Assembly: GCA_947504725.1 (NCBI GenBank) | Contig: CANNHN010000003.1 | Span: 88,945-152,944 of the forward strand | Direction of reading: 5' to 3' | Length of the DNA: 64,000 nucleotides | Source of the DNA: Bacteroidota bacterium | GTDB lineage: Bacteria > Bacteroidota > Bacteroidia > 2-12-FULL-35-15 | In this document: positions 1-64,000 of the stretch, piece by piece | How positions within the stretch are numbered: position 1 is the stretch's first letter | Layout: each line of letters opens with the position of its first letter | Notes under the pieces: model-generated | Seen by the model: the letters and a program-made list of their open reading frames with translations, nothing else | Told to the model about the DNA's origin: nothing | The model's database searches: none | Translations under genes and position numbers: made by a program

Positions 1-1580
1 AATCCATGGGTGATTTCGTGTCCAAATGTTGATCCTCCAATAATTCCGTATAAAATGGCATCATCTGGCATACGTCCTTCAAATCCGGGAACAATAATGT
101 TACAAGCGGGTACAACTATTTCGTTGCTTGCAGGGTTGTAATATGCATTGTAAGTCTGTGGGTACATTTCCCATTCTGACAAGTCAACAGGCTTGCCGTA
201 TTTGTTTAACCTGAAGTTGTATTCCCATTTATCTACATTCATAATGTTTTGTAGATAATTGTCTCGGCTGATTTCTAAACTAGACATGTCTTTCCATTTA
301 TCCGGATAGCCTACTTTCATTACAATCTTATTTAATTTGCTCAATGCTTTTTCCTTGGTAGCAGCACTCATCCAATCTAATTTTTTGATATGCTCAGCAT
401 ATATATCGCGAATATTGTCACCAATTTCTAAAAGCTTTTCTTTGGTTCCTTTTGGAAGATATTCTTTTACATAAATTTGTCCGATTAGTTCACCTAACGA
501 CTCATTTGTAGTTTCTACAATTTTTTTCCATCTTGGTTTTTGCTCTTTTATTCCATCCATTACAGTTGAGAAGAAATAGAAATTTTGATCTTCTATTTCT
601 TTGTTTAAAGATGTTGCATAATGATTAATTAAGTTCCATTTTAAATATAGTTTCCAATCATCAATTGAAACTTTTTTGATGGTAGATTCTAGCTGAGTAA
701 AAAATTCTGGTTGGCCAACAACTACGGAGTCTATGCTGTTTAATCCTAAAAGCTGAAGTGTTCCTTGCCAGTTTACTGAAGGGTTGGTTTTGTTTAGAGT
801 AGCAACCGACATTTTATTATAGTTCTTGTAAGGGTCTCTGAGGTCTTCCATTTTTCTGGAAGCTTTAGCTAGCATCGATTCAATGGAGATTACTTTTTTA
901 GCATTTTTTTCAGAAATGTTTTTTTCAGTTCCTGTTAACTCAAATATTTTTTGAACATGTTTTGCATATTCATTTCTGATATTTATTGTGCGAGAATCAG
1001 TGTTGAAGTAGTAATCACGCTCTGGTAAACCAAGCTTAGTTTGCCCAAGATAAACGATATATTTCGAGCTATTTTTGTCGTCACGGATAATCGCGAATCC
1101 AAACATATTTGTAATATTCATTTTTTGAAGTAGAACAACTTGAGTTATTAAATCAGAAGTATTTTTAATGGCATCGATTTTTGAAAACTCGTCATTTAAT
1201 AAAGATGCTCCCGCTTTTTTAATGCGAGCTGTATCCATCCCGCTGAAATAAAAGTCTCCAATCTTTTGCTCGTTGCTCCCTTTTGTAGTGGTTGTTTTTG
1301 AAGCCGATGATTCACATATTTTTTTTATAGCCTCATTAATCGTATCGTTGATGGTTTGAAAAATACCATTGCTTTTTTCTGAAGATGGAATCGGATGTTT
1401 TTTAAACCAACCGTTGTTTGCGAACATGAAAAAGTTTTCTCCAGGTGAAATGGATGAATCGATATGGGCAGATATGGGATCAACAAATCCGTCTGAAGAG
1501 GTTGTTGCTTTTTCTGAAGAGTTGCAGGAATATACTATGATAGTAGCTAAAATTGCAGACGAAAATAATAATTTTTTCAT
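1..1580 (-). CDS. M13-family zinc metallopeptidase (PepO/endothelin-converting-enzyme-like), partial; C-terminus lies beyond the window start
   Basis: The minus-strand translation begins MKKLLFSSAILATIIVYSC, a lipoprotein-type signal with a Cys. It runs uninterrupted to position 1. Near the window edge it reads ...AILYGIIGGSTFGHEITHG, which carries the HExxH zinc-binding motif typical of M13 peptidases. It is absent from the ORF track only because no stop codon falls inside the window. Confidence 0.7.
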   Translation of the reverse strand, partial: MKKLLFSSAILATIIVYSCNSSEKATTSSDGFVDPISAHIDSSISPGENFFMFANNGWFKKHPIPSSEKSNGIFQTINDTINEAIKKICESSASKTTTTKGSNEQKIGDFYFSGMDTARIKKAGASLLNDEFSKIDAIKNTSDLITQVVLLQKMNITNMFGFAIIRDDKNSSKYIVYLGQTKLGLPERDYYFNTDSRTINIRNEYAKHVQKIFELTGTEKNISEKNAKKVISIESMLAKASRKMEDLRDPYKNYNKMSVATLNKTNPSVNWQGTLQLLGLNSIDSVVVGQPEFFTQLESTIKKVSIDDWKLYLKWNLINHYATSLNKEIEDQNFYFFSTVMDGIKEQKPRWKKIVETTNESLGELIGQIYVKEYLPKGTKEKLLEIGDNIRDIYAEHIKKLDWMSAATKEKALSKLNKIVMKVGYPDKWKDMSSLEISRDNYLQNIMNVDKWEYNFRLNKYGKPVDLSEWEMYPQTYNAYYNPASNEIVVPACNIIVPGFEGRMPDDAILYGIIGGSTFGHEITHG

Positions 1581-1605
1581 TTTAAATAAATTCTATTTAG
1601 TTAGA

Positions 1606-2514
1606 TTATTTAGTTAGGTGTTTGAAAACATCTTCCAGTTTTTGTTCTTCCTTGTGAAGTGTCAATACAGCTAATCCATTTTGAACAGCATATTGGAAAA
1701 TATCTGTGCGAATGTCTTTGTCGGTATGGGCTTCAATTTGCCAAACATTCCCTTTGATATTAGTTGCATCGTGTACACCATTGATTTTTTTCAAGGCATT
1801 CCGACTAGTTTCTTTATCGAACTCAACCGTAATTAATTGTTTGTTTTTTGTTTGCGTGTTTTGAATAACAGATGTAATATCGTTTGCAACAATTTGTCCG
1901 TTATTAACAATTATAACTCTGTCGCAAACAGCTTCTACTTCTTGCATAATGTGAGTCGACAACATAACTGTTTTTTCTTTTCCAACTTTAATAATCAAGT
2001 TGCGAATTTCTTCCAATTGATTTGGATCTAAACCTGTTGTGGGTTCATCTAAAATCAACACTTTCGGGTCGTGAATCAATGCTTGTGCTAAACCAACCCT
2101 TTGTCTGTATCCTTTTGACAAGGCACCAATTTTCTTTTTTTGTTCAACCTGCAAGCCTGTCATTTCAATCATTTCAGAAATGCGTTCTTTTACATTTTTT
2201 AGTTTATGCAAGCCAGCAATAAATTCTAAGTACTCTTTTACATACATTTCCAAATACAAAGGATTGTGCTCAGGAAGGTAACCCACATTTTTTCTGACAT
2301 CTAAACTCTGCTCGGCAACATCAAATCCGCAAACAAAAGCGCTGCCTGAAGTTTGTGGAATAAAGCAAGTTAAAATTTTCATCATGGTAGATTTTCCAGC
2401 TCCGTTTGGACCAAGGAAACCAACTATTTCACCCGTTTTTACTTCAAACGAAACATCGTTTAACGCATTTTGGGTGCCGTAGGTTTTTGTAATGTTGTTA
2501 ACTTTAATAGACAT
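1606..2514 (-). CDS. gldA: ABC transporter ATP-binding protein, GldA-like (gliding-motility-associated ABC ATPase)
   Basis: Walker A is GPNGAGKST, the signature is LSKGYRQRVGLAQAL, and Walker B is VLILDEPTTGLD. The YLPEHNPLYLEMYV and LSTHIMQEVEAVCDRVIIVNNGQIV blocks match what I recall of Flavobacterium GldA. The ~300-aa single-domain architecture is also consistent. Confidence 0.55.
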   Translation of the reverse strand: MSIKVNNITKTYGTQNALNDVSFEVKTGEIVGFLGPNGAGKSTMMKILTCFIPQTSGSAFVCGFDVAEQSLDVRKNVGYLPEHNPLYLEMYVKEYLEFIAGLHKLKNVKERISEMIEMTGLQVEQKKKIGALSKGYRQRVGLAQALIHDPKVLILDEPTTGLDPNQLEEIRNLIIKVGKEKTVMLSTHIMQEVEAVCDRVIIVNNGQIVANDITSVIQNTQTKNKQLITVEFDKETSRNALKKINGVHDATNIKGNVWQIEAHTDKDIRTDIFQYAVQNGLAVLTLHKEEQKLEDVFKHLTK

Positions 2515-2540
2515 CTTTTTCTATTTATTGAAGGGATAAC

Positions 2541-2565
2541 GCCCTTCGACTCCGCTCAGGGTGAC
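2541..2565. repeat. Family-A repeat half-site, minus orientation (gcccttcgactccgctcagggtgac)
   Basis: A 25-mer near-identical to copies at 8876, 46212, 49300, 50961 and 51014. It sits in the divergent gldA-like/rsgA intergenic region. Confidence 0.7.
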
Positions 2566-2677
2566 AAACTATTTTAACGAATCTATGTTTGAAATTACTA
2601 TAAAATATGGTTCATAGTAATAAGCAATTCGTAATATTCGTAAAGATTAGTTATTTGTAACACAAAGCTAATTCTTT

Positions 2678-3640
2678 TTGATAAATTTGGTGTTCAAAAT
2701 AAAAATAATGCAAGGTGTTGTAATTAAGTCTACAGGAAGTTGGTATACTGTTCTATCAGAGGGCAATATTATTGAATGCAGGATAAAAGGTGTTTTTAGG
2801 ATCAAAGATATAAAAACTACTAATCCTATTGCTGTTGGCGATAACGTTGATTTTGAAATGGAGGCAGATGGAAGAGGAGTGATTCATGCAATTGGAGATC
2901 GTAAAAATTACATCATTCGGAAGTCAATCAATCTTTCCAAGCAATCACATATTTTGGCAGCCAATGTGGATCAGGCTATGTTGGTAGTTACTTTGGCTTT
3001 CCCTCGTACTTCAGCTGGTTTTATTGATAGATTTCTACTTACTGCAGAAGCCTATCAAATTCCTACAAAAATCATTTTTAATAAAGTGGATTTGTTTCAG
3101 GGAGATGAAAGTTTAATGAAAGAACTCAATAGTTTTATTGCTGTTTATGAAAAGATTGGATATGCCTGTTATAAAGTATCTGCGACTGAAAAAACAGATA
3201 TAGACAAGTTGCTAAATCTAACAAAAGACAAAACTACATTAATAGCAGGGCATTCGGGAGTTGGAAAATCGACATTGGTAAACGCCATGGATTCTAATCT
3301 AGATTTAAAAGTGGGAGAAATTTCAGATGCACATAATAAAGGAAAACACACCACTACTTTCGCAGAAATGCATCCCTTGACTTATGGAGGATTTATAATT
3401 GACACACCCGGAATAAAAGAATTGGGTTTGGTGGACATGGAAAAAGAAGAGATTGGAAATTATTTTGTAGAAATGCAGGCCATAAAAAACGAATGTAAAT
3501 TCAATAATTGCATTCACCTGAATGAACCGAAATGTGCTGTTATTGCAGCAGTTGAAAAAGGAGAGATTGCCATTTCAAGATACACCAGTTATGTGGGAAT
3601 AATTAATGGGGAAGAATTGGATGTTACGAATTACGAGTAG
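2678..3640 (+). CDS. rsgA: ribosome small-subunit-dependent GTPase A
   Basis: Circularly permuted GTPase motifs are present: NKVDL (G4), GHSGVGKSTLVNAM (G1) and DTPG (G3). A C-terminal Zn-finger CxHxxEPxC is present (CIHLNEPKCAV). The true start is probably the internal ATG near 2708 (MQGVVIKSTGSWY), not the TTG at 2678. Confidence 0.85.
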   Translation: MINLVFKIKIMQGVVIKSTGSWYTVLSEGNIIECRIKGVFRIKDIKTTNPIAVGDNVDFEMEADGRGVIHAIGDRKNYIIRKSINLSKQSHILAANVDQAMLVVTLAFPRTSAGFIDRFLLTAEAYQIPTKIIFNKVDLFQGDESLMKELNSFIAVYEKIGYACYKVSATEKTDIDKLLNLTKDKTTLIAGHSGVGKSTLVNAMDSNLDLKVGEISDAHNKGKHTTTFAEMHPLTYGGFIIDTPGIKELGLVDMEKEEIGNYFVEMQAIKNECKFNNCIHLNEPKCAVIAAVEKGEIAISRYTSYVGIINGEELDVTNYE

Positions 3641-3735
3641 TTTTACAGCAGAGAAAAATGAGAAAACAAGAGGGCCGCTGTGTGCTCTGTGTTCTCTGCG
3701 AAACCTCCGCGACTTCTGCGGTTAATTTTTTTGCG

Positions 3736-4188
3736 ATGAAAGTAGTTATCCAACGTGTTTTACAAGCATCTGTTTCCATTGGTGGGGAATTAAAAAGTTC
3801 CATTGGCTTGGGATTGCTTGTTTTATTGGGTGTTGAAGATGCCGATACGCAGGAAGATGTTGAGTGGCTAAGTTCAAAAATTATTAATCTCAGAATATTT
3901 AACGATGAAAATGGTGTCATGAATGTATCTATAAAAGATTCTGGAGGAGATATAATTTTAGTTTCTCAATTCACATTACACGCATCTACCAAAAAAGGAA
4001 ATCGTCCTTCTTATATTAAGGCTGCTAGACCAGAAATTGCAATTCCACTTTACGAAAAAATGATTCTTCAGCTACAACTTGATTTAGGAAAACCAATTCA
4101 AACTGGAGAGTTTGGAGCCGATATGAAAGTGAGTTTATTGAATGATGGTCCGGTTACGATTGTGATTGATAGCAAACAAAAGGAGTAG
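3736..4188 (+). CDS. dtd: D-aminoacyl-tRNA deacylase
   Basis: MKVVIQRVLQASVSI...SQFTLHAS...NGPVTIVIDS shows full-length Dtd similarity. The ORF-track start at 3658 adds 26 unlikely residues; the ATG at 3736 gives the canonical MKVVIQR N-terminus. Confidence 0.85.
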   Translation: MKVVIQRVLQASVSIGGELKSSIGLGLLVLLGVEDADTQEDVEWLSSKIINLRIFNDENGVMNVSIKDSGGDIILVSQFTLHASTKKGNRPSYIKAARPEIAIPLYEKMILQLQLDLGKPIQTGEFGADMKVSLLNDGPVTIVIDSKQKE

Positions 4189-4255
4189 ACAATTGTTAAA
4201 TTTCAATAATTTCTTTTTTATTGCCAACTAAGAATTGAAAAAGTACCATTGAATT

Positions 4256-5497
4256 TTACTCAAACCTCAATGCATCAATAGGATCTAATCTAGAAGCTTT
4301 GATAGCAGGATAAATCCCAGCAATTGTTCCTACAAATAAACATAGTACAATGCTCATGATAATCCAGCCCCACGGAATGATGAAGCTAATGTCGAACGAC
4401 AAAGCAATTAAATTTCCTAAAATGATTCCAAGTAATGTTCCTGCAAATCCGCCCATTTGGCAAATCACAACAGCTTCCACTAAAAATTGAGCACGGATTA
4501 CTTTTTTTGTTGCACCCACTGCTTTTCTAATTCCAATTTCGCGTGTTCTTTCTGAAACAGAAACCAGCATTATGTTCATTAATCCAATCGCTGCACCAAG
4601 CAAAGTAATAACTCCAATAATAGTCGCTCCGATAGTTACCTTCTGCATATTTTCAATCAGTAAGTTGGCAAGGTTGTCGCTTTTAGTAATTTCAAAATTG
4701 TCTTCTTCTCCAGCACTTAAATTTCGAATCACTCTGAATGTTCCTGTTGCTTCTCCAATAGCTGCATCCATTAACTGTGAACTGTTGCACATGATGTTAA
4801 TAGTAAATGTCATATTTGGAATAGAAAAATATTGTCGAACATTGCTCAACGGTAGAATTCCTACTTTGTCGCCACCAAAGCCTGAACTATTTCCTTTTGA
4901 TTTTAACACTCCAATGATTCGATATTTTCCACTTCCAATTGTAATTACTTTATCTATCGGATCTTGTTTTTTATTAAATAAAGCATCAATAACTTCTTTA
5001 CCCAAAATAACTACCGGAGTGCCATATAGTATTTCATTAGCAGAAAAATTTCTTCCTTTATCCAATTCATAGCCAGAAGTAGCCATGTAATTTTCATCAC
5101 CACCAAATATTCGAATGTTGGGGTTGGTCTTTTTCGATTCAAATTTTAATGTAGAAGAGCCGGAAGCTATTGTAGAAACAGATGGTTTGGCTGGAAAATT
5201 ATACACCTTACTAAAATCAATCGCTTCTTGGTAAGTAATATTTCTAAATTTTTTTGGTCTTTTCCCATTTTTACCAATTCGTACAGTCATTTCACGGTTT
5301 CGGATCGTAAAAGTGTTTGCACCCAAACTAGTAAAATTGCTATTGATAGAGGATTTTAGTGCGTCAATTGCTGTTAATGTACCAACCAGTGAAGTTATCC
5401 CAATAGTAATAATAAAAACCGTCAAAATCGTCCTCAGCAATTGGCTTCGGATTGCTCTCATTGATATTTTAATATTTTCTTTTAAAATTGAAGCCAT
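4256..5497 (-). CDS. ABC transporter permease, FtsX/MacB-like (N-terminal periplasmic domain and 4-TM FtsX C-terminal domain)
   Basis: The 413-aa protein has an N-terminal TM helix, a large extracytoplasmic domain, and a C-terminal FtsX-like block (ERTREIGIRKAVGATKKVI...) with three further TM helices. Confidence 0.7.
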   Translation of the reverse strand: MASILKENIKISMRAIRSQLLRTILTVFIITIGITSLVGTLTAIDALKSSINSNFTSLGANTFTIRNREMTVRIGKNGKRPKKFRNITYQEAIDFSKVYNFPAKPSVSTIASGSSTLKFESKKTNPNIRIFGGDENYMATSGYELDKGRNFSANEILYGTPVVILGKEVIDALFNKKQDPIDKVITIGSGKYRIIGVLKSKGNSSGFGGDKVGILPLSNVRQYFSIPNMTFTINIMCNSSQLMDAAIGEATGTFRVIRNLSAGEEDNFEITKSDNLANLLIENMQKVTIGATIIGVITLLGAAIGLMNIMLVSVSERTREIGIRKAVGATKKVIRAQFLVEAVVICQMGGFAGTLLGIILGNLIALSFDISFIIPWGWIIMSIVLCLFVGTIAGIYPAIKASRLDPIDALRFE

Positions 5498-5647
5498 TCG
5501 TGGTGTCTAGAACAACAAAATTAGTAAAGTAATTGAATTGAACTTGCTATATTGATGGAGTTTGATAAAGTTGATAATTTTTCTCATAAAATAGCCTTCA
5601 AATCATAGCAATAATGTATCTTTAGGTCGTCTTTAAAAAAATCCATA

Positions 5648-6520
5648 ATGTTAAAAAAATATTTCTTTTTGAATTTTACAGTTTTATTACTGACTTTCTT
5701 TTTCACAACATCAACAGCTTTAGCGCAAGGAAAAAAACCAGCAGCAGGTAAAGGAGCTCCAGCACCTAAGGCTGCAGCAAAAGGTACATTGGCTGCTGAT
5801 ATGGATTGTACCGTAAAGTTAAATGGGGCCGCAAAAGTAATTAATTTAAAAGCATATACTCCACTAGAAGTTGTTTTGAAAGTAGGTGATAATAGTGTAG
5901 AGGCGCAGTCGATTGACAAAAAATCAAACTATCGCAATACCGTTATTGGAGTGGCTGGAACAACAACAATTGTTGAGATTTCATTTTTTGATGATTCTAA
6001 GTTTTTGGATTATATCAAAACAGGAAATGTAAATATGGCAGAAACGGCTATCAAAAAAAATCCGGGATTAGCTACAAATGCTGATGGCATGTTAGTTACT
6101 TCACCTCTCCAAATTGCTATCGAAAATTCACAACCGGAAATGGTGACATATTTAATGGGTAAAGGAGCAAGTTTTTTGAAACCTGAAAATATTTATCCGT
6201 TGCATTTGGCTGTAAAATATGCTTCAGCAATAAAACCATCTAAAGATAAACCTGCACCAGATAAACAGTTGGCTGATTTGTTTTTGAGCAAAGGATGTAA
6301 AATAACTGATAAAGACGATGGTGGCAATACTCCTTTGCATTGTGCTGTTCGTGCTGGAAAAATGGACATGGTCTTAATGCTAGTTAAATTGGGTGCAGAT
6401 GTAAATGCAAAAAATGATTTTGATGATACAGCTATGAAAATTGCTGAAGACAAAGGCTTGATTTCTATCATTAGTTTTCTTGCAGCAAATGGTGCTACTC
6501 CTGTAAAAAAATCTGAATAA
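5648..6520 (+). CDS. secreted ankyrin-repeat protein
   Basis: It has an N-terminal signal peptide (MLKKYFFLNFTVLLLTFFFTTSTALA). The C-terminal half carries 3-4 ankyrin repeats (TPLHCAVRAGKMDMVLMLVKLGADVNAKN..., YPLHLAVKYAS...). Confidence 0.65.
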   Translation: MLKKYFFLNFTVLLLTFFFTTSTALAQGKKPAAGKGAPAPKAAAKGTLAADMDCTVKLNGAAKVINLKAYTPLEVVLKVGDNSVEAQSIDKKSNYRNTVIGVAGTTTIVEISFFDDSKFLDYIKTGNVNMAETAIKKNPGLATNADGMLVTSPLQIAIENSQPEMVTYLMGKGASFLKPENIYPLHLAVKYASAIKPSKDKPAPDKQLADLFLSKGCKITDKDDGGNTPLHCAVRAGKMDMVLMLVKLGADVNAKNDFDDTAMKIAEDKGLISIISFLAANGATPVKKSE

Positions 6521-6559
6521 CTTCTAAACTAAAGTATAACTTCAAAAAATAAACAAATT

Positions 6560-8827
6560 ATGGCTTTTGATATTGAGATGATAAAGGCACTTTACGAAAA
6601 GATGCCGTCTAAAGTTGAAGCAGCGCGTAAATTAATAGGCCGCCCGCTTACTCTCGCGGAAAAAATTCTTTATTCCCATTTACATGCTGATCAGAAATCG
6701 GAAAACTTTCAAAGAGCAAAATCCTATGTTGATTTTGCTCCAGATAGAGTAGCGATGCAGGATGCAACAGCTCAAATGGCATTGTTGCAATTCATGCAAT
6801 CAGGTCGCCCACGAGTTGCTGTTCCTTCAACGGTTCATTGTGACCACTTGATTACAGCTAAAGAAGGTGCTGCAACCGATTTAGCTTTTGCTACAAAAGA
6901 AAGCAAAGAGGTATTTGATTTCTTAGGCTCTGTTTCTAATAAATATGGAATTGGTTTTTGGAAACCAGGTGCTGGAATTATTCACCAAGTAGTTTTAGAA
7001 AATTATGCATTCCCTGGTGGAATGATGATTGGAACAGATTCACATACAGTAAATGCTGGTGGATTGGGAATGATTGCAATTGGTGTTGGTGGTGCTGATG
7101 CTTGCGATGTAATGGCAGGATTGGCTTGGGAATTAAAAATGCCGAAATTAATTGGTGTGAAATTAACAGGGAAACTAAATGGTTGGACAGCTCCCAAAGA
7201 TGTGATTTTAAAAGTAGCGGGTATTTTAACCGTTAAAGGTGGAACAGATGCTGTTGTTGAATATTTTGGTGAAGGTGCAATTTCTATGAGTTGTACTGGT
7301 AAAGGAACAATTTGTAATATGGGTGCAGAAATTGGTGCTACCACTTCTACATTTGGTTACGATGCTTCTATGAGTCGCTATTTAAAAGCAACTGGCCGTG
7401 CCGATGTTGCCGAACTTGCTGATAAAGTAAAAGAACATTTAACTGCTGATGCAGATGTTTATGCAAATCCAGAAAAATATTTTGATCAAGTAATCGAAAT
7501 TGATTTGAGTACTTTGGAGCCGCATGTAAACGGACCATTCACTCCAGATTTAGCAACTCCTATTTCTAAATTGAAAGAAGAAGCTATTAAAAATGGTTGG
7601 CCTTTAAAAATTTCTGTTGGTCTTTTAGGTTCTTGTACAAACTCTTCTTACGAAGATATTTCTCGTGCAGTTAGTTTAGCAAAACAAGTGTCATCAAAAA
7701 ATTTAAAAGCAAAAGCAGAATATTTAATCAATCCAGGTTCAGAGCAAATTCGATTCACCATCAAACGTGATGGTTTCTTAGATGTGTTTGATCAAATCGG
7801 TGCGAAAGTATTTACAAATGCTTGCGGACCATGTATCGGAATGTGGGATAGAATGGGTGCTGAGAAACAAGAAAAAAATACCATCATTCATTCTTTCAAT
7901 AGAAACTTCGCAAAACGTGCAGATGGTAATCCAAATACCTTTGCATTTGTTGCCTCTCCAGAAATCGTTACAGCAATGGCGATTGCAGGTGATTTAACGT
8001 TTAATCCTTTAACTGATTTCTTAACAAATGAAAAAGGAGAGCAAGTAAAATTAGATGCACCAAGCGGTGATGAATTGCCTCCAAAAGGTTTCGCTGTTGA
8101 AGATGCAGGCTATCAAGCTCCTGCTGCTGACGGAACTAACGTTAGTGTAGTTGTTTCTCCAACGTCTGATCGTTTACAATTATTAGATCCATTTGCTGCT
8201 TGGGAAGGTGTTGATTTGAAAGGGTTGAAACTGTTAATCAAGGCAAAAGGAAAATGTACAACGGATCATATTTCTATGGCTGGACCATGGTTGAAGTTCC
8301 GCGGACATTTAGATAATATTTCTAATAATATGTTGATTGGTGCAGTAAATGCCTTCAACGAAAAAACAGATAACGTAAAAAATCAATTAACAGGTACTTA
8401 CGATTCTGTTCCAAAAGTTCAACGTGCTTACAAAGCGCAGAGCATAGGTTCAATAGTAGTAGGTGATGAAAATTACGGAGAAGGTTCTTCTCGTGAACAT
8501 GCAGCTATGGAGCCTCGTCACTTAGGAGTTCGTGCTGTTTTAGTAAAATCATTTGCTCGTATCCATGAAACAAATTTGAAGAAACAAGGGATGTTAGGAT
8601 TAACATTCGCGGATAAATCGGATTACGAAAAAATAAAAGAAGACGATTCAGTAGATATTATCGGATTGACTTCGTTCGCTCCGAATAGTCCATTGACCTT
8701 GGTGTTCAATCATGCTGATGGAAGCAAAGATGAAATTAAAGCAAATCATACTTACAACGAACAACAAATTGAGTGGTTCAAAGCAGGTGGTGCTTTAAAT
8801 ATTATTCGCGCAAACGTAAAAGCATAA
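6560..8827 (+). CDS. acnA: aconitate hydratase (mitochondrial-type / AcnA-like, 755 aa)
   Basis: The aconitase signature Cys ligands for the 4Fe-4S cluster are present ([18 protein letters not shown]). It is full-length and collinear with aconitase family proteins. Confidence 0.85.
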
Positions 8828-8845
8828 TTTTATTTTAATTTATAA

Positions 8846-8896
8846 TTCGACTCTGCTCTTGATGACAACTAATAGGTCACACTGAGCGGAGTCGAA
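8846..8896. repeat. Family-A repeat, imperfect inverted pair (hairpin) 20 bp downstream of the aconitase stop
   Basis: The left arm ttcgactctgctcttgatgac is largely complementary to the right arm gtcacactgagcggagtcgaa. The right arm is the Family-A 25-mer. No T-tract follows, so this is REP-like rather than a canonical intrinsic terminator. Confidence 0.6.
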
Positions 8897-8925
8897 GTGT
8901 TTACAGAGTACATTCTTATTCATCT

Positions 8926-9798
8926 ATGAAAGCATACAACCCTAAAGATTGGTCAAAATTAATTTTCCATTTTCACAAGTCGGATTCTTTTAGAATGCTA
9001 TTGCCTGCTATGGTAGCATTGGCAGTATACGCAGCTGTTTTGTGTTATTTGGATGTGGAAATTAAGGTTATTAAATTAAGAAGCACTACTGTTTTACATT
9101 CGCTCTTAGGGTTTGTTCTTTCATTGTTACTTGTTTTTAGAACAAATACTGCTTACGATCGTTGGTGGGAGGGAAGAAAGTTGTGGGGCGATTTGATTAA
9201 CAATAGTAGAAATTTAATGTTGAAGTTAAATGCTTTTTTGCCTGCTGAAAACAAAGAATTGAAAAATAGTTTTAGGATTTTAATTACCAATTACGCTTTT
9301 GCTCTAAAAGAACATTTGCGAGGAGGTTTTAAGTCAAGCGAGTTGGAAGATCATCCAAATTTAAGATTAAATGATTTAAGTAACTACAATCATATTCCAA
9401 ATAGAATTGCTCAGCAAATGTATACTGAATTAGAAGCGTTGCAAAAACAAAACATAATAAGTGAAGAAAAATTAATTGTATTAAATGAAGAATTACGTTC
9501 GTTCACAAATATTTCAGGTGCATGTGAGCGTATCAAATCCACACCAATTCCATATTCTTATAGTACTTTTATCAAGCGTGTTATTTTACTTTATATGATT
9601 ACGTTACCAATTGGTTTGGTTGACGATTTTAAGTGGGTGACTATTCCAATGGTGTTGTTTGTGTTCTACGCTTTTGCAGGATTAGAGCTAATTGCAGAAG
9701 AAATAGAAGATCCTTTTGGTCATGAAGATAACGACTTGCCTACGGACGAAATAGCTGCAAAAATCAAAAAAAATTTAAAAGAAATTGTAGAATATTAA
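8926..9798 (+). CDS. bestrophin-family (YneE/UPF0187) ion channel
   Basis: It contains the RWWEGRKLWG motif and four predicted TM segments, with length and topology typical of bacterial bestrophin homologues. Confidence 0.6.
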   Translation: MKAYNPKDWSKLIFHFHKSDSFRMLLPAMVALAVYAAVLCYLDVEIKVIKLRSTTVLHSLLGFVLSLLLVFRTNTAYDRWWEGRKLWGDLINNSRNLMLKLNAFLPAENKELKNSFRILITNYAFALKEHLRGGFKSSELEDHPNLRLNDLSNYNHIPNRIAQQMYTELEALQKQNIISEEKLIVLNEELRSFTNISGACERIKSTPIPYSYSTFIKRVILLYMITLPIGLVDDFKWVTIPMVLFVFYAFAGLELIAEEIEDPFGHEDNDLPTDEIAAKIKKNLKEIVEY

Positions 9799-10070
9799 AG
9801 AGAAATTAATCCTTCAATACCTTCCATTTCTTTGTATTTTTCGATAATGGAGTCTGCAGATAACATGGCTTCCTTTATAGTAATACTTATATATTTTCCT
9901 GTTGAAGATTCTTTTTGAGTAATAATTGCTTCATCAGAAAATTTGGCTTCTACTAAGGCAATTTTTCTGTTATCGGCTGGAATAATGAATTTGAACATGT
10001 AAATAGTTGGCCACTCTTTTTCTTTATTTAGCTGTTCTCTTAATTTTTCAAATTGTTCGTCTTTATTCAT
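9795..10070 (-). CDS. DUF493 (YbeD-like) family protein
   Basis: A 91-aa protein with the characteristic YMFKFIIPAD block of UPF0250/DUF493. Confidence 0.5.
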   Translation of the reverse strand: MNKDEQFEKLREQLNKEKEWPTIYMFKFIIPADNRKIALVEAKFSDEAIITQKESSTGKYISITIKEAMLSADSIIEKYKEMEGIEGLISL

Positions 10071-10109
10071 AGTGCAAAGATAAAGTTTATGTTATAACTT
10101 TGTTGTACA

Positions 10110-10316
10110 ATGGAAAAATTTCAACTTACAGAAGAATACATTCAGCTCAACCAATTGTTAAAAGCAATGGCATGGTGCTCCAATGGTGCAGAGGCAAATG
10201 CAATGATTGATAATGGCCAGGTAATTGTAAATGGAGAAGTGGAATTGAGAAAGCGGAATAAAATAAGAAAGGGATTTGTAATTGAATTCAATAATCAACA
10301 AGTAACAATCGAATAA
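10110..10316 (+). CDS. S4-domain RNA-binding protein (YbcJ-like)
   Basis: A 68-aa protein with an S4-fold pattern: ...NGAEANAMIDNGQVIVNGEVELRKRNKIRKGFVIEF... Confidence 0.55.
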   Translation: MEKFQLTEEYIQLNQLLKAMAWCSNGAEANAMIDNGQVIVNGEVELRKRNKIRKGFVIEFNNQQVTIE

Positions 10317-10319
10317 ATT

Positions 10320-10751
10320 ATGAGAAATGTTTTTAGTATTTTAATTTTATTTTTTGCCTTTTCAATTAATTGCATTGGACAAGAAATAGCGATAGAAAAG
10401 GAGATTGATACAAATGTGTTGAATGATTATGAATTGACAGATAAGCAATATAGTGCTTGGAAATCTATTAAATATAGCTGGTTGGCTAGTGATTATGAAT
10501 TAATAAAATCAGAGAATAAAATCAAATTAAATTGTAAAGATTGTAGTGCGTTTTATGTGGAAGTAGTCATTAAAATTAATGAAAGTGGGAAAATGGAATA
10601 TTATAAGCTGATAAATGGTAAAAGATGTGGTTTGGGATTTACAAAGGAGCTTGAATTAAGAGTGATGCGTAAATTTTTCAAATTCGAATATCCTTTTGAG
10701 CTTAGAAATACAACTTTTAAAACCCGTTTAGGAGATGTATTGAAATGTTAA
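10320..10751 (+). CDS. hypothetical secreted protein
   Basis: It has an N-terminal signal peptide and no recognisable motifs. Confidence 0.4.
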   Translation: MRNVFSILILFFAFSINCIGQEIAIEKEIDTNVLNDYELTDKQYSAWKSIKYSWLASDYELIKSENKIKLNCKDCSAFYVEVVIKINESGKMEYYKLINGKRCGLGFTKELELRVMRKFFKFEYPFELRNTTFKTRLGDVLKC

Positions 10752-11110
10752 CCGTGATACACTTTCGAAAAAACAATCAATCCGTTTTCGATTTCTAATA
10801 CTTCAGCAACCTTCATTTCTTCTTCATTTTCTACTTTTCGGATGTATTCCATGAAAATGCGGGTATTGTTTGCCGTTAAATCCTTAACCTCATAATGAAG
10901 GGAAGGTAATCGTTCAAAAGCCTCTTTCCACCAAGCTCGTAAAGCCTCTTTTCCACTTACTAAACCATTCGTTTCCGGTTTTCTTATTTTCAATTTTGGG
11001 CTATAATGCTTTGCCTGCTCATGATAAAGGGCTAACAAGTTTTCCAAATTGTGGGCATTAAAGGCCTCAAACCACGCTTTTGCTATTGTTTCGTTTTGTT
11101 GTGATGGCAT
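10748..11110 (-). CDS. NTF2-like / SnoaL-like (ketosteroid-isomerase fold) protein
   Basis: A 120-aa protein with the alpha+beta cone-fold sequence pattern (AWFEAFNAHNLENLLALYHEQA...). Confidence 0.45.
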   Translation of the reverse strand: MPSQQNETIAKAWFEAFNAHNLENLLALYHEQAKHYSPKLKIRKPETNGLVSGKEALRAWWKEAFERLPSLHYEVKDLTANNTRIFMEYIRKVENEEEMKVAEVLEIENGLIVFSKVYHG

Positions 11111-11272
11111 ATATGTTTTTACTCATAAATGTAGCATTTTTTCAAGTAATTAGACTTAAAAATTGTTTTTAAACCCTTAATAAAATCAATAGATTTTGCT
11201 ATTTTTACATATTAAGTACAAGGGCGAAAAAAAATATGTTATTCAGCCCTTAATTTTTATTATTTATACTTT

Positions 11273-12298
11273 ATGACAATTAAAAACGATTTAATACTAC
11301 GAGCTGCAAGAGGTGAAAAAGTGGAAAGAACACCCGTTTGGTTAATGCGTCAAGCGGGAAGAATATTGCCCGAATATCGAGAAGTAAGAGCAAAAATGGG
11401 AGGATTTAAAGAGTTGGTAGAAACTCCCGAATTTGCATGTGAAGTGACCATTCAGCCTGTAGATATTTTAGGAGTTGACGCTGCCATTATCTTTTCTGAT
11501 ATTCTCGTTATACCAGAAGCGATGGGGCTTCCCTACCAAATGATTGAAGCAAAAGGACCTTGGTTTGAGAAAACAATACAAACTGCTGCTGACGTTGCGC
11601 AGATTAGAGTAGCACAAGGAGGCGATTTAAATTACGTGTTGGATGCAATCAAGCTAACTAAAAAGGAGTTGAATGGAAGAGTTCCATTGATTGGATTTGC
11701 TGGAGCTCCTTGGACAATCTTTGCTTACATGATTGAAGGAAGCGGTAGTAAAACATTTTCTAAAGCAAAGAAATTCTTATATACTCAACCAGAAACAGCT
11801 CATGTTTTGTTGCAAAAGATAACAGACAGCACGATCAATTATTTAAAAGCACAAATTGTTGCAGGTGCAGATATGTTGCAATTGTTTGATAGTTGGGCAG
11901 GTGTATTGTCTCCAGAACAATACAACGAGTTTGCATTAAAATACATTTCTCAAATATGTGATGCTATTAAAGATGTTCCATTTACGGTTTTTGCAAAAGA
12001 TGCTCATTTTGCCCGTAAACAGATGGGCCAATTGAGTTGTGATACTATTGGTTTGGATTGGACAATGGATATTGCAGAATCCCGTTTATTAATAGGTGAA
12101 AACAAAACGCTCCAAGGTAATATGGATCCTTGTATGCTTTATGCAGATTATGCAACAATAAAATTGGAAGCACAAAAAATGTTAAAAGCATTTGGCCCGC
12201 ACCGTCACATTGCAAACTTGGGTCATGGTTTGTATCCAGACCTAGATAAAGATAAAGTAAAGTGTTTTGTTGATACCATCAAAGAATATCGATTTTAA
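11273..12298 (+). CDS. hemE: uroporphyrinogen decarboxylase
   Basis: It has the canonical HemE N-terminus: [34 protein letters not shown]. It is full-length at 341 aa. Confidence 0.9.
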
Positions 12299-12303
12299 TT
12301 TGA

Positions 12304-13401
12304 ATGTATAAAAAAACAAAAAATACTACTTCAGTTTTTCTAAAAGCAATTTTGTTTTTAGTGATGTTTTTATTTTCTGTTTCCTCTTTTTCCCAAGCCC
12401 CAAAAGGGAAAAATGTTATCCCCAATCCTAGTTTCGAAGAACGTAAAAGTAAAGGAAGCGATATTAAAGCTGCTCTTCCCTGGAAAGGTGTTGGTACAGT
12501 TGACTATTATATGAAGCCTGATAAAAGAGACATTTCTAAGTACAAAGGTGCTCGAACGGGAACCAGTTATGCTGGATTACGTTTTCAAGCAGACTATAAA
12601 GAATACATGCATGTGAAATTGTTGGAAACTCTAGAAAAGGGTGAAGTGTATGAATTTAAAATGTATATCAGAATACTGGAAGCTGAAAATGTTACTGTCA
12701 CCGTGAAACAGTTGGGAGCCTTTTTTTCACCAGAAGAATTTAGAATCGGAATGGAATTTAATGAGGAAGGATTGGTAGATACAACCTATAGCAAAGGAAT
12801 TTCAGGAACACTTAATTGGATTTTAATTCAAGGGGATTATACAGCTAATGGAACTGAAAAATATATGATCATCGGAAATTTCAGAACAAAAATGAAAGAT
12901 GACTTTGTTAAAAAGAACAAATGGAGTCTGTTCGCTTTTCAAGAAGCTTATTATTACATTGATGATCTTTCATTATCTAAAAAAAAGGTTGAGGATGATT
13001 CGCCTAAATATGATAAGGAAGGCGGAGTTGTAAATTGGTTGCCGAATGCTTTTCATGCTGGGAAAACATTCGAGATTAAGAATTTGTTTTTTGAAAAAGG
13101 AACTTCAAAATTAATGAGCACTTCTAATAAATCATTGGACGAATTGGTTAAAATGTTAGTGAAAAATCCTTCAACTAGTATCCAATTGAACGGACATATG
13201 GATAAGTTTGGAAACGAAGAAGAAGAAAAGAGAATTTCCAAAGAACGCGCTAAAGCAGTATATGACTATTTGAAATTAAAAGGAGTAACTAACCAAATCA
13301 TTTTTAAAGGCTTGGGTTCTACTCAGCCAGTTGCTCCTAATGATTCGGAAGATTACAAAGCAAAGAATAGAAGAGTGGAAGTTTCCATTCTGAAAGAATA
13401 A
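12304..13401 (+). CDS. OmpA-family protein (signal peptide, N-terminal beta-rich domain, C-terminal OmpA peptidoglycan-binding domain)
   Basis: The C-terminal block NGHMDKFGNEEEEKRISKERAKAVYDYLKLKGV...NRRVEVSIL carries the OmpA_C motifs. Confidence 0.7.
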   Translation: MYKKTKNTTSVFLKAILFLVMFLFSVSSFSQAPKGKNVIPNPSFEERKSKGSDIKAALPWKGVGTVDYYMKPDKRDISKYKGARTGTSYAGLRFQADYKEYMHVKLLETLEKGEVYEFKMYIRILEAENVTVTVKQLGAFFSPEEFRIGMEFNEEGLVDTTYSKGISGTLNWILIQGDYTANGTEKYMIIGNFRTKMKDDFVKKNKWSLFAFQEAYYYIDDLSLSKKKVEDDSPKYDKEGGVVNWLPNAFHAGKTFEIKNLFFEKGTSKLMSTSNKSLDELVKMLVKNPSTSIQLNGHMDKFGNEEEEKRISKERAKAVYDYLKLKGVTNQIIFKGLGSTQPVAPNDSEDYKAKNRRVEVSILKE

Positions 13402-13426
13402 TTTTATAACATTAAAAATTAGCTCT

Positions 13427-14719
13427 ATGAATACATTTCAAAAAGGAGATAAAAAATTAATAAACGCATGGACGTTTTATGATTGGGCAAATTCTTCTTA
13501 TCCGTTAGTCATCTCCACGGCTATTTTCCCTATTTTTTATGAAAAGGTTACCAGTACAATAGTCGATGGGAAAGTAATAAGTGATAAAGTTAGTTTGTTT
13601 GGTGTTGAATTTATAAATTCAGAAATCTATTCGTATGTAGTAGCACTCTCATTTATCATTGTATCTATATTTTCTCCGATACTTTCGGGAATAGCTGATT
13701 TTAGTGGAAGTAAAAAACGCTTCATGCAATTCTTTTGTTATTTAGGTTCTATTTCATGTGCATCCTTGTATTTTTTCAATAAAGATTATTTAGGATTAAG
13801 TATGTTATCCATTTTGTTTGCAAGTATCGGTTTTTGGGGGAGCCTCGTTTTTTATAATGCATATTTACCTGAAATTGCAGAACCGGCTGATCATGATAAA
13901 GTGAGTGCAAAAGGTTTTGGAATGGGTTATTTCGGAGGTGCAATTTTATTGATAATAAATTTAATTCTTATTAAGGGATTTGGAATGAATGCTCGGTTTT
14001 CATTTATTTCTGTAGCTCTTTGGTGGATAGGTTTTGCGCAAATTACATTTGCTAGATTACCAAATGGAACAAAATCAAATGTTCTTTCCCAAGGAAATGT
14101 TATTTTTAAAGGCTTCAAGGAATTGTGGAAAGTTTGGAATGAATTAAAACATATCAAACAATTAAAAAGATACTTAATTGCATTTTTTATTTATAGCATG
14201 GGTGTGCAAACCGTTATGTTAATGGCTGTTTTATTTGCTAAAAAAGAAATTGCAGGATTAGAGGATGCTAATTTAATAACCAGTGTTTTGTTAATTCAAT
14301 TTGTTGGAATTCTAGGTTCGTTTTTGTTTTCGAGAATTTCTAATAAAATTGGAAATATTAAAACGCTAGGGCTTACTCTATTTATTTGGATTGCAATCTG
14401 TATAGGAACATATGCTTTTGTGTTCACCCCGAATGCATTTTATGTAATTGCCTGCTCCGTTGGTTTGGTTATGGGAGGAATTCAATCTTTGTCACGTTCA
14501 ACCTATTCAAAACTTCTTCCTGAAACAACTGATAATGCCTCGTTTTTTAGTTTTTATGATGTATGCGAAAAAGTAGGAATCGTTATCGGAATGCTTTCTT
14601 TTGGTTTTATTGAAGGTGTCACTGGGAGCATGAGGAATTCAATATTAGCGTTAATTATATTTTTTATTCTAGGATTTGTTGTTTTGTTGACAATACCGAA
14701 ATCAAAAAATGTAAGTTAA
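13427..14719 (+). CDS. MFS transporter, UMF1 (Atg22-like) family
   Basis: WTFYDWANSSY opens TM1, which is characteristic of UMF1. There are about 12 TM helices. Confidence 0.6.
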   Translation: MNTFQKGDKKLINAWTFYDWANSSYPLVISTAIFPIFYEKVTSTIVDGKVISDKVSLFGVEFINSEIYSYVVALSFIIVSIFSPILSGIADFSGSKKRFMQFFCYLGSISCASLYFFNKDYLGLSMLSILFASIGFWGSLVFYNAYLPEIAEPADHDKVSAKGFGMGYFGGAILLIINLILIKGFGMNARFSFISVALWWIGFAQITFARLPNGTKSNVLSQGNVIFKGFKELWKVWNELKHIKQLKRYLIAFFIYSMGVQTVMLMAVLFAKKEIAGLEDANLITSVLLIQFVGILGSFLFSRISNKIGNIKTLGLTLFIWIAICIGTYAFVFTPNAFYVIACSVGLVMGGIQSLSRSTYSKLLPETTDNASFFSFYDVCEKVGIVIGMLSFGFIEGVTGSMRNSILALIIFFILGFVVLLTIPKSKNVS

Positions 14720-14784
14720 GTGAATAAGATGTTAGCTCAATAAATACAAATTAGCAATAAGTAAATTCGATTAGTAATTCCTTT

Positions 14785-15507
14785 ATGATTGTAGATATTT
14801 TTATTCCTTGTTTTATTGACCAAATTTATCCTGAAACAGGATTGAATATGGTGAAGATTTTAGAAAAAGTCGGTTGTGGTGTAAATTACAACCCTGAACA
14901 AACGTGTTGTGGTCAACCAGCTTTTAATGCAGGTTATTGGGACGATTGTAAAGAAGTAGGAGAGAAATTTATTCAGGAATTCCAAAACGACAGATACATT
15001 GTTTGTCCTTCAGCATCTTGTGTAGGAATGATTAAAAATTATTATCCTGAAATGTTTCACAATTCCGTTTTGCATAACGAATACAAGCAAATTCAAAAAA
15101 ATATTTTTGAGTTTTCCGACTTCATGGTAAATGTTTTGAAGATAACGGATCTTGGAGCTACATTGAACGGTGTAGCTACTTACCATGATTCATGCTCTGC
15201 ATTACGTGAATATGGAATTAAACGTGAGCCAAGGGTGCTTCTTGAAAAGGTTCGAGGATTGGAATTGAGAGAAATGAAAGATTCTGAAACATGTTGCGGG
15301 TTTGGAGGAAGTTTCTCGGTGAAGTTTGAGCCTATTGCAGTAGGAATGGGAGAACAAAAATTAGAGAATGCTTTACAAACGGGTGCAGAATATATGATAT
15401 CTACGGATGTTTCTTGTTTGATGCATGTTGATGGATATGCAAAAAAAGCAGGAAAAAAAATGAAGATGATGCATTTGTGTGATGTGCTTGCTTCGGGTTG
15501 GGATTAA
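14785..15507 (+). CDS. (Fe-S)-binding protein with two cysteine-rich CCG domains (LutA/GlcF-like)
   Basis: Two CCG motifs are present: CCGQPAFNAGY and CCGFGGSF. Confidence 0.6.
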   Translation: MIVDIFIPCFIDQIYPETGLNMVKILEKVGCGVNYNPEQTCCGQPAFNAGYWDDCKEVGEKFIQEFQNDRYIVCPSASCVGMIKNYYPEMFHNSVLHNEYKQIQKNIFEFSDFMVNVLKITDLGATLNGVATYHDSCSALREYGIKREPRVLLEKVRGLELREMKDSETCCGFGGSFSVKFEPIAVGMGEQKLENALQTGAEYMISTDVSCLMHVDGYAKKAGKKMKMMHLCDVLASGWD

Positions 15508-15525
15508 TTAATATGATTTTTAAAA

Positions 15526-16674
15526 ATGATTAAACTATTAACAATAATTGGTGCTCGTCCGCAAATCATTAAATCTGCAGCATTAAGTAGAGCCATAAAA
15601 AACAAATTTTCTGATACAGTCAGAGAAATAATTGTACACACCGGTCAGCATTATGATGATAATATGTCACAAGTGTTTTTTGATGAATTAGATATTCCTC
15701 ATCCAAATTATAATTTGAATGTTGGTTCTGGATCACATGGTAAACAAACGGCATTAATGATTGAGGGTATTGAGGAAATTCTTTTAAAAGAAAAGCCTAA
15801 TTGCATTGTTTTATATGGTGATACCAATTCAACACTTGCGGGTGCAGTAGCAGCTTCTAAAATTCAAGTTCCAATCGTTCATGTTGAAGCTGGTTTACGC
15901 TCTTTTAATAAAGCGATGCCCGAAGAAGTTAATAGAATTATGTGTGATTCTGTTTCTACACTTTTGTTTTCACCTACAAAAGCTGGGTTCGATAATTTGG
16001 TAAAGGAAGGTTTTAAAAAGAAAAATTCACCACCTTATTCATTTGATAATCCTAAAATATATCATTGCGGAGATGTAATGTTTGATAATAGTCTGCATTT
16101 TTCTACTGTTGCTAAAAAGAAGAGTGCTATTTTAAGTGATAATGGATTAGAAGATGGAAGTTTTTTACTTGCCACGATTCATAGGAATAATAATACAGAT
16201 GAACCAGAACGTTTAAATGCGTTGTTCCGTGCTATTAATAAAATTTCTATTGAAAATGATATTAAGATTGTTTTGCCATTGCATCCTCGTACAGCAAAAT
16301 TGCTTTCACAAAATCTTACTCCTGAATTATACAGTACTGTTAAAACAAATGAACTTATCAAGATTATTCCTCCTGTTTCATTTTTAGAAATGATTGCACT
16401 TGAAAAAAATGCATTTTTAGTAATGACAGATTCGGGGGGTGTTCAAAAAGAAGCATTCTTTTTTAAGAAGCCATGTATCATTTTGCGTTCGGAGACTGAG
16501 TGGGTGGAGCTTGTAAGCTCTGGTTCTGCTATTGTTGCTGATGCTAATGAAGTTGAGATTATAAAAGCATTTGAGAAATTCAAAAAAATGAAAAGATTAA
16601 AATTTCCAGATTTGTTTGGAGATGGAAATGCTGCAGAATTTATTTGTCAAGAAATTTTAAAGAATATTCGTTAG
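15526..16674 (+). CDS. wecB: UDP-N-acetylglucosamine 2-epimerase (WecB/NeuC family)
   Basis: The N-terminus is LLTIIGARPQIIKSAAL, followed by HTGQHYD and the NVGSGSHGKQTA block. It has the GT-B-like epimerase_2 architecture. Confidence 0.8.
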   Translation: MIKLLTIIGARPQIIKSAALSRAIKNKFSDTVREIIVHTGQHYDDNMSQVFFDELDIPHPNYNLNVGSGSHGKQTALMIEGIEEILLKEKPNCIVLYGDTNSTLAGAVAASKIQVPIVHVEAGLRSFNKAMPEEVNRIMCDSVSTLLFSPTKAGFDNLVKEGFKKKNSPPYSFDNPKIYHCGDVMFDNSLHFSTVAKKKSAILSDNGLEDGSFLLATIHRNNNTDEPERLNALFRAINKISIENDIKIVLPLHPRTAKLLSQNLTPELYSTVKTNELIKIIPPVSFLEMIALEKNAFLVMTDSGGVQKEAFFFKKPCIILRSETEWVELVSSGSAIVADANEVEIIKAFEKFKKMKRLKFPDLFGDGNAAEFICQEILKNIR

Positions 16675-16677
16675 AAG

Positions 16678-17985
16678 ATGCTTCTGATTTATACACATAA
16701 AATTACTCACCGTAACAAGTATATCTTTAATCTAATTTTCAAAGATACGCTGGGCATTGATTTTAAGTTAGTGCAAGAGTTGGAAGAATTTAAAACTCAC
16801 GAAGGAGCTAAGTTTAGTTACACAAACAACCCTGTTGCTGACGAAGTTTTTTTTATTTCCCGTAATCTACTTTTCGAAACGGGAATAACCGAACAAAATA
16901 TTTCAGTGTTTGATTACAACGAATGCAAAGTGTTTTTTGCAACAGGAAAAGCATCTGCACTGCCATTTGATGTGTTTGCCGCGAGTTTTTATTTGGTTAG
17001 TAGGTACGAAGAATATTTGCCTCATATCCGCGATGAGCACGATCGGTTTGATGCAAAAGATAGTTTGGCATTTACGAATGGATTTTTGCATAAACCTTTA
17101 GTCAATATTTGGGCAATTTGGATAAAGGAATTACTCTTACAAAAATATCCTCAACTGATTTTTCCTGAAAAAAAGTATCAGTTTACCTCTACAATAGATA
17201 TTGACAATGCATACGCGTATCGTGAAAAAGGATTTACCAGAAGTGTGGGTGGATACCTGAAGTCATTGTCTAAACTTGATTTTAAAGAAGTTTCAGAACG
17301 TACTCGTGTTTTACTTGGTTTCGATGGTGATCCTTATGATACATATGAATTTCAGTTGGAGATGATTAAAAAGTACAACCTAAAAGCAATTTACTTTTTT
17401 TTGCTTGGTGATTATGGTGTAAATGATAAAAACTTACCAATTGAAAGTAAAAAATTTCAGTCTCTGATTAAAATGTTGGGTGATTATGCACAAATAGGTA
17501 TTCATCCTTCTTATGGATCTAATAAAAGCAAAACACAATTAAAAAAGGAAGTAGATCGTTTATCTAAGGTGTTGCACAGAGATATCACTCAAAGTCGACA
17601 ACATTTTTTGAAATTGACATTGCCAGAAACATATCGTAACCTGATAGATTTAGATATTACGGATGATTACACCATGGGATTTGCATCGCAAGTTGGTTTT
17701 AGAGCTAGTATTTGCACAGCTTTTAATTTTTATGATTTGGATATGGAGTTGGAAACAAAATTGAAAATTCATCCTTTTGCAATGATGGAAGGAACATTAA
17801 AATACAATATGAAAGTTAGTCCGGAGGATGCAATGAATAAAATTAAACCTTTGATTGATGAAGTGAAAAAAGTAAATGGTGATTTTATGAGCTTATGGCA
17901 CAATGATACTTTGAATGATAGAAAAATATGGACTGGCTGGAAAGAGGTTTATGAAAAAATGGTGCAACACGCTGCTGCAAAATAA
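16678..17985 (+). CDS. hypothetical protein, possibly NodB-fold / polysaccharide-deacetylase-like (C-terminal half)
   Basis: TSTIDIDNAYAY and IGIHPSYGS resemble the metal-binding Asp and His motifs of NodB-fold enzymes. The N-terminal half has no recognisable motif. Its stop overlaps the next start by 1 nt. Confidence 0.3.
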   Translation: MLLIYTHKITHRNKYIFNLIFKDTLGIDFKLVQELEEFKTHEGAKFSYTNNPVADEVFFISRNLLFETGITEQNISVFDYNECKVFFATGKASALPFDVFAASFYLVSRYEEYLPHIRDEHDRFDAKDSLAFTNGFLHKPLVNIWAIWIKELLLQKYPQLIFPEKKYQFTSTIDIDNAYAYREKGFTRSVGGYLKSLSKLDFKEVSERTRVLLGFDGDPYDTYEFQLEMIKKYNLKAIYFFLLGDYGVNDKNLPIESKKFQSLIKMLGDYAQIGIHPSYGSNKSKTQLKKEVDRLSKVLHRDITQSRQHFLKLTLPETYRNLIDLDITDDYTMGFASQVGFRASICTAFNFYDLDMELETKLKIHPFAMMEGTLKYNMKVSPEDAMNKIKPLIDEVKKVNGDFMSLWHNDTLNDRKIWTGWKEVYEKMVQHAAAK

Positions 17986-18878
17986 TGCTTAAAAAACTAG
18001 CCCTAAAATATGCTCCCGAATTTGTTCTTGAATGGGCAAAACAACTGAAAAAAAATCAGCGTAGAAAAGAATTGGAGCAACAGAAACAAAATGGAAAGGT
18101 TATTTCAAAAGAAATTTTGATTCAAGATTTGAAAAAAATTGGATTAAAGAAAAATGATTCTGTTCTTGTGCATAGTAGTTTAAGTAAAATTGGTTTTGTT
18201 GAAGGTGGGCCAAAAGCCATTGTGGATGCTCTTTGGGAAGTACTTGGTCCTGAAGGCACATTATTGTTTCCGACATTCCCCGCAGCTGGGAGAAATAAAA
18301 CACATCTGGAAGACACTCCATTGTTTGATATAAGAAACACTCCTTCACAAATGGGAAGTGTCACCGAATACTTTAGAAAGATGGAAGGTTGTAAAAGAAG
18401 CTTTCATCCAACAGATACTGTTTGTGCAATTGGGCCGTTGGCAGAATTTTACACCGATTCTCATTTCGGACAACTAACTCCTTACAATGAAAATTCTCCT
18501 TTTAGAAAACTTTGTTCTAAAAATGGAAAGATATTAATGTTAGGTACTACATTAAATGGTGCCTGCACAAACCTTCATACATTGGAAGATGCAGTCGACT
18601 TTAAGTTTCCTGTTTATGATGAAAAGATATTTGATGTAAAGATGATTGATGCAGAAGGAAAAGTATCAATGATGAAAACAAAAGTTCACAATCCTGATTA
18701 TTCTGCAAAAAGAAATTGTGATGCATTAAAACCAATGTTTGAAAATGAAGGCGTTTTGATAAATGGAGTAGTAGGAGAAGCAAAAACAATGTTGATTGAT
18801 GCGAATAAAATGTTGGAAGTGATGATTAAGAATTACAAAGAAAAAGGTGTAACCATGTATACTCCGTTTGGCTCATGA
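17985..18878 (+). CDS. AAC(3)-family (Antibiotic_NAT fold) N-acetyltransferase
   Basis: VHSSLSKIGFVEGGPKAIVDALWEVLGPEGTLLFPTF matches the conserved N-terminal core of aminoglycoside 3-N-acetyltransferase family proteins. Non-resistance homologues act on amino sugars. Confidence 0.55.
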   Translation: MLKKLALKYAPEFVLEWAKQLKKNQRRKELEQQKQNGKVISKEILIQDLKKIGLKKNDSVLVHSSLSKIGFVEGGPKAIVDALWEVLGPEGTLLFPTFPAAGRNKTHLEDTPLFDIRNTPSQMGSVTEYFRKMEGCKRSFHPTDTVCAIGPLAEFYTDSHFGQLTPYNENSPFRKLCSKNGKILMLGTTLNGACTNLHTLEDAVDFKFPVYDEKIFDVKMIDAEGKVSMMKTKVHNPDYSAKRNCDALKPMFENEGVLINGVVGEAKTMLIDANKMLEVMIKNYKEKGVTMYTPFGS

Positions 18879-19873
18879 ACATCTACTTAACCCTCGACTA
18901 TGAAATTTACTTTGGTGAAAACCATGGTTCAGTTGAGAAATGCATTATTTATCCTACTTCTGAGCTTATCCGTATAGCAGAAAAACACAATGTAAGATTT
19001 AGTTTTTTTGTGGATTGTGGTTTTATTTTAAAGTTGGATGAATTAAGAAAAAAATTTCCAGTTTTGGAAATGGATTACAAAGCAATTACAGAACAAGTAA
19101 AATATTTATCCGATACCGGTCACGATATTCAACTGCATATTCATCCACACTGGGAAGATTGTATTTATGATGGCAAGCGCTGGATCATTGATGTGAAGAG
19201 ATACAAGCTTTCAGATTTTAACGATAATGATATTGCTGATATTGTTGTGAGATATAAGAAAGTGCTTACTGATATAACCAATAAACCCGTTTTTGCTTTT
19301 AGGGCTGGAGGCTGGTGTTTACAGCCATTTAGTAAGTTGAGAAAAGTATTTAAAGATAACAACATTACATTGGATAGTAGCGTTTTTAATAATGGTTATT
19401 TTAGTTCGGAACAATATTCCTACGATTTTAGAAATGCTCCGGAGAAAGATATTTACAAATTTGAAGATGATGTAATTGTTGAAAACGAAAAGGGTTTTTT
19501 TACCGAACTTCCAATTAGTCCGATTAAAAATTCACCATTGTTTTTTTGGATATTGTTTATGCTTGGAAGAAAGAATCCGCATCTGCATAAGCCATTGGGA
19601 GATGGTAGGGCAATGGCTGCTCCAGGATATAGAAAAAAACTGTTGACAAAGTTTACAAACAATCCTGTTTCTGTAGATGGCTACAATTCGCATCTATTAC
19701 AAACAGCTTTAGGGATTTTACAAAAAAAGAAAAGAGAACACATGGTTATAATTGGTCATCCTAAAGCATTGTCTCGTTATTCGATTCTAAAGATTGAAGA
19801 GTTTGTAGAAAAAAACAAAGCGAAAAATAATTTCACCACATTTTCAAAGATGTTTGCTCCTAAGCATGATTAA
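18875..19873 (+). CDS. polysaccharide deacetylase (NodB-fold) family protein
   Basis: YLTLDYEIYFG is the Asp-Asp motif-1 region and HIHPHW is the His-His region. It overlaps the upstream gene by 4 nt (ATGA). Confidence 0.45.
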   Translation: MNIYLTLDYEIYFGENHGSVEKCIIYPTSELIRIAEKHNVRFSFFVDCGFILKLDELRKKFPVLEMDYKAITEQVKYLSDTGHDIQLHIHPHWEDCIYDGKRWIIDVKRYKLSDFNDNDIADIVVRYKKVLTDITNKPVFAFRAGGWCLQPFSKLRKVFKDNNITLDSSVFNNGYFSSEQYSYDFRNAPEKDIYKFEDDVIVENEKGFFTELPISPIKNSPLFFWILFMLGRKNPHLHKPLGDGRAMAAPGYRKKLLTKFTNNPVSVDGYNSHLLQTALGILQKKKREHMVIIGHPKALSRYSILKIEEFVEKNKAKNNFTTFSKMFAPKHD

Positions 19874-20786
19874 GTTTGTAGAATATAAAAATATCAATAA
19901 GAAGAAATGGGATGATTGCATTAGCAATAGCTCCAATCCTTCGATTTTTGTTTATTCCTGGTATTTGGATGTGGTTTGTAAAGATTGGTCTGCTTTAATT
20001 TTAGACGATTACGAAGCTGTTTTTCCTCTAGCTTCTAAATCTAAATATAAAATCAATTATTTAGTTCAACCTTTTTTTACTCGCTATTTCGGACTTTATT
20101 CTAAATCGAAAACCTCTGCAAAAATACTTGCTGAATTTTTTGATGCTATCCCTTCTAAATTTAAATTCTCTGAATTTTGTTTACATGAAAAGAGTGATGT
20201 TAAATTAAAACAAGGAGAGTTCTCGGATAAGAAATTTCAGGTATTGGATTTAAGTTCAAAATATGAAAGCATTCAAAAAGATTTTTCTGACAACACAAAA
20301 CGAAACGTAAAAAAAGCAATTAAAGCAGGATTGAAAATTCGGCCAGATATTTCTCCTGATAAAATAGTTCATTTGTTTAGAACGACTAAAGGAAAAGATT
20401 TGGAAGTTTTTAGCTCCGAAGATTATAAAACACTTATTAAATTGATGGATACTTGTAATGACTTAAAGAAGGGTCAATCAATTGCAATTTATGATGGAGA
20501 TAAGTTGTGTGCAGCAGCATTTTTTATGTTTTCAAATAATCGATTTACATTTTTAAAGAGTGGTGTAACCGATGATGGTAAAGCAAAAGGAGCAATGCAT
20601 TTGCTTTTCGACTACTTTATTAAGGAAAATTCAGGAAAAAGGTACCAGCTTGATTTTGGTGGATCTTCCGTGGAGAATGTGGCTCGTTTTTACAAGAATT
20701 TCGGTGCAAAAGATTGCGTATATTTGCAAGTGAAACAAAACAATTTGCCCAACTTGGTAAAGTGGGTGAAATCATTAAAAAAGTAA
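19866..20786 (+). CDS. GNAT-fold acyltransferase of the FemAB / BioF2-like (Acetyltransf_6) type
   Basis: A roughly 305-aa protein with a duplicated GNAT-like organisation. The N-terminus is IKFVEYKNINKKKWDDCISNS...FVYSWYLD. The start overlaps the upstream stop (ATGATTAA). Confidence 0.4.
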   Translation: MIKFVEYKNINKKKWDDCISNSSNPSIFVYSWYLDVVCKDWSALILDDYEAVFPLASKSKYKINYLVQPFFTRYFGLYSKSKTSAKILAEFFDAIPSKFKFSEFCLHEKSDVKLKQGEFSDKKFQVLDLSSKYESIQKDFSDNTKRNVKKAIKAGLKIRPDISPDKIVHLFRTTKGKDLEVFSSEDYKTLIKLMDTCNDLKKGQSIAIYDGDKLCAAAFFMFSNNRFTFLKSGVTDDGKAKGAMHLLFDYFIKENSGKRYQLDFGGSSVENVARFYKNFGAKDCVYLQVKQNNLPNLVKWVKSLKK

Positions 20787-20790
20787 TCTT

Positions 20791-21438
20791 ATGGTACATG
20801 TTTTAGGAGCAAATAATTCAATTTTTAATCAATATATTTCTGAAATACGTGATGTAAATGTTCAAAAAGATAGTATGCGTTTTCGCAGAAACTTAGAACG
20901 TATGGGAGAGATTATGGCTTATGAAATAAGCAAAACATTGGTGTATAAACTAGAAGATGTAACTACACCTTTAGGTATTGCAAATGTTTCTGTGCCATCT
21001 GAACAACCGGTTGTTGCAACTATTTTGCGTGCAGGTTTGCCTTTGCATCATGGGATATTAAATTATTTTGATAAAGGCCAAAATGCTTTTATTTCTGCTT
21101 ATCGCAAACATCATAAAGATGGTAGTTTTGATATTCATGTAGAATATATGGCTTCTCCTGATTTAACGGATAAAGTATTGATTCTTACTGATCCAATGTT
21201 AGCTTCTGGCGCGTCAATGGTGCTAGCTTATCAAGCGTTAATGAAAAGAGGGATTCCGGCTCATACGCATATTGTTGCTATTATTGCAAGTACAGAAGGT
21301 GTTGAATATGTTAAAAAAAATTTACCATTAAATGTCACTTTATGGGTTGGTGCTTTGGATGAAGAATTGACTGCTCAGTCATATATAGTTCCTGGATTAG
21401 GTGATGCTGGGGACTTAGCTTATGGTGAAAAAATCTAA
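20791..21438 (+). CDS. upp: uracil phosphoribosyltransferase
   Basis: The PRPP-binding loop is VLILTDPMLASGASM, and the C-terminal uracil-binding motif YIVPGLGDAGD is present. Confidence 0.85.
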   Translation: MVHVLGANNSIFNQYISEIRDVNVQKDSMRFRRNLERMGEIMAYEISKTLVYKLEDVTTPLGIANVSVPSEQPVVATILRAGLPLHHGILNYFDKGQNAFISAYRKHHKDGSFDIHVEYMASPDLTDKVLILTDPMLASGASMVLAYQALMKRGIPAHTHIVAIIASTEGVEYVKKNLPLNVTLWVGALDEELTAQSYIVPGLGDAGDLAYGEKI

Positions 21439-21450
21439 TTTATAGTTGAC

Positions 21451-21930
21451 ATGGACGAGTGGTGGGAAATTCTTTCCGTTTTTTTATTTAGTACAATTAA
21501 ATTCTTTTTCGGTGGAGTTCCATTGGCTTTAGGATATAATTTTTCACATTTGGAAAGTATTTTTGTTACTTCTGCCGGTGGATGCACAGGTGTTGCTTTT
21601 TTTGTTTCTGCAAGTGATAGACTAATTGCATATTTCAAAAAAAGTGCTGCTCAAAAACGTTTAAATAATCCCAATTTACCTCCAAAGAAAAAATTCACAC
21701 GCACCAATAGAGTTATTATTGGCGTGAAAAGACGATTTGGATTATGGGGTTTTTCTATGATTGTACCTTTTTTAATTCCTATTCCGTTGGGTTGCTTTTT
21801 AGCAGTGCGCTATTTTGATCATAAAATTAAAATTATGTCTGCTTTATTTGTCTCAGTTGTATTCTGGGCTGTAGTTGGAGCATTTTTGTATAAACCTCTT
21901 TTTGATGCCATACGAAACTTTATTCCTTGA
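21451..21930 (+). CDS. hypothetical small membrane protein
   Basis: A 159-aa protein with 3-4 predicted TM helices and no motif. Its 3' end overlaps the likely start of the next gene. Confidence 0.35.
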   Translation: MDEWWEILSVFLFSTIKFFFGGVPLALGYNFSHLESIFVTSAGGCTGVAFFVSASDRLIAYFKKSAAQKRLNNPNLPPKKKFTRTNRVIIGVKRRFGLWGFSMIVPFLIPIPLGCFLAVRYFDHKIKIMSALFVSVVFWAVVGAFLYKPLFDAIRNFIP

Positions 21931-22597
21931 TTTAGATCATACGCTTTGGGATTTTGAAACAAATTCCAAAGAAGCGCTCTCTGAAATTGCAGATAATCAT
22001 CAACTATTAAATAAAGGAATTCCTTCTTTGGAAGCTTTTCTGAAAGAGTATTTTATTATCAATGAACTCCTATGGGAGGATTATAGAAAAAATATTATTT
22101 CAAAAGAGACATTGCGTTACAACCGTTTTCATAAAGCATTAAAAAAATTTGATATTGACGACTTTGATTTAGCCACAGCTATTGGTAACGATTATGTAAA
22201 CAGCGCTCCGTATAAAACTAACCTTTTTCCTCATGCTATAGAAGTGCTCGAATATCTGAAAGGAAAATACGACTTGCATATTATCACAAACGGATTCGAA
22301 GAAGTACAACATCTCAAATTAAAGAATTCAAAAATTGACCACTACTTCGATCATATTATTACTTCCGAGCGTTCAGGATTCAAGAAACCAGACGAGAGAA
22401 TGTTTCACTTTTCATTGGAACTTGCAAATGCAAATCCCGAAACCAGCATTATGATTGGTGATAGTTTGGAAGCAGATGTGTTAGGAGCAAAAAGTGTAGG
22501 AATGCATCAGGTGTATTTTAATCCAGATGAGAAAAAACACGGTGAAGAGCTTACACACGAAATAAAGAGCTTGAATGAATTGCTCCACATCCTCTAA
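21905..22597 (+). CDS. HAD-superfamily hydrolase, YjjG-like (pyrimidine 5'-nucleotidase subfamily IA)
   Basis: Motif I is FLDLDHTLWDF (DxD nucleophile) and motif IV is the GD at MIGDSLEADV. The ATG at 21905 (MPYETLFLDLDHT) is the plausible start. Confidence 0.65.
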   Translation: MPYETLFLDLDHTLWDFETNSKEALSEIADNHQLLNKGIPSLEAFLKEYFIINELLWEDYRKNIISKETLRYNRFHKALKKFDIDDFDLATAIGNDYVNSAPYKTNLFPHAIEVLEYLKGKYDLHIITNGFEEVQHLKLKNSKIDHYFDHIITSERSGFKKPDERMFHFSLELANANPETSIMIGDSLEADVLGAKSVGMHQVYFNPDEKKHGEELTHEIKSLNELLHIL

Positions 22598-22600
22598 ACA

Positions 22601-22641
22601 AAAAAAATCCCCTCCGAAATAATCGAAGGGGATTTTTTTAT
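22601..22641. terminator. bidirectional rho-independent terminator
   Basis: The sequence is aaaaaaaatcccctccgaaataatcgaaggggattttttt: an ~11-bp GC-containing stem with an A-tract upstream and a T-tract downstream. It lies between the convergent genes 21905-22597 (+) and 22655-22951 (-). Confidence 0.6.
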
Positions 22642-22654
22642 GATTTAACAAAAA

Positions 22655-22951
22655 CTATTTTTCAGTTTTTGTTTCAGTAGCTGTAGCAGTTGCAGTTCCT
22701 TTTGATTTGCAACAAGATTTACCTTCTGCTTTTTCGCCAGAACATGCTTTTGCTTCTGTTTTTTCTCCAGAACAAGCTTTAGCACTTCCTTCTTTTTTGC
22801 AACATTCTTTTTTGTCTTTTTTCTTTTTGTCATCGCCTTTTTTGTCGTCACCTTTAACAGTTTCAACAGTTGCTTTAGTAGAAACTAAAGTTGTAGCAGA
22901 TGCAGCACCAACAATTCCTGTGAATGCTAATAATAAAAATAATTTTTTCAT
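22655..22951 (-). CDS. small secreted Cys/Lys-rich protein with an internal tandem duplication
   Basis: The signal peptide is MKKLFLLLAFTGIVGAASA. The mature region is KK/CC-rich and contains AKACSGEKTEAK / AKACSGEKAEGK repeats. The matching ~40-nt direct repeat is visible in the DNA. The ATG at 22951 is preferred over the upstream start in the ORF track. Confidence 0.5.
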   Translation of the reverse strand: MKKLFLLLAFTGIVGAASATTLVSTKATVETVKGDDKKGDDKKKKDKKECCKKEGSAKACSGEKTEAKACSGEKAEGKSCCKSKGTATATATETKTEK

Positions 22952-23085
22952 GTGGTTTATGGTTTTAAATGGTTGTTTCAATTATTATATAACCTAAAAT
23001 TAATTAAAATATTTGATTTGTTTCCAATTTTAACATTTATAATTGTTAAATGGTGTTAAATGGCAATCGATAGTTTGAAGTCAGC

Positions 23086-23180
23086 AGGATCTTGTCCCCC
23101 TTTGAAGGGGGCTGGGGGATGATGATAGTCTTTATCAACAGGGAGATCCCGTGTCGTGGCACGGGATGACGGTTTCGAGA
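23086..23180. repeat. Family-C structured repeat (GGGAGATCCCGTGTCGTGGCACGGGATGACG hairpin) with an adjacent CCCCC-TTTGAA-GGGGG hairpin
   Basis: The perfect palindrome ATCCCGTG-tcgtgg-CACGGGAT lies at 23146-23167. A second copy set is at 54233-54330. The G+C content is high against an AT-rich background. Confidence 0.6.
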
Positions 23181-23202
23181 AAGTTGGTGGATCGATTGAG
23201 GT

Positions 23203-23862
23203 CTACTCAAAAGTAGCAATCACGGTCTCTGGACCAGTTACTTTTTGCTCTAGGCTCACCTTCACTTTAACAGATAAAGGCAGTAATAAATCCACTCTGG
23301 AGCCAAATTTAATGAAGCCAAATTCACTGCATTGAGTAGCAGTATCGTTTTCTTTGGAATAATTCACAATTCGTCTAGCCATTGCTCCAGCAATTTGACG
23401 GAACAATACTTCCTGCCCGTTTTTATGCTTTACTACAATGGTTGTCCGTTCATTATCCGTTGACGATTTTGGATGCCATGCTACCAAAAATAATCCAGGA
23501 TGGTATTTCGAATACTTTACAATTCCACTTATCGGATAACGATTGATGTGCACATTTATTGGCGACATGAAAATTGAAATCTGTAAACGTTTGTCGTTGA
23601 AATATTCGGTTTCCATTACTTCTTCAATCACCACTACCTTCCCATCCGCTGGAGCAACAATGTTGTTCTCATTTATAGTGATGGTGCGATTTGGGTTTCT
23701 GAAAAATTGTAAAATCGTAATTAATAAAAATGCCGACAATGCATATCCAAGCCAGATAACAATTGCATATTCAGAACAAAAATAGTGAGTCAGAAAATTA
23801 ATTAATGCCGCTACAAGTAGCGTTATAATTAATGATGGTATACCTTCTTTGTGAAACTTCAT
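23203..23862 (-). CDS. psd: phosphatidylserine decarboxylase family protein (short bacteroidete type)
   Basis: A 219-aa protein with N-terminal TM helices. The FGSRVD segment is consistent with the G-S self-cleavage site of pyruvoyl-dependent Psd proenzymes. Confidence 0.7.
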   Translation of the reverse strand: MKFHKEGIPSLIITLLVAALINFLTHYFCSEYAIVIWLGYALSAFLLITILQFFRNPNRTITINENNIVAPADGKVVVIEEVMETEYFNDKRLQISIFMSPINVHINRYPISGIVKYSKYHPGLFLVAWHPKSSTDNERTTIVVKHKNGQEVLFRQIAGAMARRIVNYSKENDTATQCSEFGFIKFGSRVDLLLPLSVKVKVSLEQKVTGPETVIATFE

Positions 23863-23874
23863 ATTATATCTTTT

Positions 23875-23899
23875 GTCAGCCTGAGCGTAGTCGAATGGC
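23875..23899. repeat. degenerate Family-A repeat half-site (gtcagcctgagcgtagtcgaatggc)
   Basis: It matches the Family-A consensus at 19 of 25 positions. It abuts the yidC stop codon and lies upstream of psd. Confidence 0.4.
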
Positions 23900-25806
23900 T
23901 ATTTCTTCTTTTGATCTATTTGTTGACGTTGTTTTGTCATCTCTTCCAGTTTCTGCTGAAACTTTGATTGCTTTATTGGTTTCTTTTTATTCTCTTGAAG
24001 TTTAGCATGTAATGCATCGTGATCAATTACAAATTTTTGAATCACCCACGTTTGTCCGAATGTAATCATGTTAGCCAAGAAATAATACCAGCTTAATCCC
24101 GCTGAATAGCTATTCATAAATCCTAAGAACATAATTGGCATCAAATACATCATCCATTTCATTCCAGGCATTTGATTGCTAGTTCCCATTAACTGACTAT
24201 TGCTCCAAGTGTATAATAATGTTGAACCTGTCATTAATAAAGCAAACAAACTCATGTGATCACCATATATAGAATGGATAACAGGAATGTTACCGAAATT
24301 CCAAACTGAATCATACGTAGATAAATCGTGTGCCCATAGGAAACTTTGTTGACGCAATTCAATAGATGCAGGGAAGAAGTTGAACAAGGCAATTAAAATC
24401 GGCATTTGTAACAATACAGGAATACAACCAGCCATTGGATTTACTCCTGCTGATTTGTACAATGCCATTGTCGCTTGTTGCTTTTTAATCGGGTCATCAT
24501 TTTTATGCTTCTCATTGATCTCATCAATTTCTGGTTTTAACACACGCATTTTCGCGGATGATAAAATCGTTTTGTAGGCGATAGGTAAAAGCAATAACTT
24601 TAAAATGATGGTTAAAATCAAAATGATGATACCATAATTTAAATCGAAACTATCTAAGAAATGAAATATTGGAATAGTTAAGAATCTGTTTAGCCAACCA
24701 AAAATTTTCCATCCTAAGTTGATTTGTTTTTCCAATTCCAAATCATATTTTTTTAATGTTTGAAAATGATTTGGACCAAAGTAAAAACGCATGCCAATCG
24801 ATTCAGTTGGATTGGTGTACGGAATAGAGATTGCAGCATGGTATTCTTTAACATAGTTTAAAGAGCCTTGTTGAGAAACTGTTTCGAGTTCTGTTTCTTT
24901 ATTAAATGTGTTGTCTGCAATAATTACAGAAGTAAAAAATTGTTGTTTGAATCCAATCCATTTTACTGGAAATTCCATTGGTAACTTTTCGTATGTCGAC
25001 TCACTTATTTTATCTACATTTTCAGTAGGATTTTTAAAATAAATGGTGGAAGCCATTTGTTGGTTATTATGGCTGAACTCCTGCATTGGAGTTTTCATCC
25101 CCCAATTCATGGTAATGCTACCGTTGGTTGTAATAATGTTTTGCATTCCAACTGTATTGATTCGGAAACCCATCATGTATTCGTCTCCAATTAAGGAATA
25201 AACGTATTCAATGTATTTAGCTTTGTCACCAGCATAAAGGCGCATTGCTATACTTTTTGTCTCAGTTCCCTTAATATTAAAACTAGACCCTTCCGGACTA
25301 AAAAATAATGAATCGGTTGCAAATTCTTTTCCGAAAGCTTTGATTGTTAAGTTCTGAGTCGAAGAATCAGCATCAAATAAGATGAGTGGTTTTTGGTCAA
25401 ATGTTTTGTAATTTTTTAATTCTACAGAAGTAATTCTACCACCTTTAGGAGAGATGGAAACTTTCATCACTTCATTTTCTAAAAGAATTGTTTTGTTGTC
25501 GCCTGTTGAAGCATCAGCAAAATCACCATACACTTGTTTTTTTAGAAGCGACTGAATAGAATCGTTTACTTTTCCTGTCGAGTCTCTTAATAATGAAACC
25601 GGAATTCCAGCAACAATTGCAGGTTGAACTACTTTAGCAACTGTTTCTTTAGCAATTTTTTCGTTCGTTTTGTATTGAGCAACGGAGTCGGCAATGTAAA
25701 GTTCTTTTTTCTTTGCCAATTCTTCTGCTGAAGGTTGACTTAATACCATCCAGCCAATTAAGATGGCTCCAATCAGTAATAACCCGGTAATCGATTTTTT
25801 ATCCAT
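23899..25806 (-). CDS. yidC: membrane protein insertase YidC
   Basis: A 635-aa protein with an N-terminal TM, a large periplasmic domain, and the C-terminal conserved 5-TM core (…LLQMPILIALFNFF…WAHDLSTYD…). Confidence 0.85.
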   Translation of the reverse strand: MDKKSITGLLLIGAILIGWMVLSQPSAEELAKKKELYIADSVAQYKTNEKIAKETVAKVVQPAIVAGIPVSLLRDSTGKVNDSIQSLLKKQVYGDFADASTGDNKTILLENEVMKVSISPKGGRITSVELKNYKTFDQKPLILFDADSSTQNLTIKAFGKEFATDSLFFSPEGSSFNIKGTETKSIAMRLYAGDKAKYIEYVYSLIGDEYMMGFRINTVGMQNIITTNGSITMNWGMKTPMQEFSHNNQQMASTIYFKNPTENVDKISESTYEKLPMEFPVKWIGFKQQFFTSVIIADNTFNKETELETVSQQGSLNYVKEYHAAISIPYTNPTESIGMRFYFGPNHFQTLKKYDLELEKQINLGWKIFGWLNRFLTIPIFHFLDSFDLNYGIIILILTIILKLLLLPIAYKTILSSAKMRVLKPEIDEINEKHKNDDPIKKQQATMALYKSAGVNPMAGCIPVLLQMPILIALFNFFPASIELRQQSFLWAHDLSTYDSVWNFGNIPVIHSIYGDHMSLFALLMTGSTLLYTWSNSQLMGTSNQMPGMKWMMYLMPIMFLGFMNSYSAGLSWYYFLANMITFGQTWVIQKFVIDHDALHAKLQENKKKPIKQSKFQQKLEEMTKQRQQIDQKKK

Positions 25807-25977
25807 TATAACAAATGTAAATCTTGATTTTTTATAGGGCGCAAAGATAACAATTATTTGTAGCTCAATAGGGTATTACAAAAGAGATTATGCCTATATT
25901 TTCCTAAATGAGCCTCACGCTAATAAATAAGACGAATGGGAGAGCATTTTACTTTATAAACTGTGGTTTTAGGCATT

Positions 25978-26012
25978 AAAAAGCCCCGTCCTTTTATTCA
26001 GGACGGGGCTTT
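25978..26012. terminator. rho-independent terminator downstream of gene 26029-26676 (-)
   Basis: The sequence is aaaagccccgtccttttattcaggacggggctttt: a 10-bp GC-rich stem flanked by A and T runs. Confidence 0.55.
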
Positions 26013-26028
26013 TAATCTTAAAAGATGC

Positions 26029-26676
26029 TTATTTCTCGAATTTGTTGTATCCTTTTGGGATTTCGAATACAGCAGGGTCAATCTCTTTTTTAGTAATTTT
26101 TGTTACTTCCAATCTGCTATTTTCTTTTCCAGCTAAATCCGTTTGGAAAGATAACATAGGGAACATGTTTTTAATGTCTGAAATCTGTAAAAAATAAACA
26201 GCTGATTTTTCTTTACGATTCAATTGGCGCAATAGTTTTTCGAAAAACGAAAACTTGCCGTCAGCAATGTAATACGTGATTTGTGTGTTCTCTTCATTGT
26301 TTGTGACAATATACTCTACACATTTAAATCCTTGAAGATTTTTAACGTTTTGACCTTTTTTAACACTACAAGTTCCTTTAATTACTGGAGCTGCAGGTGT
26401 GTTTTGATCGCCATATAATTTTCTATCGTGATTTAAAAATTTCATTGTTTTAGCCTCTACATCTACTAAAAATGAACCTTCTACTTTTCGAGATTTTGAT
26501 CCGATTTCATCAATACGAATCATGTTGTCTTTAATAGTGTAAACATAACTAGTAGTGTCTATTGTTGTAGATTTCTTGAATTCGATTATGCCTTCAAACG
26601 ATTGCGCAACTGTAGTAAAAGAGAATGCAATCATAACTGCAACTACTGTGATTAGTTTTAAAATAGATTTTTTCAT
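26029..26676 (-). CDS. hypothetical secreted protein (possibly DUF4412-like)
   Basis: It has a signal peptide and a beta-rich sequence. No catalytic motifs are seen. Confidence 0.4.
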   Translation of the reverse strand: MKKSILKLITVVAVMIAFSFTTVAQSFEGIIEFKKSTTIDTTSYVYTIKDNMIRIDEIGSKSRKVEGSFLVDVEAKTMKFLNHDRKLYGDQNTPAAPVIKGTCSVKKGQNVKNLQGFKCVEYIVTNNEENTQITYYIADGKFSFFEKLLRQLNRKEKSAVYFLQISDIKNMFPMLSFQTDLAGKENSRLEVTKITKKEIDPAVFEIPKGYNKFEK

Positions 26677-26847
26677 TTGTATAAATTTTTGTTTTAGTTT
26701 ATTCTACCGCACTACTGTGCTAAAATAGTAATTTTTTTCAAGAGCAATGCGTGTATTCCAAAAGTTGTACCAAAAATTATAAACATATGATTTGGCGGTG
26801 AGAATTCTCATATTTGCCCGATTTTAATTTAATTCAAAGAGTTTATT

Positions 26848-27207
26848 ATGGCGGAACACAATATTACAGGCAAAAAAGGCGAGGAAATGGCGGCAATATT
26901 TCTTAAAGAAAATGGATATACCATTTTAGAGACCAATTGGAGGTTTATGAATTTGGAAGCGGATATTATTGCGATTACTGATAAAATACTTGTGATTGTG
27001 GAGGTAAAAACAAGGAAAAGTAATTATTTTGGTGAGCCCGAAAGCTTTGTCAATCGGCAAAAACAAAAAAACTTAATAAAAGCAGCAAATGCTTATATAG
27101 AAAGAAATCAATTCGACTTAGAAGTCCGATTTGATATAGTTTCGGTAGTTTTAAACGACAGTAATGCAATTAAACATATTGAAGACGCTTTTTATCCTTT
27201 GTTGTAG
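26848..27207 (+). CDS. yraN: YraN-family (UPF0102) putative endonuclease
   Basis: A 119-aa protein. GEEMAAIFLKENGYTILETNWRF...EADIIA...VIVEVKTR matches the YraN/PD-(D/E)xK-like pattern. Confidence 0.7.
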   Translation: MAEHNITGKKGEEMAAIFLKENGYTILETNWRFMNLEADIIAITDKILVIVEVKTRKSNYFGEPESFVNRQKQKNLIKAANAYIERNQFDLEVRFDIVSVVLNDSNAIKHIEDAFYPLL

Positions 27208-27261
27208 GAATATCCTCTGTTAGATGCGATCCGGCTTCAAAACCTTTTATTTTGCTTATCT

Positions 27262-28590
27262 TTGCAAAAATATATGAACATGGCAAAGGTATTCAAACGC
27301 AAAACAGGGAAAGATTTTAAAGGGAAACCTTCATTTGATGCAAAAAAAGGTGAGGATCAAAAGTCTGAATTTCCTAAGTCTAAGCATTCCGATAGTGAAT
27401 CAAAGTCCTATTCTTCAAAAGATAGAAAAGAGAAACGTGAAAGTAAACCTGCTTTCGAGCGTTTTCGTGATGAATCAAGACCTTCCGATTTTGGAACGTC
27501 TAAAAGAAAAAATGATTCTCGCTCCGAGGATTATAAAAAAGAAAGATCTTCAGATGATTCCTCTTTTCCTAAAAAAGAGTTTCCTAAAAAAGAATCCTCT
27601 TTTGAAAAAAAGAAAGATGGTAGAAGCGCTAAGCCTTTTGCTAAAAGACCATTTGATAAAAAATCGAGTTCTATTAAACAATCGTCTTCTGCAAATCCAT
27701 ACGATTTAGATGATAAAGATTTTGATTATGAAAAGCCTAAAGCGTCTTTTGATAAAGACAAAGGAAAAGGTTTTAAAGGTAGAGGATATGAGAAAAAAGC
27801 ATATGTAAAAAAAACGTGGACTAAAAAAGATTCTCCTGAAAAAAAATCACGTGAAGAAGATGATGGTAGCATGCGTTTAAATAAATACATTGCGAATGCT
27901 GGTATATGTTCTCGCAGAGAGGCAGATGATTTAATATCTTCTGGTGTAGTTCAAGTAAATGGAAAAACCATTACTGAAATGGGCTATCGCGTTAAGCAAA
28001 CAGACATTATTAAATATGGTGGACAAACGCTTAAAAAAGAACGTTTGATATACCTTATTTTAAATAAACCCAAAGATTATATCACGACTGCTGATGATCC
28101 TCAAAAACGCAGAACTGTTTTGGAGTTGATAGCAGGTGCTTGTAAGGAGCGAATTTATCCTGTTGGTCGTTTGGATAGAGCTACCACGGGTTTGCTGATG
28201 TTTACAAATGATGGTGATTTGACAAAAAAATTAACACATCCGAAATATGGTGTGCGTAAAATTTACCATGTGGAGTTGGATAAACCCTTGAAACGTGTTG
28301 ATATGGACAAAATTACGGAAGGATTGGAGTTGGAAGACGGTCCGATTAAAGTAGATGAAATTACATATGTAGCAAATGGTGTTGATAAAACACAGGTTGG
28401 TGTAGAAATTCACTCCGGTAAAAATCGAATTGTTAGAAGAATATTTGAACATATGGGTTACAATGTTCGTAAGCTGGATAGAGTTATGTTTGGCTCTCTC
28501 ACTAAAAAAGACCTTTCTCGAGGTCGTTGGCGAATCCTTACAGATTCGGAAGTTGGAATGTTGAAAATGATTAGTACTGAGAAGGAATAA
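27262..28590 (+). CDS. rluB: rRNA pseudouridine synthase, RluB/RsuA family, with a ~200-aa Lys/Ser/Glu/Asp-rich low-complexity N-terminal extension
   Basis: The S4 domain is MRLNKYIANAGICSRREADDLISSGVVQVNG. The catalytic block is YPVGRLDRATTGLLMFTNDGD, which carries the catalytic Asp motif. Confidence 0.75.
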   Translation: MQKYMNMAKVFKRKTGKDFKGKPSFDAKKGEDQKSEFPKSKHSDSESKSYSSKDRKEKRESKPAFERFRDESRPSDFGTSKRKNDSRSEDYKKERSSDDSSFPKKEFPKKESSFEKKKDGRSAKPFAKRPFDKKSSSIKQSSSANPYDLDDKDFDYEKPKASFDKDKGKGFKGRGYEKKAYVKKTWTKKDSPEKKSREEDDGSMRLNKYIANAGICSRREADDLISSGVVQVNGKTITEMGYRVKQTDIIKYGGQTLKKERLIYLILNKPKDYITTADDPQKRRTVLELIAGACKERIYPVGRLDRATTGLLMFTNDGDLTKKLTHPKYGVRKIYHVELDKPLKRVDMDKITEGLELEDGPIKVDEITYVANGVDKTQVGVEIHSGKNRIVRRIFEHMGYNVRKLDRVMFGSLTKKDLSRGRWRILTDSEVGMLKMISTEKE

Positions 28591-28672
28591 TACTAAACTT
28601 ATTCACTTTCCGTTATTGATAACATCTTAATGCCATACAAAGTATTGCAGGCTTTTATTGTAAACTTTGTAA

Positions 28673-31354
28673 TTGCAACGAATGCTATTAATGGATAATC
28701 AAAATCAATTTAATATTCCTGAACAAACTCCAAATTTATTTTTGAGGTTTCTGCATTTTCTTAGACGTTTGGTTCTTGTTGTTAGTATTCTGCTGTTGCT
28801 ACTCAGTGGAACAGGATTCCTTGTTGCCTATTTTTATCAAGATGAGGTGAAAGAATATGTAATAGGTGAACTCAATAAACAACTGAACACAGAAATAATT
28901 GTAGATGGTAAAGATATCGACTTTACTGTTGTTGAAAATTTTCCGTATGCTTCTGTTGATTTCAAAAATGTAAAAGCGTTGGAGGTAATTGATAGAGAAA
29001 ATCAATCTCCTCGAAAAAAAGACACATTGTTTTCTGCTGGAACAATCTCTTTTCAATTTAATATAATGGACGTTTTTAAGCAAAATTATCGCATCAAAAA
29101 AGTCGAGATAGAAGATGTTGATTTAAAAATTCGAATAGATAAGTTTGGAAACGATAATTATCATTTCTGGAAAGAGTCGACAGATTCGACAAATACTAGC
29201 TTTGCATTTTCTTTAGAAGAAATTGTTTTGAAAAAGATAAATGTTTCATTCAAAAATTATAAAGCAAAACAAAATATAGATTTCTTGCTTGAAAATAGCA
29301 GCCTGTCTGGTAATTTTTCAGATGAAAAATATGATTTACAAACCACTACTGATGCGTTTGTAAATGTGATTAAAGTCGATAGCACAAACTATATCCGAAA
29401 AAAGAATGTTCATTTGGAAATGGATTTGAGTGTTGATAATTCAGTGCCGTCATACAAAATCAAAAATGGAAAAATTCAAATTGAAGATTTGTTATTTGAG
29501 GTGGTTGGAAATGTTATCAAAAGCAACAAAGAACCTGTTGTGAATCTTGGCGTGAAAGGGAAAAATATGGATATCAAATCTGTTTTATCTCTTATCCCAA
29601 ATAAGTACAAAGGTGGAATCAACGATTATGAAAGTGATGGCGAATTTTATTTTGATGCAACAATACAAGGTGTTTATTCAAGTAAACAGGTGCCGCAAAT
29701 TACTGCTGATTTTGGAATTAAGAATGCAGATATTACTCAAGTGAAAGACAATATTAAGCTTCACAACGTAAATTTGAAAGGGCATTATTTTAATGGTAAT
29801 AAAAATTCAAATGAGCCTTCTGAACTTACACTTATTCCTTTTTCCGCAACCATCGATGAAGGAACATTGGTTGGTGAATTGACAATAAGAAATTTATCAA
29901 ATCCGTCTTTTTCTGGAAAAGTGAAAGCGAATTTAGATTTAACAAATGTTCAAAAATTCATAAAAATTGACACAATTGAATCTGTTACCGGAAAGGTTGT
30001 TGTTGATGCTGTTTTTAGTGGAGATGAAAAAAGTGTGAGTTCAGGCAACTATGAAAATATTACCACAACAGGTGATTTGAAAATCAATGATATGAATCTG
30101 AAGCTGAAGAATTACACCTTGGATTTTTCAGGAATCAATGGCGATTTTAAATTCGACAACAACGATTTAGCTGTAAATTCTTTTACTGGGAAAGTAGCAA
30201 GTAGCGATTTTAAGTTGCAAGGTTTTTTTAGAAATATTGTTGGATTTATTTTGAAAGAAAATCAAAGTATTGCAATTGAAGCGACCTTGAAGTCTGATAA
30301 CATTGATTTGAATGAATTGTTATCAAGCAAAGAGGAGGAAAGGAAATCGAGTAAATACAAATTAAAATTTTCAGAGTTTATAGATGTGAATTTAAATAGT
30401 GAAATTCAACATTTGGTTTTCAGAAAATTTGATGCAACTAATATTCGTGGAGTTATAAAAATAAAAGATAAAAAAATGGTGGTTGATCCAATTGTTTTAA
30501 ATACAATGAATGGAAGCATTACTACCAGTGGCTTGATTGATGGAACGGATAGTACAAAGTTGTTGATTACTTGTTTTTCTGATGTCAATAAAATCAACGT
30601 CACAAAAATGTTTGAGAGCTTTGAGAGTTTCGGGCAAACGGCTATAACGGATAAAAATTTGAAAGGAGTTGCAACTGCTAAAATTCAGTTTGCTTCTATG
30701 TTGAGTCCCGATTTAAAAATGGATATGGATAAATTGTATGCTGGTGTAGAAATGACAATAGAAAATGGAGAAATGAACAATGTTTCGGCTATGAAAAGTT
30801 TATCGCGTTTTATAGAGTTGAAAGATTTGGAGAATGTAAAATTTGCCACGTTGAAAAATCAAATTGAAATAAAAAATCAAGTGATTACGATTCCTAAAAT
30901 GGAAGTGAAGTCAAATACGATTAACATAACAGCATCAGGAACTCATTCGTTCAAAAATGAAATTAATTATAGTGTAAAATTGTCATTGAACGAATTGTTA
31001 TCGAAAAAAGCAAAACAAGCTAAAAAGCAAAATGATGAATTCGGAGAAGTGGCAGATGATGGTTTAGGAAGAACAAATATTTTTCTATTGATGACCGGTA
31101 CAATCGATAATCCTACCATTAAATATGATTCGAAAAGTGCTATTAAAAATGTACAACAAGATTTAAAAGTTGAAAAACAAACGCTGAAAACTATATTAAA
31201 AGAAGAATTCGGATTGTTTAAGAAAGATTCTACTTTGAATAACAAAAAACCAAAAGATGATACAAAATTCATCATAAAGTGGGAAGAAGCGGATAAGAAA
31301 GAGGATAAAAAGGTGCTCAAAACACCTAAAAAACCTGAAGAAGAGGATTTTTAA
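28673..31354 (+). CDS. AsmA-family protein (outer-membrane assembly, large periplasmic beta-rich protein)
   Basis: An 893-aa protein with an N-terminal TM anchor and a long repetitive beta-strand-rich body. The C-terminal KKxxK tail is similar to AsmA/TamB-like proteins. Confidence 0.5.
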   Translation: MQRMLLMDNQNQFNIPEQTPNLFLRFLHFLRRLVLVVSILLLLLSGTGFLVAYFYQDEVKEYVIGELNKQLNTEIIVDGKDIDFTVVENFPYASVDFKNVKALEVIDRENQSPRKKDTLFSAGTISFQFNIMDVFKQNYRIKKVEIEDVDLKIRIDKFGNDNYHFWKESTDSTNTSFAFSLEEIVLKKINVSFKNYKAKQNIDFLLENSSLSGNFSDEKYDLQTTTDAFVNVIKVDSTNYIRKKNVHLEMDLSVDNSVPSYKIKNGKIQIEDLLFEVVGNVIKSNKEPVVNLGVKGKNMDIKSVLSLIPNKYKGGINDYESDGEFYFDATIQGVYSSKQVPQITADFGIKNADITQVKDNIKLHNVNLKGHYFNGNKNSNEPSELTLIPFSATIDEGTLVGELTIRNLSNPSFSGKVKANLDLTNVQKFIKIDTIESVTGKVVVDAVFSGDEKSVSSGNYENITTTGDLKINDMNLKLKNYTLDFSGINGDFKFDNNDLAVNSFTGKVASSDFKLQGFFRNIVGFILKENQSIAIEATLKSDNIDLNELLSSKEEERKSSKYKLKFSEFIDVNLNSEIQHLVFRKFDATNIRGVIKIKDKKMVVDPIVLNTMNGSITTSGLIDGTDSTKLLITCFSDVNKINVTKMFESFESFGQTAITDKNLKGVATAKIQFASMLSPDLKMDMDKLYAGVEMTIENGEMNNVSAMKSLSRFIELKDLENVKFATLKNQIEIKNQVITIPKMEVKSNTINITASGTHSFKNEINYSVKLSLNELLSKKAKQAKKQNDEFGEVADDGLGRTNIFLLMTGTIDNPTIKYDSKSAIKNVQQDLKVEKQTLKTILKEEFGLFKKDSTLNNKKPKDDTKFIIKWEEADKKEDKKVLKTPKKPEEEDF

Positions 31355-31426
31355 TCGAAAAATTTTCCAGTAGCAGTGTTTCTCCTAAAAAACACTAATT
31401 TCGTACTCCAAATTAAGAAACATTAA

Positions 31427-32929
31427 ATGAGTATCTATTCTAAGAAGCAACAATGGAAATTGTGGCTGTTTATGGCAGCCATTCTTATTATTGGTGCATC
31501 TCTATGGTATACAAACACACTTGTAAATAAAATTGCTCAAGAAGAACGAGTGAAGGTAAAATTGTGGGCAGATGCGATTAAAAAGAAAGCTGATCTTGTA
31601 AAGTATACCAACGAACTTTTCAATAAAATCAAAATTGATGAACGCAAAAAGGTAGAATTGTGGGCTGAAGCAACTCGCCAACTTTCTCAAGATTTAAGTG
31701 ATTACGGTTTTGTTTTAAAAGTGGTGTCTGACAATACAACAGTTCCAGTTATATTAACGGATGATCATGGAACAGTAATTACTTCTCGAAATCTGGATCC
31801 TGAAAAGGAAAACGATAAAACGTATTTGAAGTTGCAGATGCAAGCAATGCGTGCAAAGCAAGAGCCAATTGAGATTGCAATTTATAAAGGTCAAAAAAAT
31901 TATTTATACTTCGAAGACTCTAAATTGTTTTCAGAATTAAAAAACAATTTAGATGATTTGATTAAATCTTTCATTTCGGAGGTTGCTGTCAATTCTGCAT
32001 CTGTCCCTGTCATTTATACGGATTCTACAATGAAAAATGTTATCGCATCTGGTAATATTGATTCACTCAAAATAAAAGATTCTGTTTATTTAAAACAAAC
32101 ATTGTCCTTAATGGCTTCCCAAAATTTACCTATTCAAGTTGAATTTGGTAGTGGAGGCACAAATTTTATTTATTATCAGGAATCAACTTTGTTAACGCAG
32201 TTGAAATATTATCCATATGTAATGTTTACAATAATTGGATTGTTTTTATTGGTTGCCTATTTACTATTTAGTACCGCACGAAGAGTTGAGCAAAATCAGG
32301 TTTGGGTTGGAATGGCAAAAGAAACTGCTCATCAGTTAGGAACTCCGTTATCATCACTTATTGCTTGGCTTGAATATTTGCGTTCTAAAGGATTGGATCC
32401 TGAAACTGCATCTGAGATAGAAAAGGATGTGAAGCGATTGGAAACAATTACGGAGCGTTTTTCCAAAATAGGTTCTGTGCCAAAGTTAGATTCAGTTAAC
32501 TTAGTGCAAGTACTTGATGTTGCTGTGAATTATATGAAATTGCGGACTTCAAAAAATGTTATTTTTTCGATTGAAACAGGTAGTCATAAGGAAGTTTACG
32601 GACAATTGAATGTTCCTCTGTTTGAGTGGGTGATTGAAAATTTAATTCGTAACGCAGTAGATGCAATGGATGGAAATGGTTCTATTGTTATTACTCTTTC
32701 TGACCAAACTCAATTTGTTTATATTGATATTGCAGATACTGGAAAAGGAATTCCTAAATCGAAATATAAAACTGTTTTCGAGCCCGGTTATACAACAAAA
32801 CAAAGAGGATGGGGCTTAGGGTTATCTCTAACAAAACGTATCATTGAAAATTACCATTCCGGAAAAATATTTGTTAAGAGTTCTGAAATAGATAAAGGAA
32901 CTACATTTAGAATCGTGCTTAATAAATAA
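31427..32929 (+). CDS. sensor histidine kinase (orphan; no adjacent response regulator)
   Basis: The N-terminus has a TM helix, a large periplasmic domain and a second TM helix. The H-box is AHQLGTPLSSL. The N-box is ENLIRNAVDAM. The G1 box is DTGKGI and the G2 box is GWGLGLSL. Its stop overlaps the hemW start (TAATG). Confidence 0.7.
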   Translation: MSIYSKKQQWKLWLFMAAILIIGASLWYTNTLVNKIAQEERVKVKLWADAIKKKADLVKYTNELFNKIKIDERKKVELWAEATRQLSQDLSDYGFVLKVVSDNTTVPVILTDDHGTVITSRNLDPEKENDKTYLKLQMQAMRAKQEPIEIAIYKGQKNYLYFEDSKLFSELKNNLDDLIKSFISEVAVNSASVPVIYTDSTMKNVIASGNIDSLKIKDSVYLKQTLSLMASQNLPIQVEFGSGGTNFIYYQESTLLTQLKYYPYVMFTIIGLFLLVAYLLFSTARRVEQNQVWVGMAKETAHQLGTPLSSLIAWLEYLRSKGLDPETASEIEKDVKRLETITERFSKIGSVPKLDSVNLVQVLDVAVNYMKLRTSKNVIFSIETGSHKEVYGQLNVPLFEWVIENLIRNAVDAMDGNGSIVITLSDQTQFVYIDIADTGKGIPKSKYKTVFEPGYTTKQRGWGLGLSLTKRIIENYHSGKIFVKSSEIDKGTTFRIVLNK

Positions 32930-34059
32930 TGGCCGGCATTTATATTCATATTCCTTTCTGCAAACAAGCTTGTCACTACTGCGATTTTCATTTTTCTACT
33001 TCTCTTCAAAATAAAGATGCTTTTTTAAAAGCACTTCAAAAAGAAATTGTTTTACAAAAACAGTATTTAAAATCAGAACAGATTTCTACTATTTATTTCG
33101 GAGGAGGAACTCCATCTTTACTTTCTAAAATTGAGTTGAATCAAATTTTTGATTGTTTGAAAAGTAACTTTCAAATCAATTCAGATGCAGAAATTACTTT
33201 AGAAGCAAATCCGGATGATTTAACGGAAGCAAAAATAAAAGAATTGAAAGATACTCCTGTCAATCGGTTGAGTATAGGAATCCAAAGTTTTTATGACGAA
33301 GATTTAAAATTAATGAATCGTGTACATACTGCTGAGGAAAGCATCAAGGCTGTAAAGTTGGCGCAAGATAATGGGTTTGATAATATTACCATTGATTTGA
33401 TTTATGGTATTCCAGGTTTAACAGATCATCGCTGGAGAAACAATTTGCAAATTGCTTTTGCTTTGGATGTGAATCATATTTCTGCTTATTGTTTAACCGT
33501 TGAGCCTAAAACAGCATTGGCGCATAAAGTGAAAGTTGGTTTAATTAGTGATGTTGACGAGCAACAAAGTTTAGAACAATTTAAAATTATGTTAGAAGCG
33601 ATGCATAATAGCGACTTTGTTCAATATGAAATTTCTAATTTTTGCAGAAATGGTGTTTTTTCAAAACACAATAGTAACTATTGGAAAAAGGAAAAATATT
33701 TAGGATTAGGCCCTTCCGCGCATTCTTTTGATGGTGAAAGTCGCCAATGGAATATTTCAAACAATGCATTATACATACAATCGATTGAAAATGGTGAGCT
33801 AAATTTTGAAAAGGAAGTTTTAACGATAGAGCAGCGCTATAATGAGTATGTAATGACATCTTTGAGAACAATTTGGGGTTTGGATTTGGATTTGATTCAG
33901 AACAATTTTGGAAAAAAATTTCTCGATGATTGTTTAAAAGAAGTGAAGCTCTATATTCAATCGGGAGATGTATTAAACGAAGAAAATAAATTATATTTAA
34001 CAGATAAAGGAAAATTAATTGCAGATAAAATTGCAAGCGATCTTTTTAAAACAAATTAA
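32929..34059 (+). CDS. hemW: radical SAM family heme chaperone HemW (HemN-like)
   Basis: The N-terminus is YIHIPFCKQACHYCDF (CxxxCxxC radical-SAM motif). It has the HemN_C domain and is 376 aa long. Confidence 0.8.
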   Translation: MAGIYIHIPFCKQACHYCDFHFSTSLQNKDAFLKALQKEIVLQKQYLKSEQISTIYFGGGTPSLLSKIELNQIFDCLKSNFQINSDAEITLEANPDDLTEAKIKELKDTPVNRLSIGIQSFYDEDLKLMNRVHTAEESIKAVKLAQDNGFDNITIDLIYGIPGLTDHRWRNNLQIAFALDVNHISAYCLTVEPKTALAHKVKVGLISDVDEQQSLEQFKIMLEAMHNSDFVQYEISNFCRNGVFSKHNSNYWKKEKYLGLGPSAHSFDGESRQWNISNNALYIQSIENGELNFEKEVLTIEQRYNEYVMTSLRTIWGLDLDLIQNNFGKKFLDDCLKEVKLYIQSGDVLNEENKLYLTDKGKLIADKIASDLFKTN

Positions 34060-34061
34060 TC

Positions 34062-34820
34062 ATGATTTCAAAAATCACACACAAAGGAAAATCTTATAAT
34101 GTAGATTTAAATCAGCCAATCGACATTTCAATTCCACTAAGAACAGGAAAAGAAAATGTGAATGCTTGGTATTCAAATCCTGTTTCTATTGAACCTGTGA
34201 GGATGGGCGATTGGGTTGGAGATGTGAAACAAGGAGGTTCTGTGAATTTTAGAAATATCATGTTCAATCCTCATGGAAATGGAACCCATACCGAATGTGT
34301 TGGGCATATCAGCAAAGAAGATTATTCAATTAATCAAACCTTAAAAAAATTCTTTTTCATTGCAGAGGTAATTACCATATTGCCAGATGAATTAGAAAAT
34401 GGAGATAAAATAATTACAAAAAAACACATTGAAAATTGTTTGGGTGATAAGCGTCCAGAAGCAATTGTAATTCGCACACTCGATAATCACATTTCAAAAA
34501 TCAACAAACAATACTCAAATACAAATCCTCCTTATTTATTGGAGGAAGCGGCAAAATATATTGATTTGTTGGGGATAGATCATTTGATGATTGACTTGCC
34601 ATCAGTCGATAAAGAAGTGGATGATGGGAAATTATTGGCCCATCATGCATTTTGGCAATACCCTCAAAACACACAATTGCATCGCACCATTACGGAGATG
34701 ATTTACGTTCCAAATACAGTTTACGATGGAACCTATTTTTTAAATATTCAAATAGCCAGTTTCGAAAATGATGCGTCACCAAGTAAGCCTCTGCTTTTTC
34801 AGTTGAATGTTGCTTTGTAA
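34062..34820 (+). CDS. putative cyclase-family protein (arylformamidase/KynB-like fold)
   Basis: HGNGTHTECVGHI resembles the HxGTHxDxPxH metal-binding motif of the cyclase family. Confidence 0.45.
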   Translation: MISKITHKGKSYNVDLNQPIDISIPLRTGKENVNAWYSNPVSIEPVRMGDWVGDVKQGGSVNFRNIMFNPHGNGTHTECVGHISKEDYSINQTLKKFFFIAEVITILPDELENGDKIITKKHIENCLGDKRPEAIVIRTLDNHISKINKQYSNTNPPYLLEEAAKYIDLLGIDHLMIDLPSVDKEVDDGKLLAHHAFWQYPQNTQLHRTITEMIYVPNTVYDGTYFLNIQIASFENDASPSKPLLFQLNVAL

Positions 34821-34857
34821 AAAAATTCGTTTACATAAATGAATTTTCTTTGATAAA

Positions 34858-34890
34858 AAAAGCACCCCGTTCAATTTGAACGGGGTGCTT
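34858..34890. terminator. bidirectional rho-independent terminator
   Basis: The sequence is aaaaagcaccccgttcaatttgaacggggtgctttt: an 11-bp perfect stem between convergent genes. Confidence 0.6.
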
Positions 34891-34915
34891 TTCAATCTAA
34901 ACTAAATTTTCTTTT

Positions 34916-36367
34916 TTACATTGCAAAGGTTACTCCAACTGTGAAAGGATAAACTTGTGGTCCTTTGTCTTTTTTGAATAAACGATTCAATCCATAGTTT
35001 GCAAAAATTGTTACATCATTAAATCCTATTCTTGCAACTGCGCTGTAGCGGAAAGGTTCCAAGTTGAAGTCATCTTTTTGTTTGATTTTATAATGTTTGT
35101 CGTTTGCTTCGTATTTTTGTCTTGTTATAGAGTGGATTCTGTAAGCAATTTCTGCTCCAATTCCAATGTGTAAATTTTTATTCGGATTTTTACTGGTGTT
35201 GAATTCCAACATTAACGGAATTTTTAAATAAGTAACATTCAATTTATTTTTTTTGTAGTCGATGGTTGTATCATTCCATGCAGATAAATAAGTGGTATCT
35301 CCATTTAAAGTAACATTGTTTTGTAACGCATAACTGTTGAAATCAAATCCAAATCCAGTAACGAGATTTACATAATTTTTTACGATGTGAAAATCTTTTT
35401 CATAAAGGTTTAATCCAAATTGAATTGATTTTGCATAATCCAATTCCAAGAAACTTGCGCTTGGTCCTAAGTCGATATTGTTTTTGTAATCCAGAAGTCC
35501 GTTCACACCAAACTCAATTCCATTCCAGTGTTTAAATTTATCGTTATGATTGCGAGTAGAATCTTTTTTAGAAAGTTTAGCATGATTTTTTTCATCATCA
35601 TCATCACCAATAATCATGTAGTTTTTGCCACCTAATTTAATTTTAGTTGTATCGCTAGCAGTTTCGCCACCTGTTCCATCTTTACTTTCGCGAACAGAAC
35701 CAGCTCCTGATATGTTGACATTTCTATCTGTTGGATTTCCTTTGTAGATAATTGATCCAGCTCCAGAAACATCTGCATCCAAACTTTGAACAGCGAATAC
35801 TTTTGCATCACCAGCACCAGAAACTTTAGCTTTAATTTTTGTTGCTTCTAAGTTAGAAGCTTTTAAATCACCTGCCCCAGATATTGTTGCGTCAAGTGAT
35901 TGCGTTGTTCCTTTTAAAGTTACATCTCCAGCACCACTGATATCTGTTTTAATATCATTTGCCTTTAAATCCAAATGAATGTCCCCAGCGCCATTTGTTA
36001 TAATGTTTAATTTATCACAGGTTAATTGATTTTCACTTTTCACATCCGATGCGCCTGACACATCTAAACTTGTTAAGGATTTTACTGAAATTGAGATGCT
36101 GATATCATCTGCATCTTTAATGTTCCCTTCTGTTGAGATAATCAAGATGCCATCTTTGACTTCTGTTTTTATTTGTGCTTGAATATTTTCTGGAGCATTC
36201 ACCTTTAAACTGTTTGCATCACTTTGTGAAATAGTTATGTTAAAAGCATCGCCAGCTTTAATTCCTGTGAAGTCGCCAACCGTTCTTGTTTGTTGTGCTT
36301 CTGCTGTTAAAAAGGATAAACTTGTTAATAAAGTTAATCCTAGAATTTTTGTTTTTATAGTGTTCAT
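34916..36367 (-). CDS. DUF2807 (GIN-domain, putative adhesin head) protein fused to a C-terminal outer-membrane beta-barrel domain
   Basis: It has a signal peptide. The N-terminal half carries repeated SGAGD(V/L)x(L/V)xG strand motifs, typical of DUF2807. The C-terminal ~200 aa show an alternating hydrophobic beta-barrel pattern ending in AM. Confidence 0.55.
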   Translation of the reverse strand: MNTIKTKILGLTLLTSLSFLTAEAQQTRTVGDFTGIKAGDAFNITISQSDANSLKVNAPENIQAQIKTEVKDGILIISTEGNIKDADDISISISVKSLTSLDVSGASDVKSENQLTCDKLNIITNGAGDIHLDLKANDIKTDISGAGDVTLKGTTQSLDATISGAGDLKASNLEATKIKAKVSGAGDAKVFAVQSLDADVSGAGSIIYKGNPTDRNVNISGAGSVRESKDGTGGETASDTTKIKLGGKNYMIIGDDDDEKNHAKLSKKDSTRNHNDKFKHWNGIEFGVNGLLDYKNNIDLGPSASFLELDYAKSIQFGLNLYEKDFHIVKNYVNLVTGFGFDFNSYALQNNVTLNGDTTYLSAWNDTTIDYKKNKLNVTYLKIPLMLEFNTSKNPNKNLHIGIGAEIAYRIHSITRQKYEANDKHYKIKQKDDFNLEPFRYSAVARIGFNDVTIFANYGLNRLFKKDKGPQVYPFTVGVTFAM

Positions 36368-36660
36368 GATTTTATAGTTTTCGTTGTTTTTTTGAATGTG
36401 ACGTTTTGGTTATTCTGAAAGTTACAGCGCTTTAACTTTTAGCTATTTTGCTTTGTTTTGGAGTAGGACGACCCTGTTTCTCAAAAGTTACAATTGGATG
36501 TATTATATTTAACCGCCTTATATTAACTATTCACCTCTCAGAAGCAACTATTTGCTATTTTTAGACATCTTTTAGTTAATTAACAAAGCCTTGTGTAAAA
36601 GACTTTTCTAGGATTTTTATATTTAAAGTATTTATACCATATTTGTAAGGAAATCGGCTT

Positions 36661-39600
36661 ATGAAGAATTTGAAAAAAAATATACTCCTTTCATTCATTT
36701 TATTATTAGTTAGTTCAATCTCGGCTACCAATTTGTATTGGGTAGGTGGAACAGGTTCGTGGAACCAAGCAATTCATTGGTCTTTAACTACCGGTGGTCC
36801 TTCTGGTGCAATTGTTCCTACTGCAAATGATGATGTTTATTTCGATCAAAATTCATTTTCAGCAGATCATCAAACCGTAATGGTTACCGTTAATGCGGTT
36901 TGTAGAAATATAGATTGGACGAATATCGACTCTAAAGCTATATTTTCTTGCTCTCCATCTAAATCGCTTTCAGTTTTTGGTTCTTATAAGCTTTCACCCT
37001 TATTAATGAATGGTTTTAAAGGAAAAACCATTTTTTCGGCAACCACAGCTAATAATGATATTTATTCGGCAGGTAAACCAATTATTGGTGATTGGCTTTT
37101 TAATGGCTCAGGTTCATGGAGTCTTCAAGATGATGTGAATGCAGCCAACGGTATTACCTTTTATTTGTTGAAAGGTTCATTAAGCACAAATGACAAAAAA
37201 GTAGTTTGTGATTATTTTAATGGAAATTCTACACAAACAAGAAATTTATCTTTAGGCAATTCTGAAATCACAATTAAAAAATGTTGGGATTTTTCAAATT
37301 CAATAAATGCTACATTGGATCCTGGTGCCTCTACAATTATTTTCCACGACACCATTAATGCCACTAATTTTAGAGATGGTAATTTAAGGTATGCTAGTGT
37401 TTCAACATTAAGAGCATTGGGTCAAAATACGGTTACGTGTGTATTTCCAGGAGTATTTACAATTACCCTAACCGCTGATAGTGTTACTTGTAACGGATTA
37501 TTAGATGGTTCTGTATGTGCTGTAGTTACGGGTGGTTCAGGAACATTTCTATATGATTGGAATTTTGCGGCTGTACCTGTTGGAGATGGAACCCCTTGTA
37601 TTACCCTTCGTCCTACTAGTGTAAATACATTGCAAGTGACTGATGTCGTTTCTGGAGTCACTCGCTTTTGTTCTATTACTGTTGGAGAACCTGCACTTTT
37701 ATTTGATTATGAAGTATTAAATATTTCGCCTACTTGTTTTGGTGTCTGCGATGGGTTAGCAGAGATTGACGAAACAGGGGGGACGCCTCCTTATACTTAT
37801 TCGTGGACAGGTGGATTAGGAACTAATGACTCAGCAATAAATGTTTGCGTTGGAACATATACAGTTACAGTTACTGATTCACGAGGTTGTACTAATAATG
37901 CAGCTGTAATCAATATGGTACAACCACCATTGCTAGTCGCTCCAGGATCTGCAACAATGATTAGTTGTTTTGGATTTTGTGATGGAACAGCAAGTGTAGT
38001 TGCATCTGGTGGATCAGTTCCCTACACATACGATTGGACACCTGGTGCACCGATTGGAGATGGAACTCCTGCTGTTACTGCATTGTGCCCAGCTAGTTAT
38101 ACATGTACTGTAACAGATATAAACGGATGTATTGCCACATTTGATACAACAATTACTCAGCCTTTGGTATTAACACTTACTATGTCGCAAGTGAATGCTA
38201 CTTGCGGAGGAATGTGTGATGGAACAGCAACAGCAACAGTTTCAGGTGGTACCACTCCCTATATTTATGTTTGGTCAAATGGTTCTGTAACTTCTACAGT
38301 TTCTACAACCAACACAATTAGTGGTTTGTGCGCTGGACCATATACCGTTACTGTTACTGATGCAAATGGCTGTACTTTAAATAATAATGTCACAATAACC
38401 GAGCCTCCTGTTTTGGTTGCTACTGCATCTGGAACCAATATTACTTGTTTTGGTTTATGTAATGGAACTGCGACTGTTGTCGTTGTCGGAGGAAATGGCG
38501 GTAATACTTTTGATTGGACACCTGGAAATCCTACGGGAGATGGAACAGCAAATATTACAGGTTTGTGTGCCGGAACATATACCGTTACCGTTTTTGATAA
38601 TACAGGAATTTGTACAGACACAGGAGTAGTTGTTATTACAGAGCCGGCAATTTTAGCAGCGAACCCAACAAGCACTAATGTTCTGTGTTTTGGTGCGTGT
38701 AATGGAACTGCAACTTCTATTCCTTCTGGTGGAACGCTTCCATATTCGTTTGATTGGACACCTGGAGCGCCAACAGGAGATGGTACGGCATTCATTATAA
38801 ATTTGTGTCCTAATACATATACTGTTACAGTTACTGATGGAAATGGCTGTACAAATAGTCAAAGTGTTGTCATTACACAACCCGCTGTTTTAAGTGATGG
38901 AGCTACTTTTACTAATGTATCATGTAATGGTGCTTGTGATGGAACTGCTACAGCAAATCCTGTAGGAGGTACTCCAGGCTATACCTATCTTTGGAGTACT
39001 GGAGCTATTACTCCTGGCATTACAGGCTTGTGTCCTGGTTCATATACTGTAACCGTAACAGATGCAAATCTTTGTACAAATTCTGGAACCGTTGTCATTA
39101 CTCAACCAAATATCTTAAACGTAAGTGTGGTTGCTTCAGCATTGGCTTGTAATGGCGATTGTAATGGAACTGCAGTTGCTACGATCTCAGGTGGAACAGC
39201 TCCTTTTGCAATTGATTGGACACCAGGCTCTCCGATTGGTGATGGAACTACTACTATTAGCTCTTTGTGTTCTGGAACATATACTATAAATGTTGTAGAT
39301 GCGAATGGTTGTCCTGGAACGGCTTCTGGGGCAGTGTTTGAGCCAACAGTTTTGGTATTGACTACATCAGTAACGGATGTTACCTGCTTTGCTGCTTGTG
39401 ACGGAACGGCCTCAGCTTTAGCTGGAGGTGGAACTCCTGGATATTCTTATTCTTGGTTGCCAGGCGCACTTTCAACTTCATCAATTTCTGGATTATGTCC
39501 AGGGAGTTATACTGTTACTGTTACCGATTTAAATGGTTGTACTATTTCAGATACAGTTACGATAATTGAACCAACCCAAGTGTTTGCAAATCCAGCAGTA

Positions 39601-42600
39601 GTAAGTAATATTAGTTGTGCTGGAGTTATTCCATGTGATGGTTCTGCAACAGCAACTCCTTCAGGTGGAACTGCGCCATATTCTTTATTTAATTGGTCGC
39701 CTGGTGCTCCCGCTGGTGATGGAACGCCAACTATTACAGGTTTGTGTGCTGGAATTTATAGCGTAACAATTTTGGATGCAAATGGTTGTCCTTCAACTAT
39801 GTCAGTCACAATCACTCAGCCCTTGGCTTTGAGTGCTCCCATTACGAGTTCTACATCTAGTTGTAATATTTGTAATGGATCAGCAACTGTAACGCCTGCA
39901 GGTGGAACTCCTGGTTACACTTATTTGTGGATGCCTACTGGGCAAACAACTCAAACCGCAATTGGACTTTGTCCAAATATTACTTACACGGTAACTGTTA
40001 CCGATGCGAATGGTTGTGTTGCTAGTAGCTCAGTTTTAATTACACAAACAATTATTATTAGCATTACAACTTCTCCAACAACATTAAGTTGTTTTGGGGC
40101 ATGTGATGGTGTTGTTACTGCAAATGCTGCAGGAGGAACGTTGCCATATAGTTTTATTTGGACTGGCCCATCTCCATCAACAGCTACTATTTCTTTAACG
40201 CAAACAGCAACTGCATTATGTGCAGGAACATATGTTGTGAATGTTTCAGACGCAGCAGGTTGTTTCAATAGCGATTCAATCACATTTTCTAATCCTCCTG
40301 TATTAACAATAAGCGCAGTAAGTACCAACGAAACTTGTAATGGTTCTTGTGATGGAACCGCTACAGCAACTGGTGTTGGAGGAACGGCACCGCTAAGCTA
40401 TTCATGGAATACGGTTCCTATTCAAAACACTGCAATAGCTACGGGGTTGTGTACAGGAACGTATACAGTTACTGTTACTGACGCAAGTGGTTGTACTGCT
40501 ACTACTACTGTAAGTATTGCTGGTCCACCTGCTGTAATAGATAACGTTACTATTACGGATGCGAATTGTACGTTTGCTGATGGTCAAATTACTGTAGCAC
40601 CTACGGGCGGTGCAGGAGCTGGAACATATACTTTTAATTGGGGTCCTGGTGCTCCAACTGGAGATGGAACTTCAACCATTACTGGATTACTGCCAGGAGT
40701 TTACACTTTAGCAATTACAACAGGAGGTTGTACTTATAACTTCAGTTATATTTTAAATAATATTGCAGGACCAACAACAACAATGTCACATATAGATGTT
40801 TCCTGTTTTGGTGCATGTGATGGAACAGCAAGTGTTTTGGCAGCAGGCGGAGCAGGTGGTTATGTGTTTGATTGGACGCCCGGAGTGCCTACAGGTGACG
40901 GAACAGCAGCTATTACTGCTTTGTGCGGAACTACTACTTATACTGTTACCGTTGTTGATGCAGCGGGTTGTATCACGATTGATACAGCAAGAATTATTAA
41001 TCCATCATTGATATCACCAAACCCAACTGTTGTTCTAGAAAGTTGTGGTGGTGCATGTGATGGAAGTATTACATTGGTTCCAACAGGAGGAACTGGACCC
41101 TACACTTATTCTTGGTCAGGTGGATTACCTCCCACATCTAGTCAAACTGGATTATGTGCTGGTGTATACACAGTAACTGTTCTCGATACAAATCTATGTG
41201 ATTCTATTTTAACAATTACAATTACTGCCCCACCAACTTTAATTGTTACACTTTCTTCAACTGATGTTTTATGTGCTGGAGCTTGCGATGGAACAGCAAC
41301 TGCAACAGCAGTTGGTGGAACAGGAGCTGGAACATACATTTATTCTTGGTTACCAAATCCTCCCTTAGGTCCACTTTTCCCTTTGCCAACAGTTGTTGGA
41401 TTGTGTCCTGGAAGTTATGATGTAACAGTAACTGATGGAAACGGCTGTACGGCAGCAGACACTATAATTATTACTGAACCCATTGCCTTAACAACTGTAA
41501 CATCTCAAACAAATGCTTCCTGTTTTGGAGTATGTGATGGAGAAGCTGTTGTAACTCCAAGCGGAGGAACATTACCTTACACATTTATTTGGAATCCAGG
41601 AGCGATTGCAAACGATACTGCTAGTGGATTGTGTGCTGGAAATTATATCGTTACAGTTACCGATGCGAACGGTTGTGTTTCAATTCCTCCAACAGTAATT
41701 ATTACAGAGCCAGCTCCAATTCTTCCGAATGCAACTTTTGTAAATCCTTTATGTAATGGTTCATGTAATGGAACAGCTACTGCAAATCCAACAGGTGGTT
41801 CTGGTGTTTATACTTATTCATGGAATACTATTCCTGTTCAAATTACGCAAACCGCAGTTGGATTGTGTTCGGGAACATATATCGTTACTGTTGACGATGG
41901 AAGTTGTTCAAATACACAAAGTATTACTTTAATAGATCCACCAATCTTAAATGCAAATGCAACTGCTACTTCTCCAACTTGTGTTGGCGATTGTGATGGA
42001 AGTGTTACTGCAAACCCAGTTGGTGGAACAGGAACATATTCTTATTCGTGGACACCTGGTGCGATTGCAACTCAAACTGTAATTAATTTATGTCCGAATA
42101 TTTATACAGTAATTGTAAATGATGGAAACGGCTGTGCCGATACTCAAGTTGTAATACTAGCAAATCCTATTGGTATTGATGTGGTTGTAGGTAGTACTCC
42201 TGCAAATTGTGGGGCATGTGATGGAACAATATCTCTTGTGCCAATAAGCGGAACAGGTCCTTATACTTATGTTTGGACGCTTGGAGGTCTTCCTCCACCG
42301 TTACCTTTCGCTGGAAATGGAACACCAAATGTCACAAATGTTTGCGCAGGATTGTATGATGTTTTAGTTACAGATGCAAATGGTTGTGATTCTACATTCA
42401 CTATACCAATGAATAACTCTAGTGGCCCAACAGGTGAAACCGTAATTACAACTCCTACATCATGTAATGGAGTTTGTGATGGAACGGGTTCTGTTACTCC
42501 AATTGGTGGATTAGCTCCTTACACATTCTTATGGAATGATGGACCACCTGCAACTGCACTTGATACAGCTTTTGGATTGTGTACTGGAAATTATTTTGTT

Positions 42601-45258
42601 CAAGTTACTGATGCAAGTGGATGTATTCATTTCAGTCCAGTTACTATTGTAGAACCAGCTCCAATCGTTCCAAACGAAGTTATCACTTTGGCACTTTGCA
42701 GTAATATTTGTACTGGTGCCATTACTGTTACCCCTTCTGGTGGAACTGCTGGATATTCCTATTTTTGGACTCCTGGAGTAATTGTTGGACAAGGTACAAA
42801 TAGTGTTTCTGGATTATGCGCAGGAACATATACGTTAAGTATAACGGATGCAAATTCATGTGTGCAAATTGATTCATTTGTTGTAGGGCAATCAACTCCG
42901 CTTACAGCAACTATTAACTCAACAACTATTTCATGTTCTTCTGCATCAACAGGAATTGCTTATATCAATATTACTTCTGGTACGGGTCCATATACAATTC
43001 AATGGAACGATTCTTTCGGACAAACAAATGATACAGCTTTTGCATTGGCAGCTGGTAATTATTCTGTTGACATTACTGATGCACTTGGTTGTATTCTTAC
43101 TTTAACAACAACCATTACTGCAACTCCGCCCGTTTCTGCAAATGCAGTAATTACAGCTTCTACCTGCGGATTGTGTGATGGTAGTGCAATATTAACCCCA
43201 ACAGGAGGAACTGCTGGCTTTACTTATTTGTGGAGCAACGGACAAACTACTTCAACTGCAACAGCTTTATGCGCAGGTTTATATACTGTTGATATTACAG
43301 ATGCGAATGGTTGTATCACAAGTGTGGCTGTTCCTGTAAATAATATAGGCGGACCAACAAGTGCTGTAATTGCTTCAACAAATGTTACTTGTAATGGATT
43401 GTCAAATGGTACTGTAACTGCAGTCACTCCAAGCGGTGGAACTGCTCCTTATACTTTCTTGTGGATTGCGAGTGGTTCAACCACTGCTGCTCAATCAGCT
43501 TTAGGTGCAGGAACTTATTTTGTTCAAATCACAGATGCAAACGGTTGTTCATTAATTGATTCTGTAATAATTACAGAGCCTGCTGCTATTTCGGCTAATC
43601 AAGTAATACTTGCAGCAACTTGTGGATTGTGTGATGGTTCTGTTACTCTTACTCCAACTGGTGGTGCAGGTGGTTATACTTATTTGTGGAATACTGGTGC
43701 TACCACATCTTCATTAGCAGCTTTATGTGCTGGTGTTTATTCAGTTGATATTACTGATGTTGCAGGATGTGTTGTAAATGTTGTTATTACCATTAATAGT
43801 CAAACCGGTCCAACACTTGTTACTTCGTCAACGTCTAATTTATGTAATAGTACTTGCACTGCAACAGCAAGTGTAGTGGCTACAGGTTCCTCTCCATTCG
43901 CTTATTTGTGGACACCAACTTTACAAACCACGCCAAGTACAACAGCAACTCTTTGTGCTGGAACATATTTTGTTCAAGTAACAGATGCTGTAGGTTGTGT
44001 AACCATTGCTTCTACAACAGTTACGGAGCCTGATACTATTGGATTTAGTATTGCAAACGCACAAGACCCATTGTGTAACGGAAATGCAAATGGATCTATA
44101 ACAGTTATTCCGTCAGGAGGAACTTTGTCATATACTTATTCATGGACACCAGCTCCGGCACTTGGACAAACTACAGGAACAGCAATTAATCTTAATGCAA
44201 ATACCTATATCGTTACAGTTACAGATACGAATGGATGTATTGCAACACAAACGATAACACTCGTAAATCCAACTTCTTTAACAATTAGTAATACTTCTGT
44301 TAATTCAAGTTGTAATACTATTCCTGATGGTTCAATTGATGTAACTGTTGGAGGTGGTACTCTTCCATATGCATATCAATGGAGTGGTGGTTCAGTTGCA
44401 ATTACTGAAGATTTAGTTGGAATTTTAAGTGGAACATATACAATTACTGTTACCGATTCAAATTCTTGTACAATTGCCGATACAATTATTTTGTTGCCTA
44501 ACCAAACTGTTATTGCAGTTGCAGGAAATGATACTTCTTTCTGTCAGTCGGGCTCAATTACATTGGATGCTTCGGCAAGTGTTAACGGTACATCTTATCA
44601 GTGGTTTGATTTGAGTGGTACTCTTTTAGGTTCTTCTATTACTTTAACATTTAATCCACCTGCAGGTACAAATAGTTTTTATGTGGTTGTAGATAATGGT
44701 ACAGGTTGTAGTGATAGCGATACGGTTGATGTTACTGCAAATCCTTTGCCTACTGCAAATGCTGGGGCAGATGTTACAATAATTCTTGGAGGATCAATTG
44801 GTATTGGTGGAAGTCCTACAACTACATCTGTTGGAGCAACATTTTCTTGGTCTCCAACTCTTGGTTTAGATAATGCAACAATTGCAAATCCATCTGCAAA
44901 TCCAATAACAACTACAACGTATACTGTAACTGTTACTTCTGCTCAGGGGTGTACCGCAGTTGATTCAGTAATAGTAACAGTTCGACCTACAATTATTTTC
45001 CCTGATGGTATTTCTCCAAATGCGGATGGTGCAAACGATGAGTGGATAATTGATGGGATTGAATTATTCCCTAATTGTGAAGTTGAGGTGTACAATCGTT
45101 GGGGTGAATTATTATTTCAATCAGTGGGATACAAAGAAAATTGGGATGGAACATTCAAAGGACAATTCTTGCCTGTTGGAACTTATTATTATGTGATAGA
45201 TTTAAAAGATGAATTATTTCCTGATGCTTATACCGGTCCAATAACAATACTTAGATAA
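36661..45258 (+). CDS. SprB-repeat giant cell-surface adhesin with a T9SS type-B C-terminal sorting domain (CHU_C / gliding-motility-associated CTD)
   Basis: A 2,865-aa protein with a signal peptide. I count about 29 tandem ~95-aa modules of the form ...Cx(G)xC(D/N)GTATA...GGTxPYTYxWxPG...GLC(A/P)GTYTVTVTDANGC..., which are SprB repeats. The C-terminus is FPDGISPNADGANDEWII...VEVYNRWGELLF...WDGTFKGQFLPVGTYYYVI, which is the TIGR04131 / type-B CTD. Confidence 0.8.
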   Translation: MKNLKKNILLSFILLLVSSISATNLYWVGGTGSWNQAIHWSLTTGGPSGAIVPTANDDVYFDQNSFSADHQTVMVTVNAVCRNIDWTNIDSKAIFSCSPSKSLSVFGSYKLSPLLMNGFKGKTIFSATTANNDIYSAGKPIIGDWLFNGSGSWSLQDDVNAANGITFYLLKGSLSTNDKKVVCDYFNGNSTQTRNLSLGNSEITIKKCWDFSNSINATLDPGASTIIFHDTINATNFRDGNLRYASVSTLRALGQNTVTCVFPGVFTITLTADSVTCNGLLDGSVCAVVTGGSGTFLYDWNFAAVPVGDGTPCITLRPTSVNTLQVTDVVSGVTRFCSITVGEPALLFDYEVLNISPTCFGVCDGLAEIDETGGTPPYTYSWTGGLGTNDSAINVCVGTYTVTVTDSRGCTNNAAVINMVQPPLLVAPGSATMISCFGFCDGTASVVASGGSVPYTYDWTPGAPIGDGTPAVTALCPASYTCTVTDINGCIATFDTTITQPLVLTLTMSQVNATCGGMCDGTATATVSGGTTPYIYVWSNGSVTSTVSTTNTISGLCAGPYTVTVTDANGCTLNNNVTITEPPVLVATASGTNITCFGLCNGTATVVVVGGNGGNTFDWTPGNPTGDGTANITGLCAGTYTVTVFDNTGICTDTGVVVITEPAILAANPTSTNVLCFGACNGTATSIPSGGTLPYSFDWTPGAPTGDGTAFIINLCPNTYTVTVTDGNGCTNSQSVVITQPAVLSDGATFTNVSCNGACDGTATANPVGGTPGYTYLWSTGAITPGITGLCPGSYTVTVTDANLCTNSGTVVITQPNILNVSVVASALACNGDCNGTAVATISGGTAPFAIDWTPGSPIGDGTTTISSLCSGTYTINVVDANGCPGTASGAVFEPTVLVLTTSVTDVTCFAACDGTASALAGGGTPGYSYSWLPGALSTSSISGLCPGSYTVTVTDLNGCTISDTVTIIEPTQVFANPAVVSNISCAGVIPCDGSATATPSGGTAPYSLFNWSPGAPAGDGTPTITGLCAGIYSVTILDANGCPSTMSVTITQPLALSAPITSSTSSCNICNGSATVTPAGGTPGYTYLWMPTGQTTQTAIGLCPNITYTVTVTDANGCVASSSVLITQTIIISITTSPTTLSCFGACDGVVTANAAGGTLPYSFIWTGPSPSTATISLTQTATALCAGTYVVNVSDAAGCFNSDSITFSNPPVLTISAVSTNETCNGSCDGTATATGVGGTAPLSYSWNTVPIQNTAIATGLCTGTYTVTVTDASGCTATTTVSIAGPPAVIDNVTITDANCTFADGQITVAPTGGAGAGTYTFNWGPGAPTGDGTSTITGLLPGVYTLAITTGGCTYNFSYILNNIAGPTTTMSHIDVSCFGACDGTASVLAAGGAGGYVFDWTPGVPTGDGTAAITALCGTTTYTVTVVDAAGCITIDTARIINPSLISPNPTVVLESCGGACDGSITLVPTGGTGPYTYSWSGGLPPTSSQTGLCAGVYTVTVLDTNLCDSILTITITAPPTLIVTLSSTDVLCAGACDGTATATAVGGTGAGTYIYSWLPNPPLGPLFPLPTVVGLCPGSYDVTVTDGNGCTAADTIIITEPIALTTVTSQTNASCFGVCDGEAVVTPSGGTLPYTFIWNPGAIANDTASGLCAGNYIVTVTDANGCVSIPPTVIITEPAPILPNATFVNPLCNGSCNGTATANPTGGSGVYTYSWNTIPVQITQTAVGLCSGTYIVTVDDGSCSNTQSITLIDPPILNANATATSPTCVGDCDGSVTANPVGGTGTYSYSWTPGAIATQTVINLCPNIYTVIVNDGNGCADTQVVILANPIGIDVVVGSTPANCGACDGTISLVPISGTGPYTYVWTLGGLPPPLPFAGNGTPNVTNVCAGLYDVLVTDANGCDSTFTIPMNNSSGPTGETVITTPTSCNGVCDGTGSVTPIGGLAPYTFLWNDGPPATALDTAFGLCTGNYFVQVTDASGCIHFSPVTIVEPAPIVPNEVITLALCSNICTGAITVTPSGGTAGYSYFWTPGVIVGQGTNSVSGLCAGTYTLSITDANSCVQIDSFVVGQSTPLTATINSTTISCSSASTGIAYINITSGTGPYTIQWNDSFGQTNDTAFALAAGNYSVDITDALGCILTLTTTITATPPVSANAVITASTCGLCDGSAILTPTGGTAGFTYLWSNGQTTSTATALCAGLYTVDITDANGCITSVAVPVNNIGGPTSAVIASTNVTCNGLSNGTVTAVTPSGGTAPYTFLWIASGSTTAAQSALGAGTYFVQITDANGCSLIDSVIITEPAAISANQVILAATCGLCDGSVTLTPTGGAGGYTYLWNTGATTSSLAALCAGVYSVDITDVAGCVVNVVITINSQTGPTLVTSSTSNLCNSTCTATASVVATGSSPFAYLWTPTLQTTPSTTATLCAGTYFVQVTDAVGCVTIASTTVTEPDTIGFSIANAQDPLCNGNANGSITVIPSGGTLSYTYSWTPAPALGQTTGTAINLNANTYIVTVTDTNGCIATQTITLVNPTSLTISNTSVNSSCNTIPDGSIDVTVGGGTLPYAYQWSGGSVAITEDLVGILSGTYTITVTDSNSCTIADTIILLPNQTVIAVAGNDTSFCQSGSITLDASASVNGTSYQWFDLSGTLLGSSITLTFNPPAGTNSFYVVVDNGTGCSDSDTVDVTANPLPTANAGADVTIILGGSIGIGGSPTTTSVGATFSWSPTLGLDNATIANPSANPITTTTYTVTVTSAQGCTAVDSVIVTVRPTIIFPDGISPNADGANDEWIIDGIELFPNCEVEVYNRWGELLFQSVGYKENWDGTFKGQFLPVGTYYYVIDLKDELFPDAYTGPITILR

Positions 45259-45259
45259 A

Positions 45260-46186
45260 ATGAAAAACAAAATCCTCATATTTATTTTTGTACTTGGTTT
45301 TGTAAAACTGAATGCACAACAGTTGCCACACTACAGCAATTACATGATCAATGATTATGCTATGAATCCAGCTATTGGTGGTAGCGATAACTATTTTGAA
45401 GGTGTTTCAAATAACCGATATCAGTGGGTTGGAATTACAGATGCACCTAGAACATATATTTTAAGTGTGAACGGGCCAACAAAAAATTTAAAAATGGGAT
45501 TGGGTGGTTTGCTTTTTACAGATATTGTTGGACCAACACGTAGAACGGGTTTATATCTCTCGTATGCATATCATCTAAAAGTTGCTGATAAAGTAAAAGT
45601 ATCATTAGGCATTTCTGGAGGATTACTTCAGTTCGCTGTTGATGGCTCTAAAATTACATTGCGTGACCCTTCTGACTTAGTTATTAGTAATGGCTTGCAG
45701 TCGGTTGTTATGCCCGATTTTGGCGCTGGAATTTATGTTTATTCAACAGATAAAAAATGGTATGTAGGAGCAAGTGTTCCTCAAATTGTGCAGCAAAAAA
45801 TCAAATTCTTTGATAATACAACATCATCTCTTAGCACGTTAGCAACACATTTTTATGCAACAGCTGGATATAAGTTTACTATTACAGAAGATATTAAAAT
45901 AGAACCTTCAACTTGCTTGAAATATGTAAAACCAGCTCCGCTACAATTTGATATCGGACTTAGAGCGATTTATCAAGAAAAGATTTGGGTTGGTGGTGCT
46001 TTTCGCTATTTAGATGCGGTTTCGGCAATGGTTGGTTATACTATGAAGGAGAATATTACGTTTGCTTATTCTTATGATTTTACAATGACCAACATTAAAA
46101 AATACAGCACTGGAACGCACGAGTTGATGATTGGAATTAAATTCCATAAGATGAAAGAAAGCAAAGATGCTGTGAAGTTGCAGTAG
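45260..46186 (+). CDS. T9SS membrane protein, PorP/SprF family
   Basis: The N-terminus is NAQQLPHYSNYMINDYAMNPAIGG, which carries the (Q/D)xPxxSQY...NPA motif of PorP/SprF. It has the length and profile of a beta-barrel outer-membrane protein. It starts 2 nt after the SprB-like gene, in the classic sprB-sprF arrangement. Confidence 0.8.
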   Translation: MKNKILIFIFVLGFVKLNAQQLPHYSNYMINDYAMNPAIGGSDNYFEGVSNNRYQWVGITDAPRTYILSVNGPTKNLKMGLGGLLFTDIVGPTRRTGLYLSYAYHLKVADKVKVSLGISGGLLQFAVDGSKITLRDPSDLVISNGLQSVVMPDFGAGIYVYSTDKKWYVGASVPQIVQQKIKFFDNTTSSLSTLATHFYATAGYKFTITEDIKIEPSTCLKYVKPAPLQFDIGLRAIYQEKIWVGGAFRYLDAVSAMVGYTMKENITFAYSYDFTMTNIKKYSTGTHELMIGIKFHKMKESKDAVKLQ

Positions 46187-46211
46187 TCGCAACCATCTTC
46201 CCCACACTTTT

Positions 46212-46235
46212 GTCACTTCGAGCGGAGTCGAGAAG
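46212..46235. repeat. Family-A repeat half-site (gtcacttcgagcggagtcgagaag)
   Basis: A near-identical 24-mer to the copy at 49300-49325. It lies just downstream of the PorP/SprF stop. Confidence 0.65.
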
Positions 46236-46284
46236 TCCCTGTCCAAAAACACTTACACTCATTTATGAAAATGCATATTACGGA

Positions 46285-46393
46285 GCGTCATTGCGAGTCC
46301 CGTCCCGATAATTCGGGACGGGACTCGCAATCTCATCCATAAAGGGTTGACTATGCTGGTGTGGGATTGCTTCGTGCCTCGCAATGACGTTCT
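46285..46393. repeat. Family-B MITE-like element (~105 bp, 12-bp terminal inverted repeats CGTCATTGCGAG...CTCGCAATGACG) with an internal perfect 18-bp-stem hairpin
   Basis: The left end is gcgtcattgcgag. The internal palindrome is ttgcgagtcccgtcccga-taat-tcgggacgggactcgcaa. The right end is ggattgcttcgtgcctcgcaatgacgttc. Copies are at 47385-47487 and 59874-59980, with partial copies at 52421-52465 and 63338-63358. Confidence 0.7.
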
Positions 46394-46436
46394 TATTTAT
46401 GCTTTGATTTATTTAAAGAAAGTTTATATTTGTTAC

Positions 46437-47378
46437 ATGAAAAAACAAATGCTTCCTGTACTTATTCTTTTTATCTTTTTGTCGTCAAAGCTCGTTTCCC
46501 AACCATTTGCCGATATTCTCAACTTTAATTATCAAACTTTTTCATCAAACTATACTGATAGTACTCAATGGAAAAATAAAACAGACAATTATTTTCTTAA
46601 TTTATTTTTACCGAAGAATTTTAAAAATGGAAACACATTTTTGTTGCGTTTGAATTCTGAGCATTTAAGTTCTACTATCAGTCCTGATTCATCTTATTCT
46701 TATTCTTTAACCAGTATTTCTATGCCAATTGGAATGAAGTTGGTTTCAAAAAATAAAAAATGGGAAACAGTTGTATTGGTTATACCTAAAATTGCTTCCG
46801 ACTTTAGAGATGCTATTGATGCAAACGATTATCAATACGGAGGAATATTCTTAGAACACTTTGTGCCGAATGATAAAGTGAAAATTAAAGCTGGATTATA
46901 TTATAATCGTGAAGCTTTTGGAGACTTGTTTGTGCCATTAGTTGGTGTAGATTGGAAAGTAAATGACCGAATAAATTTATATGGAATTTTGCCAACAAAC
47001 TATAAAGTTGAATTCAATCTTTTGAAAAACAAATTATACACAGGAGTGAATCTGAAATTTTTCACCCGTTCATTTCGATTATCACAAACTCAAAACAACG
47101 ATTATGTGCGTTACGATGAATCGCAAGTGAAAATTTTTGTGGATTATTTTGTTGTTCCTAAAGTGCTCTTGTTTGCTGAAGTAGGCTATTCCATTGGCAG
47201 AAGCCCTTGGCAACATAAAAACGGCACAAACGAGAAGAAAGAGCCTTATTATGCAAATCCAATTTATACACCTATTAAAAACTATCCTATTATAAGTGTT
47301 GGTTTGGCGTATCGTGTGAGATTTGATTTGATAAAGAAGGAAGAAGCTAAAACAGCAATGATAACTCCTGCATTTTAA
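46437..47378 (+). CDS. hypothetical outer-membrane/secreted protein (signal peptide; beta-rich)
   Basis: The ATG at 46437 gives MKKQMLPVLILFIFLSSKLVSQ, a signal peptide. The ORF-track start at 46347 adds 30 codons that are simply a translation of the Family-B repeat, so I reject that extension. Confidence 0.5.
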   Translation: MKKQMLPVLILFIFLSSKLVSQPFADILNFNYQTFSSNYTDSTQWKNKTDNYFLNLFLPKNFKNGNTFLLRLNSEHLSSTISPDSSYSYSLTSISMPIGMKLVSKNKKWETVVLVIPKIASDFRDAIDANDYQYGGIFLEHFVPNDKVKIKAGLYYNREAFGDLFVPLVGVDWKVNDRINLYGILPTNYKVEFNLLKNKLYTGVNLKFFTRSFRLSQTQNNDYVRYDESQVKIFVDYFVVPKVLLFAEVGYSIGRSPWQHKNGTNEKKEPYYANPIYTPIKNYPIISVGLAYRVRFDLIKKEEAKTAMITPAF

Positions 47379-47384
47379 TTACGG

Positions 47385-47487
47385 GGCGTCATTGCGAGAG
47401 AAGCGAAGCAATCTCACACTAGTATCGTCAGCCCTTAATGGATGAGATTGCCACATCGCGCGAAAAGGAGCGAATCGCAATGACGTT
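47385..47487. repeat. Family-B MITE-like element, full copy
   Basis: The sequence runs ggggcgtcattgcgagaagcgaagcaatctcacac...atgagattgccacatcgcgcgaaaaggagcgaatcgcaatgacgttc. It has TIRs (1 mismatch) and an internal hairpin gcgcg-aaaagga-gcg. It is collinear with the copy at 59874-59980. Confidence 0.7.
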
Positions 47488-47532
47488 CTTTTATTCAACA
47501 GTTTAAGAAGAACAAATATTATTATTAAACCT

Positions 47533-48000
47533 ATGTCAAAAAAGAAAAAGTTTTTTATCCTATTGGTTATTGTTTTTATCATCATTCAATTCATTCGTCC
47601 GGAGCGCAATCTTGGCAAACGTGAAACAGAAAATACCATTTTTGTTTCCAACGAAGTAGGGCAAATTTTGCAAACTTCTTGTTTTGATTGTCATTCCAAT
47701 TATACGGTATACCCTTGGTATACCAATATTCAACCAATTGGTTGGTGGTTGAATCACCACGTGAATGAAGGGAAGGAAGAATTGAATTTTTCGGAATTTG
47801 AAACTTATTCTTTAAAACGCAAACTCCATAAGTTGGAAGAGATTAAGGAGATGGTGGATGAAAATGAAATGCCATTGCCTTCTTATTTGTGGATTCATGG
47901 AGAAGCAAAATTAACTTCTGAGCAAAAAGATGTGCTTTCAAAGTGGGTGTTGGAGACAAGAAAATATCTTGCAGATACGCTTTCTAGACCGAAATTGTAA
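47533..48000 (+). CDS. putative heme-binding domain (Haem_bd) protein
   Basis: CFDCHSNYTVYPWYTNIQPIGWW...GKEELNFSEF matches the conserved CxxCH-like heme-binding domain family. An N-terminal TM helix is present. Confidence 0.5.
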   Translation: MSKKKKFFILLVIVFIIIQFIRPERNLGKRETENTIFVSNEVGQILQTSCFDCHSNYTVYPWYTNIQPIGWWLNHHVNEGKEELNFSEFETYSLKRKLHKLEEIKEMVDENEMPLPSYLWIHGEAKLTSEQKDVLSKWVLETRKYLADTLSRPKL

Positions 48001-48149
48001 TCTATCTATCTCTGGCTTAAAACAAGGAATCTCTTTTTTTATAGGCATTGCAGGGACTATTTTTATTAATTTAGTTAGGTTTTATTCTCCCCCAAACCTC
48101 ATATTTCTATCTCCTTTTTTCGTATATTTACATCACCAAAAAAACGATT

Positions 48150-49238
48150 ATGAGCATTACAGCAGAACAAGTTTTAGAAGCCTTAAAAAATGTAGAAGAC
48201 CCCGATTTAAAGAAAGATTTGGTGACCTTGGGTATGATTAAAGATTTAGTGGTAGATGGTAAAAATGTAAACTTTACTGTTGTGCTTACTACGCCTGCAT
48301 GTCCTATGAAAGAAATGATTCACAAAGCGTGCGTTAATGCCGTTTTGCATTTTGTAGATAAAGAAGCGATTGTAAAAGTAGAGATGACCTCAAATGTTAC
48401 TTCTGGAAAAGTAAATTCTGGCCCACTATTACCACAAGTGAAAAATATAATAGCTGTTGCATCCGGTAAAGGTGGAGTAGGGAAATCTACTATTGCTTCC
48501 AACTTGGCTGTAGCCTTGGCAAAACAAGGCGCTAAAGTTGGCTTGGTAGATGCGGATATTTACGGACCATCTCAAACCATTATGTTTGACGTGGTGCATG
48601 AAAGACCATTGATTAAATCGATTGATGGAAAAAATAAAATAGTTCCTGTTGAAAGTTATGGGGTAAAATTATTGTCCATCGGATTTTTTGCTGATACATC
48701 TCAAGCAATTGTATGGCGAGGACCAATGGCTGCAAAAGCATTAACACAAATGTTTGCCGATGCTGATTGGGGTGAATTAGATTATATGATTATTGATTTA
48801 CCTCCAGGTACTGGTGATATTCATTTATCGTTGGTTGGTGCAATTCCTTTGAATGGTGTTGTGATTGTAAGTACGCCACAAAATGTAGCGTTGGCTGATG
48901 CACAAAAAGGAGTTGGAATGTTCCAGATGGAATCTATCAACGTGCCCGTATTGGGCATTGTAGAAAACATGGCCTATTTTACACCAGCTGAACTTCCGAA
49001 CAATAAATATTATATCTTTGGTAAGGACGGAGCAAAAACGCTTGCAGAAAAATTGGGTGTTCCTTTATTAGGCGAAATTCCATTAGTGCAAAGTATTTGT
49101 GAAGCAGGTGATGCTGGTCGTCCAGCTGTCATGCAAGAAAGTACACCTCAAGCATTGGCTTTTATGGAAATGGCTAGTAAAATTGCGCAACAAGTTTCGA
49201 TTGTAAATAGTCAGAGGCAGCTGGTTACGAGTAACTAA
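48150..49238 (+). CDS. apbC: Mrp/NBP35-family iron-sulfur cluster carrier ATPase (ApbC), with an N-terminal DUF59/MIP18-like domain
   Basis: The P-loop is VASGKGGVGKSTIASNLA. The CxxC cluster-binding pair is CEAGDAGRP. It is 362 aa long. Confidence 0.8.
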   Translation: MSITAEQVLEALKNVEDPDLKKDLVTLGMIKDLVVDGKNVNFTVVLTTPACPMKEMIHKACVNAVLHFVDKEAIVKVEMTSNVTSGKVNSGPLLPQVKNIIAVASGKGGVGKSTIASNLAVALAKQGAKVGLVDADIYGPSQTIMFDVVHERPLIKSIDGKNKIVPVESYGVKLLSIGFFADTSQAIVWRGPMAAKALTQMFADADWGELDYMIIDLPPGTGDIHLSLVGAIPLNGVVIVSTPQNVALADAQKGVGMFQMESINVPVLGIVENMAYFTPAELPNNKYYIFGKDGAKTLAEKLGVPLLGEIPLVQSICEAGDAGRPAVMQESTPQALAFMEMASKIAQQVSIVNSQRQLVTSN

Positions 49239-49299
49239 GAAAAAAGTAGACAATTGTCAGTAGACAAGAAAAATAAATAAAAAATAGACAAATGTTTTT

Positions 49300-49325
49300 G
49301 TCACTTCGAGCGGAGTCGAGAAGCG
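49300..49325. repeat. Family-A repeat half-site, ending 1 nt before the NifU-like start codon
   Basis: The sequence is gtcacttcgagcggagtcgagaagcg, followed immediately by the ATG at 49326. Confidence 0.65.
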
Positions 49326-49595
49326 ATGGACGTAATTCATAATACGATGATAGACCTTTCAAAAAAAGTAGAAGAAGCATTAGATCAAATTCGTCCATAT
49401 TTGCAAGCGGATGGTGGCAATGTTTCGTTGGTTGAAATTACAGATGATTTTGTCGTAAAAGTGGAATTACTTGGTGCATGCAAATCATGTTCAATGAGTA
49501 TGATGACCATGAAAGCAGGAATTGAAGAATCCATCAAAAGATCCGTGCCTGAAATTAAAAGCGTAGAAGCCGTTAACTTGTCATTAGCTATTTAA
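49326..49595 (+). CDS. NifU-like (Nfu-type) Fe-S cluster assembly domain protein
   Basis: An 89-aa protein. VEEALDQIRPYLQADGGNVSLVEI...LGACKSCSMS is the NifU C-terminal domain, with a CxxC motif. Confidence 0.7.
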   Translation: MDVIHNTMIDLSKKVEEALDQIRPYLQADGGNVSLVEITDDFVVKVELLGACKSCSMSMMTMKAGIEESIKRSVPEIKSVEAVNLSLAI

Positions 49596-50945
49596 ATGAA
49601 AAACCTTATCACCTTATCACTTATCACTGTATCACTTTTTTCATGCACTCCAGAAATTGAGATGCCAGAACCAAGTGCAGGTGATGCTGATTTTTCGAAG
49701 ATGATTGCTGTGGGTGGAAATTATTTGGCTGGATATCAAGATGGCGCTTTGTATGAAAAAGGACAACGACTTTCTATTCCTGCTTTGTTAGCAGAACAAT
49801 TTAAATTGGTGGGCGGTCCAACATTCGGGCAAGCATTGATGCCAGATAACAATGGGTTAGGAGTGAATAGTAAACTTTGGGAAAGTTGGTTCATTACTCC
49901 AAGTCATTTGGGAAATAAAACAAACTGTCAAGGTATTACTGCTCTTTCTCCCATAAAATATACGATTGGTACAACAGCTGCAACGCCTTATTTAACAGAT
50001 ATGGCAGGAAATGCAGTTCAGAATTTAGCAATTCCATTTGCAAGTCTTTCCGATTATATGAATCCATCTTTTGGATACAGTTCTTTTACTGGTAATACAA
50101 ATCCTTATTATGCGCGTATTGCAAGTAATCCTGGCACATCTACTTTGTACGAAGATGCTCGTCAGCAAAATGCCAGCTTTATTACAGCTTGGTTGGGAAT
50201 GGAAGATATTTACAATTTTGCAAGCAAAGGCGGAACCGGAGCTCCGATTCCATCTGCATCAAGTTTTGCAAACTATTTGGATACCATTTTAGGAGGATTA
50301 ACTGCAAGTGGTGCCAAAGGAGTTATTGCAAATATTCCAGATTTTAGAAATTACCCTTATTACACATTGGTCGCTTGGGACAATGCAGTATTGGTGCGCC
50401 AAACGCAAGTCGATTCATTGATGGATATTTATACACTTGCCGGTTTAACACATTTAAATTTTGCATTGGGTAGAAATGGATTTGTAATAAATGATCCTGC
50501 AGCTGTTGGTGGTGTTCGTCAAATGCATGCCGGTGAATACATTACACTTTCTGTTCCAATCGATTCGATGAAATGTTATAAATATGGTTTGTTCTTCGAA
50601 ACAATAAACGATCGTTATATTTTGGATAGTACAGAAGTATACGAAATTGACCAAGCCATAAATTCTTACAATGCAGTGATTGCTCAAAAAGCGAATCAAT
50701 ATAATTTAGCGTTAGTGGATATGCATTCTTATATGAGTAGTGTTTATACTGGAATCAAATGGAATGGAGTTGATATGAATATGACATTTGTGAGTGGTGG
50801 CTTTTTAAGTTTAGATGGTTATCACCCGAATCAAAAAGGCTATTCTTTGATTGCGAATGAATTTATTAAAGCAATCAATTCTAAATACAATGCGACCATT
50901 CCGGAAGTGTATTGTACGGAGTGTGATGGGGTGAAGTTTCCTTAA
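49596..50945 (+). CDS. lipoprotein, probable SGNH/GDSL-type hydrolase
   Basis: The lipobox is LSLITVSLFSC. The C-terminal LDGYHPNQKGY contains the DxxH catalytic dyad typical of SGNH hydrolases. The assignment is tentative. Confidence 0.4.
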   Translation: MKNLITLSLITVSLFSCTPEIEMPEPSAGDADFSKMIAVGGNYLAGYQDGALYEKGQRLSIPALLAEQFKLVGGPTFGQALMPDNNGLGVNSKLWESWFITPSHLGNKTNCQGITALSPIKYTIGTTAATPYLTDMAGNAVQNLAIPFASLSDYMNPSFGYSSFTGNTNPYYARIASNPGTSTLYEDARQQNASFITAWLGMEDIYNFASKGGTGAPIPSASSFANYLDTILGGLTASGAKGVIANIPDFRNYPYYTLVAWDNAVLVRQTQVDSLMDIYTLAGLTHLNFALGRNGFVINDPAAVGGVRQMHAGEYITLSVPIDSMKCYKYGLFFETINDRYILDSTEVYEIDQAINSYNAVIAQKANQYNLALVDMHSYMSSVYTGIKWNGVDMNMTFVSGGFLSLDGYHPNQKGYSLIANEFIKAINSKYNATIPEVYCTECDGVKFP

Positions 50946-50960
50946 TGGAACGCGGATAAT

Positions 50961-51044
50961 GCGCCCTTCGACTCCGCTCAGGGTGACGTTCTAATGAATG
51001 TTACTCTCTGCCGTCACACTGAGCGGAGTCGAAGTGTAAGGGCT
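50961..51044. repeat. Family-A repeat, inverted pair forming a ~27-bp-arm hairpin
   Basis: The left arm gcgcccttcgactccgctcagggtgac (50961-50987) and the right arm gtcacactgagcggagtcgaagtgtaagggc (51014-51044) are reverse complements apart from a 4-nt insertion. Confidence 0.7.
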
Positions 51045-51077
51045 AAAAACATCAATAGCATCGAATAGTACTTTAAA

Positions 51078-51737
51078 ATGAAAAAACTAATCATAATCTT
51101 TTTCTTTTTTCCTACACTTGCTTTCTCGCAAGGAACATTTGATGTCGTTTATACAACCACAGATAGTATGGTTTACGATACTCCAGGTGCTTTTATGTCA
51201 ATTCATACTACCATTCATAATTTATCTGCAACGGATAGTGTTAAACTAAATATTTTCAAGCAGTTTATTGATATTCCTTCCACTTGGGAAACAGCAATTT
51301 GCACAGATGTTTGTTATCCTTCAACAGTAAATTCAGTTAATTTATCTTTAGCTCCTTCTGATAGTCAAGAATTTGTTTTTTATTTTTATACAGATTTAGT
51401 TGCTGATAGTGGTTATGCTAAAGTGTTGTACACAAATTTAAATATTCCTAGCAATACGGTTTTGCATGGCTATCATGGAATCACACAATCTCCGTTAGGT
51501 ATTTCTGAAAAAGAAGAAGCAACATTTTCTGTTTATCCGAATCCTGCAACGGATGTGATTAATGTGAAATCAAATTCAACCGGATTCTATATCATCTCGG
51601 ATGCTTTAGGTTGTGTTGTGTTGAAAGGTAGATTAGCAACCATACAATCAAGTATAGCAATTAGTAATCTTTCAAAAGGATTTTATTTTTTGACAATACA
51701 AGGGCAGGGGAAGAGTGTGAAAATTTTGAAACAGTAA
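51078..51737 (+). CDS. T9SS type-A C-terminal sorting-domain protein (small secreted cargo of unknown function)
   Basis: It has a signal peptide. The C-terminal ~70 aa, FSVYPNPATDVINVKSN...GFYFLTIQGQGKSVKILKQ, is the Por_Secre_tail pattern. Confidence 0.65.
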   Translation: MKKLIIIFFFFPTLAFSQGTFDVVYTTTDSMVYDTPGAFMSIHTTIHNLSATDSVKLNIFKQFIDIPSTWETAICTDVCYPSTVNSVNLSLAPSDSQEFVFYFYTDLVADSGYAKVLYTNLNIPSNTVLHGYHGITQSPLGISEKEEATFSVYPNPATDVINVKSNSTGFYIISDALGCVVLKGRLATIQSSIAISNLSKGFYFLTIQGQGKSVKILKQ

Positions 51738-51741
51738 TTTT

Positions 51742-52392
51742 TTACTCCAAAACAATCTTCTTAGTCAAAACTTTATCGGCAACAAGTACTTGTACGAAAT
51801 AAATCCCGCTCCGTAAATCACCTCTGTCTATTGCTAAAGTTTTTTCAGTAGTTGAAACAGTCTTCACCATTTTTCCCGTAACATCATACAGCTTAATAGT
51901 AGTTGCAGTGTTATTTAATTCACTTAGATCTAAATTGATGATAGTGGTTGCAGGATTTGGATATATATTGAAAGAAACGTTTGATGCAAGTTCATTTATT
52001 CCAACCGAGCAAGTCATTGGATAGCTGTAAGCACAAGCCGGCAAAGAATCTGTTGGGTCATCCAAATAAACAGTTCCAGTAAATCCAGCTGAAATGCTAT
52101 CAACTGAGGTTGGAATAGTGTGTGCAACAGTATCGCCAGCTAACTGTCCGAAAAAGTAATATAGAGTATCGATATTTGCAATGGTATCTCCCAACGAATT
52201 GGTTACTACAACTATCGGATAATTTATAAAAACACTATCGCCATTGTAAATAGTAACATCAAGTGTGTTGCTTCCTGCTGTATCAACATTGTTAATGTTG
52301 AGTATGCAAAAACTTCCGCAAGTAATATTTTGTGATTTACTAGAAAAAGTAAATGCGATGATAGCGATGGAAAGGAGTAGTAATTTTTTCAT
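51742..52392 (-). CDS. T9SS type-A C-terminal sorting-domain protein (small secreted cargo of unknown function)
   Basis: The C-terminus is FNIYPNPATTIINLDLS...GIYFVQVLVADKVLTKKIVLE. The ATG at 52392 (MKKLLLLSIAIIAF) is the likely start. The ORF-track GTG start at 52431 extends into the Family-B repeat. Confidence 0.65.
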   Translation of the reverse strand: MKKLLLLSIAIIAFTFSSKSQNITCGSFCILNINNVDTAGSNTLDVTIYNGDSVFINYPIVVVTNSLGDTIANIDTLYYFFGQLAGDTVAHTIPTSVDSISAGFTGTVYLDDPTDSLPACAYSYPMTCSVGINELASNVSFNIYPNPATTIINLDLSELNNTATTIKLYDVTGKMVKTVSTTEKTLAIDRGDLRSGIYFVQVLVADKVLTKKIVLE

Positions 52393-52420
52393 AATAATGA
52401 TTTCAATTCTGCACTTAAAT

Positions 52421-52465
52421 GAGATTGCCACATCACGCTAAAAAGCGTGACTCGCAATGACGTCC
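52421..52465. repeat. Family-B element, right half only (gagattgccacatc + hairpin + ctcgcaatgacg TIR)
   Basis: The sequence is gagattgccacatcacgctaaaaagcgtgactcgcaatgacgtcc. It is identical in architecture to the right halves of the copies at 47441-47487 and 59935-59980. It fills the gap between pyrG and the T9SS cargo gene. Confidence 0.65.
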
Positions 52466-52467
52466 AA

Positions 52468-54090
<1,623 letters not shown>

Positions 54091-54232
54091 CTAAATTTGA
54101 TTTCAGGTATTCCCTGACCAGAGGAACTGTTTGTAGGTCGTACAAAAGTAGTAATTATTTCCTCTGAATGGAGGGTGTATTGATAATTTGTTGAAAAAAG
54201 TAAGGCGGGTCGAATGAGTGCATATTTGGAAG

Positions 54233-54330
54233 TCGTCATGCCGTGCCACGACACGGCATCTGCCTGTTGATGGCGACTCGCCTACTAATCGGGAGATCCC
54301 GTGTCGGGGCACGGGATGACGTTTGAAAAG
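54233..54330. repeat. Family-C structured repeat, inverted pair of units
   Basis: Unit one is cgtcatgccgtgccacgacacggcatctgcc and unit two is gggagatcccgtgtcggggcacgggatgacg. They are reverse-complement-related to each other and to the copy at 23136-23180, and each unit is itself a hairpin. Confidence 0.6.
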
Positions 54331-54354
54331 ATGAAAATGTTTAGATACAAACAA

Positions 54355-54389
54355 AAAAGCTCCTTAGAATTAAGTACTAAGGAGCTTTT
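54355..54389 (-). terminator. rho-independent terminator downstream of the TonB-dependent receptor 54408-56771
   Basis: The sequence is aaaagctccttagaattaagtactaaggagctttt: a 10-bp perfect stem. On the minus strand it is followed by a U-run. Confidence 0.6.
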
Positions 54390-54407
54390 AAAAAGGTTTT
54401 GTATCTA

Positions 54408-56771
54408 CTAAAACGTCATCACTACAGCAATAGAAGGCAAGAATGGTAGCTGGTCTACACGTTTATACCGAACTCTATCAAAATAGAACACGTTTTTACG
54501 ACTATAAACATTTGTGGCTCCAGCAGATGCTTCTAATTTGGTATTTTCAAACAAAAGGAACGTACGTTTCAAATTGATATCTAAGCGATGGTACCAAGGC
54601 AATTCTTTTACTTGTCCCTCATCAAAAAAGTAATTCAAATCTCCTTGTCCGCTTACATAATTTGTATTGATTCCTTGCGTAAAATTTTGATCTTCATAAA
54701 ATCCACCTGTCGGTTTGAATGGGAATCCTGAACCTAGGTTCCATCGAACTCCAAATTCCCAATTGCGATTTTTTCCGAAAATATAAGATCCAACAATGTT
54801 TGCATTGTGTCTTCTGTCGAAATGTGGACGATATGTTTCAACTCCATCCCATCGATTTACAAATCCTAATGAATAAACTACCCATAAATAAACTCGTTTA
54901 TAGTCATATTTTAAAACAACATCAATTCCTTGAGCTCTTCCAGTCTCAATTATGAAATCGCTTTTTAAAATTTCCGGAATAGCTGAAGTGCTTTCATTAT
55001 CATCAAACATCTTGTTTGAATTCAAGTTTGTTAATTGTTTGAAATCTTTTCGGTAAGCCTCGATGTTTAGGTCTAAGTGACGAGCTAAATCAAATTCAAA
55101 GCCTGCAACATAGTGGTTAGCTTTTTGCAATTTGTGTTTAACATCTTTCACTTCTCCGTTTTCGGCAGTGTAATTTTCTGGTAAATTATCTGGGCCAGAA
55201 AGGAAACCATAAAACAAATTCACAACGTCTCTTTCGGAACTAGCTGCGATTAAGTTTTGTGAATACATCCCTGCTGCAAATTTAAATCGGATACGAGGCA
55301 CAATGTTCCATTTTAAACCCAAACGTGGTTCTGGAGAAAAGTTGGCTAACGATGCATAATACATCACACGGAAACTAGGTTCAAGTAATAGTTTTTTCTT
55401 TTTTGAAACGAATTTATATTTCACATATCCTGCAATTTCTGTGGTGCTTTCTGCTTGAGAAATTCTTCTGTTAGAAGGATTGTAAAAGTCGAAATCGGTT
55501 TTGAAACCCAATACTTCCAATCCGTAATTTATTTCGTTTTTACCCATAAAGTAAGTAAACCCGACACCCATATTAAATCCTTTGATGGCACTTGTTTTAA
55601 GTGAATCGCTTTGAGGTTTTAATTTGATTTTGTATTGTGAATAAGCGAAATTTCCAGTAATAAGAATTGGAGAATTTTGAGGAACCAATAAGAAATTGGC
55701 ACCACCACCATACGAATCCCAACGCATATCCTGCACCGATTTGTAACTAACTCTGTCATTAAAATTAAATCCAAAAAGATTTAGTTTACTTCCATTGTTT
55801 GTATTGAAAGAAACTTTTGCATAATAATCGTTAAAGCTGAATGGCAATCCTGCGGTATCAATATAGCTGTATAAAATCTTTGAAGTAGTTGGTAAGTAAG
55901 AAGTTTTTGCTGATATAATAAAAGATGCAGTTGCTTTACTATCATCCTTTTGTTTAATCAATGGACCTTCAGCTAAAACTTTTGCTCCAAATGGACTCAC
56001 CCCAATTTTACCAGCCACTCTGCGTTTATTACCATCTCTGGTAGTAATATCCATGATGGATGAAATTCTTCCTCCATATTCAGCTCCAAATCCACCACTA
56101 TAAACATCCGCATTACGAATAATATCTGCATCAAATACAGAAAACAAACCGATAGAGTGGAAAGGGTTATAAACAATCATACCATCCAAAAGAACTTTGT
56201 TTTGAATTGGTGAACCTCCACGAATATATAATTGTCCCCCTTGGTCACCAGTAAAAATAACCCCAGGTAATACCTGTAAATATTGTGCTAAATCGGGCTC
56301 GCCTCCAACGGATGGTAGTTTTTTGATTGTAATCGGGTCAATTTTATTTACAGAAATTTGTGTTTCAGTTTGTTTTGCTTCTTGTTCTGCCGAAATTTCA
56401 ATTACTTTTAATTTTACATCTGATTTGGTGATATATAATTTTTTTGTTAAAATTTCTCCAGCTTTTACAGTTACGTTTTCTTGCAAACTGTCATATCCCA
56501 TTGTCGAAGAGATCATAAGTGTATAATTTCCTACTGGTACTTTTGTTATAGAAAAATAACCGTTTACATCGGTCGCATTTCCAATTGTAGTTCCTTTCAA
56601 AACAACATTCGTAAATAACACAGGTTCTCCTGAATCTTTTAAATAAACAAATCCACGAATTGTTCCTGTAGCAGCTCCCGTTTGTGCAAAAGTGCTTGAA
56701 GAAAAGATGACGAAAAGCGCAAGGAATAATTGTTTAATTGATAATCTTGAGATACTCATATTTTGTAGCAA
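54408..56771 (-). CDS. TonB-dependent receptor with an N-terminal carboxypeptidase-regulatory-like domain
   Basis: It has a signal peptide. The CarbopepD_reg-like block is GTIRGFVYLKDSGEPV...DVNGYFSITKVPVGNYTL. The plug is next (…GGSPIQNKVLLDGM…), then a 22-strand barrel with a C-terminal aromatic residue. Confidence 0.8.
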   Translation of the reverse strand: MLQNMSISRLSIKQLFLALFVIFSSSTFAQTGAATGTIRGFVYLKDSGEPVLFTNVVLKGTTIGNATDVNGYFSITKVPVGNYTLMISSTMGYDSLQENVTVKAGEILTKKLYITKSDVKLKVIEISAEQEAKQTETQISVNKIDPITIKKLPSVGGEPDLAQYLQVLPGVIFTGDQGGQLYIRGGSPIQNKVLLDGMIVYNPFHSIGLFSVFDADIIRNADVYSGGFGAEYGGRISSIMDITTRDGNKRRVAGKIGVSPFGAKVLAEGPLIKQKDDSKATASFIISAKTSYLPTTSKILYSYIDTAGLPFSFNDYYAKVSFNTNNGSKLNLFGFNFNDRVSYKSVQDMRWDSYGGGANFLLVPQNSPILITGNFAYSQYKIKLKPQSDSLKTSAIKGFNMGVGFTYFMGKNEINYGLEVLGFKTDFDFYNPSNRRISQAESTTEIAGYVKYKFVSKKKKLLLEPSFRVMYYASLANFSPEPRLGLKWNIVPRIRFKFAAGMYSQNLIAASSERDVVNLFYGFLSGPDNLPENYTAENGEVKDVKHKLQKANHYVAGFEFDLARHLDLNIEAYRKDFKQLTNLNSNKMFDDNESTSAIPEILKSDFIIETGRAQGIDVVLKYDYKRVYLWVVYSLGFVNRWDGVETYRPHFDRRHNANIVGSYIFGKNRNWEFGVRWNLGSGFPFKPTGGFYEDQNFTQGINTNYVSGQGDLNYFFDEGQVKELPWYHRLDINLKRTFLLFENTKLEASAGATNVYSRKNVFYFDRVRYKRVDQLPFLPSIAVVMTF

Positions 56772-56989
56772 TTTATTAGATAATGCCTCTTTTTTAAAGG
56801 TTTGTAAATGTAATAATTTATTGCTTTAAAATTGGGGTAATTTTTTAGAATGCACATTCTTGGAGATAATCGGTGGTTTTTGAGGGGTAAATGGTAATTG
56901 ACTTTGATTTTTGATGATTTGTCACCCACTATTACATCTAGTATTTCAATCGGCTTCTTTACTTTTTGAAGGCAAAAAGTAACAAAAAC

Positions 56990-57340
56990 CTTTTCGATTT
57001 CATAAGGAAATTTCTTCCTTTCCTATCGGACGGAAGAACCACGGATAATTGATCGCATGCGATGTATTTCTCCGATAAGGAAATTTTTCTGGCGTTCATT
57101 ACCGCTATTTCTGGATGAAATCAAAACCGCCACCCCAAATGATTAAACATTCAACAATAAATCAAAGACGAATATATTTTGCGAAGACGCGGGTAAGCCA
57201 TGGCCGGGCGCGATGCCGTTTAGAGGTGAACGCCATTTCACTAGAAAATCTTAGCAAAAACTTTAGTTTTTTTGCTTAGGTTTTCAGGGAAATGGTGAGA
57301 GGCGGGAAGCAATCGCCCGGGCTTGATTCTTTTGTTTCTT
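56990..57340. ncRNA. candidate structured RNA (leader or small RNA) in the 670-bp spacer between the two TonB-dependent receptor genes; class unassigned, strand uncertain
   Basis: GC-rich islands in an AT-rich spacer form nested helices. An 11-bp helix ttcctatcgga/tccgataaggaa encloses the palindrome atcgcatgcgat (56990-57100). A long-range pairing ggccgggcg (57201-57209) / cgcccgggc (57314-57322) encloses the local hairpins agcaaaaa/tttttgct and gtgaa-atggcg-ttcac. No ORF is present. Confidence 0.25.
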
Positions 57341-57442
57341 TTCTGATCAAGCAGAAAAGAAAAGAAGAAAATTGCGGAGCAAGAATCAATATGGAGAATA
57401 CTCAAGTTATTTGAAGAGCACTAATCTTTGCTCAAATAGAAA

Positions 57443-59821
57443 TTAAAACTCAATCTTATATCCAAAATAAGGAAACAAGCCCAACTGGTATTCTTGTTGC
57501 ACTTTTTGTAAAATAGGGTCGTATGATTCTCTTAAAATATTTTTCGTGTCAAAAATATTCTCAACCACTAAAAAAATGCTTTGTGAAGTTCGTTTGCGAT
57601 TCGTTTTGTAAGAAACTTTAAGGTCGAATCGTGAATAATCTTTCAACTGTTTTGAAAATGCTTCTGAGTCATTATAAACAACATCGCCATAAATTTTTGA
57701 TTTTTCTAAATCAATAGGAGTGTATCTATTTCCTCCTGCTTGTGTGAATTTTAAATCAATTGATAATGCTCTGTTTTTGTTTTTTCCTAAGTTGAATTCG
57801 TATCCAGCCAATGCATTTAGAACATAACCTCCGTCATAGCTTGTGTGATGTTCCACACCATTGCTTCCTCTGTATTTAGATTGATAAAGTGATACAGTAG
57901 CTAAATAATAAAAGTGTTTGTTGAAGAATTTTTCAATAGTAAGTTCAATTCCTATGTTTTCTCCATCACCTTTGTTTTCTAAACTATCCACCAATGGAAT
58001 TCCTTCTAATGCATTACCAACATTAATCATTGAAAAAGAGGATTGATAATTTTTTTGAACAGGAACATTGTAAACGTATTGATAATATCCTTCTATTTTT
58101 AATCGATAATCTTTAGCAAAATTTAAATCGTAACTTATGATGGCATGTTGACTTTTTGATAGATCTAAAGTTTTGTTGCTTCTGAAATAGCTATCCGTAG
58201 AAGGGATGTATGTTTCATAAAAGTAGTATATGGTGGGTTGCATCTGACTATGCATGCCATATCCTAAGCTTAAATTTTGCTTTTTACTAACTTGGAATCG
58301 CAACCCCAAACGTGGTTCAATTGCAGAAGTGTTGTTTAATAAAAAATTCTGATAATGTACTCCGCTGTTAATTGTGATTTTGTCTGTTGGTCGAAACTGC
58401 CAATGTGCAAAGCCTTGTATTAAATCAGCTGTAGAGTTTTTCACATTTAAATCATAAATGTATTTCCCATAAATATTAGAATAAGAAAACGATTTAGCAT
58501 CAAAATAAATGGTTTGATATGTTGCACCAATTTTTATCAAATGCTTTGCATTTATTTTTTTAGAAACAGTATAGTTTGCAATAAAATTAGCTTCGGTAGA
58601 TTTGTTCTTTCTGTCTAAAAATGAAGACTGATCCACAGGAGAGATAGTATCAACATACGCATCTAAATCAGTTCCAGAAACGGATAAAGAGAGTTTGCCA
58701 GATGTTTTTGAATTGAAAAAATATAAATGAGAAACTCCCGTTGCTCCCATGCTTGATCCGAAAACTAGATCTTGACCTCCTGTTATATAGGACCAGTCAG
58801 TAGATTTTCGATCGCTATCTAATAAAGTTAATTTGCTTTTTCCACCAATTCCCCAAAGTGTAAATATTCCAGCTTTTTTAGTTGGCACATTCACTTTGTA
58901 TGAAATGTCTTGGTATTGAGGACTTGCAGAAACGCCAAACCGAATCCCCAATTTATTAAACACTTCCAAAGTAGAATATCGATAATTAATTAAGTAAGAG
59001 CTTCCATTTTTTTTCGAGATAGGGCCTTCAGCGCCTAATTCAACACCATTAATCCCGAGTGAGCCAGTGTATTCATTTTGTTCGTTGTTCCCATTTCTTA
59101 ATTTGATATCAAAAACAGCAGCTGTTTTATTCCCGTATTCAGCAGGGAAGGCGCCCGTTAAAAAATCGGAGTTGCCTAAAATATTATTGTTAAGCATGCT
59201 TATTGGCCCACCGGTAGCGCCTTGTGCAGAAAAATGATTGGGGTTAGGAATGTCTATTCCTTCCATTCTCCATAAAACACCTAGTGGTGAATTTCCTCTT
59301 ACAATAATATCATTTCGTGCATCATTTCCAGATGAAACACCAGCATAGTTTGCAACCATTTTGCTTGGGTCGCCTCTACTGCCAGCATATCTTCCCGTTT
59401 CTTCCGCCAAAAAATTACGAGACGAAACCGTTACCAAATCATTGTTGGCTTTTGTTTTGTCTTTTTCCGCTACCACTTCTACTACATTGGAAGTGTATAC
59501 TTTTTCTCTTAATTCAATGTTGAGAACAACTTCTTTTCCGGAAGTGACAATAATATTGTTGATGAATGTTTCTTCGTAACCAATAGAACTAATTTTTAGT
59601 GCTCTTCTTCCAACAGGAATTTTATCCAATCTGAACTTTCCCTCTCCATCGCTAGAAGAACCAATCAATGTGTCGCTGTTTACTAAAATGATAGTTGCTC
59701 CCGGTATTGTGGATTTGGAATCGGCATCAATCACTTTTCCACGGATAGTTTGTGTATAGGTTTGCGCGCTAAGATTTAGTCCGCTTATTATAATTAGAAA
59801 TATAAAAGTGATTTTTTTCAC
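57443..59821 (-). CDS. TonB-dependent receptor with an N-terminal carboxypeptidase-regulatory-like domain
   Basis: It has a signal peptide. The CarbopepD_reg-like block is TIRGKVIDADSKSTIPGATIILVNSDTLIGSSSDGEGKFRLDKIPVGRRAL. A plug and beta-barrel follow, with the C-terminus ...YKIEF. Confidence 0.8.
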   Translation of the reverse strand: MKKITFIFLIIISGLNLSAQTYTQTIRGKVIDADSKSTIPGATIILVNSDTLIGSSSDGEGKFRLDKIPVGRRALKISSIGYEETFINNIIVTSGKEVVLNIELREKVYTSNVVEVVAEKDKTKANNDLVTVSSRNFLAEETGRYAGSRGDPSKMVANYAGVSSGNDARNDIIVRGNSPLGVLWRMEGIDIPNPNHFSAQGATGGPISMLNNNILGNSDFLTGAFPAEYGNKTAAVFDIKLRNGNNEQNEYTGSLGINGVELGAEGPISKKNGSSYLINYRYSTLEVFNKLGIRFGVSASPQYQDISYKVNVPTKKAGIFTLWGIGGKSKLTLLDSDRKSTDWSYITGGQDLVFGSSMGATGVSHLYFFNSKTSGKLSLSVSGTDLDAYVDTISPVDQSSFLDRKNKSTEANFIANYTVSKKINAKHLIKIGATYQTIYFDAKSFSYSNIYGKYIYDLNVKNSTADLIQGFAHWQFRPTDKITINSGVHYQNFLLNNTSAIEPRLGLRFQVSKKQNLSLGYGMHSQMQPTIYYFYETYIPSTDSYFRSNKTLDLSKSQHAIISYDLNFAKDYRLKIEGYYQYVYNVPVQKNYQSSFSMINVGNALEGIPLVDSLENKGDGENIGIELTIEKFFNKHFYYLATVSLYQSKYRGSNGVEHHTSYDGGYVLNALAGYEFNLGKNKNRALSIDLKFTQAGGNRYTPIDLEKSKIYGDVVYNDSEAFSKQLKDYSRFDLKVSYKTNRKRTSQSIFLVVENIFDTKNILRESYDPILQKVQQEYQLGLFPYFGYKIEF

Positions 59822-59873
59822 GATACAAAAGTAACATTAAAATGTCATTTGTTTTCTAAATTCAATTCATTTG

Positions 59874-59980
59874 CGGAGCGTCATTGCGAATGGATAGAAG
59901 GAATCTCACACGAACTTCGACAGCCCAGTTAAGATGAGATTGCCAAATCACCCCGAATACTTTGGGTGACTCGCAATTAT
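59874..59980. repeat. Family-B MITE-like element, full copy (right TIR degenerate)
   Basis: The sequence is gcggagcgtcattgcgaatggatagaaggaatctcacacgaacttcgacagcccagttaagatgagattgccaaatcaccccgaatactttgggtgactcgcaattatg. It is collinear block-by-block with 47385-47487. Confidence 0.7.
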
Positions 59981-60052
59981 GTTCTATGTTAAGATTGTCG
60001 TTCGAGAAAACATTTGGGTTTTCCATCAGTAGAATATTGCTATTTTTGTAGA

Positions 60053-60838
60053 ATGAACAACCAACTATCCTTTTTTGGCCAATTTGGATTAGCCATTAAA
60101 AGCTATGGGAAAGCTATTTCATTTGTTTTTGAAAAAGGGTTATGGATATATTTTATTTATACCATTATCATTGCTTGTATCCTTACTTTCGGTGGTTTTA
60201 AATTGATTCATAGTTTGGTAGATTGGATTGAAGGGTGGATAATGTCTTATGTAAGTTCCGATTCCGATACTGGTATTTTTAGTTTTTTAGGTACCGCATT
60301 GCATGTGCTTTTATCAGTAGGACTAAAGATTTTATTCTTTTTTGTTTTCTCTACTTTTAGCAAATATATTTTATTGATTATAATGTCGCCCATTATGGCA
60401 TTGCTGTCTGAACGGACAGAGGAAATTATTACTGGAAACGTTTATCCATTTAATATTGCTCAATTTATTAAAGATATTATTAGAGGAGTTGTTATCGCTC
60501 TTCGTAATATGTTCATAGAATTTGGTTTTATTTTTCTTGGTTTTTTTTTTGTTTGGATTCCTATAATTGGATGGATTTGTGCACTGTTTTTAGTTGTTAT
60601 ATCTTATTACTTTTACGGGTTTTCAATGATTGATTATGTAAGTGAAAGAAGAAAGATGGGTATTTCTCAGAGCACGTCTTATGTTAGGAAGCACAAAGGA
60701 TTAGCTATAGGGAATGGATTTATATTTTCATTAATATTCGCAATTCCCTTTATTGGTGCAATCATCGGTGCGGTTATAGCACCTGTAGCTGCTTGTATTG
60801 CTGTTATGGATTTAGAAAGTAGACATGCAAAAAATTAA
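60053..60838 (+). CDS. EI24/CysZ-like (DUF540) integral membrane protein
   Basis: It has about 5 TM helices. The conserved N-terminal block is FGQFGLAIKSYGKAISFVFEKGLW. The ATG at 60053 is preferred. Confidence 0.4.
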   Translation: MNNQLSFFGQFGLAIKSYGKAISFVFEKGLWIYFIYTIIIACILTFGGFKLIHSLVDWIEGWIMSYVSSDSDTGIFSFLGTALHVLLSVGLKILFFFVFSTFSKYILLIIMSPIMALLSERTEEIITGNVYPFNIAQFIKDIIRGVVIALRNMFIEFGFIFLGFFFVWIPIIGWICALFLVVISYYFYGFSMIDYVSERRKMGISQSTSYVRKHKGLAIGNGFIFSLIFAIPFIGAIIGAVIAPVAACIAVMDLESRHAKN

Positions 60839-61580
60839 AATTTCAATTGTTTCGTATTTAAATTCTAAGCCTTTTATCGCTGGGTTGAATAAATCTGATT
60901 TGATAAATAAAATAGATCTTCAGTTAGACATCCCTTCTGTTTGTGCTCAAAAATTAATGGATGGAACAGTTGATTTGGGTCTGATTCCTGTAGCCGTTCT
61001 TCCTTTGCTAAAAGAAAAACACATTGTTAGCGATTATTGTATTGGTGCGGTTGGGAAAGTAGCTTCTGTTATGTTATACAGCAATGTTCCTCTTGAAGAA
61101 ATTACGAATGTTCTATTGGATTATCAATCACGTACATCTGTTTCGTTAGTGAAAGTTTTAGCTAGTAAATTTTGGAATATTAATCCCCAATGGATAAATG
61201 CGAAAGAGAATTATGAATCTGAAATTATAGAAACAACTGCTGCAGTAATTATTGGTGATCGAACATTTGGATTAGAAAATAAATATAATTTTAGTTGCGA
61301 TTTGGCTGAAGAATGGCAAAAGTATACGGGTTTGCCATTTGTATTTGCTTGCTGGGTTTCCAATAAAGAATTGCCTTCTTCTTTTATCAATGAGTTTAAT
61401 ACTGCATTGAAAATGGGCTTAAATAACCGCTCTGAATTGATAATTGAACTTCAAAAAAGTGATTTGTACCCTACGAATATCGCTACTTATCTCAATAAAA
61501 ACATAGACTACGACTACGATTCAGCCAAAAAACAAGGTTTGGAACTATTTTTGTCTTATCAAGCCAATCTTGAGCAATAA
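60825..61580 (+). CDS. menaquinone biosynthesis protein of the MqnA/MqnD family (futalosine pathway; periplasmic-binding-protein-like fold)
   Basis: The N-terminus KISIVSYLNSKPF is the SYLNxxPF motif of MqnA/MqnD. It is 251 aa long. Confidence 0.5.
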   Translation: MQKIKISIVSYLNSKPFIAGLNKSDLINKIDLQLDIPSVCAQKLMDGTVDLGLIPVAVLPLLKEKHIVSDYCIGAVGKVASVMLYSNVPLEEITNVLLDYQSRTSVSLVKVLASKFWNINPQWINAKENYESEIIETTAAVIIGDRTFGLENKYNFSCDLAEEWQKYTGLPFVFACWVSNKELPSSFINEFNTALKMGLNNRSELIIELQKSDLYPTNIATYLNKNIDYDYDSAKKQGLELFLSYQANLEQ

Positions 61581-61616
61581 TTTTTTATATTTACAATTCA
61601 AATTAAAATTTTCCAT

Positions 61617-63278
61617 ATGAAAAAGATAATGTATTTGTTTGTGTTTTCAATGTTCGTTTTTGGGTCGATTTCGGCTCAGGAAAAACCAGTTGAAAACAAA
61701 GAAAATAAACAGAACGTTTTTGATAAAGGCGGTGATGTTGCGAAAATGGTTTTAGCAGAACAAAAGTTTTTTGCTATGGATTATAAAGGCGCATTGGACA
61801 TTTATAAAGATGTATTGTCGGGAAAACCAAGTGATGCAAACGTTATTTTTCACATTGCAGAATGTTATTACGAATTAAAACAATTAAAAGAGGCGCGTGA
61901 AAATGCCGAAAAATCAAGAAGTATCGACCCGAAAGCAAATGTTTACAATTCGCTTTTGTTGGGAAAGCTTTATCAGCTAGAAGATATGAAAGATGAGGCA
62001 TTGGTGGAATACAATGCTTTCAAAGCAAATGCTGGTAGCAATAAAAAAATTGAGGAAAGCGAAGTAGATAAATATATTTTACAAGTGAATACAGCAAAAG
62101 AATTAATGGCAAATCCTATTGACGTTGTTGTAGAAAACATGGGTGATGTAATTAATTCAGAATTTGAAGACAAGGCTCCGATGGTAAGTGCAGATGGTAA
62201 AACATTAATTTTTACTTCTCAACGTCATGGTAAATCTAGTGCATTGAATCCTGATGATGGAATGTATTTTGAAGATATCTATATCTCTCGCTGGGATACG
62301 CTTAAAAAAACATGGGGTGATGCAGAATTAATTCCTGGTTCATTAAATACTGAAGGACAAGATGCAGCAACGAGTATTTCTCCTGATGGAAAACAAATTT
62401 TCCTTTTCAAAAATGATATTGAAGCTGAATCTCGTGGTGGTGATGTGTATGTTTCTCGTTTGAGTTCTTCTGGAAAATGGGGGGCACCAAAGTCGATGGG
62501 TAAGCCTATTAATACTACTTTTGCTGAGTTAGGAGCATGTATTTCTCCAGATGGAAAAACATTGTATTTTGTAAGTGAGCGTCAAGGTAGTTTAGGGAAT
62601 GCAGATATCTGGATGGTGAAACGTAAAACACGTACGGAGTGGGAAAAACCAGTTAACCTGGGTGATGTTGTAAATACAACTGAAGATGATGCAGGTATAT
62701 TTTTAGCTCCTGATGGAAAAACATTATTTTTTACTTCAAAAGGACATAACTCAATGGGTGGGTATGATATTTTTAAAACTGTTAATGAAGGTGGCAAATG
62801 GAGTACTCCTGTAAATTTAGGTTATCCAATCAACACAATCTACAACGACTTTTGTTTTAGTTTGTCTGTAGATGCAAAAACCGGTTATATCGCAAGTAAC
62901 AGAAAAGGTGGTTTAGGTGGTCGTGATGTTTACAAAGTAGATTTAACAAATTACATGGTTCTTGAAAAAGACATGAAGAAAAAAGTGGACGGAGGACCAG
63001 TAATGGCAATTCTGAAAGGTGATGTTTTTGATGCAGGAGCTGGTGCAGGAATGGAAGCAGAGATTGTTGTTTATGATGAAACAGGTGCTACCAAAGTAGG
63101 AAGCACAAATTCAAGTGAGGGTAGCGGAGAATATTTCTTAACATTATTAGCTGGAAAAACATACATGGTAAAAATTGATGTTAAAGGTTTTAAAGCTGTT
63201 GAAGAAAAAGTAGAAATTAAAGCTGCTGCTGAAGGAGCTACAACCATTGTGAAGCATTATTTGTTATATAAAAAATAA
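61617..63278 (+). CDS. secreted TPR and TolB-like (PD40 beta-propeller) repeat protein with a C-terminal carboxypeptidase-regulatory-like domain
   Basis: It has a signal peptide and TPR-like helices (aa ~40-150). There are at least four PD40 repeats (SADGKTLIFTSQR, SPDGKQIFLF, SPDGKTLYFVSER...ADIWMV, APDGKTLFFTS...YDIFK). It matches the N-terminal two-thirds of bacteroidete OmpA/TolB-type proteins but lacks the OmpA domain. Confidence 0.55.
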   Translation: MKKIMYLFVFSMFVFGSISAQEKPVENKENKQNVFDKGGDVAKMVLAEQKFFAMDYKGALDIYKDVLSGKPSDANVIFHIAECYYELKQLKEARENAEKSRSIDPKANVYNSLLLGKLYQLEDMKDEALVEYNAFKANAGSNKKIEESEVDKYILQVNTAKELMANPIDVVVENMGDVINSEFEDKAPMVSADGKTLIFTSQRHGKSSALNPDDGMYFEDIYISRWDTLKKTWGDAELIPGSLNTEGQDAATSISPDGKQIFLFKNDIEAESRGGDVYVSRLSSSGKWGAPKSMGKPINTTFAELGACISPDGKTLYFVSERQGSLGNADIWMVKRKTRTEWEKPVNLGDVVNTTEDDAGIFLAPDGKTLFFTSKGHNSMGGYDIFKTVNEGGKWSTPVNLGYPINTIYNDFCFSLSVDAKTGYIASNRKGGLGGRDVYKVDLTNYMVLEKDMKKKVDGGPVMAILKGDVFDAGAGAGMEAEIVVYDETGATKVGSTNSSEGSGEYFLTLLAGKTYMVKIDVKGFKAVEEKVEIKAAAEGATTIVKHYLLYKK

Positions 63279-63298
63279 GTAATAACTAATTTTAAAAG

Positions 63299-63332
63299 TA
63301 AAGCCATTCTAGTTAAAAGAATGGCTTTTTTT
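63299..63332. terminator. bidirectional rho-independent terminator
   Basis: The sequence is aaagccattctagttaaaagaatggcttttttt: a 10-bp stem with a T-tract, between convergent genes. Confidence 0.55.
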
Positions 63333-63337
63333 AGTCG

Positions 63338-63358
63338 TTCCTTGCAATGACGATTCTT
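63338..63358. repeat. Family-B TIR fragment (ccttgcaatgacgattc)
   Basis: It matches the right terminal repeat ctcgcaatgacg plus flanking bases. It is a solo fragment. Confidence 0.3.
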
Positions 63359-63383
63359 TAGAGTGATGATTTGATAGAGTAAA

Positions 63384-64000
63384 TTATTTCGAAAACAAAA
63401 ATGATGTAAACTCAGCATTGAGTTCGTTGGGGAAGTTGTCGTTTAATTCAGGAAATAAAAACCCCTCCTCTTTTAATTCAGTAAGCAGCATGTCAACAGC
63501 CCTAGGAACCCAACTGCGATCATAATCTGACATCTTGTTTTTTGAACGAGCGGCAATCATTTTAGAATTTATTTTATGGTGTTCGTTTCTCCCATCATGC
63601 AAAACATAAACTCCACCATTGTTATTTTTAACTTTTTCAGTAAACTGCCCTACAAATTTTTCCATTTCACTTGGTTTTACTTTGTGATCGAAAAAAAAAT
63701 CGGTGACAGGAAGCAATTGCATGTTTTTTGATTCCCAAAAAGGAACATGCTTTTTAAAATAAGCTCCGTATGCTGGACGAAAGTATTCAACTCTGTGTGT
63801 CTGGCTGTCTATCGCTTCAGCAATAGCATTGTTGCAAGCTTCAATGTCATCAGAAATGGTTTTCATTCGCTTGAAAATAAATGGATCGCCTGCATGCCCG
63901 TGGTTTGCGATGATGTGCCCATCCAAAAATATTTGTTTTACTATGTCCGGATGTTGATTTACATTTTTGCCTATTAAGCAAAAAGCAGCTTTAACATTGT
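63384..64000 (-). CDS. polysaccharide deacetylase (NodB-fold) family protein, partial; N-terminus lies beyond the window end
   Basis: The reading frame stays open upstream of the ORF-track TTG start to position 64000 (…AFCLIGKNVNQHPDIVKQIFLDGHIIANHGHAG…). GHIIANHGH corresponds to NodB motif 2 (H-x-x-x-N-H-x-x-H). FRPAYGAY corresponds to motif 3 (RPPYG). VYVLHDG corresponds to the LxH motif. Confidence 0.6.
   Translation of the reverse strand, partial: NVKAAFCLIGKNVNQHPDIVKQIFLDGHIIANHGHAGDPFIFKRMKTISDDIEACNNAIAEAIDSQTHRVEYFRPAYGAYFKKHVPFWESKNMQLLPVTDFFFDHKVKPSEMEKFVGQFTEKVKNNNGGVYVLHDGRNEHHKINSKMIAARSKNKMSDYDRSWVPRAVDMLLTELKEEGFLFPELNDNFPNELNAEFTSFLFSK

Follow-up and report, generated by a model that had tools for sequence, protein, structure and literature searches.

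Short tagged intergenic palindromes that also form dimers are exemplified by the REP/BIME repeats and their RAYT partners (REPtrons, REPINs), a system in which a single-copy nuclease gene, encoding an HUH-Y1 transposase, is accompanied by cognate repeats with a GT[AG]G tag that are presumably recognised as single-stranded hairpins. In Bacteroidetes, RAYT genes of subclasses 2.4 and 2.6 occur together with repeats, and the repeats of subclass 2.6 have been catalogued manually (e.g. GCTAG-CGCGAGCG-TCC-CGCTCGTG). A separate CGTC-tagged REP superfamily, which includes Neisseria dRS3 and Rickettsia RPE-4/6 and is known in Bacteroidetes, carries a terminal CGTC (or TGTC/CCTC) tag and comprises four families with 8-9-bp stems, 4-5-nt loops and a CCA-like tail, and no (tyrosine) transposase has been linked to it (Di Nocera et al. 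2013, PMC3733652).

The Ssn proteins (CDD cd10448, GIY-YIG_unchar_3) are single-strand DNA nucleases, encoded in Neisseria meningitidis in an NTS-ssnA-NTS layout (Chenal et al. 2025, PMC11893778). SsnA recognises a hairpin together with its sequence, including the tag HGTCW, and cuts single-stranded DNA only, not duplex, 5' of this tag; it does not bind RNA. SsnA binding depends critically on a C that directly follows the palindrome, and in N. meningitidis activity was lost when the palindrome sequence was altered, even though the hairpin was retained (PMC11893778). The published pattern for the repeats of this system, the Ssn-related motifs (SRM), is HGTCWYN(0-2)YYVSBRHN(0-5)WNVSBRGN(0-2)RNCYNB (PMC11893778).

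The window analysed here is a 64-kb stretch of DNA from a Bacteroidota bacterium, in which an earlier note had reported eight copies of a 25-mer. Searching it with the core GAGCGGAGTCGA at up to 2 mismatches, we recovered all eight, hereafter Family A, together with one unrelated 2-mismatch match inside a gene at 42892, against a mean of 0.75 matches in shuffled sequences (chance range about 0-0.75); the full 24-mer consensus, at up to 3 mismatches, retrieved 5 copies against 0.00 expected. The names given to the flanking genes were also confirmed (ABC ATPase, aconitase, YidC, PSD, PorP/SprF, NifU and GDSL/SGNH). The units and dimers are listed below, the coordinates of each unit running from its tag to its 3' stem arm.

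2542-2565 (-): solo unit, GTCA CCCT GAGCGGAGTCGA AGGG
8843-8866 (-): degenerate unit, GTCA TCAA GAGCAGAGTCGA ATTA, left arm of pair 1
8876-8899 (+): unit, GTCA CACT GAGCGGAGTCGA AGTG, right arm of pair 1, 3' of aconitase
8843-8899: head-to-head dimer 1, tags facing, 9 nt apart, an imperfect long hairpin
23875-23899 (+): degenerate unit, GTCA GCCT GAGCGTAGTCGA A(T)GGC
46212-46235 (+): solo unit, compensated stem CTTC/GAAG, 26 nt past the PorP/SprF stop codon
49300-49323 (+): solo unit, stem CTTC/GAAG, in the mrp-nifU spacer
50964-50987 (-): unit, GTCA CCCT GAGCGGAGTCGA AGGG, CGTC tag, left arm of pair 2
51013-51036 (+): unit, GTCA CACT GAGCGGAGTCGA AGTG, CGTC tag, right arm of pair 2
50964-51036: head-to-head dimer 2, 25-nt spacer, 3' of the GDSL/SGNH gene

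The description of these sequences as a REP/BIME-like, dispersed intergenic palindromic unit present in solo form and as inverted dimers holds, and both inverted pairs form the imperfect long hairpins proposed for them, with their GTCA tags facing each other and single-strand folds of -15 kcal/mol for dimer 1 (z -5.6) and -29 kcal/mol for dimer 2 (z -8.7). Several details required revision. The copy at 23875-23899 is degenerate as reported, with 1 loop mismatch and a bulged stem, and unit 8843-8866 is degenerate as well, with 1 loop mismatch and an unpaired stem. The single consensus does not accommodate the copies at 46212 and 49300; tag and loop are common to them and the rest, and their stem is compensated to CTTC/GAAG. 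The statement that copies are always extragenic is nearly correct: unit 23875-23899 is antisense to yidC and psd, in the gap that separates the stop of the former from the start of the latter, and overlaps the yidC stop codon by its final base. Unit 2542-2565 lies in the divergent spacer between rsgA and the ABC-ATPase (gldA-like) gene, 28 nt 5' of the ATPase start and sense to the ATPase gene. Immediately 5' of GTCA, five of the eight copies have T, two have C and one has G.

The copy at 49300-49323 had been described as abutting the NifU start codon, which is true of the longest ORF only: the unit ends 2 nt 5' of the first in-frame ATG and 23 nt 5' of the ATG at 49347. Since NifU homologues conserve a start at MIDLSKK, corresponding to 49347, the true nifU start is probably this codon, 21 nt further 3' than assumed earlier, and a gap of 23 nt between unit and start is the more likely.

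These copies had been termed half-sites; what had gone unnoticed is that each unit forms a hairpin by itself, its stem covarying around a fixed loop. It consists of a (T/C)GTC tag, an A, a free 4-nt arm, the invariant 12-nt loop, the complementary 4 nt and usually T/C. The basic plan of GTCA, 4-nt arm, 12-nt loop and complementary arm is common to 8/8 window copies, two of them degenerate, and the window holds three compensated versions of the stem (CCCT/AGGG, CACT/AGTG and CTTC/GAAG). The unit is not confined to the window, being widespread in many other genomes: scanning a sequence collection for GTCA-N4-loop yielded at least 167 matches at no fewer than 119 loci. Among the 167 matches listed, the loop was followed by a perfect complement of the arm in 119 and by a 3-of-4 complement in 36, a perfect 4-nt complement being expected by chance in 1 of 256, and more than 20 different stems were represented. 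Perfect stems occurred, among these listed matches, in Bacteroidota, Acidobacteriota, Verrucomicrobiota, Planctomycetota, Zixibacteria, Chloroflexota, Marinimicrobia and Omnitrophota, as well as in one alphaproteobacterium.

A formal covariation test on 144 distinct copies from many genomes gave 85.6% paired cells compared with 58.4% in shuffles, a level reached by 0/500 shuffles, and a covariation score of 0.793 compared with 0.262 in shuffles and 0.13-0.18 for slid partners. The lone hairpin folds at -1.5 to -1.9 kcal/mol, which is marginal and no better than shuffles; it is thus for recognition, not for stability, that selection maintains the pairing of the stem. Across the 144 copies, the G, T, C and A of the tag are each at least 90% conserved, GTCA is preceded by T in 104 and by C in 18, and an A8-T29 pair is present in 78. 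The palindrome is directly followed by C in only 83/144 copies, which counts against the comparison with Ssn, and in 4/6 intact window copies, and the commonest tails after the unit are CTC, CCC and CTT, none of them dominant. The stem also displays a strand asymmetry, with the two loop-proximal pairs almost always Y-R and G.T mismatches exceeding A.C (15 versus 5), an indirect hint of single-strand recognition.

Comparison of the flanks of the copies revealed no conservation beyond the approximately 26 nt of the unit. The copies are therefore not segmental duplications, a source that the earlier note had raised. Moreover, relatives at 78-90% protein identity differ at every site, the mrp-nifU spacer carries units with different stems in two lineages, and in one relative a dimer shows visible decay. 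Units are thus gained and lost rapidly between relatives.

The commonest Pfam family among the 126 ORFs located within 150 nt of a unit was GIY-YIG. At 6 of the 119 element-selected loci, among the matches listed, units tightly bracketed a GIY-YIG ORF, encoding a single domain of about 100 aa (Pfam PF01541, E 1e-19), with the upstream unit on the + strand and the downstream unit on the - strand, such that the tags point outward. We also conducted the reverse test, in which 80 metagenome loci were picked by the protein alone and scanned for the generalised unit. At least one unit occurred within 300 nt of the gene at 43/80 of these loci, and units were found on both sides of it at 19/59. Unit density near the gene was 3.04/kb compared with 0.073/kb far from it, a 42-fold difference, and the same orientation predominated (upstream, 47 + and 21 -; downstream, 39 - and 20 +). 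Neither the 64-kb window nor the orthologous loci of relatives, 21 kb in extent, contained a GIY-YIG gene, and across genomes only a minority of units adjoin one.

A NCBIfam search with a Family-A-flanked protein returned no match. These proteins resemble UPF0213/YhbQ/YazA (PDB 1ZG2, 1YWL) in size, in their single GIY-YIG domain and in 42% identity over about 80 residues, and in BLAST the Family-A-linked proteins scored 70 bits with YazA and 69 bits with BH0048 (both UPF0213) versus 55 bits with a Rhizobium protein flanked by canonical SRM. UPF0213 genes, however, reside in conserved housekeeping neighbourhoods (trmN-yazA-rsmI, yhbP-yhbQ-yhbS), where no flanking repeats were noticed in passing, and the GKGAKYT motif present in UPF0213 is missing from the Family-A-linked proteins. 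In a rough NJ tree the Family-A-linked clade is the sister of the canonical-SRM-flanked group. The Rhizobium protein, a homologue of 94 aa with 42% identity to the Family-A-flanked protein (E 1e-16), is bracketed by exact SRM-pattern matches in the same orientation as in Family A cassettes. The hairpin class differs by related GIY-YIG clade, being GAGCGGAGTCGA, GAGCYTGTCGA or canonical SRM, which points to co-evolution of enzyme and site.

Family A resembles the Ssn/SRM system in its oriented hairpin repeats, whose 5' (C/T)GTC-A tag (HGTCW) is unpaired and whose palindrome is often followed by a C, in the inverted copies that, in other genomes, surround a single-domain GIY-YIG gene of about 95-105 aa with tags outward, and in its hundreds of intergenic copies per genome and broad phyletic spread. 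With the CGTC superfamily it shares the CGTC/TGTC terminal tag, an A:T first stem pair, a short tail, and solo units and head-to-head dimers without a tyrosine transposase, but it differs in its 5-bp stem, its conserved 12-nt loop, its lack of a CCA tail and in the frequency of its tail-to-tail dimers, which across genomes equals or exceeds that of the head-to-head form. The NTS is an 8-bp sequence-specific palindrome with a 4-nt loop, whereas Family A combines a freely varying 5-bp stem with an invariant 12-nt loop; as NTS activity needs the palindrome sequence and the Family A stem is free, the recognition rules must differ. The published SRM pattern matched 0/8 Family A copies in the window, and the Family-A-linked proteins form their own clade, without the NPxWxDL-type C-terminal end of canonical-SRM-flanked proteins, which argues for a variant of the known system. 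We consider it likely that Family A units are oriented single-strand DNA hairpin sites, kin to the CGTC/TGTC-tagged repeats and to SRM and tied to a GIY-YIG cassette. Family A would then represent a version of the Ssn nuclease/repeat system with a short stem and a long loop rather than a RAYT-type REP.

Under this model, the outward-tagged pair of units around the GIY-YIG gene of about 100 aa in other genomes would correspond to the NTS-ssnA-NTS layout, and scattered intergenic solo units, inverted dimers and tandem arrays would be gene-less derivatives of the cassette. By analogy with SsnA, the putative nuclease would bind the tagged strand in single-stranded form only, would recognise the tag together with loop sequence and hairpin geometry, and would nick a few bases 5' of the tag. 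The source genome's own nuclease gene would sit outside the window. The way in which units multiply is likewise conjectural, as are a secondary influence of dimers on transcripts and the influence on NifU translation that the earlier note suggested.

We considered whether causality could be reversed, such that the units are older host repeats into which a homing-type selfish gene, the small GIY-YIG gene, inserts, the flanking units being its split target. Gene-less tail-to-tail dimers are common, with spacers of 8-76 nt, which is the geometry expected of an empty site; GIY-YIG enzymes are described among the classic homing endonucleases; and the gene accompanies a minority of the units. Yet this scenario leaves the origin of the units, their invariant loop and their cross-phylum spread unexplained, the matching of each related GIY-YIG clade to its own hairpin class points to enzyme-site co-evolution, and SsnA acts on single strands rather than duplex (PMC11893778), so we give it only a small chance of being right.

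Slightly less credible still is that the units act mainly as RNA, as protein-binding UTR hairpins, the dimers terminating transcripts or stabilising their 3' ends and the GIY-YIG link being incidental. A stem that covaries around a fixed loop, with G.T mismatches exceeding A.C, would suit RNA too, the dimers fold strongly and sit just after stop codons, and solo units between same-strand genes show a mild sense excess (26 sense versus 15 antisense). This orientation bias is weak, however, and dimers occur across genomes in both polarities (25 tail-to-tail, 17 head-to-head). No T-run follows 8899 or 51036, no terminator-like site was found in 50800-51200, and no Rfam family matched anywhere in the window at gathering threshold, the long dimer hairpin giving spurious microRNA-precursor matches only (E about 0.01). 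The lone hairpin is barely stable, SsnA binds no RNA (PMC11893778), and the 42-fold enrichment with fixed outward orientation around one gene family is hard to regard as incidental.

Mobilisation or maintenance of the units by a RAYT (IS200-like Y1 HUH) transposase, the partner suggested in the earlier note, is very improbable and went unsupported: dispersed, intergenic, palindromic units in solo and dimer forms would suit it, and RAYT subclasses with repeats do occur in Bacteroidetes, but every window copy carries GTCA as its tag rather than GT[AG]G (GTAG took the tag position in 1/209 loop-anchored copies), the catalogued Bacteroidetes RAYT repeats are unrelated to the Family A motif, CGTC-tagged repeats are reported without a tyrosine transposase (PMC3733652), and the 126 unit-adjoining ORFs, in which the hydrolytic GIY-YIG nuclease ranked first, included no transposase family with at least two members.

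Returning to the single-strand DNA hairpin sites, a bolder version, which we put forward tentatively and think rather doubtful, would make Family A and its GIY-YIG partners a distinct branch of hairpin-specific ssDNA nucleases, apart from both cd10448 Ssn and UPF0213, and its cassette a mobile element. If so, recognition would rest on the invariant 12-nt loop and the GTC tag, with the stem contributing geometry only, a reversal of the NTS rule, where palindrome sequence matters. The unit-gene-unit cassette would then be an autonomous mobile element driven by the GIY-YIG enzyme, and no fewer than nine bacterial phyla would owe to it their MITE-like solo units, dimers and arrays.

In favour of the link to Ssn, the window contains, apart from Family A, two other repeats, at 23142-23171 and 54292-54321, that match the canonical SRM pattern, against 0.1 expected.

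Family A, the 25-base intergenic repeat, is a genuine, non-random element under structural constraint. In the window, the core GAGCGGAGTCGA was matched 9 times at up to 2 mismatches, where 0.75 matches were expected, and all eight copies claimed in the earlier note were among these nine; the full 24-mer consensus occurred in 5 window copies, against 0.00 expected. When aligned on one strand, the window copies share a plan of GTCA, 4 variable bases, a 12-nt core and the reverse complement of the variable bases. Three versions of the stem are used (CCCT/AGGG, CACT/AGTG and CTTC/GAAG), always with complementary arms. Each element previously described as a half-site is thus a small hairpin in its own right, in which changes in one arm are compensated in the other. 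The copies have unrelated flanks, arguing against the single segmental duplication that the earlier note had named as damaging to its reading, and its identities for the flanking genes were upheld. Two of the copies are decayed:

8843-8866, decayed Family A copy, stem unpaired
23875-23899, decayed Family A copy, with a bulge

Both inverted pairs reported earlier are present and are head-to-head (8843-8899, after the aconitase gene, and 50964-51036, after the GDSL/SGNH gene), with the reservation that the left arm of the first is one of the decayed copies. Folding energies of the pairs as single strands are -15 and -29 kcal/mol; that of a lone unit is a mere -1.5 to -1.9 kcal/mol and does not beat shuffled sequence. 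The pairs were rejected as intrinsic terminators, being without a T-run. Neither a tRNA/tmRNA scan nor Rfam at the gathering threshold gave a match in the whole window, and at a permissive E-value Rfam returned for the second pair only artefactual microRNA-precursor matches to the long hairpin. Ribozyme, tRNA-arm and sarcin-ricin-like loop readings were dropped, as their consensus cores were unmatched and no Rfam model scored.

A scan for GTCA-N4-GAGCGGAGTCGA, in which each species was represented by a single genome, yielded at least 119 loci. Among the 167 matches listed, the complement right after the loop was perfect in 119 and 3-of-4 in 36, with more than 20 distinct stems in use. The perfect-stem matches among those listed came in their majority from Bacteroidota, the others being from Acidobacteriota, Verrucomicrobiota, Planctomycetota, Zixibacteria, Chloroflexota, Marinimicrobia, Omnitrophota and one alphaproteobacterium. 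Across 144 distinct copies, 85.6% of the cells of the 5-bp helix were paired, compared with 58.4% after shuffling (reached in 0/500 shuffles), and the covariation score was 0.793, compared with 0.262 for shuffled and 0.13-0.18 for slid partners. Matches were rare (65) in a search of all IMG/VR viral contigs (L222-L282), with only 26 perfect stems and no GIY-YIG gene beside any of them; about half had random, chance-like 'stems', which calibrates the stem result of the genome scan. The element thus looks essentially chromosomal rather than phage-borne.

The two loop-proximal stem pairs are pyrimidine-purine nearly throughout, and G.T mismatches outnumber A.C mismatches in the stem (15 to 5), which points to one functional strand. 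Among the matches listed, solo units show only a mild bias relative to neighbouring genes (26 sense, 15 antisense), and dimers are tail-to-tail (25), head-to-head (17) or direct (10), at variable spacing. Beyond the unit of about 26 nt there is no information except a T ahead of GTC and T/C behind the stem. Tandem arrays also occur, with five head-to-tail units at a 27-nt period just 5' of a GIY-YIG gene (L042, 1424-1553) and three units that recur about every 195 nt (L026, 139-547). Some units carry loop insertions of 25-40 nt between GAGCG and GAGTCGA (L042 1287-1400; L018 about 2330-2440 and 2950-3000), their tag and stem being intact and the loop halves acting as separable ends.

The evidence links Family A to a gene for a small GIY-YIG nuclease, which is absent from the window. 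We queried the element-selected loci for ORFs with units on both sides; this yielded three proteins of about 100 aa with the signature YVYIL...YYTG...RRL.EH, and a profile made from them identified six such genes among the 119 loci listed. Each of the six is tightly bracketed by a sense-orientation unit that lies 10-130 nt ahead of its start and an inverted one that overlaps its stop or lies 0-30 nt past it. Pfam assigned the bracketed proteins to GIY-YIG (1e-19); NCBIfam gave no match for them. Among the matches listed, GIY-YIG was also the commonest family in the 126 ORFs lying within 150 nt of a unit.

In a reverse test, we fetched 80 metagenome loci by protein alone and searched them for a generalised unit (GTCA, N4, GAG-N5-6-CGA, perfect complement). 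At least one unit lay within 300 nt of the gene in 43/80 of these loci, and units flanked both sides in 19/59. Unit density was 3.04/kb near the gene and 0.073/kb more than 600 nt away, a 42-fold difference, with units mostly in + orientation upstream and - orientation downstream. Two loop classes dominated, GAGCGNAGTCGA, which is that of Family A, and an 11-nt sister, GAGCYTGTCGA, which was the commonest (54 units). The sister hairpin, TGTCA-N4-GAGC(C/T)TGTCGA-N4-T, flanks related GIY-YIG genes in metagenome loci L141-L212 (for example L144, L156, L158, L169, L179 and L212). At two loci, the GIY-YIG ORF reads through into the downstream inverted unit (L106, 1995-2038; L135, from Sphingomonas, 780-815), giving C-terminal peptides such as ...GFDSAQPDN... 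and ...LRLRSGRTRE; such repeat-derived protein tails are likely common annotation artefacts.

This arrangement resembles a recently described system in which SsnA, a 94-aa single-domain GIY-YIG enzyme, acts at the NTS (CGTCATTCCCGCGMAVGCGGGAATCYRG), an oriented form of the Neisseria dRS3 repeat, binding it as single-stranded DNA only and cutting a few bases upstream (Chenal 2025, PMC11893778). The meningococcal SsnA-NTS pair restricts incoming transforming DNA, and altering the palindrome destroys activity even when the hairpin is kept; ssnA homologues from several phyla are flanked by Ssn-related motifs (SRMs), with at least one in 71% and both sides in 42% (Chenal 2025, PMC11893778). Family A has the tag, hairpin, gene architecture and orientation in common with this system, and the C that follows the palindrome is frequent in it (83/144 copies). 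Unlike the NTS, however, its stem is short and free and its loop long and fixed, and 0/8 window copies fit the published SRM pattern, which two other window repeats do fit.

A 94-aa Rhizobium homologue of the Family-A-linked proteins (42% identity, 1e-16) lies between sequences that fit the published SRM pattern exactly, and a Sphingomonas homologue has GTTCA-GGCT-GAGCGAAGTCGA-AGCC units upstream. A rough tree groups the Family-A-linked proteins with the Sphingomonas and Methylobacterium homologues in a clade of their own, sister to the canonical-SRM-flanked proteins of Rhizobium, S. meliloti, Planktothrix and Spirosoma and apart from the small GIY-YIG proteins of UPF0213 (YhbQ, YazA, BH0048); in pairwise scores, UPF0213 is as high as the canonical-SRM group. 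The best-supported identity of Family A is, in our view, a hairpin site of the Ssn type that belongs to a separate class with a short stem and a long loop. The nuclease would bind and cleave such sites, as we infer, and the way in which copies multiply is likewise inferred.

The partner proposed earlier, a RAYT (an IS200-like HUH-Y1 transposase), was not borne out: the repeats that the HUH-Y1 survey tabulates in its supplement for Bacteroidetes RAYT genes differ in sequence from Family A and do not have its tag, and the motif itself is not covered by the RAYT literature. The RepRanger paper held no relevant motif. A closer parallel is the superfamily of CGTC/TGTC-tagged REPs, whose stems are 8-9 bp long and begin with an A:T pair, whose loops measure 4-5 nt, whose dimers are in most cases head-to-head, and which are served by no transposase of their own (Di Nocera 2013, PMC3733652). 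Literature searches with the literal loop sequence returned unrelated primer matches only. Publication of the general system dates from 2025; the Family A class does not appear to have been described in the literature that can be searched, the supplementary de novo motifs of the Ssn paper aside.

As a common, cross-phylum class, Family A would move from REP-like repeats with a RAYT or no known partner to Ssn-type GIY-YIG nuclease/hairpin systems. Since the published SRM pattern misses it, Ssn systems probably reach further than has been estimated, above all in Bacteroidota, Acidobacteriota, Verrucomicrobiota and Planctomycetota. A fixed 12-nt loop with a free stem would be a candidate new specificity class among site-specific single-strand DNA nucleases, for which biotechnological uses have been stated.

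Comparing orthologous regions, as the earlier note had suggested, revealed differences at every site among relatives of 78-90% protein identity; their spacers show presence or absence of units but are too diverged for insertion boundaries or target duplications to be defined. One relative has zero units and very short spacers; in a second, the same mrp-nifU spacer carries a unit whose stem differs; another has a dimer, absent from the window, between nifU and the lipase gene, and in a fourth this dimer is decaying through point mutation. Same-species metagenome contigs were identical to the window at both sites and so gave no information on insertion polymorphism. After sprF, the place that a Family A unit takes in the window is occupied in a relative by a repeat of another, second class. 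A close relative (L130/L131, 5453-8413) also carries an rve-integrase gene and a DUF6922/AbiEii pair between the haem-binding gene and mrp, an insertion absent from the window (about 48000-48150).

The copy previously taken to abut the NifU start codon probably does not. The longest NifU ORF starts at 49326, straight after the unit; NifU homologues are 82-83 aa long and begin at a downstream ATG (MIDLSKK...). Judging from this conservation, the true start is probably the ATG at 49347, which would place the unit about 23 nt upstream of it. By inserting here, the unit probably created the seven-codon N-terminal extension as an artefact. This nifU-leader copy, like the dimers, might influence expression. 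For annotation, units flag fast-evolving intergenic spots, may lengthen or shorten ORF calls (as for NifU), are a source of spurious ORF-end peptides (e.g. ...FDSAQ.D... and ...LRLRSG...) and account for presence/absence noise among close relatives.

The window contains further repeats:

23142-23171 (-), 54292-54321 (-) and 54235-54264 (+), second repeat class, CGTCATCCCGTGCC(A/C)CGACACGGGATCTCC, stem of 8 bp, loop of 6 nt
46286-46389, 47387-47485 and 59879-59981, third repeat class, elements of about 100 bp
52420-52462 (-), third repeat class, solo arm
36661-45258 (+), SprB-like gliding-motility adhesin of 2865 aa, with repeats of about 237 nt (79 aa)

Two copies of the second class match the published SRM pattern exactly, against 0.1 expected in the window, and canonical SRMs are therefore also present. 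In third-class elements, CGTCATTGCGAG...GCAATCTCA hairpin arms serve as terminal inverted repeats and enclose the conserved core TCTCACAC...CAGCCCTTAATGGATGAGATTGC; loops of the arms are variable, with a nested hairpin in some, and one arm, GTCA-TTGC-GAGAGAAGCGAA-GCAA-TC, is a close cousin of Family A. The SprB-like adhesin explains the locally raised G+C (0.38-0.40), and its repeats make up the bulk of the repeat-finder output.

Follow-up and report, generated by a model that had tools for sequence, protein, structure and literature searches.

Gene content and organization of the locus

Five co-directional genes for putative amino-sugar enzymes lie among housekeeping genes in the genome of a Bacteroidota bacterium, which raises the question of what their products make together and whether any described system resembles them. 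Our preferred reading, to which we assign a probability somewhat above one half (roughly 0.55), is that the cassette carries out cytoplasmic tailoring of a nucleotide-linked amino sugar, following the logic of the Wbp/Vim systems with a separate, Bacteroidota-native gene family. The five genes are as follows.

15526..16674, + strand: g1, WbpI-like non-hydrolysing UDP-sugar 2-epimerase, 382 aa (Pfam, NCBIfam, PDB relatives)
16678..17985, + strand: g2, DUF7033 plus CE4-like amidohydrolase, VimE sister family, 435 aa, core gene (Pfam, NCBIfam)
17985..18878, + strand: g3, AAC(3)-fold N-acyltransferase, 297 aa, accessory, always paired with g4 (Pfam, PDB relatives)
18875..19873, + strand: g4, divergent CE4/NodB-fold amidohydrolase, 332 aa, accessory, always paired with g3 (AlphaFold/Foldseek)
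19866..20786, + strand: g5, Fem-type tandem-GNAT transferase, predicted to be VimA-like in class, 306 aa, core gene (weak Pfam, AlphaFold)

All five ORFs named by the first-pass annotation were present on the + strand at these coordinates, and its enzyme classes and superfamilies were correct by profile searches and, for g4 and g5, by AlphaFold models. It had also described overlaps of 1 to 8 nt throughout. This was true of g2|g3 (1 nt, TAATG), g3|g4 (4 nt, ATGA) and g4|g5 (8 nt), but not of g1|g2, where the sequence reads as a 3-nt gap between the TAG at 16672-16674 and the ATG at 16678. The ATG at 19866 is the correct start of g5, because the resulting 306 aa fits the near-constant length of the family and its conserved N-terminus; an earlier TTG at 19854 was considered and is unneeded.

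Tight packing is not a peculiarity of these five genes, since upp begins 4 nt past g5 and the packed run extends beyond the cassette. The co-directional run spans 11273 to 22597 and is ended by a hairpin at 22608-22639. The tightly packed region includes hemE and upp as well as genes for a nucleotidase, an OmpA-family protein, an MFS transporter and a CCG-domain protein, in agreement with the housekeeping flanks described earlier. The base composition of the cassette is that of its flanks, and thus it is not an island. As previously stated, the cassette contains no glycosyltransferase or flippase; neither wbpA/B/E/D genes nor a glycosyltransferase were found within the window (the whole 64-kb stretch of DNA that was analysed). 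Signal peptides were absent from all five proteins.

Conservation of the gene order across Bacteroidota

Gene neighbourhoods were compared in 80 species-level Bacteroidota loci, with denominators of 73 for g2 followed by g5 (loci with room) and 74 for g1. On the same strand, g5 followed g2 in 49 of the 73 loci, from Flavobacteriales, Bacteroidales and Chitinophagales; the two genes overlapped or were separated by ≤10 nt in 32 loci, and the median gap was -1 nt in loci lacking g3 and g4. The latter two genes formed an all-or-none pair, present in 8/80 loci and always between g2 and g5. Directly upstream of g2, g1 was found in 17/74 loci (gaps of -4 to +12 nt). The identical five-gene order was kept in relatives at 57-83% protein identity. 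The linkage that the first-pass annotation had suggested checking is therefore conserved in Bacteroidota, and the five-gene arrangement is far beyond chance. Its treatment of the five genes as one fixed unit did not hold, as g2 and g5 form a phylum-wide core, g3 and g4 are an insert confined to certain lineages, and g1 may be present or absent. Moreover, g2 frequently lacks an adjoining g5, for example in Flagellimonas (RadC-g2-HAD), and in a gut Bacteroidales clade a NAD-dependent epimerase/dehydratase gene, not g5, comes after g2.

These data bear on whether the genes belong together at all. They might be neighbours by conserved synteny only, with no single pathway, in which case g3 would act by itself as an acetyltransferase of aminoglycosides or xenobiotics. 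In favor of this idea, the region as a whole is densely filled with housekeeping genes of unrelated function, the link between upp and g5, seen in 36 loci, is about as tight as that between g2 and g5, and g3 does belong to the AAC(3) family. In opposition to this idea, g3 scores only 127 bits against the NCBIfam AAC(3) cutoff of 270, gain or loss of g3 and g4 is joint and confined to the space between g2 and g5, the latter two genes stay adjacent from order to order with their stop and start codons overlapping, and the four enzyme classes are chemically coherent and match a published pathway. We therefore regard mere synteny as improbable. The conserved neighbours of the g2 family are themselves housekeeping genes of unrelated function (RadC, upp, pyrimidine nucleotidase), and they do not hint at the destination of the product.

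The epimerase and its likely substrate

The g1 protein scored 332 bits with Pfam Epimerase_2 and 306 bits with TIGR00236 (cutoff 210). Its best solved relative is the Thermus thermophilus UDP-2,3-diacetamido-2,3-dideoxy-glucuronic acid 2-epimerase (8sxv; 365 bits), which is approximately 50% identical over the full length and aligns with good conservation around the catalytic and allosteric sites. This enzyme was shown by biochemistry and structure to act on UDP-GlcNAc3NAcA (PMC10622841). Lower scores were obtained with the solved relatives from M. jannaschii (301 bits), S. aureus (CapG, 183 bits), B. anthracis (133 bits) and E. coli (WecB, 120 bits), so that the Thermus score is three times that of the E. 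coli and Bacillus WecB proteins. Annotation of g1 as wecB, a UDP-GlcNAc 2-epimerase, was thus right in enzyme class, but its sequence relationships favor a WbpI-type UDP-GlcNAc3NAcA 2-epimerase over a classical WecB (365 vs. 120-133 bits). Given this proximity, the substrate is likely to be a 2,3-diacetamido uronic acid instead of simple UDP-GlcNAc, although the PDB entry of the M. jannaschii relative names it a UDP-GlcNAc 2-epimerase. The epimerase gene of Pseudomonas and Thermus lies alongside wbpA/B/E/D, in contrast to this window.

A simpler route, in line with the first-pass annotation, is conceivable: UDP-GlcNAc becomes UDP-ManNAc, and deacetylation and re-acylation then yield a small soluble compound. 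Its logic would resemble that of mycothiol synthesis, where a deacetylase and the attachment of an amino acid are followed by N-acetylation of that amino acid. Such a route would agree with a g1 score above the NCBIfam wecB cutoff, with the annotation of the 301-bit M. jannaschii relative, and with the absence of glycosyltransferase, flippase and Wbp genes nearby; a deacetylase, an aminoacyl transfer and an acetyltransferase in series would also parallel MshB/MshC/MshD. Yet g1 is nearer to the UDP-GlcNAc3NAcA epimerase than to any UDP-GlcNAc enzyme, the sole named relative of g2 works on a 2,3-diacetamido uronic acid (see below), and nothing provides inositol, malate or a similar aglycone. In addition, g3 is missing in ~90% of the loci that have g2 and g5, and hence a three-step scheme of the mycothiol kind is not the ancestral function. 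On balance we consider this route doubtful, albeit the most credible of the alternatives.

The core pair, g2 and g5

The only Pfam domain reported for g2 was DUF7033 (125 bits), with a sub-threshold PF01522 match (13.5 bits, residues 207-300). Against the NCBIfam model for VimE (NF053580), for which the named substrate is UDP-2,3-diacetamido-2,3-dideoxy-glucuronate, g2 scored 165 bits, far from the cutoff of 440, with model positions 86-427 of 431 aligned. Orthologues from Bacteroidales, Flavobacteriaceae and Chitinophagales scored 158-192 bits, and thus g2 represents a sister family of VimE and not VimE itself. D218 and R307 are invariant, and 30-31 of 34 sequences also keep D221, H276, H309 and H408. 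The family comprises 7570 representative clusters at E≤1e-3, and identity to g2 is 78-100% over the top 120 matches. A literature search found no mention of DUF7033; the g2 family is a separate, phylum-wide Bacteroidota family that is unstudied.

For g5, Pfam matches were marginal (Acetyltransf_6, 22.2 bits against a cutoff of 22; FemAB, 16.5 bits), and the only NCBIfam match, TIGR03019, reached 26 bits, far under its cutoff of 260. The AlphaFold model (pLDDT 91) has a Fem-type tandem GNAT architecture, and its top structural matches by Foldseek include FemX, FemA and lipid II:glycine glycyltransferase. By this predicted fold and the weak Fem/TIGR03019 profile matches, g5 is classed as putatively VimA-like. 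Among the closest known systems are also Sba18, Sbb17 and Orf11, which carry out Gly-tRNA-dependent aminoacylation of the streptothrisamine amino sugar. These are Streptomyces secondary-metabolite enzymes that lack a deacetylase partner, and sequence identity is 11-14%.

The same structural matches could suggest a role in peptidoglycan synthesis, with a FemX-like g5 adding a bridge amino acid to UDP-MurNAc-peptide or lipid II, and g2 and g4 de-N-acetylating wall sugars. The CE4 class includes peptidoglycan deacetylases, which occur among the fold matches of g4, and g2 is strongly conserved in a housekeeping context. Nevertheless, g2 and g4 both lack a signal peptide, and known peptidoglycan deacetylases are active outside the cytoplasm. 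A WbpI-type epimerase plays no part in peptidoglycan synthesis, mur and fts genes are unlinked in all 80 loci, and many genomes keep g2 without g5. A function in peptidoglycan synthesis thus appears highly improbable.

The inserted pair, g3 and g4

The g3 protein matched Pfam Antibiotic_NAT (181 bits); its 127-bit score against NCBIfam AAC_3 falls under the resistance-gene cutoff, which distinguishes it from AAC(3) resistance enzymes. PDB relatives at 63-83 bits include AAC(3) aminoglycoside N-acetyltransferases, FrbF and YokD. It has the fold of these proteins in common and their H-x-x-E motif (NLHTLE in g3, aligned to the matching AAC(3) motif), but differs from them by a basic N-terminal extension of ~40 aa and by its position within a sugar-tailoring operon.

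No Pfam match above threshold was found for g4 (PF01522, 14.3 bits), and its only NCBIfam match, TIGR03006, was far under the cutoff (18 bits vs. 276). Its AlphaFold model (pLDDT 83) nevertheless matched a M. smegmatis CE4 protein (3rxz), ArnD (8t0j), HP0310 and PuuE in a Foldseek search of the PDB (E down to 4e-8, TM-scores ~0.5). D8, E10, H88, H90, H92, R143 and H295 are invariant in 45/45 sequences, including an H-x-x-x-H spacing, so that g4 retains a complete CE4-like set of invariant residues. The idea that g4 is a close paralogue of g2 was rejected (hhalign probability 7%).

Relationship to the Wbp/Vim and XrtA systems

The first-pass annotation had recognised no described pathway of this kind. 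In the Wbp/Vim system, however, the same logic is found, with the VimE deacetylase and the VimA Fem-like amino-acid transferase (PMC7468200). VimE was proposed to be a deacetylase and VimA, which matches TIGR03019, to add Ser or Gly (PMC7468200). The modular core and the WbpI-type g1 together make Wbp/Vim, and especially the Tannerella locus, the described analogue, and by this analogy the likeliest reading of the cassette is a system sister to Wbp/Vim.

In Tannerella forsythia, the epimerase gene BFO_2566 lies between vimF (BFO_2565) and vimA (BFO_2568) in one locus-tag run, BFO_2565 to BFO_2568, and the vim product is 2-N-glycyl-3-N-acetylmannuronic acid (Veith 2020, PMC7468200). Like the cassette, this locus combines a 2-epimerase, a DUF7033/CE4-type deacetylase (BFO_2567, only a putative vimE) and a Fem-like transferase. 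The enzymes are cytoplasmic in both cases, both loci are outside a classical O-antigen cluster, and both hosts have a type IX secretion system (T9SS). The cassette differs in that g2 belongs to the VimE sister family, set apart by profile score (165 bits, cutoff 440), no VimF-like glycosyltransferase adjoins it, and two extra genes, the AAC(3)-like and second CE4-like ones, are inserted.

In Porphyromonas gingivalis, VimA (PGN_1056), VimE (PGN_1055) and VimF (PGN_1054) synthesize 2-N-seryl-3-N-acetylglucuronamide, the linking sugar of T9SS cargo. Here, too, a deacetylase and a Fem-like transferase are encoded by an adjacent pair, and the proposed chemistry is alike: the 2-N-acetyl group is removed and then an amino acid is added. 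The gene order is opposite, with vimA ahead of vimE; the locus has a glycosyltransferase and no epimerase, the reverse of the cassette, and the proteins are not equivalogs. A recurrent CE4-FemAB pairing is likewise seen in the XrtA/PEP-CTERM deacetylase (TIGR03006) and FemAB (TIGR03019) proteins, the very two models matched, far under their cutoffs, by the overlapping g4 and g5, although the cassette has no exosortase or EPS locus and comes from a different phylum.

Proposed pathway

The sequence of epimerization, de-N-acetylation and re-acylation that was originally proposed is plausible, with an aminoacyl-type group probably introduced by the Fem-like enzyme. The most likely net change, by analogy to Vim, is that an acetyl group leaves a nucleotide-linked amino sugar and an amino acid takes its place. 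In such a scheme, g1 would turn a UDP-linked 2-acetamido sugar, most likely UDP-GlcNAc3NAcA supplied by genes elsewhere in the genome, into its manno epimer. Next, g2 would take off one N-acetyl group to leave a free amine, to which g5 would add an amino acid, most probably from an aminoacyl-tRNA, yielding an N-aminoacyl amino sugar. The lineage-specific g3 and g4 may then perform a second deacylation and re-acylation, either by exchanging the other N-acetyl group or by acetylating and de-acetylating the newly attached aminoacyl group at its alpha-amine.

A diffusible small molecule or cell-wall modification had been favored over a repeat-unit polysaccharide as the product; a preference for a diffusible molecule was unsupported. 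The specialized sugar of the closest analogue enters an LPS-linked glycan. The product of the cassette would presumably be passed to a glycosyltransferase encoded elsewhere and enter a conserved cell-surface glycan. A candidate destination would be the glycan that carries attached type IX secretion cargo. The organism has a T9SS with type-A CTD cargo, represented by Por_Secre_tail (51078-51737) and PorP/SprF (45260-46186) sequences.

Organization of the cassette

The first-pass annotation had placed five plus-strand ORFs in this region, and all five were present in the window sequence at exactly those positions:

15526-16674, + strand: g1, Epimerase_2 protein, 382 aa
16678-17985, + strand: g2, DUF7033 protein with a CE4-like domain, 435 aa
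17985-18878, + strand: g3, AAC(3)-fold protein, 297 aa
18875-19873, + strand: g4, CE4/NodB-fold protein, 332 aa
19866-20786, + strand: g5, Fem-fold protein, 306 aa

The genes had also been described as packed with 1- to 8-nt overlaps. We observed such overlaps at g2/g3 (1 nt, TAATG), g3/g4 (4 nt, ATGA) and g4/g5 (8 nt), but the g1/g2 junction is a 3-nt gap. The start of g5 is the ATG at 19866, which yields a 306-aa product that matches the near-constant length and the conserved N-terminus of its family. This close packing extends past the cassette, with only 4 nt between g5 and upp. Beyond upp come a membrane ORF of 159 aa and a HAD nucleotidase of the YjjG type, and the co-directional genes as a whole extend from hemE (11273) as far as a hairpin at 22608-22639. 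A terminator scan detected no plus-strand terminator inside the cassette, and in a promoter scan, which used a consensus sigma-70-like pattern and not a Bacteroidota promoter model, sigma-70-like sites were rarer than in shuffled sequence. Signal peptides were found in none of the five proteins. The GC content and skew of the cassette are those of its flanks, which ruled out a horizontally acquired island.

Several additional features of the window were recorded. The hairpin at 22608-22639 is G+C-rich (CCCCTCCG...CGAAGGGG), has an A-run and a T-run on its sides, and sits between the convergent HAD gene and a minus-strand ORF (22655-22981). It looks like a bidirectional terminator that the consensus scan missed because of one stem mismatch. 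The product of the 159-aa ORF (21451-21930) is a conserved, multi-pass membrane protein with only a weak, sub-cutoff match to Sm_multidrug_ex (19.7 bits), and this ORF overlaps the probable ATG start of the HAD gene (21905) by 26 nt. Two other ORFs, 28673-31354 (893 aa) and 46347-47378 (343 aa), lacked a Pfam match at E<=1e-4, and Rfam and tRNA scans across the whole window returned no matches.

Relationships of the epimerase, the putative DUF7033 deacetylase and the Fem-like transferase

The g1 product is an Epimerase_2 protein that scored 306 bits against TIGR00236 (WecB), above the curated cutoff of 210, although this model does not tell WecB from WbpI. Its closest solved relative was the Thermus thermophilus UDP-2,3-diacetamido-2,3-dideoxy-glucuronic acid 2-epimerase (8sxv; 365 bits, ~50% identity), followed by solved relatives from M. 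jannaschii (301 bits), S. aureus (CapG, 183 bits), Bacillus anthracis (WecB, 133 bits) and E. coli (WecB, 120 bits). Activity on UDP-GlcNAc3NAcA has been demonstrated for the Thermus enzyme, which shares 55% identity with P. aeruginosa WbpI (PMC10622841). By its nearest characterised homologue, which acts on UDP-GlcNAc3NAcA, g1 is WbpI-like.

For g2, the only Pfam domain above threshold was DUF7033 (125 bits), with PF01522 remaining sub-threshold at 13.5 bits. The protein has the architecture of VimE, namely DUF7033 plus a CE4-like domain in about 430 aa, and it aligned to positions 86-427 of the 431 positions of the NCBIfam VimE model (NF053580), scoring 165 bits without reaching the equivalog cutoff of 440. 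Orthologues of g2 from four orders scored 158-192 bits against that same cutoff of 440, and the Bacteroidales members were no nearer to VimE than those of Flavobacteriales. The uniformity of these scores across orders indicates that the g2 family is a sister family of VimE and not a set of fast-evolving VimE orthologues. The family is large, comprising 7570 clusters (50% identity) at E<=1e-3, and among the best 120 matches, which represent the clade of the window, identity to g2 was 78-100%. A literature search for DUF7033 found nothing, and one for FemAB with polysaccharide deacetylase in a Flavobacterium or type IX secretion system (T9SS) context found nothing relevant. A paper on tandem genes of F. 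collinsii proved to have no bearing on the cassette.

The g5 protein has a tandem-GNAT Fem fold, and it scored 16.5-16.7 bits against Pfam FemAB (PF02388), below the 24-bit cutoff. Its nearest structural neighbours use aminoacyl-tRNA and rank above the tandem GNATs that use acyl-CoA; it is this structural ranking that suggests aminoacyl-tRNA as the putative donor for g5. Profile searches of the PDB with g2 and with g5 found no sequence-level relatives for either protein. The sole NCBIfam matches of g4 and g5 were to the XrtA/PEP-CTERM deacetylase and FemAB models, respectively, both far below cutoff, and the pairing of a CE4 protein with a Fem protein is a recurrent module.

Conservation and modularity of the cassette

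The five-gene order, first noted at one locus, recurs in relatives with protein identities of only 57-83%. Metagenome scaffolds with the same sequence as the window also carried the exact cassette. A scan of the genome collection with a g2 alignment gave more than 600 matches in total, from which 80 species-level loci were taken. These loci span Flavobacteriales (Polaribacter, Tenacibaculum, Lutibacter, Lutimonas, Vicingaceae), Bacteroidales, Chitinophagales and Lentimicrobium.

A same-strand g5 followed g2 in 49 of the 73 loci with room for it, at a median gap of -1 nt, and g1 adjoined g2 in 17 of 74. The g3 and g4 genes occurred in only 8 of the 80 loci, always both and always between g2 and g5, and in a tree of g2 these eight loci were split over three sub-clades. 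Based on these occurrence patterns, g2 and g5 therefore form the core of the cassette, to which the epimerase g1 is an optional addition and g3 and g4 are an accessory insert of two genes. Departures from this arrangement included Flagellimonas, in which g2 stands alone between RadC and the HAD gene, and a g1-g2-upp variant without g5. It is unlikely that the genes share synteny without a common function, as stop-start overlaps are kept across orders and g3 and g4 are all-or-none.

Unrelated housekeeping genes recur beside the cassette. Of the 80 loci, 39 had RadC upstream; downstream of g5 or g2, upp was present in 46, a small membrane ORF of ~150 aa in 30 and the HAD nucleotidase gene in 32. 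The pyrimidine-salvage genes, whose window counterpart is 20791-22597, stay linked to g2-g5 across orders. Due to this conserved linkage to g5, we considered upp and the YjjG-type nucleotidase as pathway members and set them aside for want of a chemical rationale; because of this, and because RadC is in the same block, the linkage was treated as conserved housekeeping synteny.

Some loci carried further genes. In a gut/rumen clade of Bacteroidales (loci L054, L063, L073, L077 and L078), an NAD-dependent sugar epimerase/dehydratase follows g2 in place of g5, which suggests that g2 can feed different downstream chemistry in that clade. A FabG-like SDR follows g5 in a few MAGs; in the second g3/g4-carrying clade this 245-aa protein is encoded between g5 and upp (L014, 14162-14899; also L018 and L027), and it might have an additional accessory role in the tailoring. 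Two otherwise typical Bacteroidota g2 loci (L021 and L039) lie on contigs whose records name the MAGs 'Clostridia bacterium' and 'Candidatus Saccharibacteria', and these records are probably mis-binned or mislabelled.

The accessory proteins g3 and g4

The g3 product has the Antibiotic_NAT/AAC(3) fold (Pfam, 181 bits), complete with the H-x-x-E motif of that family. It scored 127 bits against the NCBIfam AAC_3 resistance equivalog, below the 270-bit cutoff. Aminoglycoside resistance, like bacillithiol or mycothiol synthesis, was given a low probability as a family assignment. Residues 1-40 of g3 (17985-18100) form a lysine- and arginine-rich N-terminal extension of ~40 aa that is missing in solved AAC(3) enzymes and could be a membrane- or partner-binding helix.

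No Pfam domain was above threshold in g4, for which PF01522 reached 14.3 bits (E = 0.04; cutoff 23.1). Its AlphaFold model (pLDDT 83) matched CE4/NodB structures, including ArnD, HP0310 and PuuE, with Foldseek E-values down to 4e-8. Six residues, D8, E10, H88, H92, R143 and H295, which include a His-x-x-x-His, were invariant in 45 of 45 sequences. The protein combines the NodB fold with the Asp, His-x-x-x-His, Arg and His motifs. A recent duplication of the catalytic domain of g2 was ruled out as the origin of g4 (hhalign probability 7%).

Comparison with the Wbp/Vim pathway

The gene order had not been recognised in the first-pass annotation as that of a described pathway, but the same logic is found in the Wbp/Vim pathway (PMC7468200). 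In that pathway, WbpA/B/E/D make UDP-GlcNAc3NAcA, from which VimE, a CE4-type enzyme, is proposed to take off the acetyl group at 2-N; VimA, which matches the FemAB-type model TIGR03019, decides between serine and glycine addition, and the product is the sugar that ties T9SS cargo to LPS (PMC7468200). The Tannerella sugar is the manno epimer, and the gene for a predicted epimerase (BFO_2566) is located between vimF (BFO_2565) and vimA (BFO_2568) (PMC7468200). The wbpA/B/E/D genes of P. gingivalis are scattered (PMC13086638).

Three independent lines, the WbpI-like g1, the full-length VimE homologue g2 and the Fem-class g5 with its aminoacyl-tRNA-using structural neighbours, point to Vim-type chemistry, and a pathway in the order g1, g2, g5 is therefore proposed. 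In this pathway, whose steps, step order, substrate and amino acid we infer, g1 would 2-epimerise the sugar, g2 would de-N-acetylate it, and g5 would N-aminoacylate it in a tRNA-dependent reaction, as its modelled structure suggests. A second deacylation and re-acylation might be carried out by g3 and g4, by which either the remaining N-acetyl group would be exchanged or the new alpha-amine would be capped and uncapped.

The cassette is nevertheless not the Vim pathway itself. The g2 family scores far below the VimE cutoff, and g5 is likened to VimA by its Fem class, not by direct sequence comparison. The Vim genes have a VimF-type glycosyltransferase adjacent, whereas no glycosyltransferase of any type was detected in the window or as a recurrent neighbour at the 80 loci. 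No WbpA/B/E/D genes were found within the 64-kb window. The cassette is most likely a Vim-like system that de-N-acetylates an amino sugar and then aminoacylates it; it belongs to a large DUF7033-containing family, and its chemistry is not categorically new.

Epimerisation, deacetylation and re-acylation, as originally proposed, are plausible as the enzyme chemistry. Their placement on a simple hexosamine, leading by a mycothiol-like logic to a small molecule, is weakened by the affinities of g1 and g2 and by the lack of g3 in most loci, and we consider that scheme rather improbable. A peptidoglycan function is unlikely, given that the CE4 proteins are cytoplasmic, that peptidoglycan synthesis has no step for the epimerase, and that mur genes are absent from the linked genes. 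The Vim-like reading brings to light a large, well-conserved, uncharacterised family that shares the enzyme logic of the Vim pathway. Even without a link to T9SS, this would be a second natural case in which a nucleotide sugar of primary metabolism is aminoacylated in a tRNA-dependent manner. If the pathway is correct, a function for DUF7033 would be assigned, and the AAC(3)-like and CE4-like insert would illustrate how a two-gene module elaborates such a pathway.

A possible link to type IX secretion

T9SS cargo is anchored at the cell surface by a linking sugar that bears an amino acid, and, to our knowledge, the biosynthesis of this sugar is known only for Porphyromonas and Tannerella. Prevotella intermedia is without VimA and VimE, yet its linker is an N-alanyl sugar (PMC11969387), and the authors of that study concluded that several different linking-sugar pathways must exist across the phylum (PMC11969387). 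The g2-g5 system is a reasonable candidate for one of these. The phylum-wide pair, with g1 where present, might be the native Bacteroidota route to an amino-acid-bearing linking sugar for PorU-attached T9SS cargo, a reading that we hold to be rather improbable. Were it true, the Vim genes of Porphyromonas and Tannerella would represent the same principle in a form that diverged or was acquired separately, the linker made with the g3-g4 insert in the lineage of the window would differ chemically by carrying two different N-acyl groups, and the missing anchor-sugar pathway of Flavobacteriia, Chitinophagia and many environmental Bacteroidia would have been found. The breadth of the family and this possible bearing on the anchoring of T9SS cargo make a worthwhile lead, with Polaribacter and Tenacibaculum as cultured carriers.

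Genes in the window, which are circumstantial evidence for such a link, indicate that its organism has a T9SS:

36661-45258: SprB-repeat giant protein with CHU_C type-B signal, 2865 aa, 23 SprB repeats
45260-46186: PorP/SprF protein, starting 2 nt after the SprB-repeat ORF
51078-51737: Por_Secre_tail (type-A CTD) protein, 219 aa

The first two (36661-46186) constitute a classic pair of gliding, T9SS-positive bacteria, an adhesin together with a PorP-like anchor, and the protein encoded at 51078-51737 could be attached to a linking sugar by a sortase-type reaction.

Follow-up and report, generated by a model that had tools for sequence, protein, structure and literature searches.

Hairpin repeats in the 64-kb window

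The window, i.e. the whole 64-kb stretch of DNA that was analysed, carries three ~100-bp doublets, one single unit and one 12-nt remnant of a repeat family (Family B), all of them intergenic. Doublet c1 lies between the SprF gene and ORF313, c2 begins 8 nt past the ORF313 stop, in the interval before Haem_bd, and c3 lies between the divergently oriented ORFs 57443-59821 (minus strand) and 60014-60838 (plus strand). The copies, with their terminal inverted repeats (TIRs), are as follows.

46286-46389, minus strand: doublet c1, a heterodimer; spacer inverted relative to c2
46286-46335: plus-strand unit of c1, CGTC-ATTGCGAG-(TCCCGTCCCG ATAATT CGGGACGGGA)-CTCGCAAT-CTCA
46336-46361: spacer of c1
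46362-46389: inverted unit of c1, TGGG-ATTGC-TTCGTGC-CTCGCAATGACG
47387-47485, plus strand: doublet c2, a heterodimer; right TIR with one mismatch
47387-47416: left unit of c2, CGTCATTGCGAG-AGAAG-CGAA-GCAAT-CTCA
47417-47442: spacer of c2
47443-47485: inverted right unit of c2, apical hairpin GCGCG-AAAAGGA-GCG, right tag AATCGCAATGACG
52419-52462, minus strand: p4, a complete single unit a few nucleotides downstream of the pyrG stop
59879-59981, plus strand: doublet c3, a decaying copy with both TIRs degraded (left arm CGTCATTGCGAA, right arm CTCGCAATTATG)
63341-63352, minus strand: 12-nt remnant of one arm and tag (CTTGCAATGACG on the plus strand, CGTCATTGCAAG on the minus strand), with one mismatch to the TIR

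All window copies follow one unit grammar, CGTC-ATTGC-GAG-(variable apical hairpin)-CG(AA/TG)-GCAAT-CTCA. On the 5′ side an unpaired tag, (C)GTC, precedes a 5-bp basal stem, ATTGC/GCAAT; above this lie a conserved internal loop, GAG / CG(AA|TG|CG), and a copy-specific apical stem-loop, and the unit closes with a C and, after it, the tail YCA. The window has 8 tag positions at which the tag is intact, and each of them reads CGTC; related loci show NGTC. Only the left unit of c1 has an 8-bp stem (ATTGCGAG/CTCGCAAT), the others having 5 bp followed by the GAG/CGAA internal loop. Units in the window are 31-50 nt long. A doublet consists of two units in inverted orientation, tags outward, with a lineage-specific spacer between them, an arrangement that produces the apparent 12-bp TIRs. 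Spacers measure 20-27 nt in the window (the pattern used to scan for doublets permitted 15-32 nt). In c3, GAAGCAATC is replaced by GAAGGAATC, and the apical hairpin is CACCCC-GAATACTTT-GGGTG. The minus-strand sequence of p4 reads CGTCATTGCGAG-TCACGC-TTTTTA-GCGTGA-TGTG-GCAAT-CTCAT; its DNA fold (-10 kcal/mol) has a 5-bp basal stem, an internal loop and an apical stem drawn as 8 pairs.

The first-pass annotation had described a multi-copy, non-coding family bounded by inverted repeats, with every copy intergenic, and both statements hold: CGTCATTGCGAG, allowing at most one mismatch, has seven matches in the 64-kb window against 0.09 expected, and none of 100 shuffles reaches seven. Its three full copies stand, but the supposed partial copy at 52421-52465 is a complete single unit, and that at 63338-63358 is reduced to the 12-nt remnant. 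The block architecture was read correctly, although the hairpin of c1 itself (TCCCGTCCCG-ATAATT-CGGGACGGGA) was left out, and acgc-taaaa-gcgt, listed as the hairpin of a full copy, belongs to p4.

The apical hairpin and folding

The variable hairpin within conserved flanks is a real and general property of the family, with 135 different apical sequences among 175 distinct units. The apical segment is 3-45 nt long (median 11), is often a second hairpin, and in 52 of 125 cases has a fold that equals or betters the best one among 50 shuffles. After GCAAT, the same 175 units continue as CTCAT in 93 cases, CTCAA in 13 and CCCAT in 12; the search pattern biases this sample. Sequences of the basal stem and tags are invariant and show no covariation. 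Folding of the window doublets, suggested as a check by the first-pass annotation, gave structures far better than shuffles for c1 (z of -7.8/-9.5) and c2 (-3.5), but only a weak signal for c3 (-1.8/-2.4). Each of the three folds about equally on either strand.

Other hairpin families in the window

Further hairpins in the window belong to related families.

54234-54322, no strand assigned: inverted doublet of a sister family, with the same grammar as Family B
23142-23171, minus strand: singleton of the sister family
46212-46236, plus strand: Family A hairpin, (T)GTC-ACTTC-GAGCGGAGTCGA-GAAGT
8876-8900, 23875-23899, 49300-49324 and 51013-51037: further copies of Family A

The two stems of the sister doublet, CGTC-ATGCCGTG-CCACGA-CACGGCAT-C and CGTC-ATCCCGTG-CCCCGA-CACGGGAT-C, differ by a compensatory G/C change. 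Family A shares with Family B the tag, the GAG...CGA core and the tail grammar, and has a different basal stem; its intergenic sites hold other hairpin families in relatives. A generic scan of the window for GTCA plus a 6-bp stem found no enrichment (9 against 8.4 in shuffles); only specific hairpin families are meaningful.

Distribution and turnover among relatives and phyla

A genome scan found the doublet in at least 120 stretches of DNA from many phyla. Of the 129 matches listed, 97 have a tag arm at both outer ends, a feature left free by the search pattern. Isolate hosts belong to three phyla (Flavobacterium, Mucilaginibacter, Pedobacter, Rickettsia and Nostoc), the Rickettsia genomes with the same doublet being L035, L046, L066, L091 and L121, and over 20 further phyla appear as labels of MAGs that carry the doublet.

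Within the source population c1 and c2 are identical in all contigs, c2 being present in 8 of 8. An apparent insertion in one contig of this population was discarded as an N-gap misassembly. The comparison with the closest relatives was made at the level of whole intergenic regions, as their intergenic DNA is too diverged for base-by-base alignment. At this level, and with gene order kept, c1 is missing from the SprF/ORF313 site of four relatives (L146, L149, L151 and L152), and c2 is missing from the ORF313/Haem_bd site of seven (L146, L147, L149, L150, L152, L155 and L157). The flanks of the copies also differ (TTACGGAG/TTCTTATT for c1, TTACGGGG/TTCTTTTA for c2 and TGCGGAG/TTCTATGT for c3), and no target-site duplication is found at c1, c2 or c3. 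The copies were inserted independently of one another and did not arise by segmental duplication.

Single units outside doublets occur as p4 and in L146, L151 and L160. The unit in L146, a related species, lies at the same site between pyrG and a T9SS gene and matches p4 base for base, and p4 is therefore vertically inherited. The orthologous site between Mrp and NifU is found in five different states among relatives. At intergenic sites near gene ends, hairpin units come and go and take one another's place, without target-site duplication.

GIY-YIG nuclease genes flanked by units

Six GIY-YIG nuclease genes were recovered (at L099, L121 and L225-L228), and all six adjoin units, with units on both sides within ~110 nt in five. 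The exception is L228, which has its two tag-arm matches upstream, whereas a degenerate copy on the downstream side fails the match. L225-L228 were found by protein alone, and three of these four have units on both sides within that distance. Tag arms have a background density of ~1 per 20 kb in the Mrp loci. The L099 protein is confirmed as PF01541, those of L226-L228 carry PF01541 by precomputed annotation, and those of L121 and L225 were called GIY-YIG by homology to L099. In Flavobacterium, GIY-YIG genes with products 86-88% identical to the L099 protein lie in three unrelated contexts. The L099 protein has Y7, Y18 and E66, as counted against Y6, Y17 and E64 of Nm SsnA. With PF01541 and this Y/Y/E spacing, the unit-flanked proteins are candidates for the Ssn type. 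The match to E. coli YhbQ (with an approximate query sequence) is weak, and the GIY-YIG protein has no relative in the PDB by sequence search. There is no GIY-YIG gene within the 64-kb window.

Interpretation and alternative explanations

We consider it likely that the elements are inverted dimers of a CGTC-tagged REP-type hairpin unit, also known as the Ssn-related motif (SRM). The first-pass annotation had instead taken them for miniature inverted-repeat elements. If they were classical MITEs, they would descend by deletion from an IS bounded by TIRs and depend in trans on its DDE transposase for movement, and a non-coding, multi-copy element of ~100 bp with TIRs of at least 12 bp and insertion polymorphism among relatives looks much like one. 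We nevertheless regard this as very improbable. Target-site duplications are lacking at the copies, and the “TIRs” are halves of self-contained units that also exist alone (as p4 and in L146, L151 and L160), with termini near-identical across many phyla, unlike those of IS-derived MITEs. The window has no transposase, as the first-pass annotation had noted, and neither there nor among 5132 ORFs in ~0.94 Mb around 139 copies was a recurrent transposase, or a parent IS or DDE transposase sharing these ends, found; when ORFs around the 139 copies were clustered, nothing recurred except translated repeats and families that are common anyway (PAS/kinase, UvrA). The architecture of two inverted REP hairpins separated by a spacer, each with a tetranucleotide tag left unpaired, is also that of REPINs mobilised by a RAYT, an HUH/Y1 transposase (PMC3116915; PMC3733652). 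However, the tag is CGTC and not GTAG, the gene flanked by units encodes a GIY-YIG protein, phmmer with E. coli RayT (an approximate query sequence) detected no RAYT-like ORF in either the window or 136 loci, and CGTC-tagged REPs are reported without RAYT association (PMC3733652), all of which makes mobilisation by a RAYT quite unlikely.

An RNA-level function, which the first-pass annotation had also raised, would make the copies terminators, 3′-UTR stabilisers or a small RNA selected for RNA folding. The strong folding, the several copies that begin 3-30 nt past a stop codon, the T-rich runs after c1 and c2 (TTCTTTTATT, TTCTTATTTAT), and the influence that REPs can have on mRNA stability (PMC3733652) all speak for it. 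On the other hand, basal stems and tags are invariant without covariation, both strands fold equally, c1 and c2 are oppositely oriented after genes on the same strand, and c3 lies between divergently oriented ORFs, not behind a gene. Rfam, searched with the whole window in gathering mode and with 46200-47560 at E≤10, returned nothing relevant, a simple terminator scan made no call, and Ssn does not bind RNA (PMC11893778). Selection on RNA structure is thus unlikely, though the copies may have a secondary effect on transcripts. A protein-binding site was the better guess of the first-pass annotation, with an ssDNA-specific GIY-YIG nuclease as candidate partner by analogy. Chance similarity, or pieces of a larger duplicated segment, could be entertained from the small copy number in the window, but can be practically dismissed given seven TIR matches against 0.09 expected, unrelated flanking genes, absence of c1 and c2 from syntenic loci of relatives, and the scan's at least 120 stretches across many phyla, far above the five copies first seen. 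Hammerhead, attC, dif and inverton were dropped as candidates, as their motifs do not match, and a literature search with the sequence string of the element returned only unrelated primers.

Proposed mechanism and implications

The partner of the units is probably an ssDNA-specific GIY-YIG nuclease, as SsnA is (PMC11893778). When DNA becomes single-stranded, in replication, transformation or conjugation, each unit would fold as a hairpin. A small single-domain Ssn-type GIY-YIG nuclease, encoded elsewhere in the genome, would read the hairpin with its flanking GTC and C and nick on the 5′ side of the tag, at a distance of a few nucleotides, and repeats and nuclease gene together would form a REP/RAYT-like association.

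On either strand of a doublet, one unit only is in the cleavable orientation. To our knowledge, a GIY-YIG nuclease cannot rejoin DNA on its own and, with one cleavable unit per strand, mobilisation by Ssn is therefore offered as a hypothesis. It is possible, though we are doubtful, that the doublets are non-autonomous replicators resembling REPIN/RAYT systems, with an Ssn-type GIY-YIG ssDNA nuclease as the enzyme in place of an HUH transposase. Copying would begin with a nick beside a hairpin already in place, and repair would then use another copy as template. Such a process would lead to different hairpin families swapping at the same orthologous intergenic sites, to the lack of target-site duplication, and to one sequence type being near-identical across many phyla.

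If true, nuclease-driven doublets would be a new route for the ssDNA-dependent spread of repeats, and a cognate nuclease with its own specificity would supply another enzyme/site pair for the proposed Ssn ssDNA tools. The Ssn/SRM concept would reach, in Bacteroidota and many other phyla, a sequence type missed by the published pattern, and the Family B type may link this concept to Rickettsia palindromic elements (RPEs). Replacement at orthologous intergenic positions is a concrete case for studying the turnover of hairpin repeats. For annotation, it is relevant that spurious ORF tails originate in the repeats, with DCFVPRNDV, VIAR.EA.QSH and ..LAMT among the frames translated.

Comparison with known repeat systems

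Family B resembles bacterial MITEs (Correia, Nezha, ERIC and others) in size, TIR-like ends, intergenic location and multiple copies, but those have target-site duplications and parent ISs, neither of which was found for Family B. With REPIN/RAYT systems and γ-proteobacterial BIMEs it shares the non-autonomous inverted doublet of tagged hairpins, and with REPIN/RAYT also a small nuclease gene that is itself flanked by repeats. REPIN/RAYT, however, has a GTAG tag and an HUH Y1 transposase where Family B has a CGTC tag and a GIY-YIG nuclease gene, and RAYTs pass mostly by vertical inheritance, whereas in Flavobacterium the GIY-YIG gene is found in different contexts.

CGTC-tagged REPs, in the account by Di Nocera, De Gregorio & Rocco 2013 (BMC Genomics 14:522; PMC3733652), have an unpaired CGTC (also TGTC or CCTC), an 8-9-bp stem whose first pairs are A-T and T-A, a loop of 4-5 nt and a short unpaired 3′ tail near CCA. 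They are mostly inverted dimers, both homo- and heterodimers, with 20-100-nt spacers, intergenic near gene ends, and are described there as without adjacent transposase or RAYT association. They were already known from Bacteroidetes and Rickettsia, and some of them are the Rickettsia RPE-4/-6 and Neisseria dRS3 repeats (same source). The ATGAC-bearing RPE-4/-6/-7 are tied by the literature to this class; in an NCBIfam scan, three open frames from Rickettsia copies matched no family, RPE or other. Window units agree with the class in the CGTC tag, the AT-first stem (ATTGC/GCAAT) and the CCA-like tail, and in occurring as three inverted doublets and one singleton, intergenic and with no recurrent neighbouring protein. 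They differ in having a basal stem mostly of 5 bp followed by the conserved GAG/CGAA internal loop, and a variable 3-45-nt second-tier hairpin in place of the 8-9-bp stem with its 4-5-nt loop. The ATTGCGAG type is not named in the text of Di Nocera 2013 and may lie outside its four families.

SRMs are hairpin-forming inverted repeats of 20-50 nt whose palindrome is preceded by GTC and followed by C, both conserved, and the Ssn enzymes are ~100-aa single-domain GIY-YIG nucleases (Ssn clade, CDD cd10448), 71% of ssn homologues being flanked by SRMs (Chenal et al. 2025, Nat Commun 16:2388; PMC11893778). SsnA binds NTS/SRM hairpins as ssDNA only, not RNA, and nicks ssDNA in one orientation, requiring the C after the palindrome for binding and three upstream nucleotides for cutting (PMC11893778). 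Rickettsia is among the SRM-rich genera, and the role of Ssn in Neisseria is to limit transformation (PMC11893778). The published search sequence, HGTCWYN(0-2)YYVSBRHN(0-5)WNVSBRGN(0-2)RNCYNB (PMC11893778), matches the sister units at 54292-54321 and 23142-23171 (2 against 0.11 in shuffles), but none of the Family B or Family A units in the window. Family B is nevertheless like NTS (CGTCATTCCCGCG..GCGGGAATCYRG) in its CGTC-AT...AT-C grammar, its invariant positions are those that SsnA needs (GTC upstream and C downstream), and its units flank ~100-aa single-domain GIY-YIG genes, often on both sides. The class of CGTC-tagged REPs or Ssn-related motifs is already described and pan-bacterial, and Family B is likely to be a new member of it.

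Hairpin units in the window

Each half of a Family B element (the ~100-bp repeats first described as MITE-like) is a self-contained hairpin unit, and the 12-bp “terminal inverted repeat” is not a simple terminus. The unit reads CGTC - ATTGC - GAG - variable segment - CG(AA/TG/CG) - GCAAT - C(T/C)CA, and a full element is a doublet of two inverted units, tags outward; in the window the spacer between them measures 20-27 nt. One copy, p4, is a unit standing alone; its fold with DNA energy parameters (-10 kcal/mol) has a basal stem of 5 bp, then an internal loop, then an apical stem-loop whose stem is drawn by the fold as 8 pairs (core TCACGC/GCGTGA).

Family B copies in the window, from sequence reading (full elements: also copy alignment)
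46286-46389: c1, full element, inverted relative to c2
47387-47485: c2, full element
52419-52462, minus strand: p4, complete single unit
59879-59981: c3, full element, both ends degraded
63341-63352: 12-nt remnant

The 12-mer CGTCATTGCGAG (at most one mismatch) has 7 matches in the window against 0.09 expected, a number no shuffle attained. The block architecture given in the first-pass annotation is correct, and comparison with ORF positions bears out that every copy is intergenic. Related loci supplied 175 distinct units with 135 different apical segments, and in 52 of the 125 units with segments of at least 9 nt the real segment equals or beats the best-folding of 50 shuffles; the variable hairpin within conserved flanks, also noted in the first pass, is therefore real and general. 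Adjoining genes are ordinary (SprF, a haem-binding protein, CTP synthase and a CysZ-like protein).

Doublets c1 and c2 bracket ORF313 (46440-47378; bracketed interval 46286-47485), which has no Pfam family and stays beside SprF in relatives; a similar repeat-gene-repeat layout has been reported around Neisseria surface-protein genes. A mechanically called ORF with a GTG start (51742-52431, minus strand) overlaps p4, its true start probably being the ATG at 52392. The direct-repeat output of the window is dominated by the gene at 36661-45258, which codes for an SprB-repeat protein of 2865 aa, contains ~237-nt repeats by the dozen and is followed by a PorP/SprF gene.

Two further tagged hairpin families occur in the window. 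Family A has the tag and GAG...CGA core of Family B on different basal stems; all its hairpins are intergenic and near stop codons. The sister family reads CGTC-AT(C/G)CCGTG-CCMCGA-CACGG(G/C)AT-C, and its doublet shows a compensatory G/C change between the two arms.

Other hairpins in the window
8876-8900, 23875-23899, 46212-46236, 49300-49324, 51013-51037: Family A, (T)GTCAC..GAGCGGAGTCGA..
23142-23171: sister family, singleton
54234-54322: sister family, inverted doublet

Distribution across genomes

One genome per species was scanned with the two inner blocks only (GAAGCAATCNCA, a 15-32 nt gap, ATGAGATTGC), and at least 120 stretches matched. Both outer tag arms (the CGTC tag plus the 5' arm of the basal stem), which the pattern does not demand, are present in 97 of the 129 listed matches away from contig ends. 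Among the matches listed, isolate hosts include Flavobacterium, Mucilaginibacter, Pedobacter, Rickettsia and Nostoc, and metagenome-assembled genomes (MAGs) are labelled Chloroflexota, Elusimicrobia, Planctomycetes, Patescibacteria, Chlamydiae, Zixibacteria, Cloacimonadota and others, labels that may include some binning errors. Spacers are specific to the lineage and apical segments to the copy, and single units are common on viral-labelled contigs. The Bacteroidetes MAG RYN_276, a relative of the source organism (74% nucleotide identity over 2.7 kb), has at least 7 doublets, 5 of them with identical perfect 36-bp arms.

The RYN_276 doublets (L058, L105, L069, L101, L124, L023 and L059) abut on one side a further conserved module of ~50 nt, TTCTTAAAG...TTTTATGGTACAAAGTTCCGGATACT; with respect to how the spacer is oriented, that side can be either one. 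A Chloroflexia MAG (L068, 3847-6077) carries tandem doublets with a period of ~127 nt.

Insertion history and replacement at orthologous sites

In the source, an uncultured Bacteroidota population, the contigs show no difference from one another at c1 or c2. Among 80 orthologous loci fetched through the Mrp/ApbC gene, the closest relatives (L146, L147/148, L149, L150, L152, L155 and L157) keep the SprF-ORF313-Haem_bd-Mrp synteny and carry a tag arm at neither the c1 nor the c2 site; in L146 the corresponding pyrG-proximal site holds p4, matching in every base. The elements are real, beyond chance, and independent insertions. An apparent insertion in the ORF313 orthologue of L138 (2979-2988) was rejected as an assembly artefact, a scaffold N-gap with foreign sequence.

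The Mrp-to-NifU intergenic site has five states among relatives.

States of the Mrp-to-NifU site
Window, 49239-49325: Family A hairpin
L145, 2343-2458: sister-family doublet
L146, 6087-6202: Family-A-like unit with compensatory stem
L151, 6066-6194, and L160, 1995-2122: single Family B unit
Five loci: empty

Past the SprF stop codon, likewise, a Family A hairpin in the window corresponds to a sister-family one in L146. Such turnover points to targeted replacement or else to a hot spot, and RPE-4/-6/-7 behave likewise at one site according to the R. japonica paper.

Association with GIY-YIG genes

Hairpin sites termed NTS, and the wider class of Ssn-related motifs (SRMs), flank genes for single-domain GIY-YIG proteins of ~94 aa (SsnA, cd10448); 71% of SsnA homologues have a hairpin nearby and 42% on both sides (Chenal et al. 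2025, PMC11893778). SsnA binding to these hairpins requires ssDNA and a single orientation, and the nick falls a few nucleotides upstream; binding depends critically on the C just past the palindrome, and cutting on the three nucleotides that precede the palindrome. In Neisseria the system limits transformation by site-bearing DNA (PMC11893778).

No GIY-YIG protein is encoded in the 64-kb window. Two loci, L099 (Flavobacterium gawalongense) and L121 (Rickettsia tamurae), contained small GIY-YIG ORFs by chance, the former confirmed as PF01541 and the latter matching it (phmmer E = 2.8e-24), and Family B-type units tightly bracket both. Sampling by protein alone added one gene on a viral-labelled contig (L225) and one in each of three Flavobacterium genomes (L226-L228). 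In L225, L226 and L227 the gene has units or doublets on both sides at no more than ~110 nt; in L228 both clean tag-arm matches are upstream, the downstream copy being degenerate and passing no match. Units cluster at the gene, with 15 of 16 tag arms within ~1 kb in L226 against a background of ~1 per 20 kb in the Mrp loci. The L226 array (2143-3670, Flavobacterium sp. K5-23) holds at least 14 tag arms. The L226-L228 proteins are 86-88% identical to that of L099 and their genes stand in unrelated contexts (MutS/DCC1, Fic/HsdM and SSB/DinB), thus the gene and its repeats move.

Given that units flank these genes and that the GTC and C positions are conserved, recognition of the units as ssDNA by a putative cognate Ssn-type nuclease is likely. 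That this nuclease drives their spread or replacement is a rather doubtful hypothesis, since GIY-YIG enzymes do not religate DNA and each strand presents just one unit per doublet in the cleavable orientation.

Alternative readings

The first-pass annotation described MITE-like elements and saw a fit to an RNA-level function such as transcript stabilisation or a protein-binding site. A classical MITE was not borne out: there are no direct repeats flanking any copy inspected and no recurrent transposase among 5132 clustered ORFs around copies, in which the only recurrent neighbours are common families; RAYT-like ORFs are absent from the window and loci. The elements are probably not RNA elements either. 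RNA folding of each copy gives two strands of about equal stability, and Rfam yields no match in the window with gathering thresholds and none around c1 and c2 with E<=10. A T-rich run follows c1 and c2, and a simple scan called no intrinsic terminator; transcript effects are possible as a side effect.

Relation to described repeats

Very probably, each element is an inverted dimer built of CGTC-tagged hairpin units of the SRM class. The CGTC-tagged REP superfamily, present in five phyla including Bacteroidetes and without an associated transposase, has an unpaired CGTC/TGTC tag, an AT-first stem of 8-9 bp, a 4-5-nt loop and a CCA-like tail, and forms mostly inverted homo- and heterodimers with spacers of 20-100 nt; Neisseria dRS3 and Rickettsia RPE-4/RPE-6 are among its families (Di Nocera et al. 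2013, PMC3733652). The window units depart from this definition in stem and loop geometry. They follow the SRM grammar, their invariant positions coinciding with those critical for SsnA, but the published SRM search pattern matches only two sister hairpins in the window (23142-23171 and 54292-54321, the latter part of the inverted doublet) and no Family B unit. Chenal et al. point out the IS-like NTS-ssnA-NTS layout and the parallel to REP/RAYT (PMC11893778). The class is already described, and the window elements are a further member of it, arguably a geometric variant. Their interest is moderate, and rests on a sequence type overlooked by the published pattern, on the very broad phylum spread with its link to Rickettsia palindromic elements, and on hairpin families that swap at identical orthologous intergenic sites.

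Follow-up and report, generated by a model that had tools for sequence, protein, structure and literature searches.

TonB-dependent receptors are often controlled by riboswitches. ERIC/IRU, Correia/NEMIS, BOX and RUP are intergenic repeats with secondary structure, which undergo transcription and contain regulatory signals. The CGTC-tagged palindromic repeats were described by Di Nocera et al. 2013 (PMC3733652). Bacteroidota also encode intergenic small RNAs with Rho-independent terminators, some of them antisense RNAs of the DonS type encoded beside susC-like receptor genes, and the -7 promoter consensus in Bacteroidetes is TAnnTTTG (Ryan et al. 2020, PMC7366714). The element described here, called island 2, lies in the spacer between two TonB-dependent receptor genes. 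It is like the small RNAs of that study, the DonS type included, in being a short non-coding unit beside a receptor gene on the opposite strand, with a promoter-like -7 box, a stem followed by a U-tract, and a size within about 100-160 nt. Unlike the DonS type, the candidate RNA (57189-57345) overlaps the 5' end of neither receptor gene and is instead convergent with the 3' end of the upstream one. It lies about 98 nt beyond the stop codon of that gene and, relative to the downstream gene, about 430 nt upstream of the ATG. It also differs from the described Bacteroides small RNAs in having no sequence or Rfam match to them and in being multi-copy and patchy in distribution. Our preferred reading takes island 2 for a plus-strand small RNA gene, hitherto undescribed, that is spreading or duplicating, and we give this about even odds (a probability of roughly 0.5).

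The window, meaning the whole 64-kb stretch of DNA analysed, comes from an uncultured Bacteroidota whose closest relatives are freshwater and soil MAGs; type IX secretion genes are found near the spacer locus. Both receptor genes are on the minus strand, the upstream receptor at 57443..59821 (CarboxypepD_reg domain, stop codon 57443-57445) and the downstream receptor at 54408..56759 (CarboxypepD_reg and Plug domains). A preliminary description of the window had the gap and the strand right but began the downstream gene at a TTG at 56771. The start is the ATG at 56759, which is aligned in 18 of 19 orthologues of the downstream receptor, and the spacer therefore runs from 56760 to 57442 (683 nt). 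It had been called the largest ORF-free stretch of the window, which holds for gaps between ORFs of at least 100 aa. The two GC-rich islands reported in AT-rich DNA are likewise real, GC content being 0.40-0.45 over 57000-57400 vs. 0.22-0.34 at the spacer edges. The spacer as a whole is more stable than its dinucleotide shuffles on either strand (z = -4.6 for minus, -5.45 for plus), and such equal folding would suit palindromic DNA no less than an RNA made from one strand. ARAGORN reports neither a tRNA nor a tmRNA. Small ORFs in the spacer (46 aa, 54 aa, an arginine-rich one of 24 aa, and the 14-aa MKSKRFLLLFAFKK) were considered as a peptide or type I toxin and rejected. In the related locus L002 they show indels, a lost start codon, or mostly non-synonymous changes (read by eye), and L014 does not conserve them. 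For the insert that makes up most of the spacer, a coding role is ruled out, as far as the comparison with L002 reaches, by frameshifts and by changes that are mostly non-synonymous.

Comparison with orthologous loci separates the spacer into parts of very different conservation. Eighty loci with relatives of the downstream receptor were fetched, 12 of which have both receptors in tandem or an orthologous spacer, and extra contigs with orthologous spacers were gathered by protein look-up. The orthologous spacers vary from 148 to 690 nt, and the sole part common to them is a promoter-proximal block on the minus strand (56760..56897), 70-87% identical in BLAST comparisons with 21 other spacers. 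It carries an almost invariant CAATAAATTATTACATTTAC and a -7 box of the TAnnTTTG type, TACATTTA (56805..56812, minus strand), 46 nt before the ATG. This box matches the Bacteroidetes consensus at 7 of 8 positions and is kept in 18 of 19 aligned orthologous regions; read on its strand, 56812-56805 is the sole TAnnTTT[GA] motif on either strand of 56700-57500. Directly after the box comes a small hairpin read from the alignment, CCTTT-AAAAAA-GAGG (56786..56800, minus strand), which in more distant orthologues has a stronger GC stem and then a T-run. The block of about 140 nt has no consensus RNA fold. These 140 nt (56760-56897) would be the ordinary promoter region of the downstream receptor, and the spacer would consist of two layers, this promoter region and an insert of about 540 nt.

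The preliminary description had proposed a riboswitch-like leader for the downstream receptor, whose gene it gave as 54408-56771. The region is indeed highly structured, and island 2 is like the cobalamin and TPP riboswitches of TonB-dependent receptors in its receptor-adjacent location, nested helices and conserved unpaired nucleotides. It departs from them in position, in strand, in conservation in orthologous leaders, and in its lack of fit to every Rfam model. The islands are 180-530 nt upstream of the conserved -7 box, the only one there is, and the proximal block that holds that box shows no consensus RNA fold. Nor are the helices conserved in orthologous spacers, which lack the islands and have only the proximal 140 nt or so in common with the window. 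The islands are thus upstream of the predicted promoter and lacking in orthologous leaders, two outcomes that the preliminary description had itself named as refuting its idea. Folding is better on the antisense strand, and copies of the island 2 family lie beside unrelated genes (see below). A search of the whole 64 kb with Rfam 15 at gathering threshold gives 0 matches, and relaxing it to E <= 10 gives noise of 12-22 bits, the best being 22 bits against a cut-off of 65 bits; the earlier remark that no class-defining consensus could be found agrees with this. The L014 and L006 copies of island 2, searched at E <= 1, give microRNA- and snoRNA-type noise only. With the promoter position itself a prediction, the riboswitch reading is largely refuted, and we consider it extremely improbable that the downstream receptor has a riboswitch or any other cis-regulatory 5' leader here. 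A false lead is thereby removed.

The insert (56898..57442, not assigned to a strand) carries both islands. It occurs in the window genome, in L094, which is identical, and in a lineage of the L002 type (L002, L083, L086, L090, and L087, where the copy is cut short), and nowhere else. Orthologous spacers of equally close genomes, whose receptors have 89-93% amino-acid identity, lack the islands, and what occupies the insert site there differs from genome to genome: a Family-B repeat in L093; GTCATCCC...ATGAC and TCGAGCGGAGTCGAGAA repeats in L092, L033 and L003; a 174-nt palindrome in L001; three tandem 107-nt units in L025; purine-rich palindromes in L085, L088 and L091; and essentially no filler in L008 and L009. 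What separates the receptors is therefore a hot spot for insertions and no conserved leader. Such a site, with unrelated repeats in the same place in equally close genomes, would suit a selfish, non-autonomous palindromic DNA element (MITE- or REP-like), its hairpin kept for a transposase or for single-stranded DNA processing and without RNA function. Comparison of the insert with plasmid and phage collections by BLASTN gave no match, and a literature search on the repeat sequences gave unrelated primer matches only.

Island 2 has homologues elsewhere. The insert used as an nhmmer query finds one in L014 (4391-4513), between a GDSL lipase gene and the orthologue of the downstream receptor, where direct repeats of 52 nt, belonging to a different type of repeat, flank the copy. 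Iteration adds a copy in L006 (5716-5837), after the gene that follows pyrG; a second L006 copy (101-204), upstream of that genome's receptor, is degraded by insertions. A covariance model, which matches the window copy over 57168-57345 at 194.6 bits, adds two copies in L220, the same organism as L014 (12576-12770 and 21099-21320). Of the copies called L220A and L220B the latter is degraded by insertions; the other follows the upstream-receptor orthologue, 197 nt beyond its stop codon, and that orthologue is there no longer adjacent to the second receptor. Searches of 1.1 Mb of related loci with nhmmer and covariance models yield no members beyond those in L014, L006 and L220. Carriers amount to 4 of about 85 genomes sampled around the locus, with 3 copies within 34 kb of one genome and 1 in the 64-kb window. 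In receptor sense the family layout is an AT-rich hairpin, AATCAAG, an arm of 8-9 nt, ATTGCT, a variable hairpin, CGGCATCG, and the matching arm; the variable hairpin is long in the window genome and in both L220 copies, and L014 and L006 have a short one. Island 2 is thus one copy of a small family of structured elements, absent from Rfam and hitherto undescribed, as the preliminary description had allowed when it spoke of a possibly undescribed motif. Its patchy, multi-copy distribution and its decaying copies imply spread by duplication or mobility.

Mobility of this kind would also be expected of a selfish DNA element, and several features of the family fit one. Its copies are in differing contexts, some of them adjoining genes unrelated to receptors; one genome has three copies within 34 kb; two copies of the family are decayed; the L014 copy sits between its 52-nt direct repeats; and pieces of the insert are found inverted in L005 and L007. 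The family is comparable in the same way to ERIC/IRU, Correia/NEMIS, BOX and RUP, which share with it an imperfect hairpin of 100-200 nt, intergenic or 3' sites, variable copy number, decayed copies, and insertions beside other repeats. It differs from all of these in that its covarying ends are not terminal repeats, no target duplication is seen, there is one copy per 64 kb, and folding is strand-asymmetric. Against a selfish element, the ends of L220A, L220B and the window copy, as read, show neither terminal inverted repeats nor a target-site duplication, and in the DNA covered copy number is mostly low: 1 in the window, and a single true match (from the L002-type lineage) for an island 2 20-mer in a metagenome collection, the other 2 being chance matches in GC-rich DNA. 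Viral contigs searched with three patterns gave no match, or chance matches without the 3' motif and helix. The terminal arms of the hairpin, moreover, are wholly different between copies while the internal loops are conserved, which disfavours terminal repeats bound by a transposase.

It is this pattern of variable arms that supports a structure. The 5' arm of the closing helix P2, GGCCGGGCG (57202..57210, plus strand), pairs with the 3' arm, CGCCCGGGC (57314..57322, plus strand). The long-range CCGGGCG/CGCCCGG pairing noted in the preliminary description is present here, as 7 contiguous pairs and 1 more past a mismatch rather than as a 9-bp helix. Across copies the arm reads CCGGGCG (CCCGGGCG), AACAAACG, AGCAAACG or AAAGCATA, each with its complementary partner, and because each homologous copy's arm has a matching partner the predicted closing helix is more than chance. 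Changes on both sides occur at 7 of the 9 P2 pairs. The inner hairpin P4 (57231..57297, plus strand), common to L220A and L220B, keeps its apical loop CUUUAG (57261-57266) while its stems covary from AU-rich to GC-rich. RNAalifold on an alignment of six copies gives 33 pairs, 15 with changes on both sides. Standard pairs fill 95.5% of consensus cells, vs. 82% in column shuffles, none of which reaches 95.5%, and vs. 31-48% when partners are slid by 1-3 columns. This covariation rests on four independent lineages.

The strand is indicated by folding. Each of the six copies folds better as the antisense strand of the receptors than as the sense strand, by 3-13 kcal/mol (-56.5/-44.4, -49.3/-38.6, -21.2/-15.1, -21.3/-17.9, -50.2/-37.2 and -64.6/-53.2 kcal/mol, antisense/sense), with 3-11 G-U pairs per copy against 1-4 on the sense strand. 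Three substitutions at paired sites distinguish the window from L002, and two of them keep a standard pair in both genomes on the plus strand only. (G-T mispairs in a single-stranded DNA hairpin would favour the same strand.) Directly after P2 in all six copies, on the better-folding strand, comes a terminator-like U-rich tract, TTGATTCTTTTGTTTCTTTTCTG in the window (57323..57345, plus strand). A simple terminator scan does not call this P2 stem and U-tract; the loop it encloses, 25-100 nt, is unusually large for a terminator. The tract overlaps an AT-rich hairpin, H1 (TTTCTTTTCTG/CAGAAAAGAAA, 57335..57362, no strand assigned), which is within an exact run shared with L002 (57304-57370). At the other end, a promoter-like box of the TAnTTTG type, TATTTTG (57175..57181, plus strand), precedes the conserved GCGGGTAAG by 7 nt. 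Four of the 6 copies have such a box in the same place, 5-7 nt ahead of the conserved GCG motif (a start like GCGGGTAAG); the box is TAATTTA in L002 and absent in L006. TAnTTTG is one base short of the TAnnTTTG consensus, has a background density of 0.81 per kb, and is about 2-fold enriched upstream of window ORFs (n = 6).

These observations also bear on a minus-strand reading, in which island 2 would serve the mRNA of the upstream receptor as a structured element of its 3' UTR or of the intercistronic region, stabilising that transcript or insulating the two genes much as REP elements do in operons. Location speaks for it. The element begins 65 nt after the upstream receptor's stop codon, with no obvious terminator for that gene between the stop codon and the insert. 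In a RIFCSPLOWO2-like genome a copy is kept at 197 nt from the orthologous receptor, on its downstream side, despite the lost adjacency, and every copy is downstream of a gene in one fixed orientation (for the five intact copies at 65-270 nt, by our reading of the coordinates). The minus strand, however, folds worse in 6 of 6 copies, its G-U pairs becoming A-C mismatches, and its hairpin has no following U-tract; genomes with spacers of 148-151 nt have no such element at all. We judge a 3' UTR role improbable.

The reading we prefer is a plus-strand gene. The preliminary description had offered a small RNA as one option, and for island 2 the covarying hairpin family, the stronger folding of the plus strand, and the stem with its U-tract back this, although the strand is the other one from that which the description implied. 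The one fixed orientation of the five intact copies, each relative to the gene it follows, counts in its favour as well. The candidate small RNA (57189..57345, plus strand) has a 5' GCGGGUAAG, a long hairpin P2-P3-P4, and the U-rich tail, and its gene would be antisense to and convergent with the upstream receptor gene. Transcription would begin at about 57189 (GCGGGUAAG), behind the TAnTTTG box. The RNA would form a single long hairpin, whose internal and apical loops are conserved, and end at the P2 stem and U-rich tract near 57345, for a length of about 157 nt. An alternative start at the TACTTTTTG hairpin (56960) would give a transcript of up to about 375 nt that includes island 1. It presumably would act in trans, through its conserved unpaired loops. 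Duplex energies against 47 translation start regions indicate no target, the adjacent receptor genes ranking 31st and 38th, and the full-length duplex prediction, which ignores intramolecular structure, is uninformative. With a covariance model and a defined strand and ends, the family provides a testable candidate structured RNA beside nutrient-uptake genes of uncultured Bacteroidota.

A bolder version of the small RNA reading can be drawn for uncultured freshwater Bacteroidota, and we think it unlikely. The gene would have a promoter and a terminator of its own, encode a structured RNA of about 110-160 nt, and be self-propagating, copying itself to sites just downstream of genes for outer-membrane or secreted proteins. 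The resident copy would be under strong purifying selection, together with a lineage-private partner block of 111 nt, and would amount to a domesticated mobile regulator. The rearrangement that split the receptors in one genome would have occurred at copies of the element.

What selection or exchange has preserved here is seen best against L002. The insert is 91-96% identical between the window genome and L002, vs. about 84% for coding DNA, 47-67% for other intergenic DNA, and 44-54% for the fourfold-degenerate sites of both receptor genes. In about 10 kb of synteny the longest exact runs are 111 nt (57064-56954) and 67 nt (57370-57304), both in the insert, and the third longest, 44 nt, is within pyrG. 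Exact runs of 111 and 67 nt amid near-saturated synonymous sites are a signal of function or of very recent exchange. On the selfish-element reading, the identity with L002 would come from recent spread or recombination, not selection. Synonymous identity with L002 does rise towards the end of the upstream receptor gene, over its final 93 codons (65/85 vs. 380/649), as would suit a recombination tract, and recombination may on this evidence have raised the identity of the insert. Divergence of the insert is nevertheless patchy, from 0% to about 22% by block, and this variation makes a single recent transfer unlikely. In view also of hairpin ends that vary and covary around conserved loops, of the low copy number, and of ends in which no terminal repeats were seen, we put a selfish DNA element without RNA function at well under even odds, but hold it to be the main rival and a serious one.

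Island 1 (56992..57126, no strand assigned) is private to the window genome and the L002 type. It is bounded by an inverted repeat, TTTCGATTTCAT (56992-57003) and ATGAAATCAAAA (57115-57126). The perfect palindrome reported in it is there (ATCGCATGCGAT, 57052-57063), as is the duplicated motif, ATAAGGAAATTT, at 57002-57013 and 57075-57086, one base from the positions first given. The 11-bp helix said to enclose the palindrome comes down to partial complementarity (10 of 12), is absent from the minus-strand minimum-energy fold, and is not conserved, its arm being rewritten in L002, the sole relative that has it. The run of 111 nt (56954..57064, no strand), 100% identical in L002, takes in the core of island 1 and its terminal hairpin unit, the perfect hairpin TTACTTTTTG-AAGG-CAAAAAGTAA (56959..56982, no strand). 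That unit alone recurs elsewhere: about 60 nt with the TTACTTTTTG...CAAAAAGTAA hairpin (plus about 35 nt) is found inverted in L005 and at the start of contig L006. The 111-nt block might belong to a longer plus-strand RNA that starts at the TACTTTTTG hairpin, as its 5' part or its control region, or might instead be a private block of regulatory DNA.

Regulatory DNA might here take the form of an invertible promoter or DNA switch, with island 1 controlling one of the receptors, either as operator or as a cassette that inverts, in the manner of phase variation in Bacteroides. The bounding 12-nt inverted repeat, the perfect 12-bp palindrome with the half-palindromic motif GGAAATTTC, the opposite orientation of the hairpin unit in L005, and the 100% conservation of the block in L002 are what such a switch might show. 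Against it, orientation is the same in all 7 assemblies with the insert, there is no canonical -7 box inside, no recombinase gene was noted among 14 ORFs (45260-63278) examined with Pfam, and the island 1 palindromes are unique, with no other occurrence in the window. Shared inverted repeats of the kind expected for an inverton were looked for, and none that convinces was found. We regard a DNA switch as very improbable.

The preliminary description had also suggested that island 2 might be a Family-B repeat (CGTCATTGCGAG...CTCGCAATGACG) that has decayed; this repeat likewise turns up at the hot spot. A profile HMM built from 13 Family-B copies and run with nhmmer --max at E <= 100 recovers 35 copies in related DNA, the window's own included. 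It gives no match to the spacer or to two of three other element regions, the third scoring 3.4 bits. The CGTCATTGCGAG...CTCGCAATGACG arms, allowing at most 2 mismatches, occur at 9 sites in the window, none in the spacer. Island 2 does have in common with two Family-B copies the 9-mer GAAGCAATC, which is weakly unusual (3 in the window vs. 0.83 expected). Only its ATTGCT is conserved across the island 2 family, and the sharing is a coincidence; a Family-B origin is refuted at profile-HMM sensitivity, and we give it practically no credence. Island 2 resembles REP and CGTC-tagged repeats (PMC3733652) in being palindromic, in occupying the same intergenic hot spots, and in keeping structure above stem sequence, and differs in having no CGTC or GTAG tag, in being much longer, and in having multiple helices. 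The Family-B repeats of the window, for their part, begin with CGTC and resemble the CGTC-tagged palindromic repeats (PMC3733652).

The genome resembling RIFCSPLOWO2_12_FULL_35_15 encodes its two receptor genes at separate loci (contig L014, 4236-5000; contig L220, 12380-12845), and each gene retains a copy of the structured element, the candidate small RNA hairpin of the spacer, at the former junction. This arrangement suggests that a rearrangement took place at copies of the element or between them. The L014 copy is flanked by two direct 52-nt copies of a second repeat type, one with TCGAGCGGAGTCGAGAA or GTCAGTTCGAG...GTTCGAGAAC, which also occurs at 46212-46236 of the window and in the orthologous spacers of the related contigs L033 and L092.

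The unusual conservation of the spacer does not stop at the stop codon of the upstream receptor. Third-codon-position identity with L002, the sister lineage that has the same insert, is 65/85 over the last 93 codons of this gene (57443-57720) and falls to 380/649 over the remainder, and the conserved region therefore reaches into coding sequence. At the other end of the gene, the canonical -7 box TACTTTTG (minus strand, within 59822-59870) lies only 6 nt ahead of the GTG annotated as its start codon. Either the transcript may lack a leader or carry a very short one, or the annotation may place the start wrongly.

Two features mark the promoter region of the downstream receptor, both on the minus strand. 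A small hairpin (56786-56800; also the aligned positions in related contigs L012-L014, L019 and L020) immediately follows the -7 box; its equivalent in more distant orthologues is a GC-rich stem and then a T-run, a terminator-like arrangement that leaves only some 25 nt to the start codon. Upstream of the -7 box is the block ACCATTTAnCCCnnAAAAACnACCGATTATCT (56850-56897), kept in most of 19 aligned orthologous regions and lacking a consensus RNA fold, which may be a binding region for a regulator. Its ACCATTT.CCC is similar to one arm of the structured element's hairpin.

Family-B repeats are CGTC-tagged palindromes (CGTCATTGCGAG...CTCGCAATGACG) of 85-123 nt; across roughly 1 Mb of related loci, a profile search detects 35 of them. 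Copies and fragments lie in the window at 46286-46389, 47387-47485, 52377-52462, 59879-59985 and 63341-63352, and one of them immediately precedes the upstream receptor gene. The loci of related contigs L005 and L006 (spacers; L006 5460-5700) contain several occurrences of a different repeat family, whose core is CCCCCTTTACAAAGGGGG...GGGGGATTT, and the orthologous spacer of a further contig (L025, 4429-5000) holds a 107-nt unit repeated three times in tandem at 86-89% identity. Elsewhere in the window, a very large ORF of 2865 aa (36661-45258) is followed by a PorP/SprF gene.
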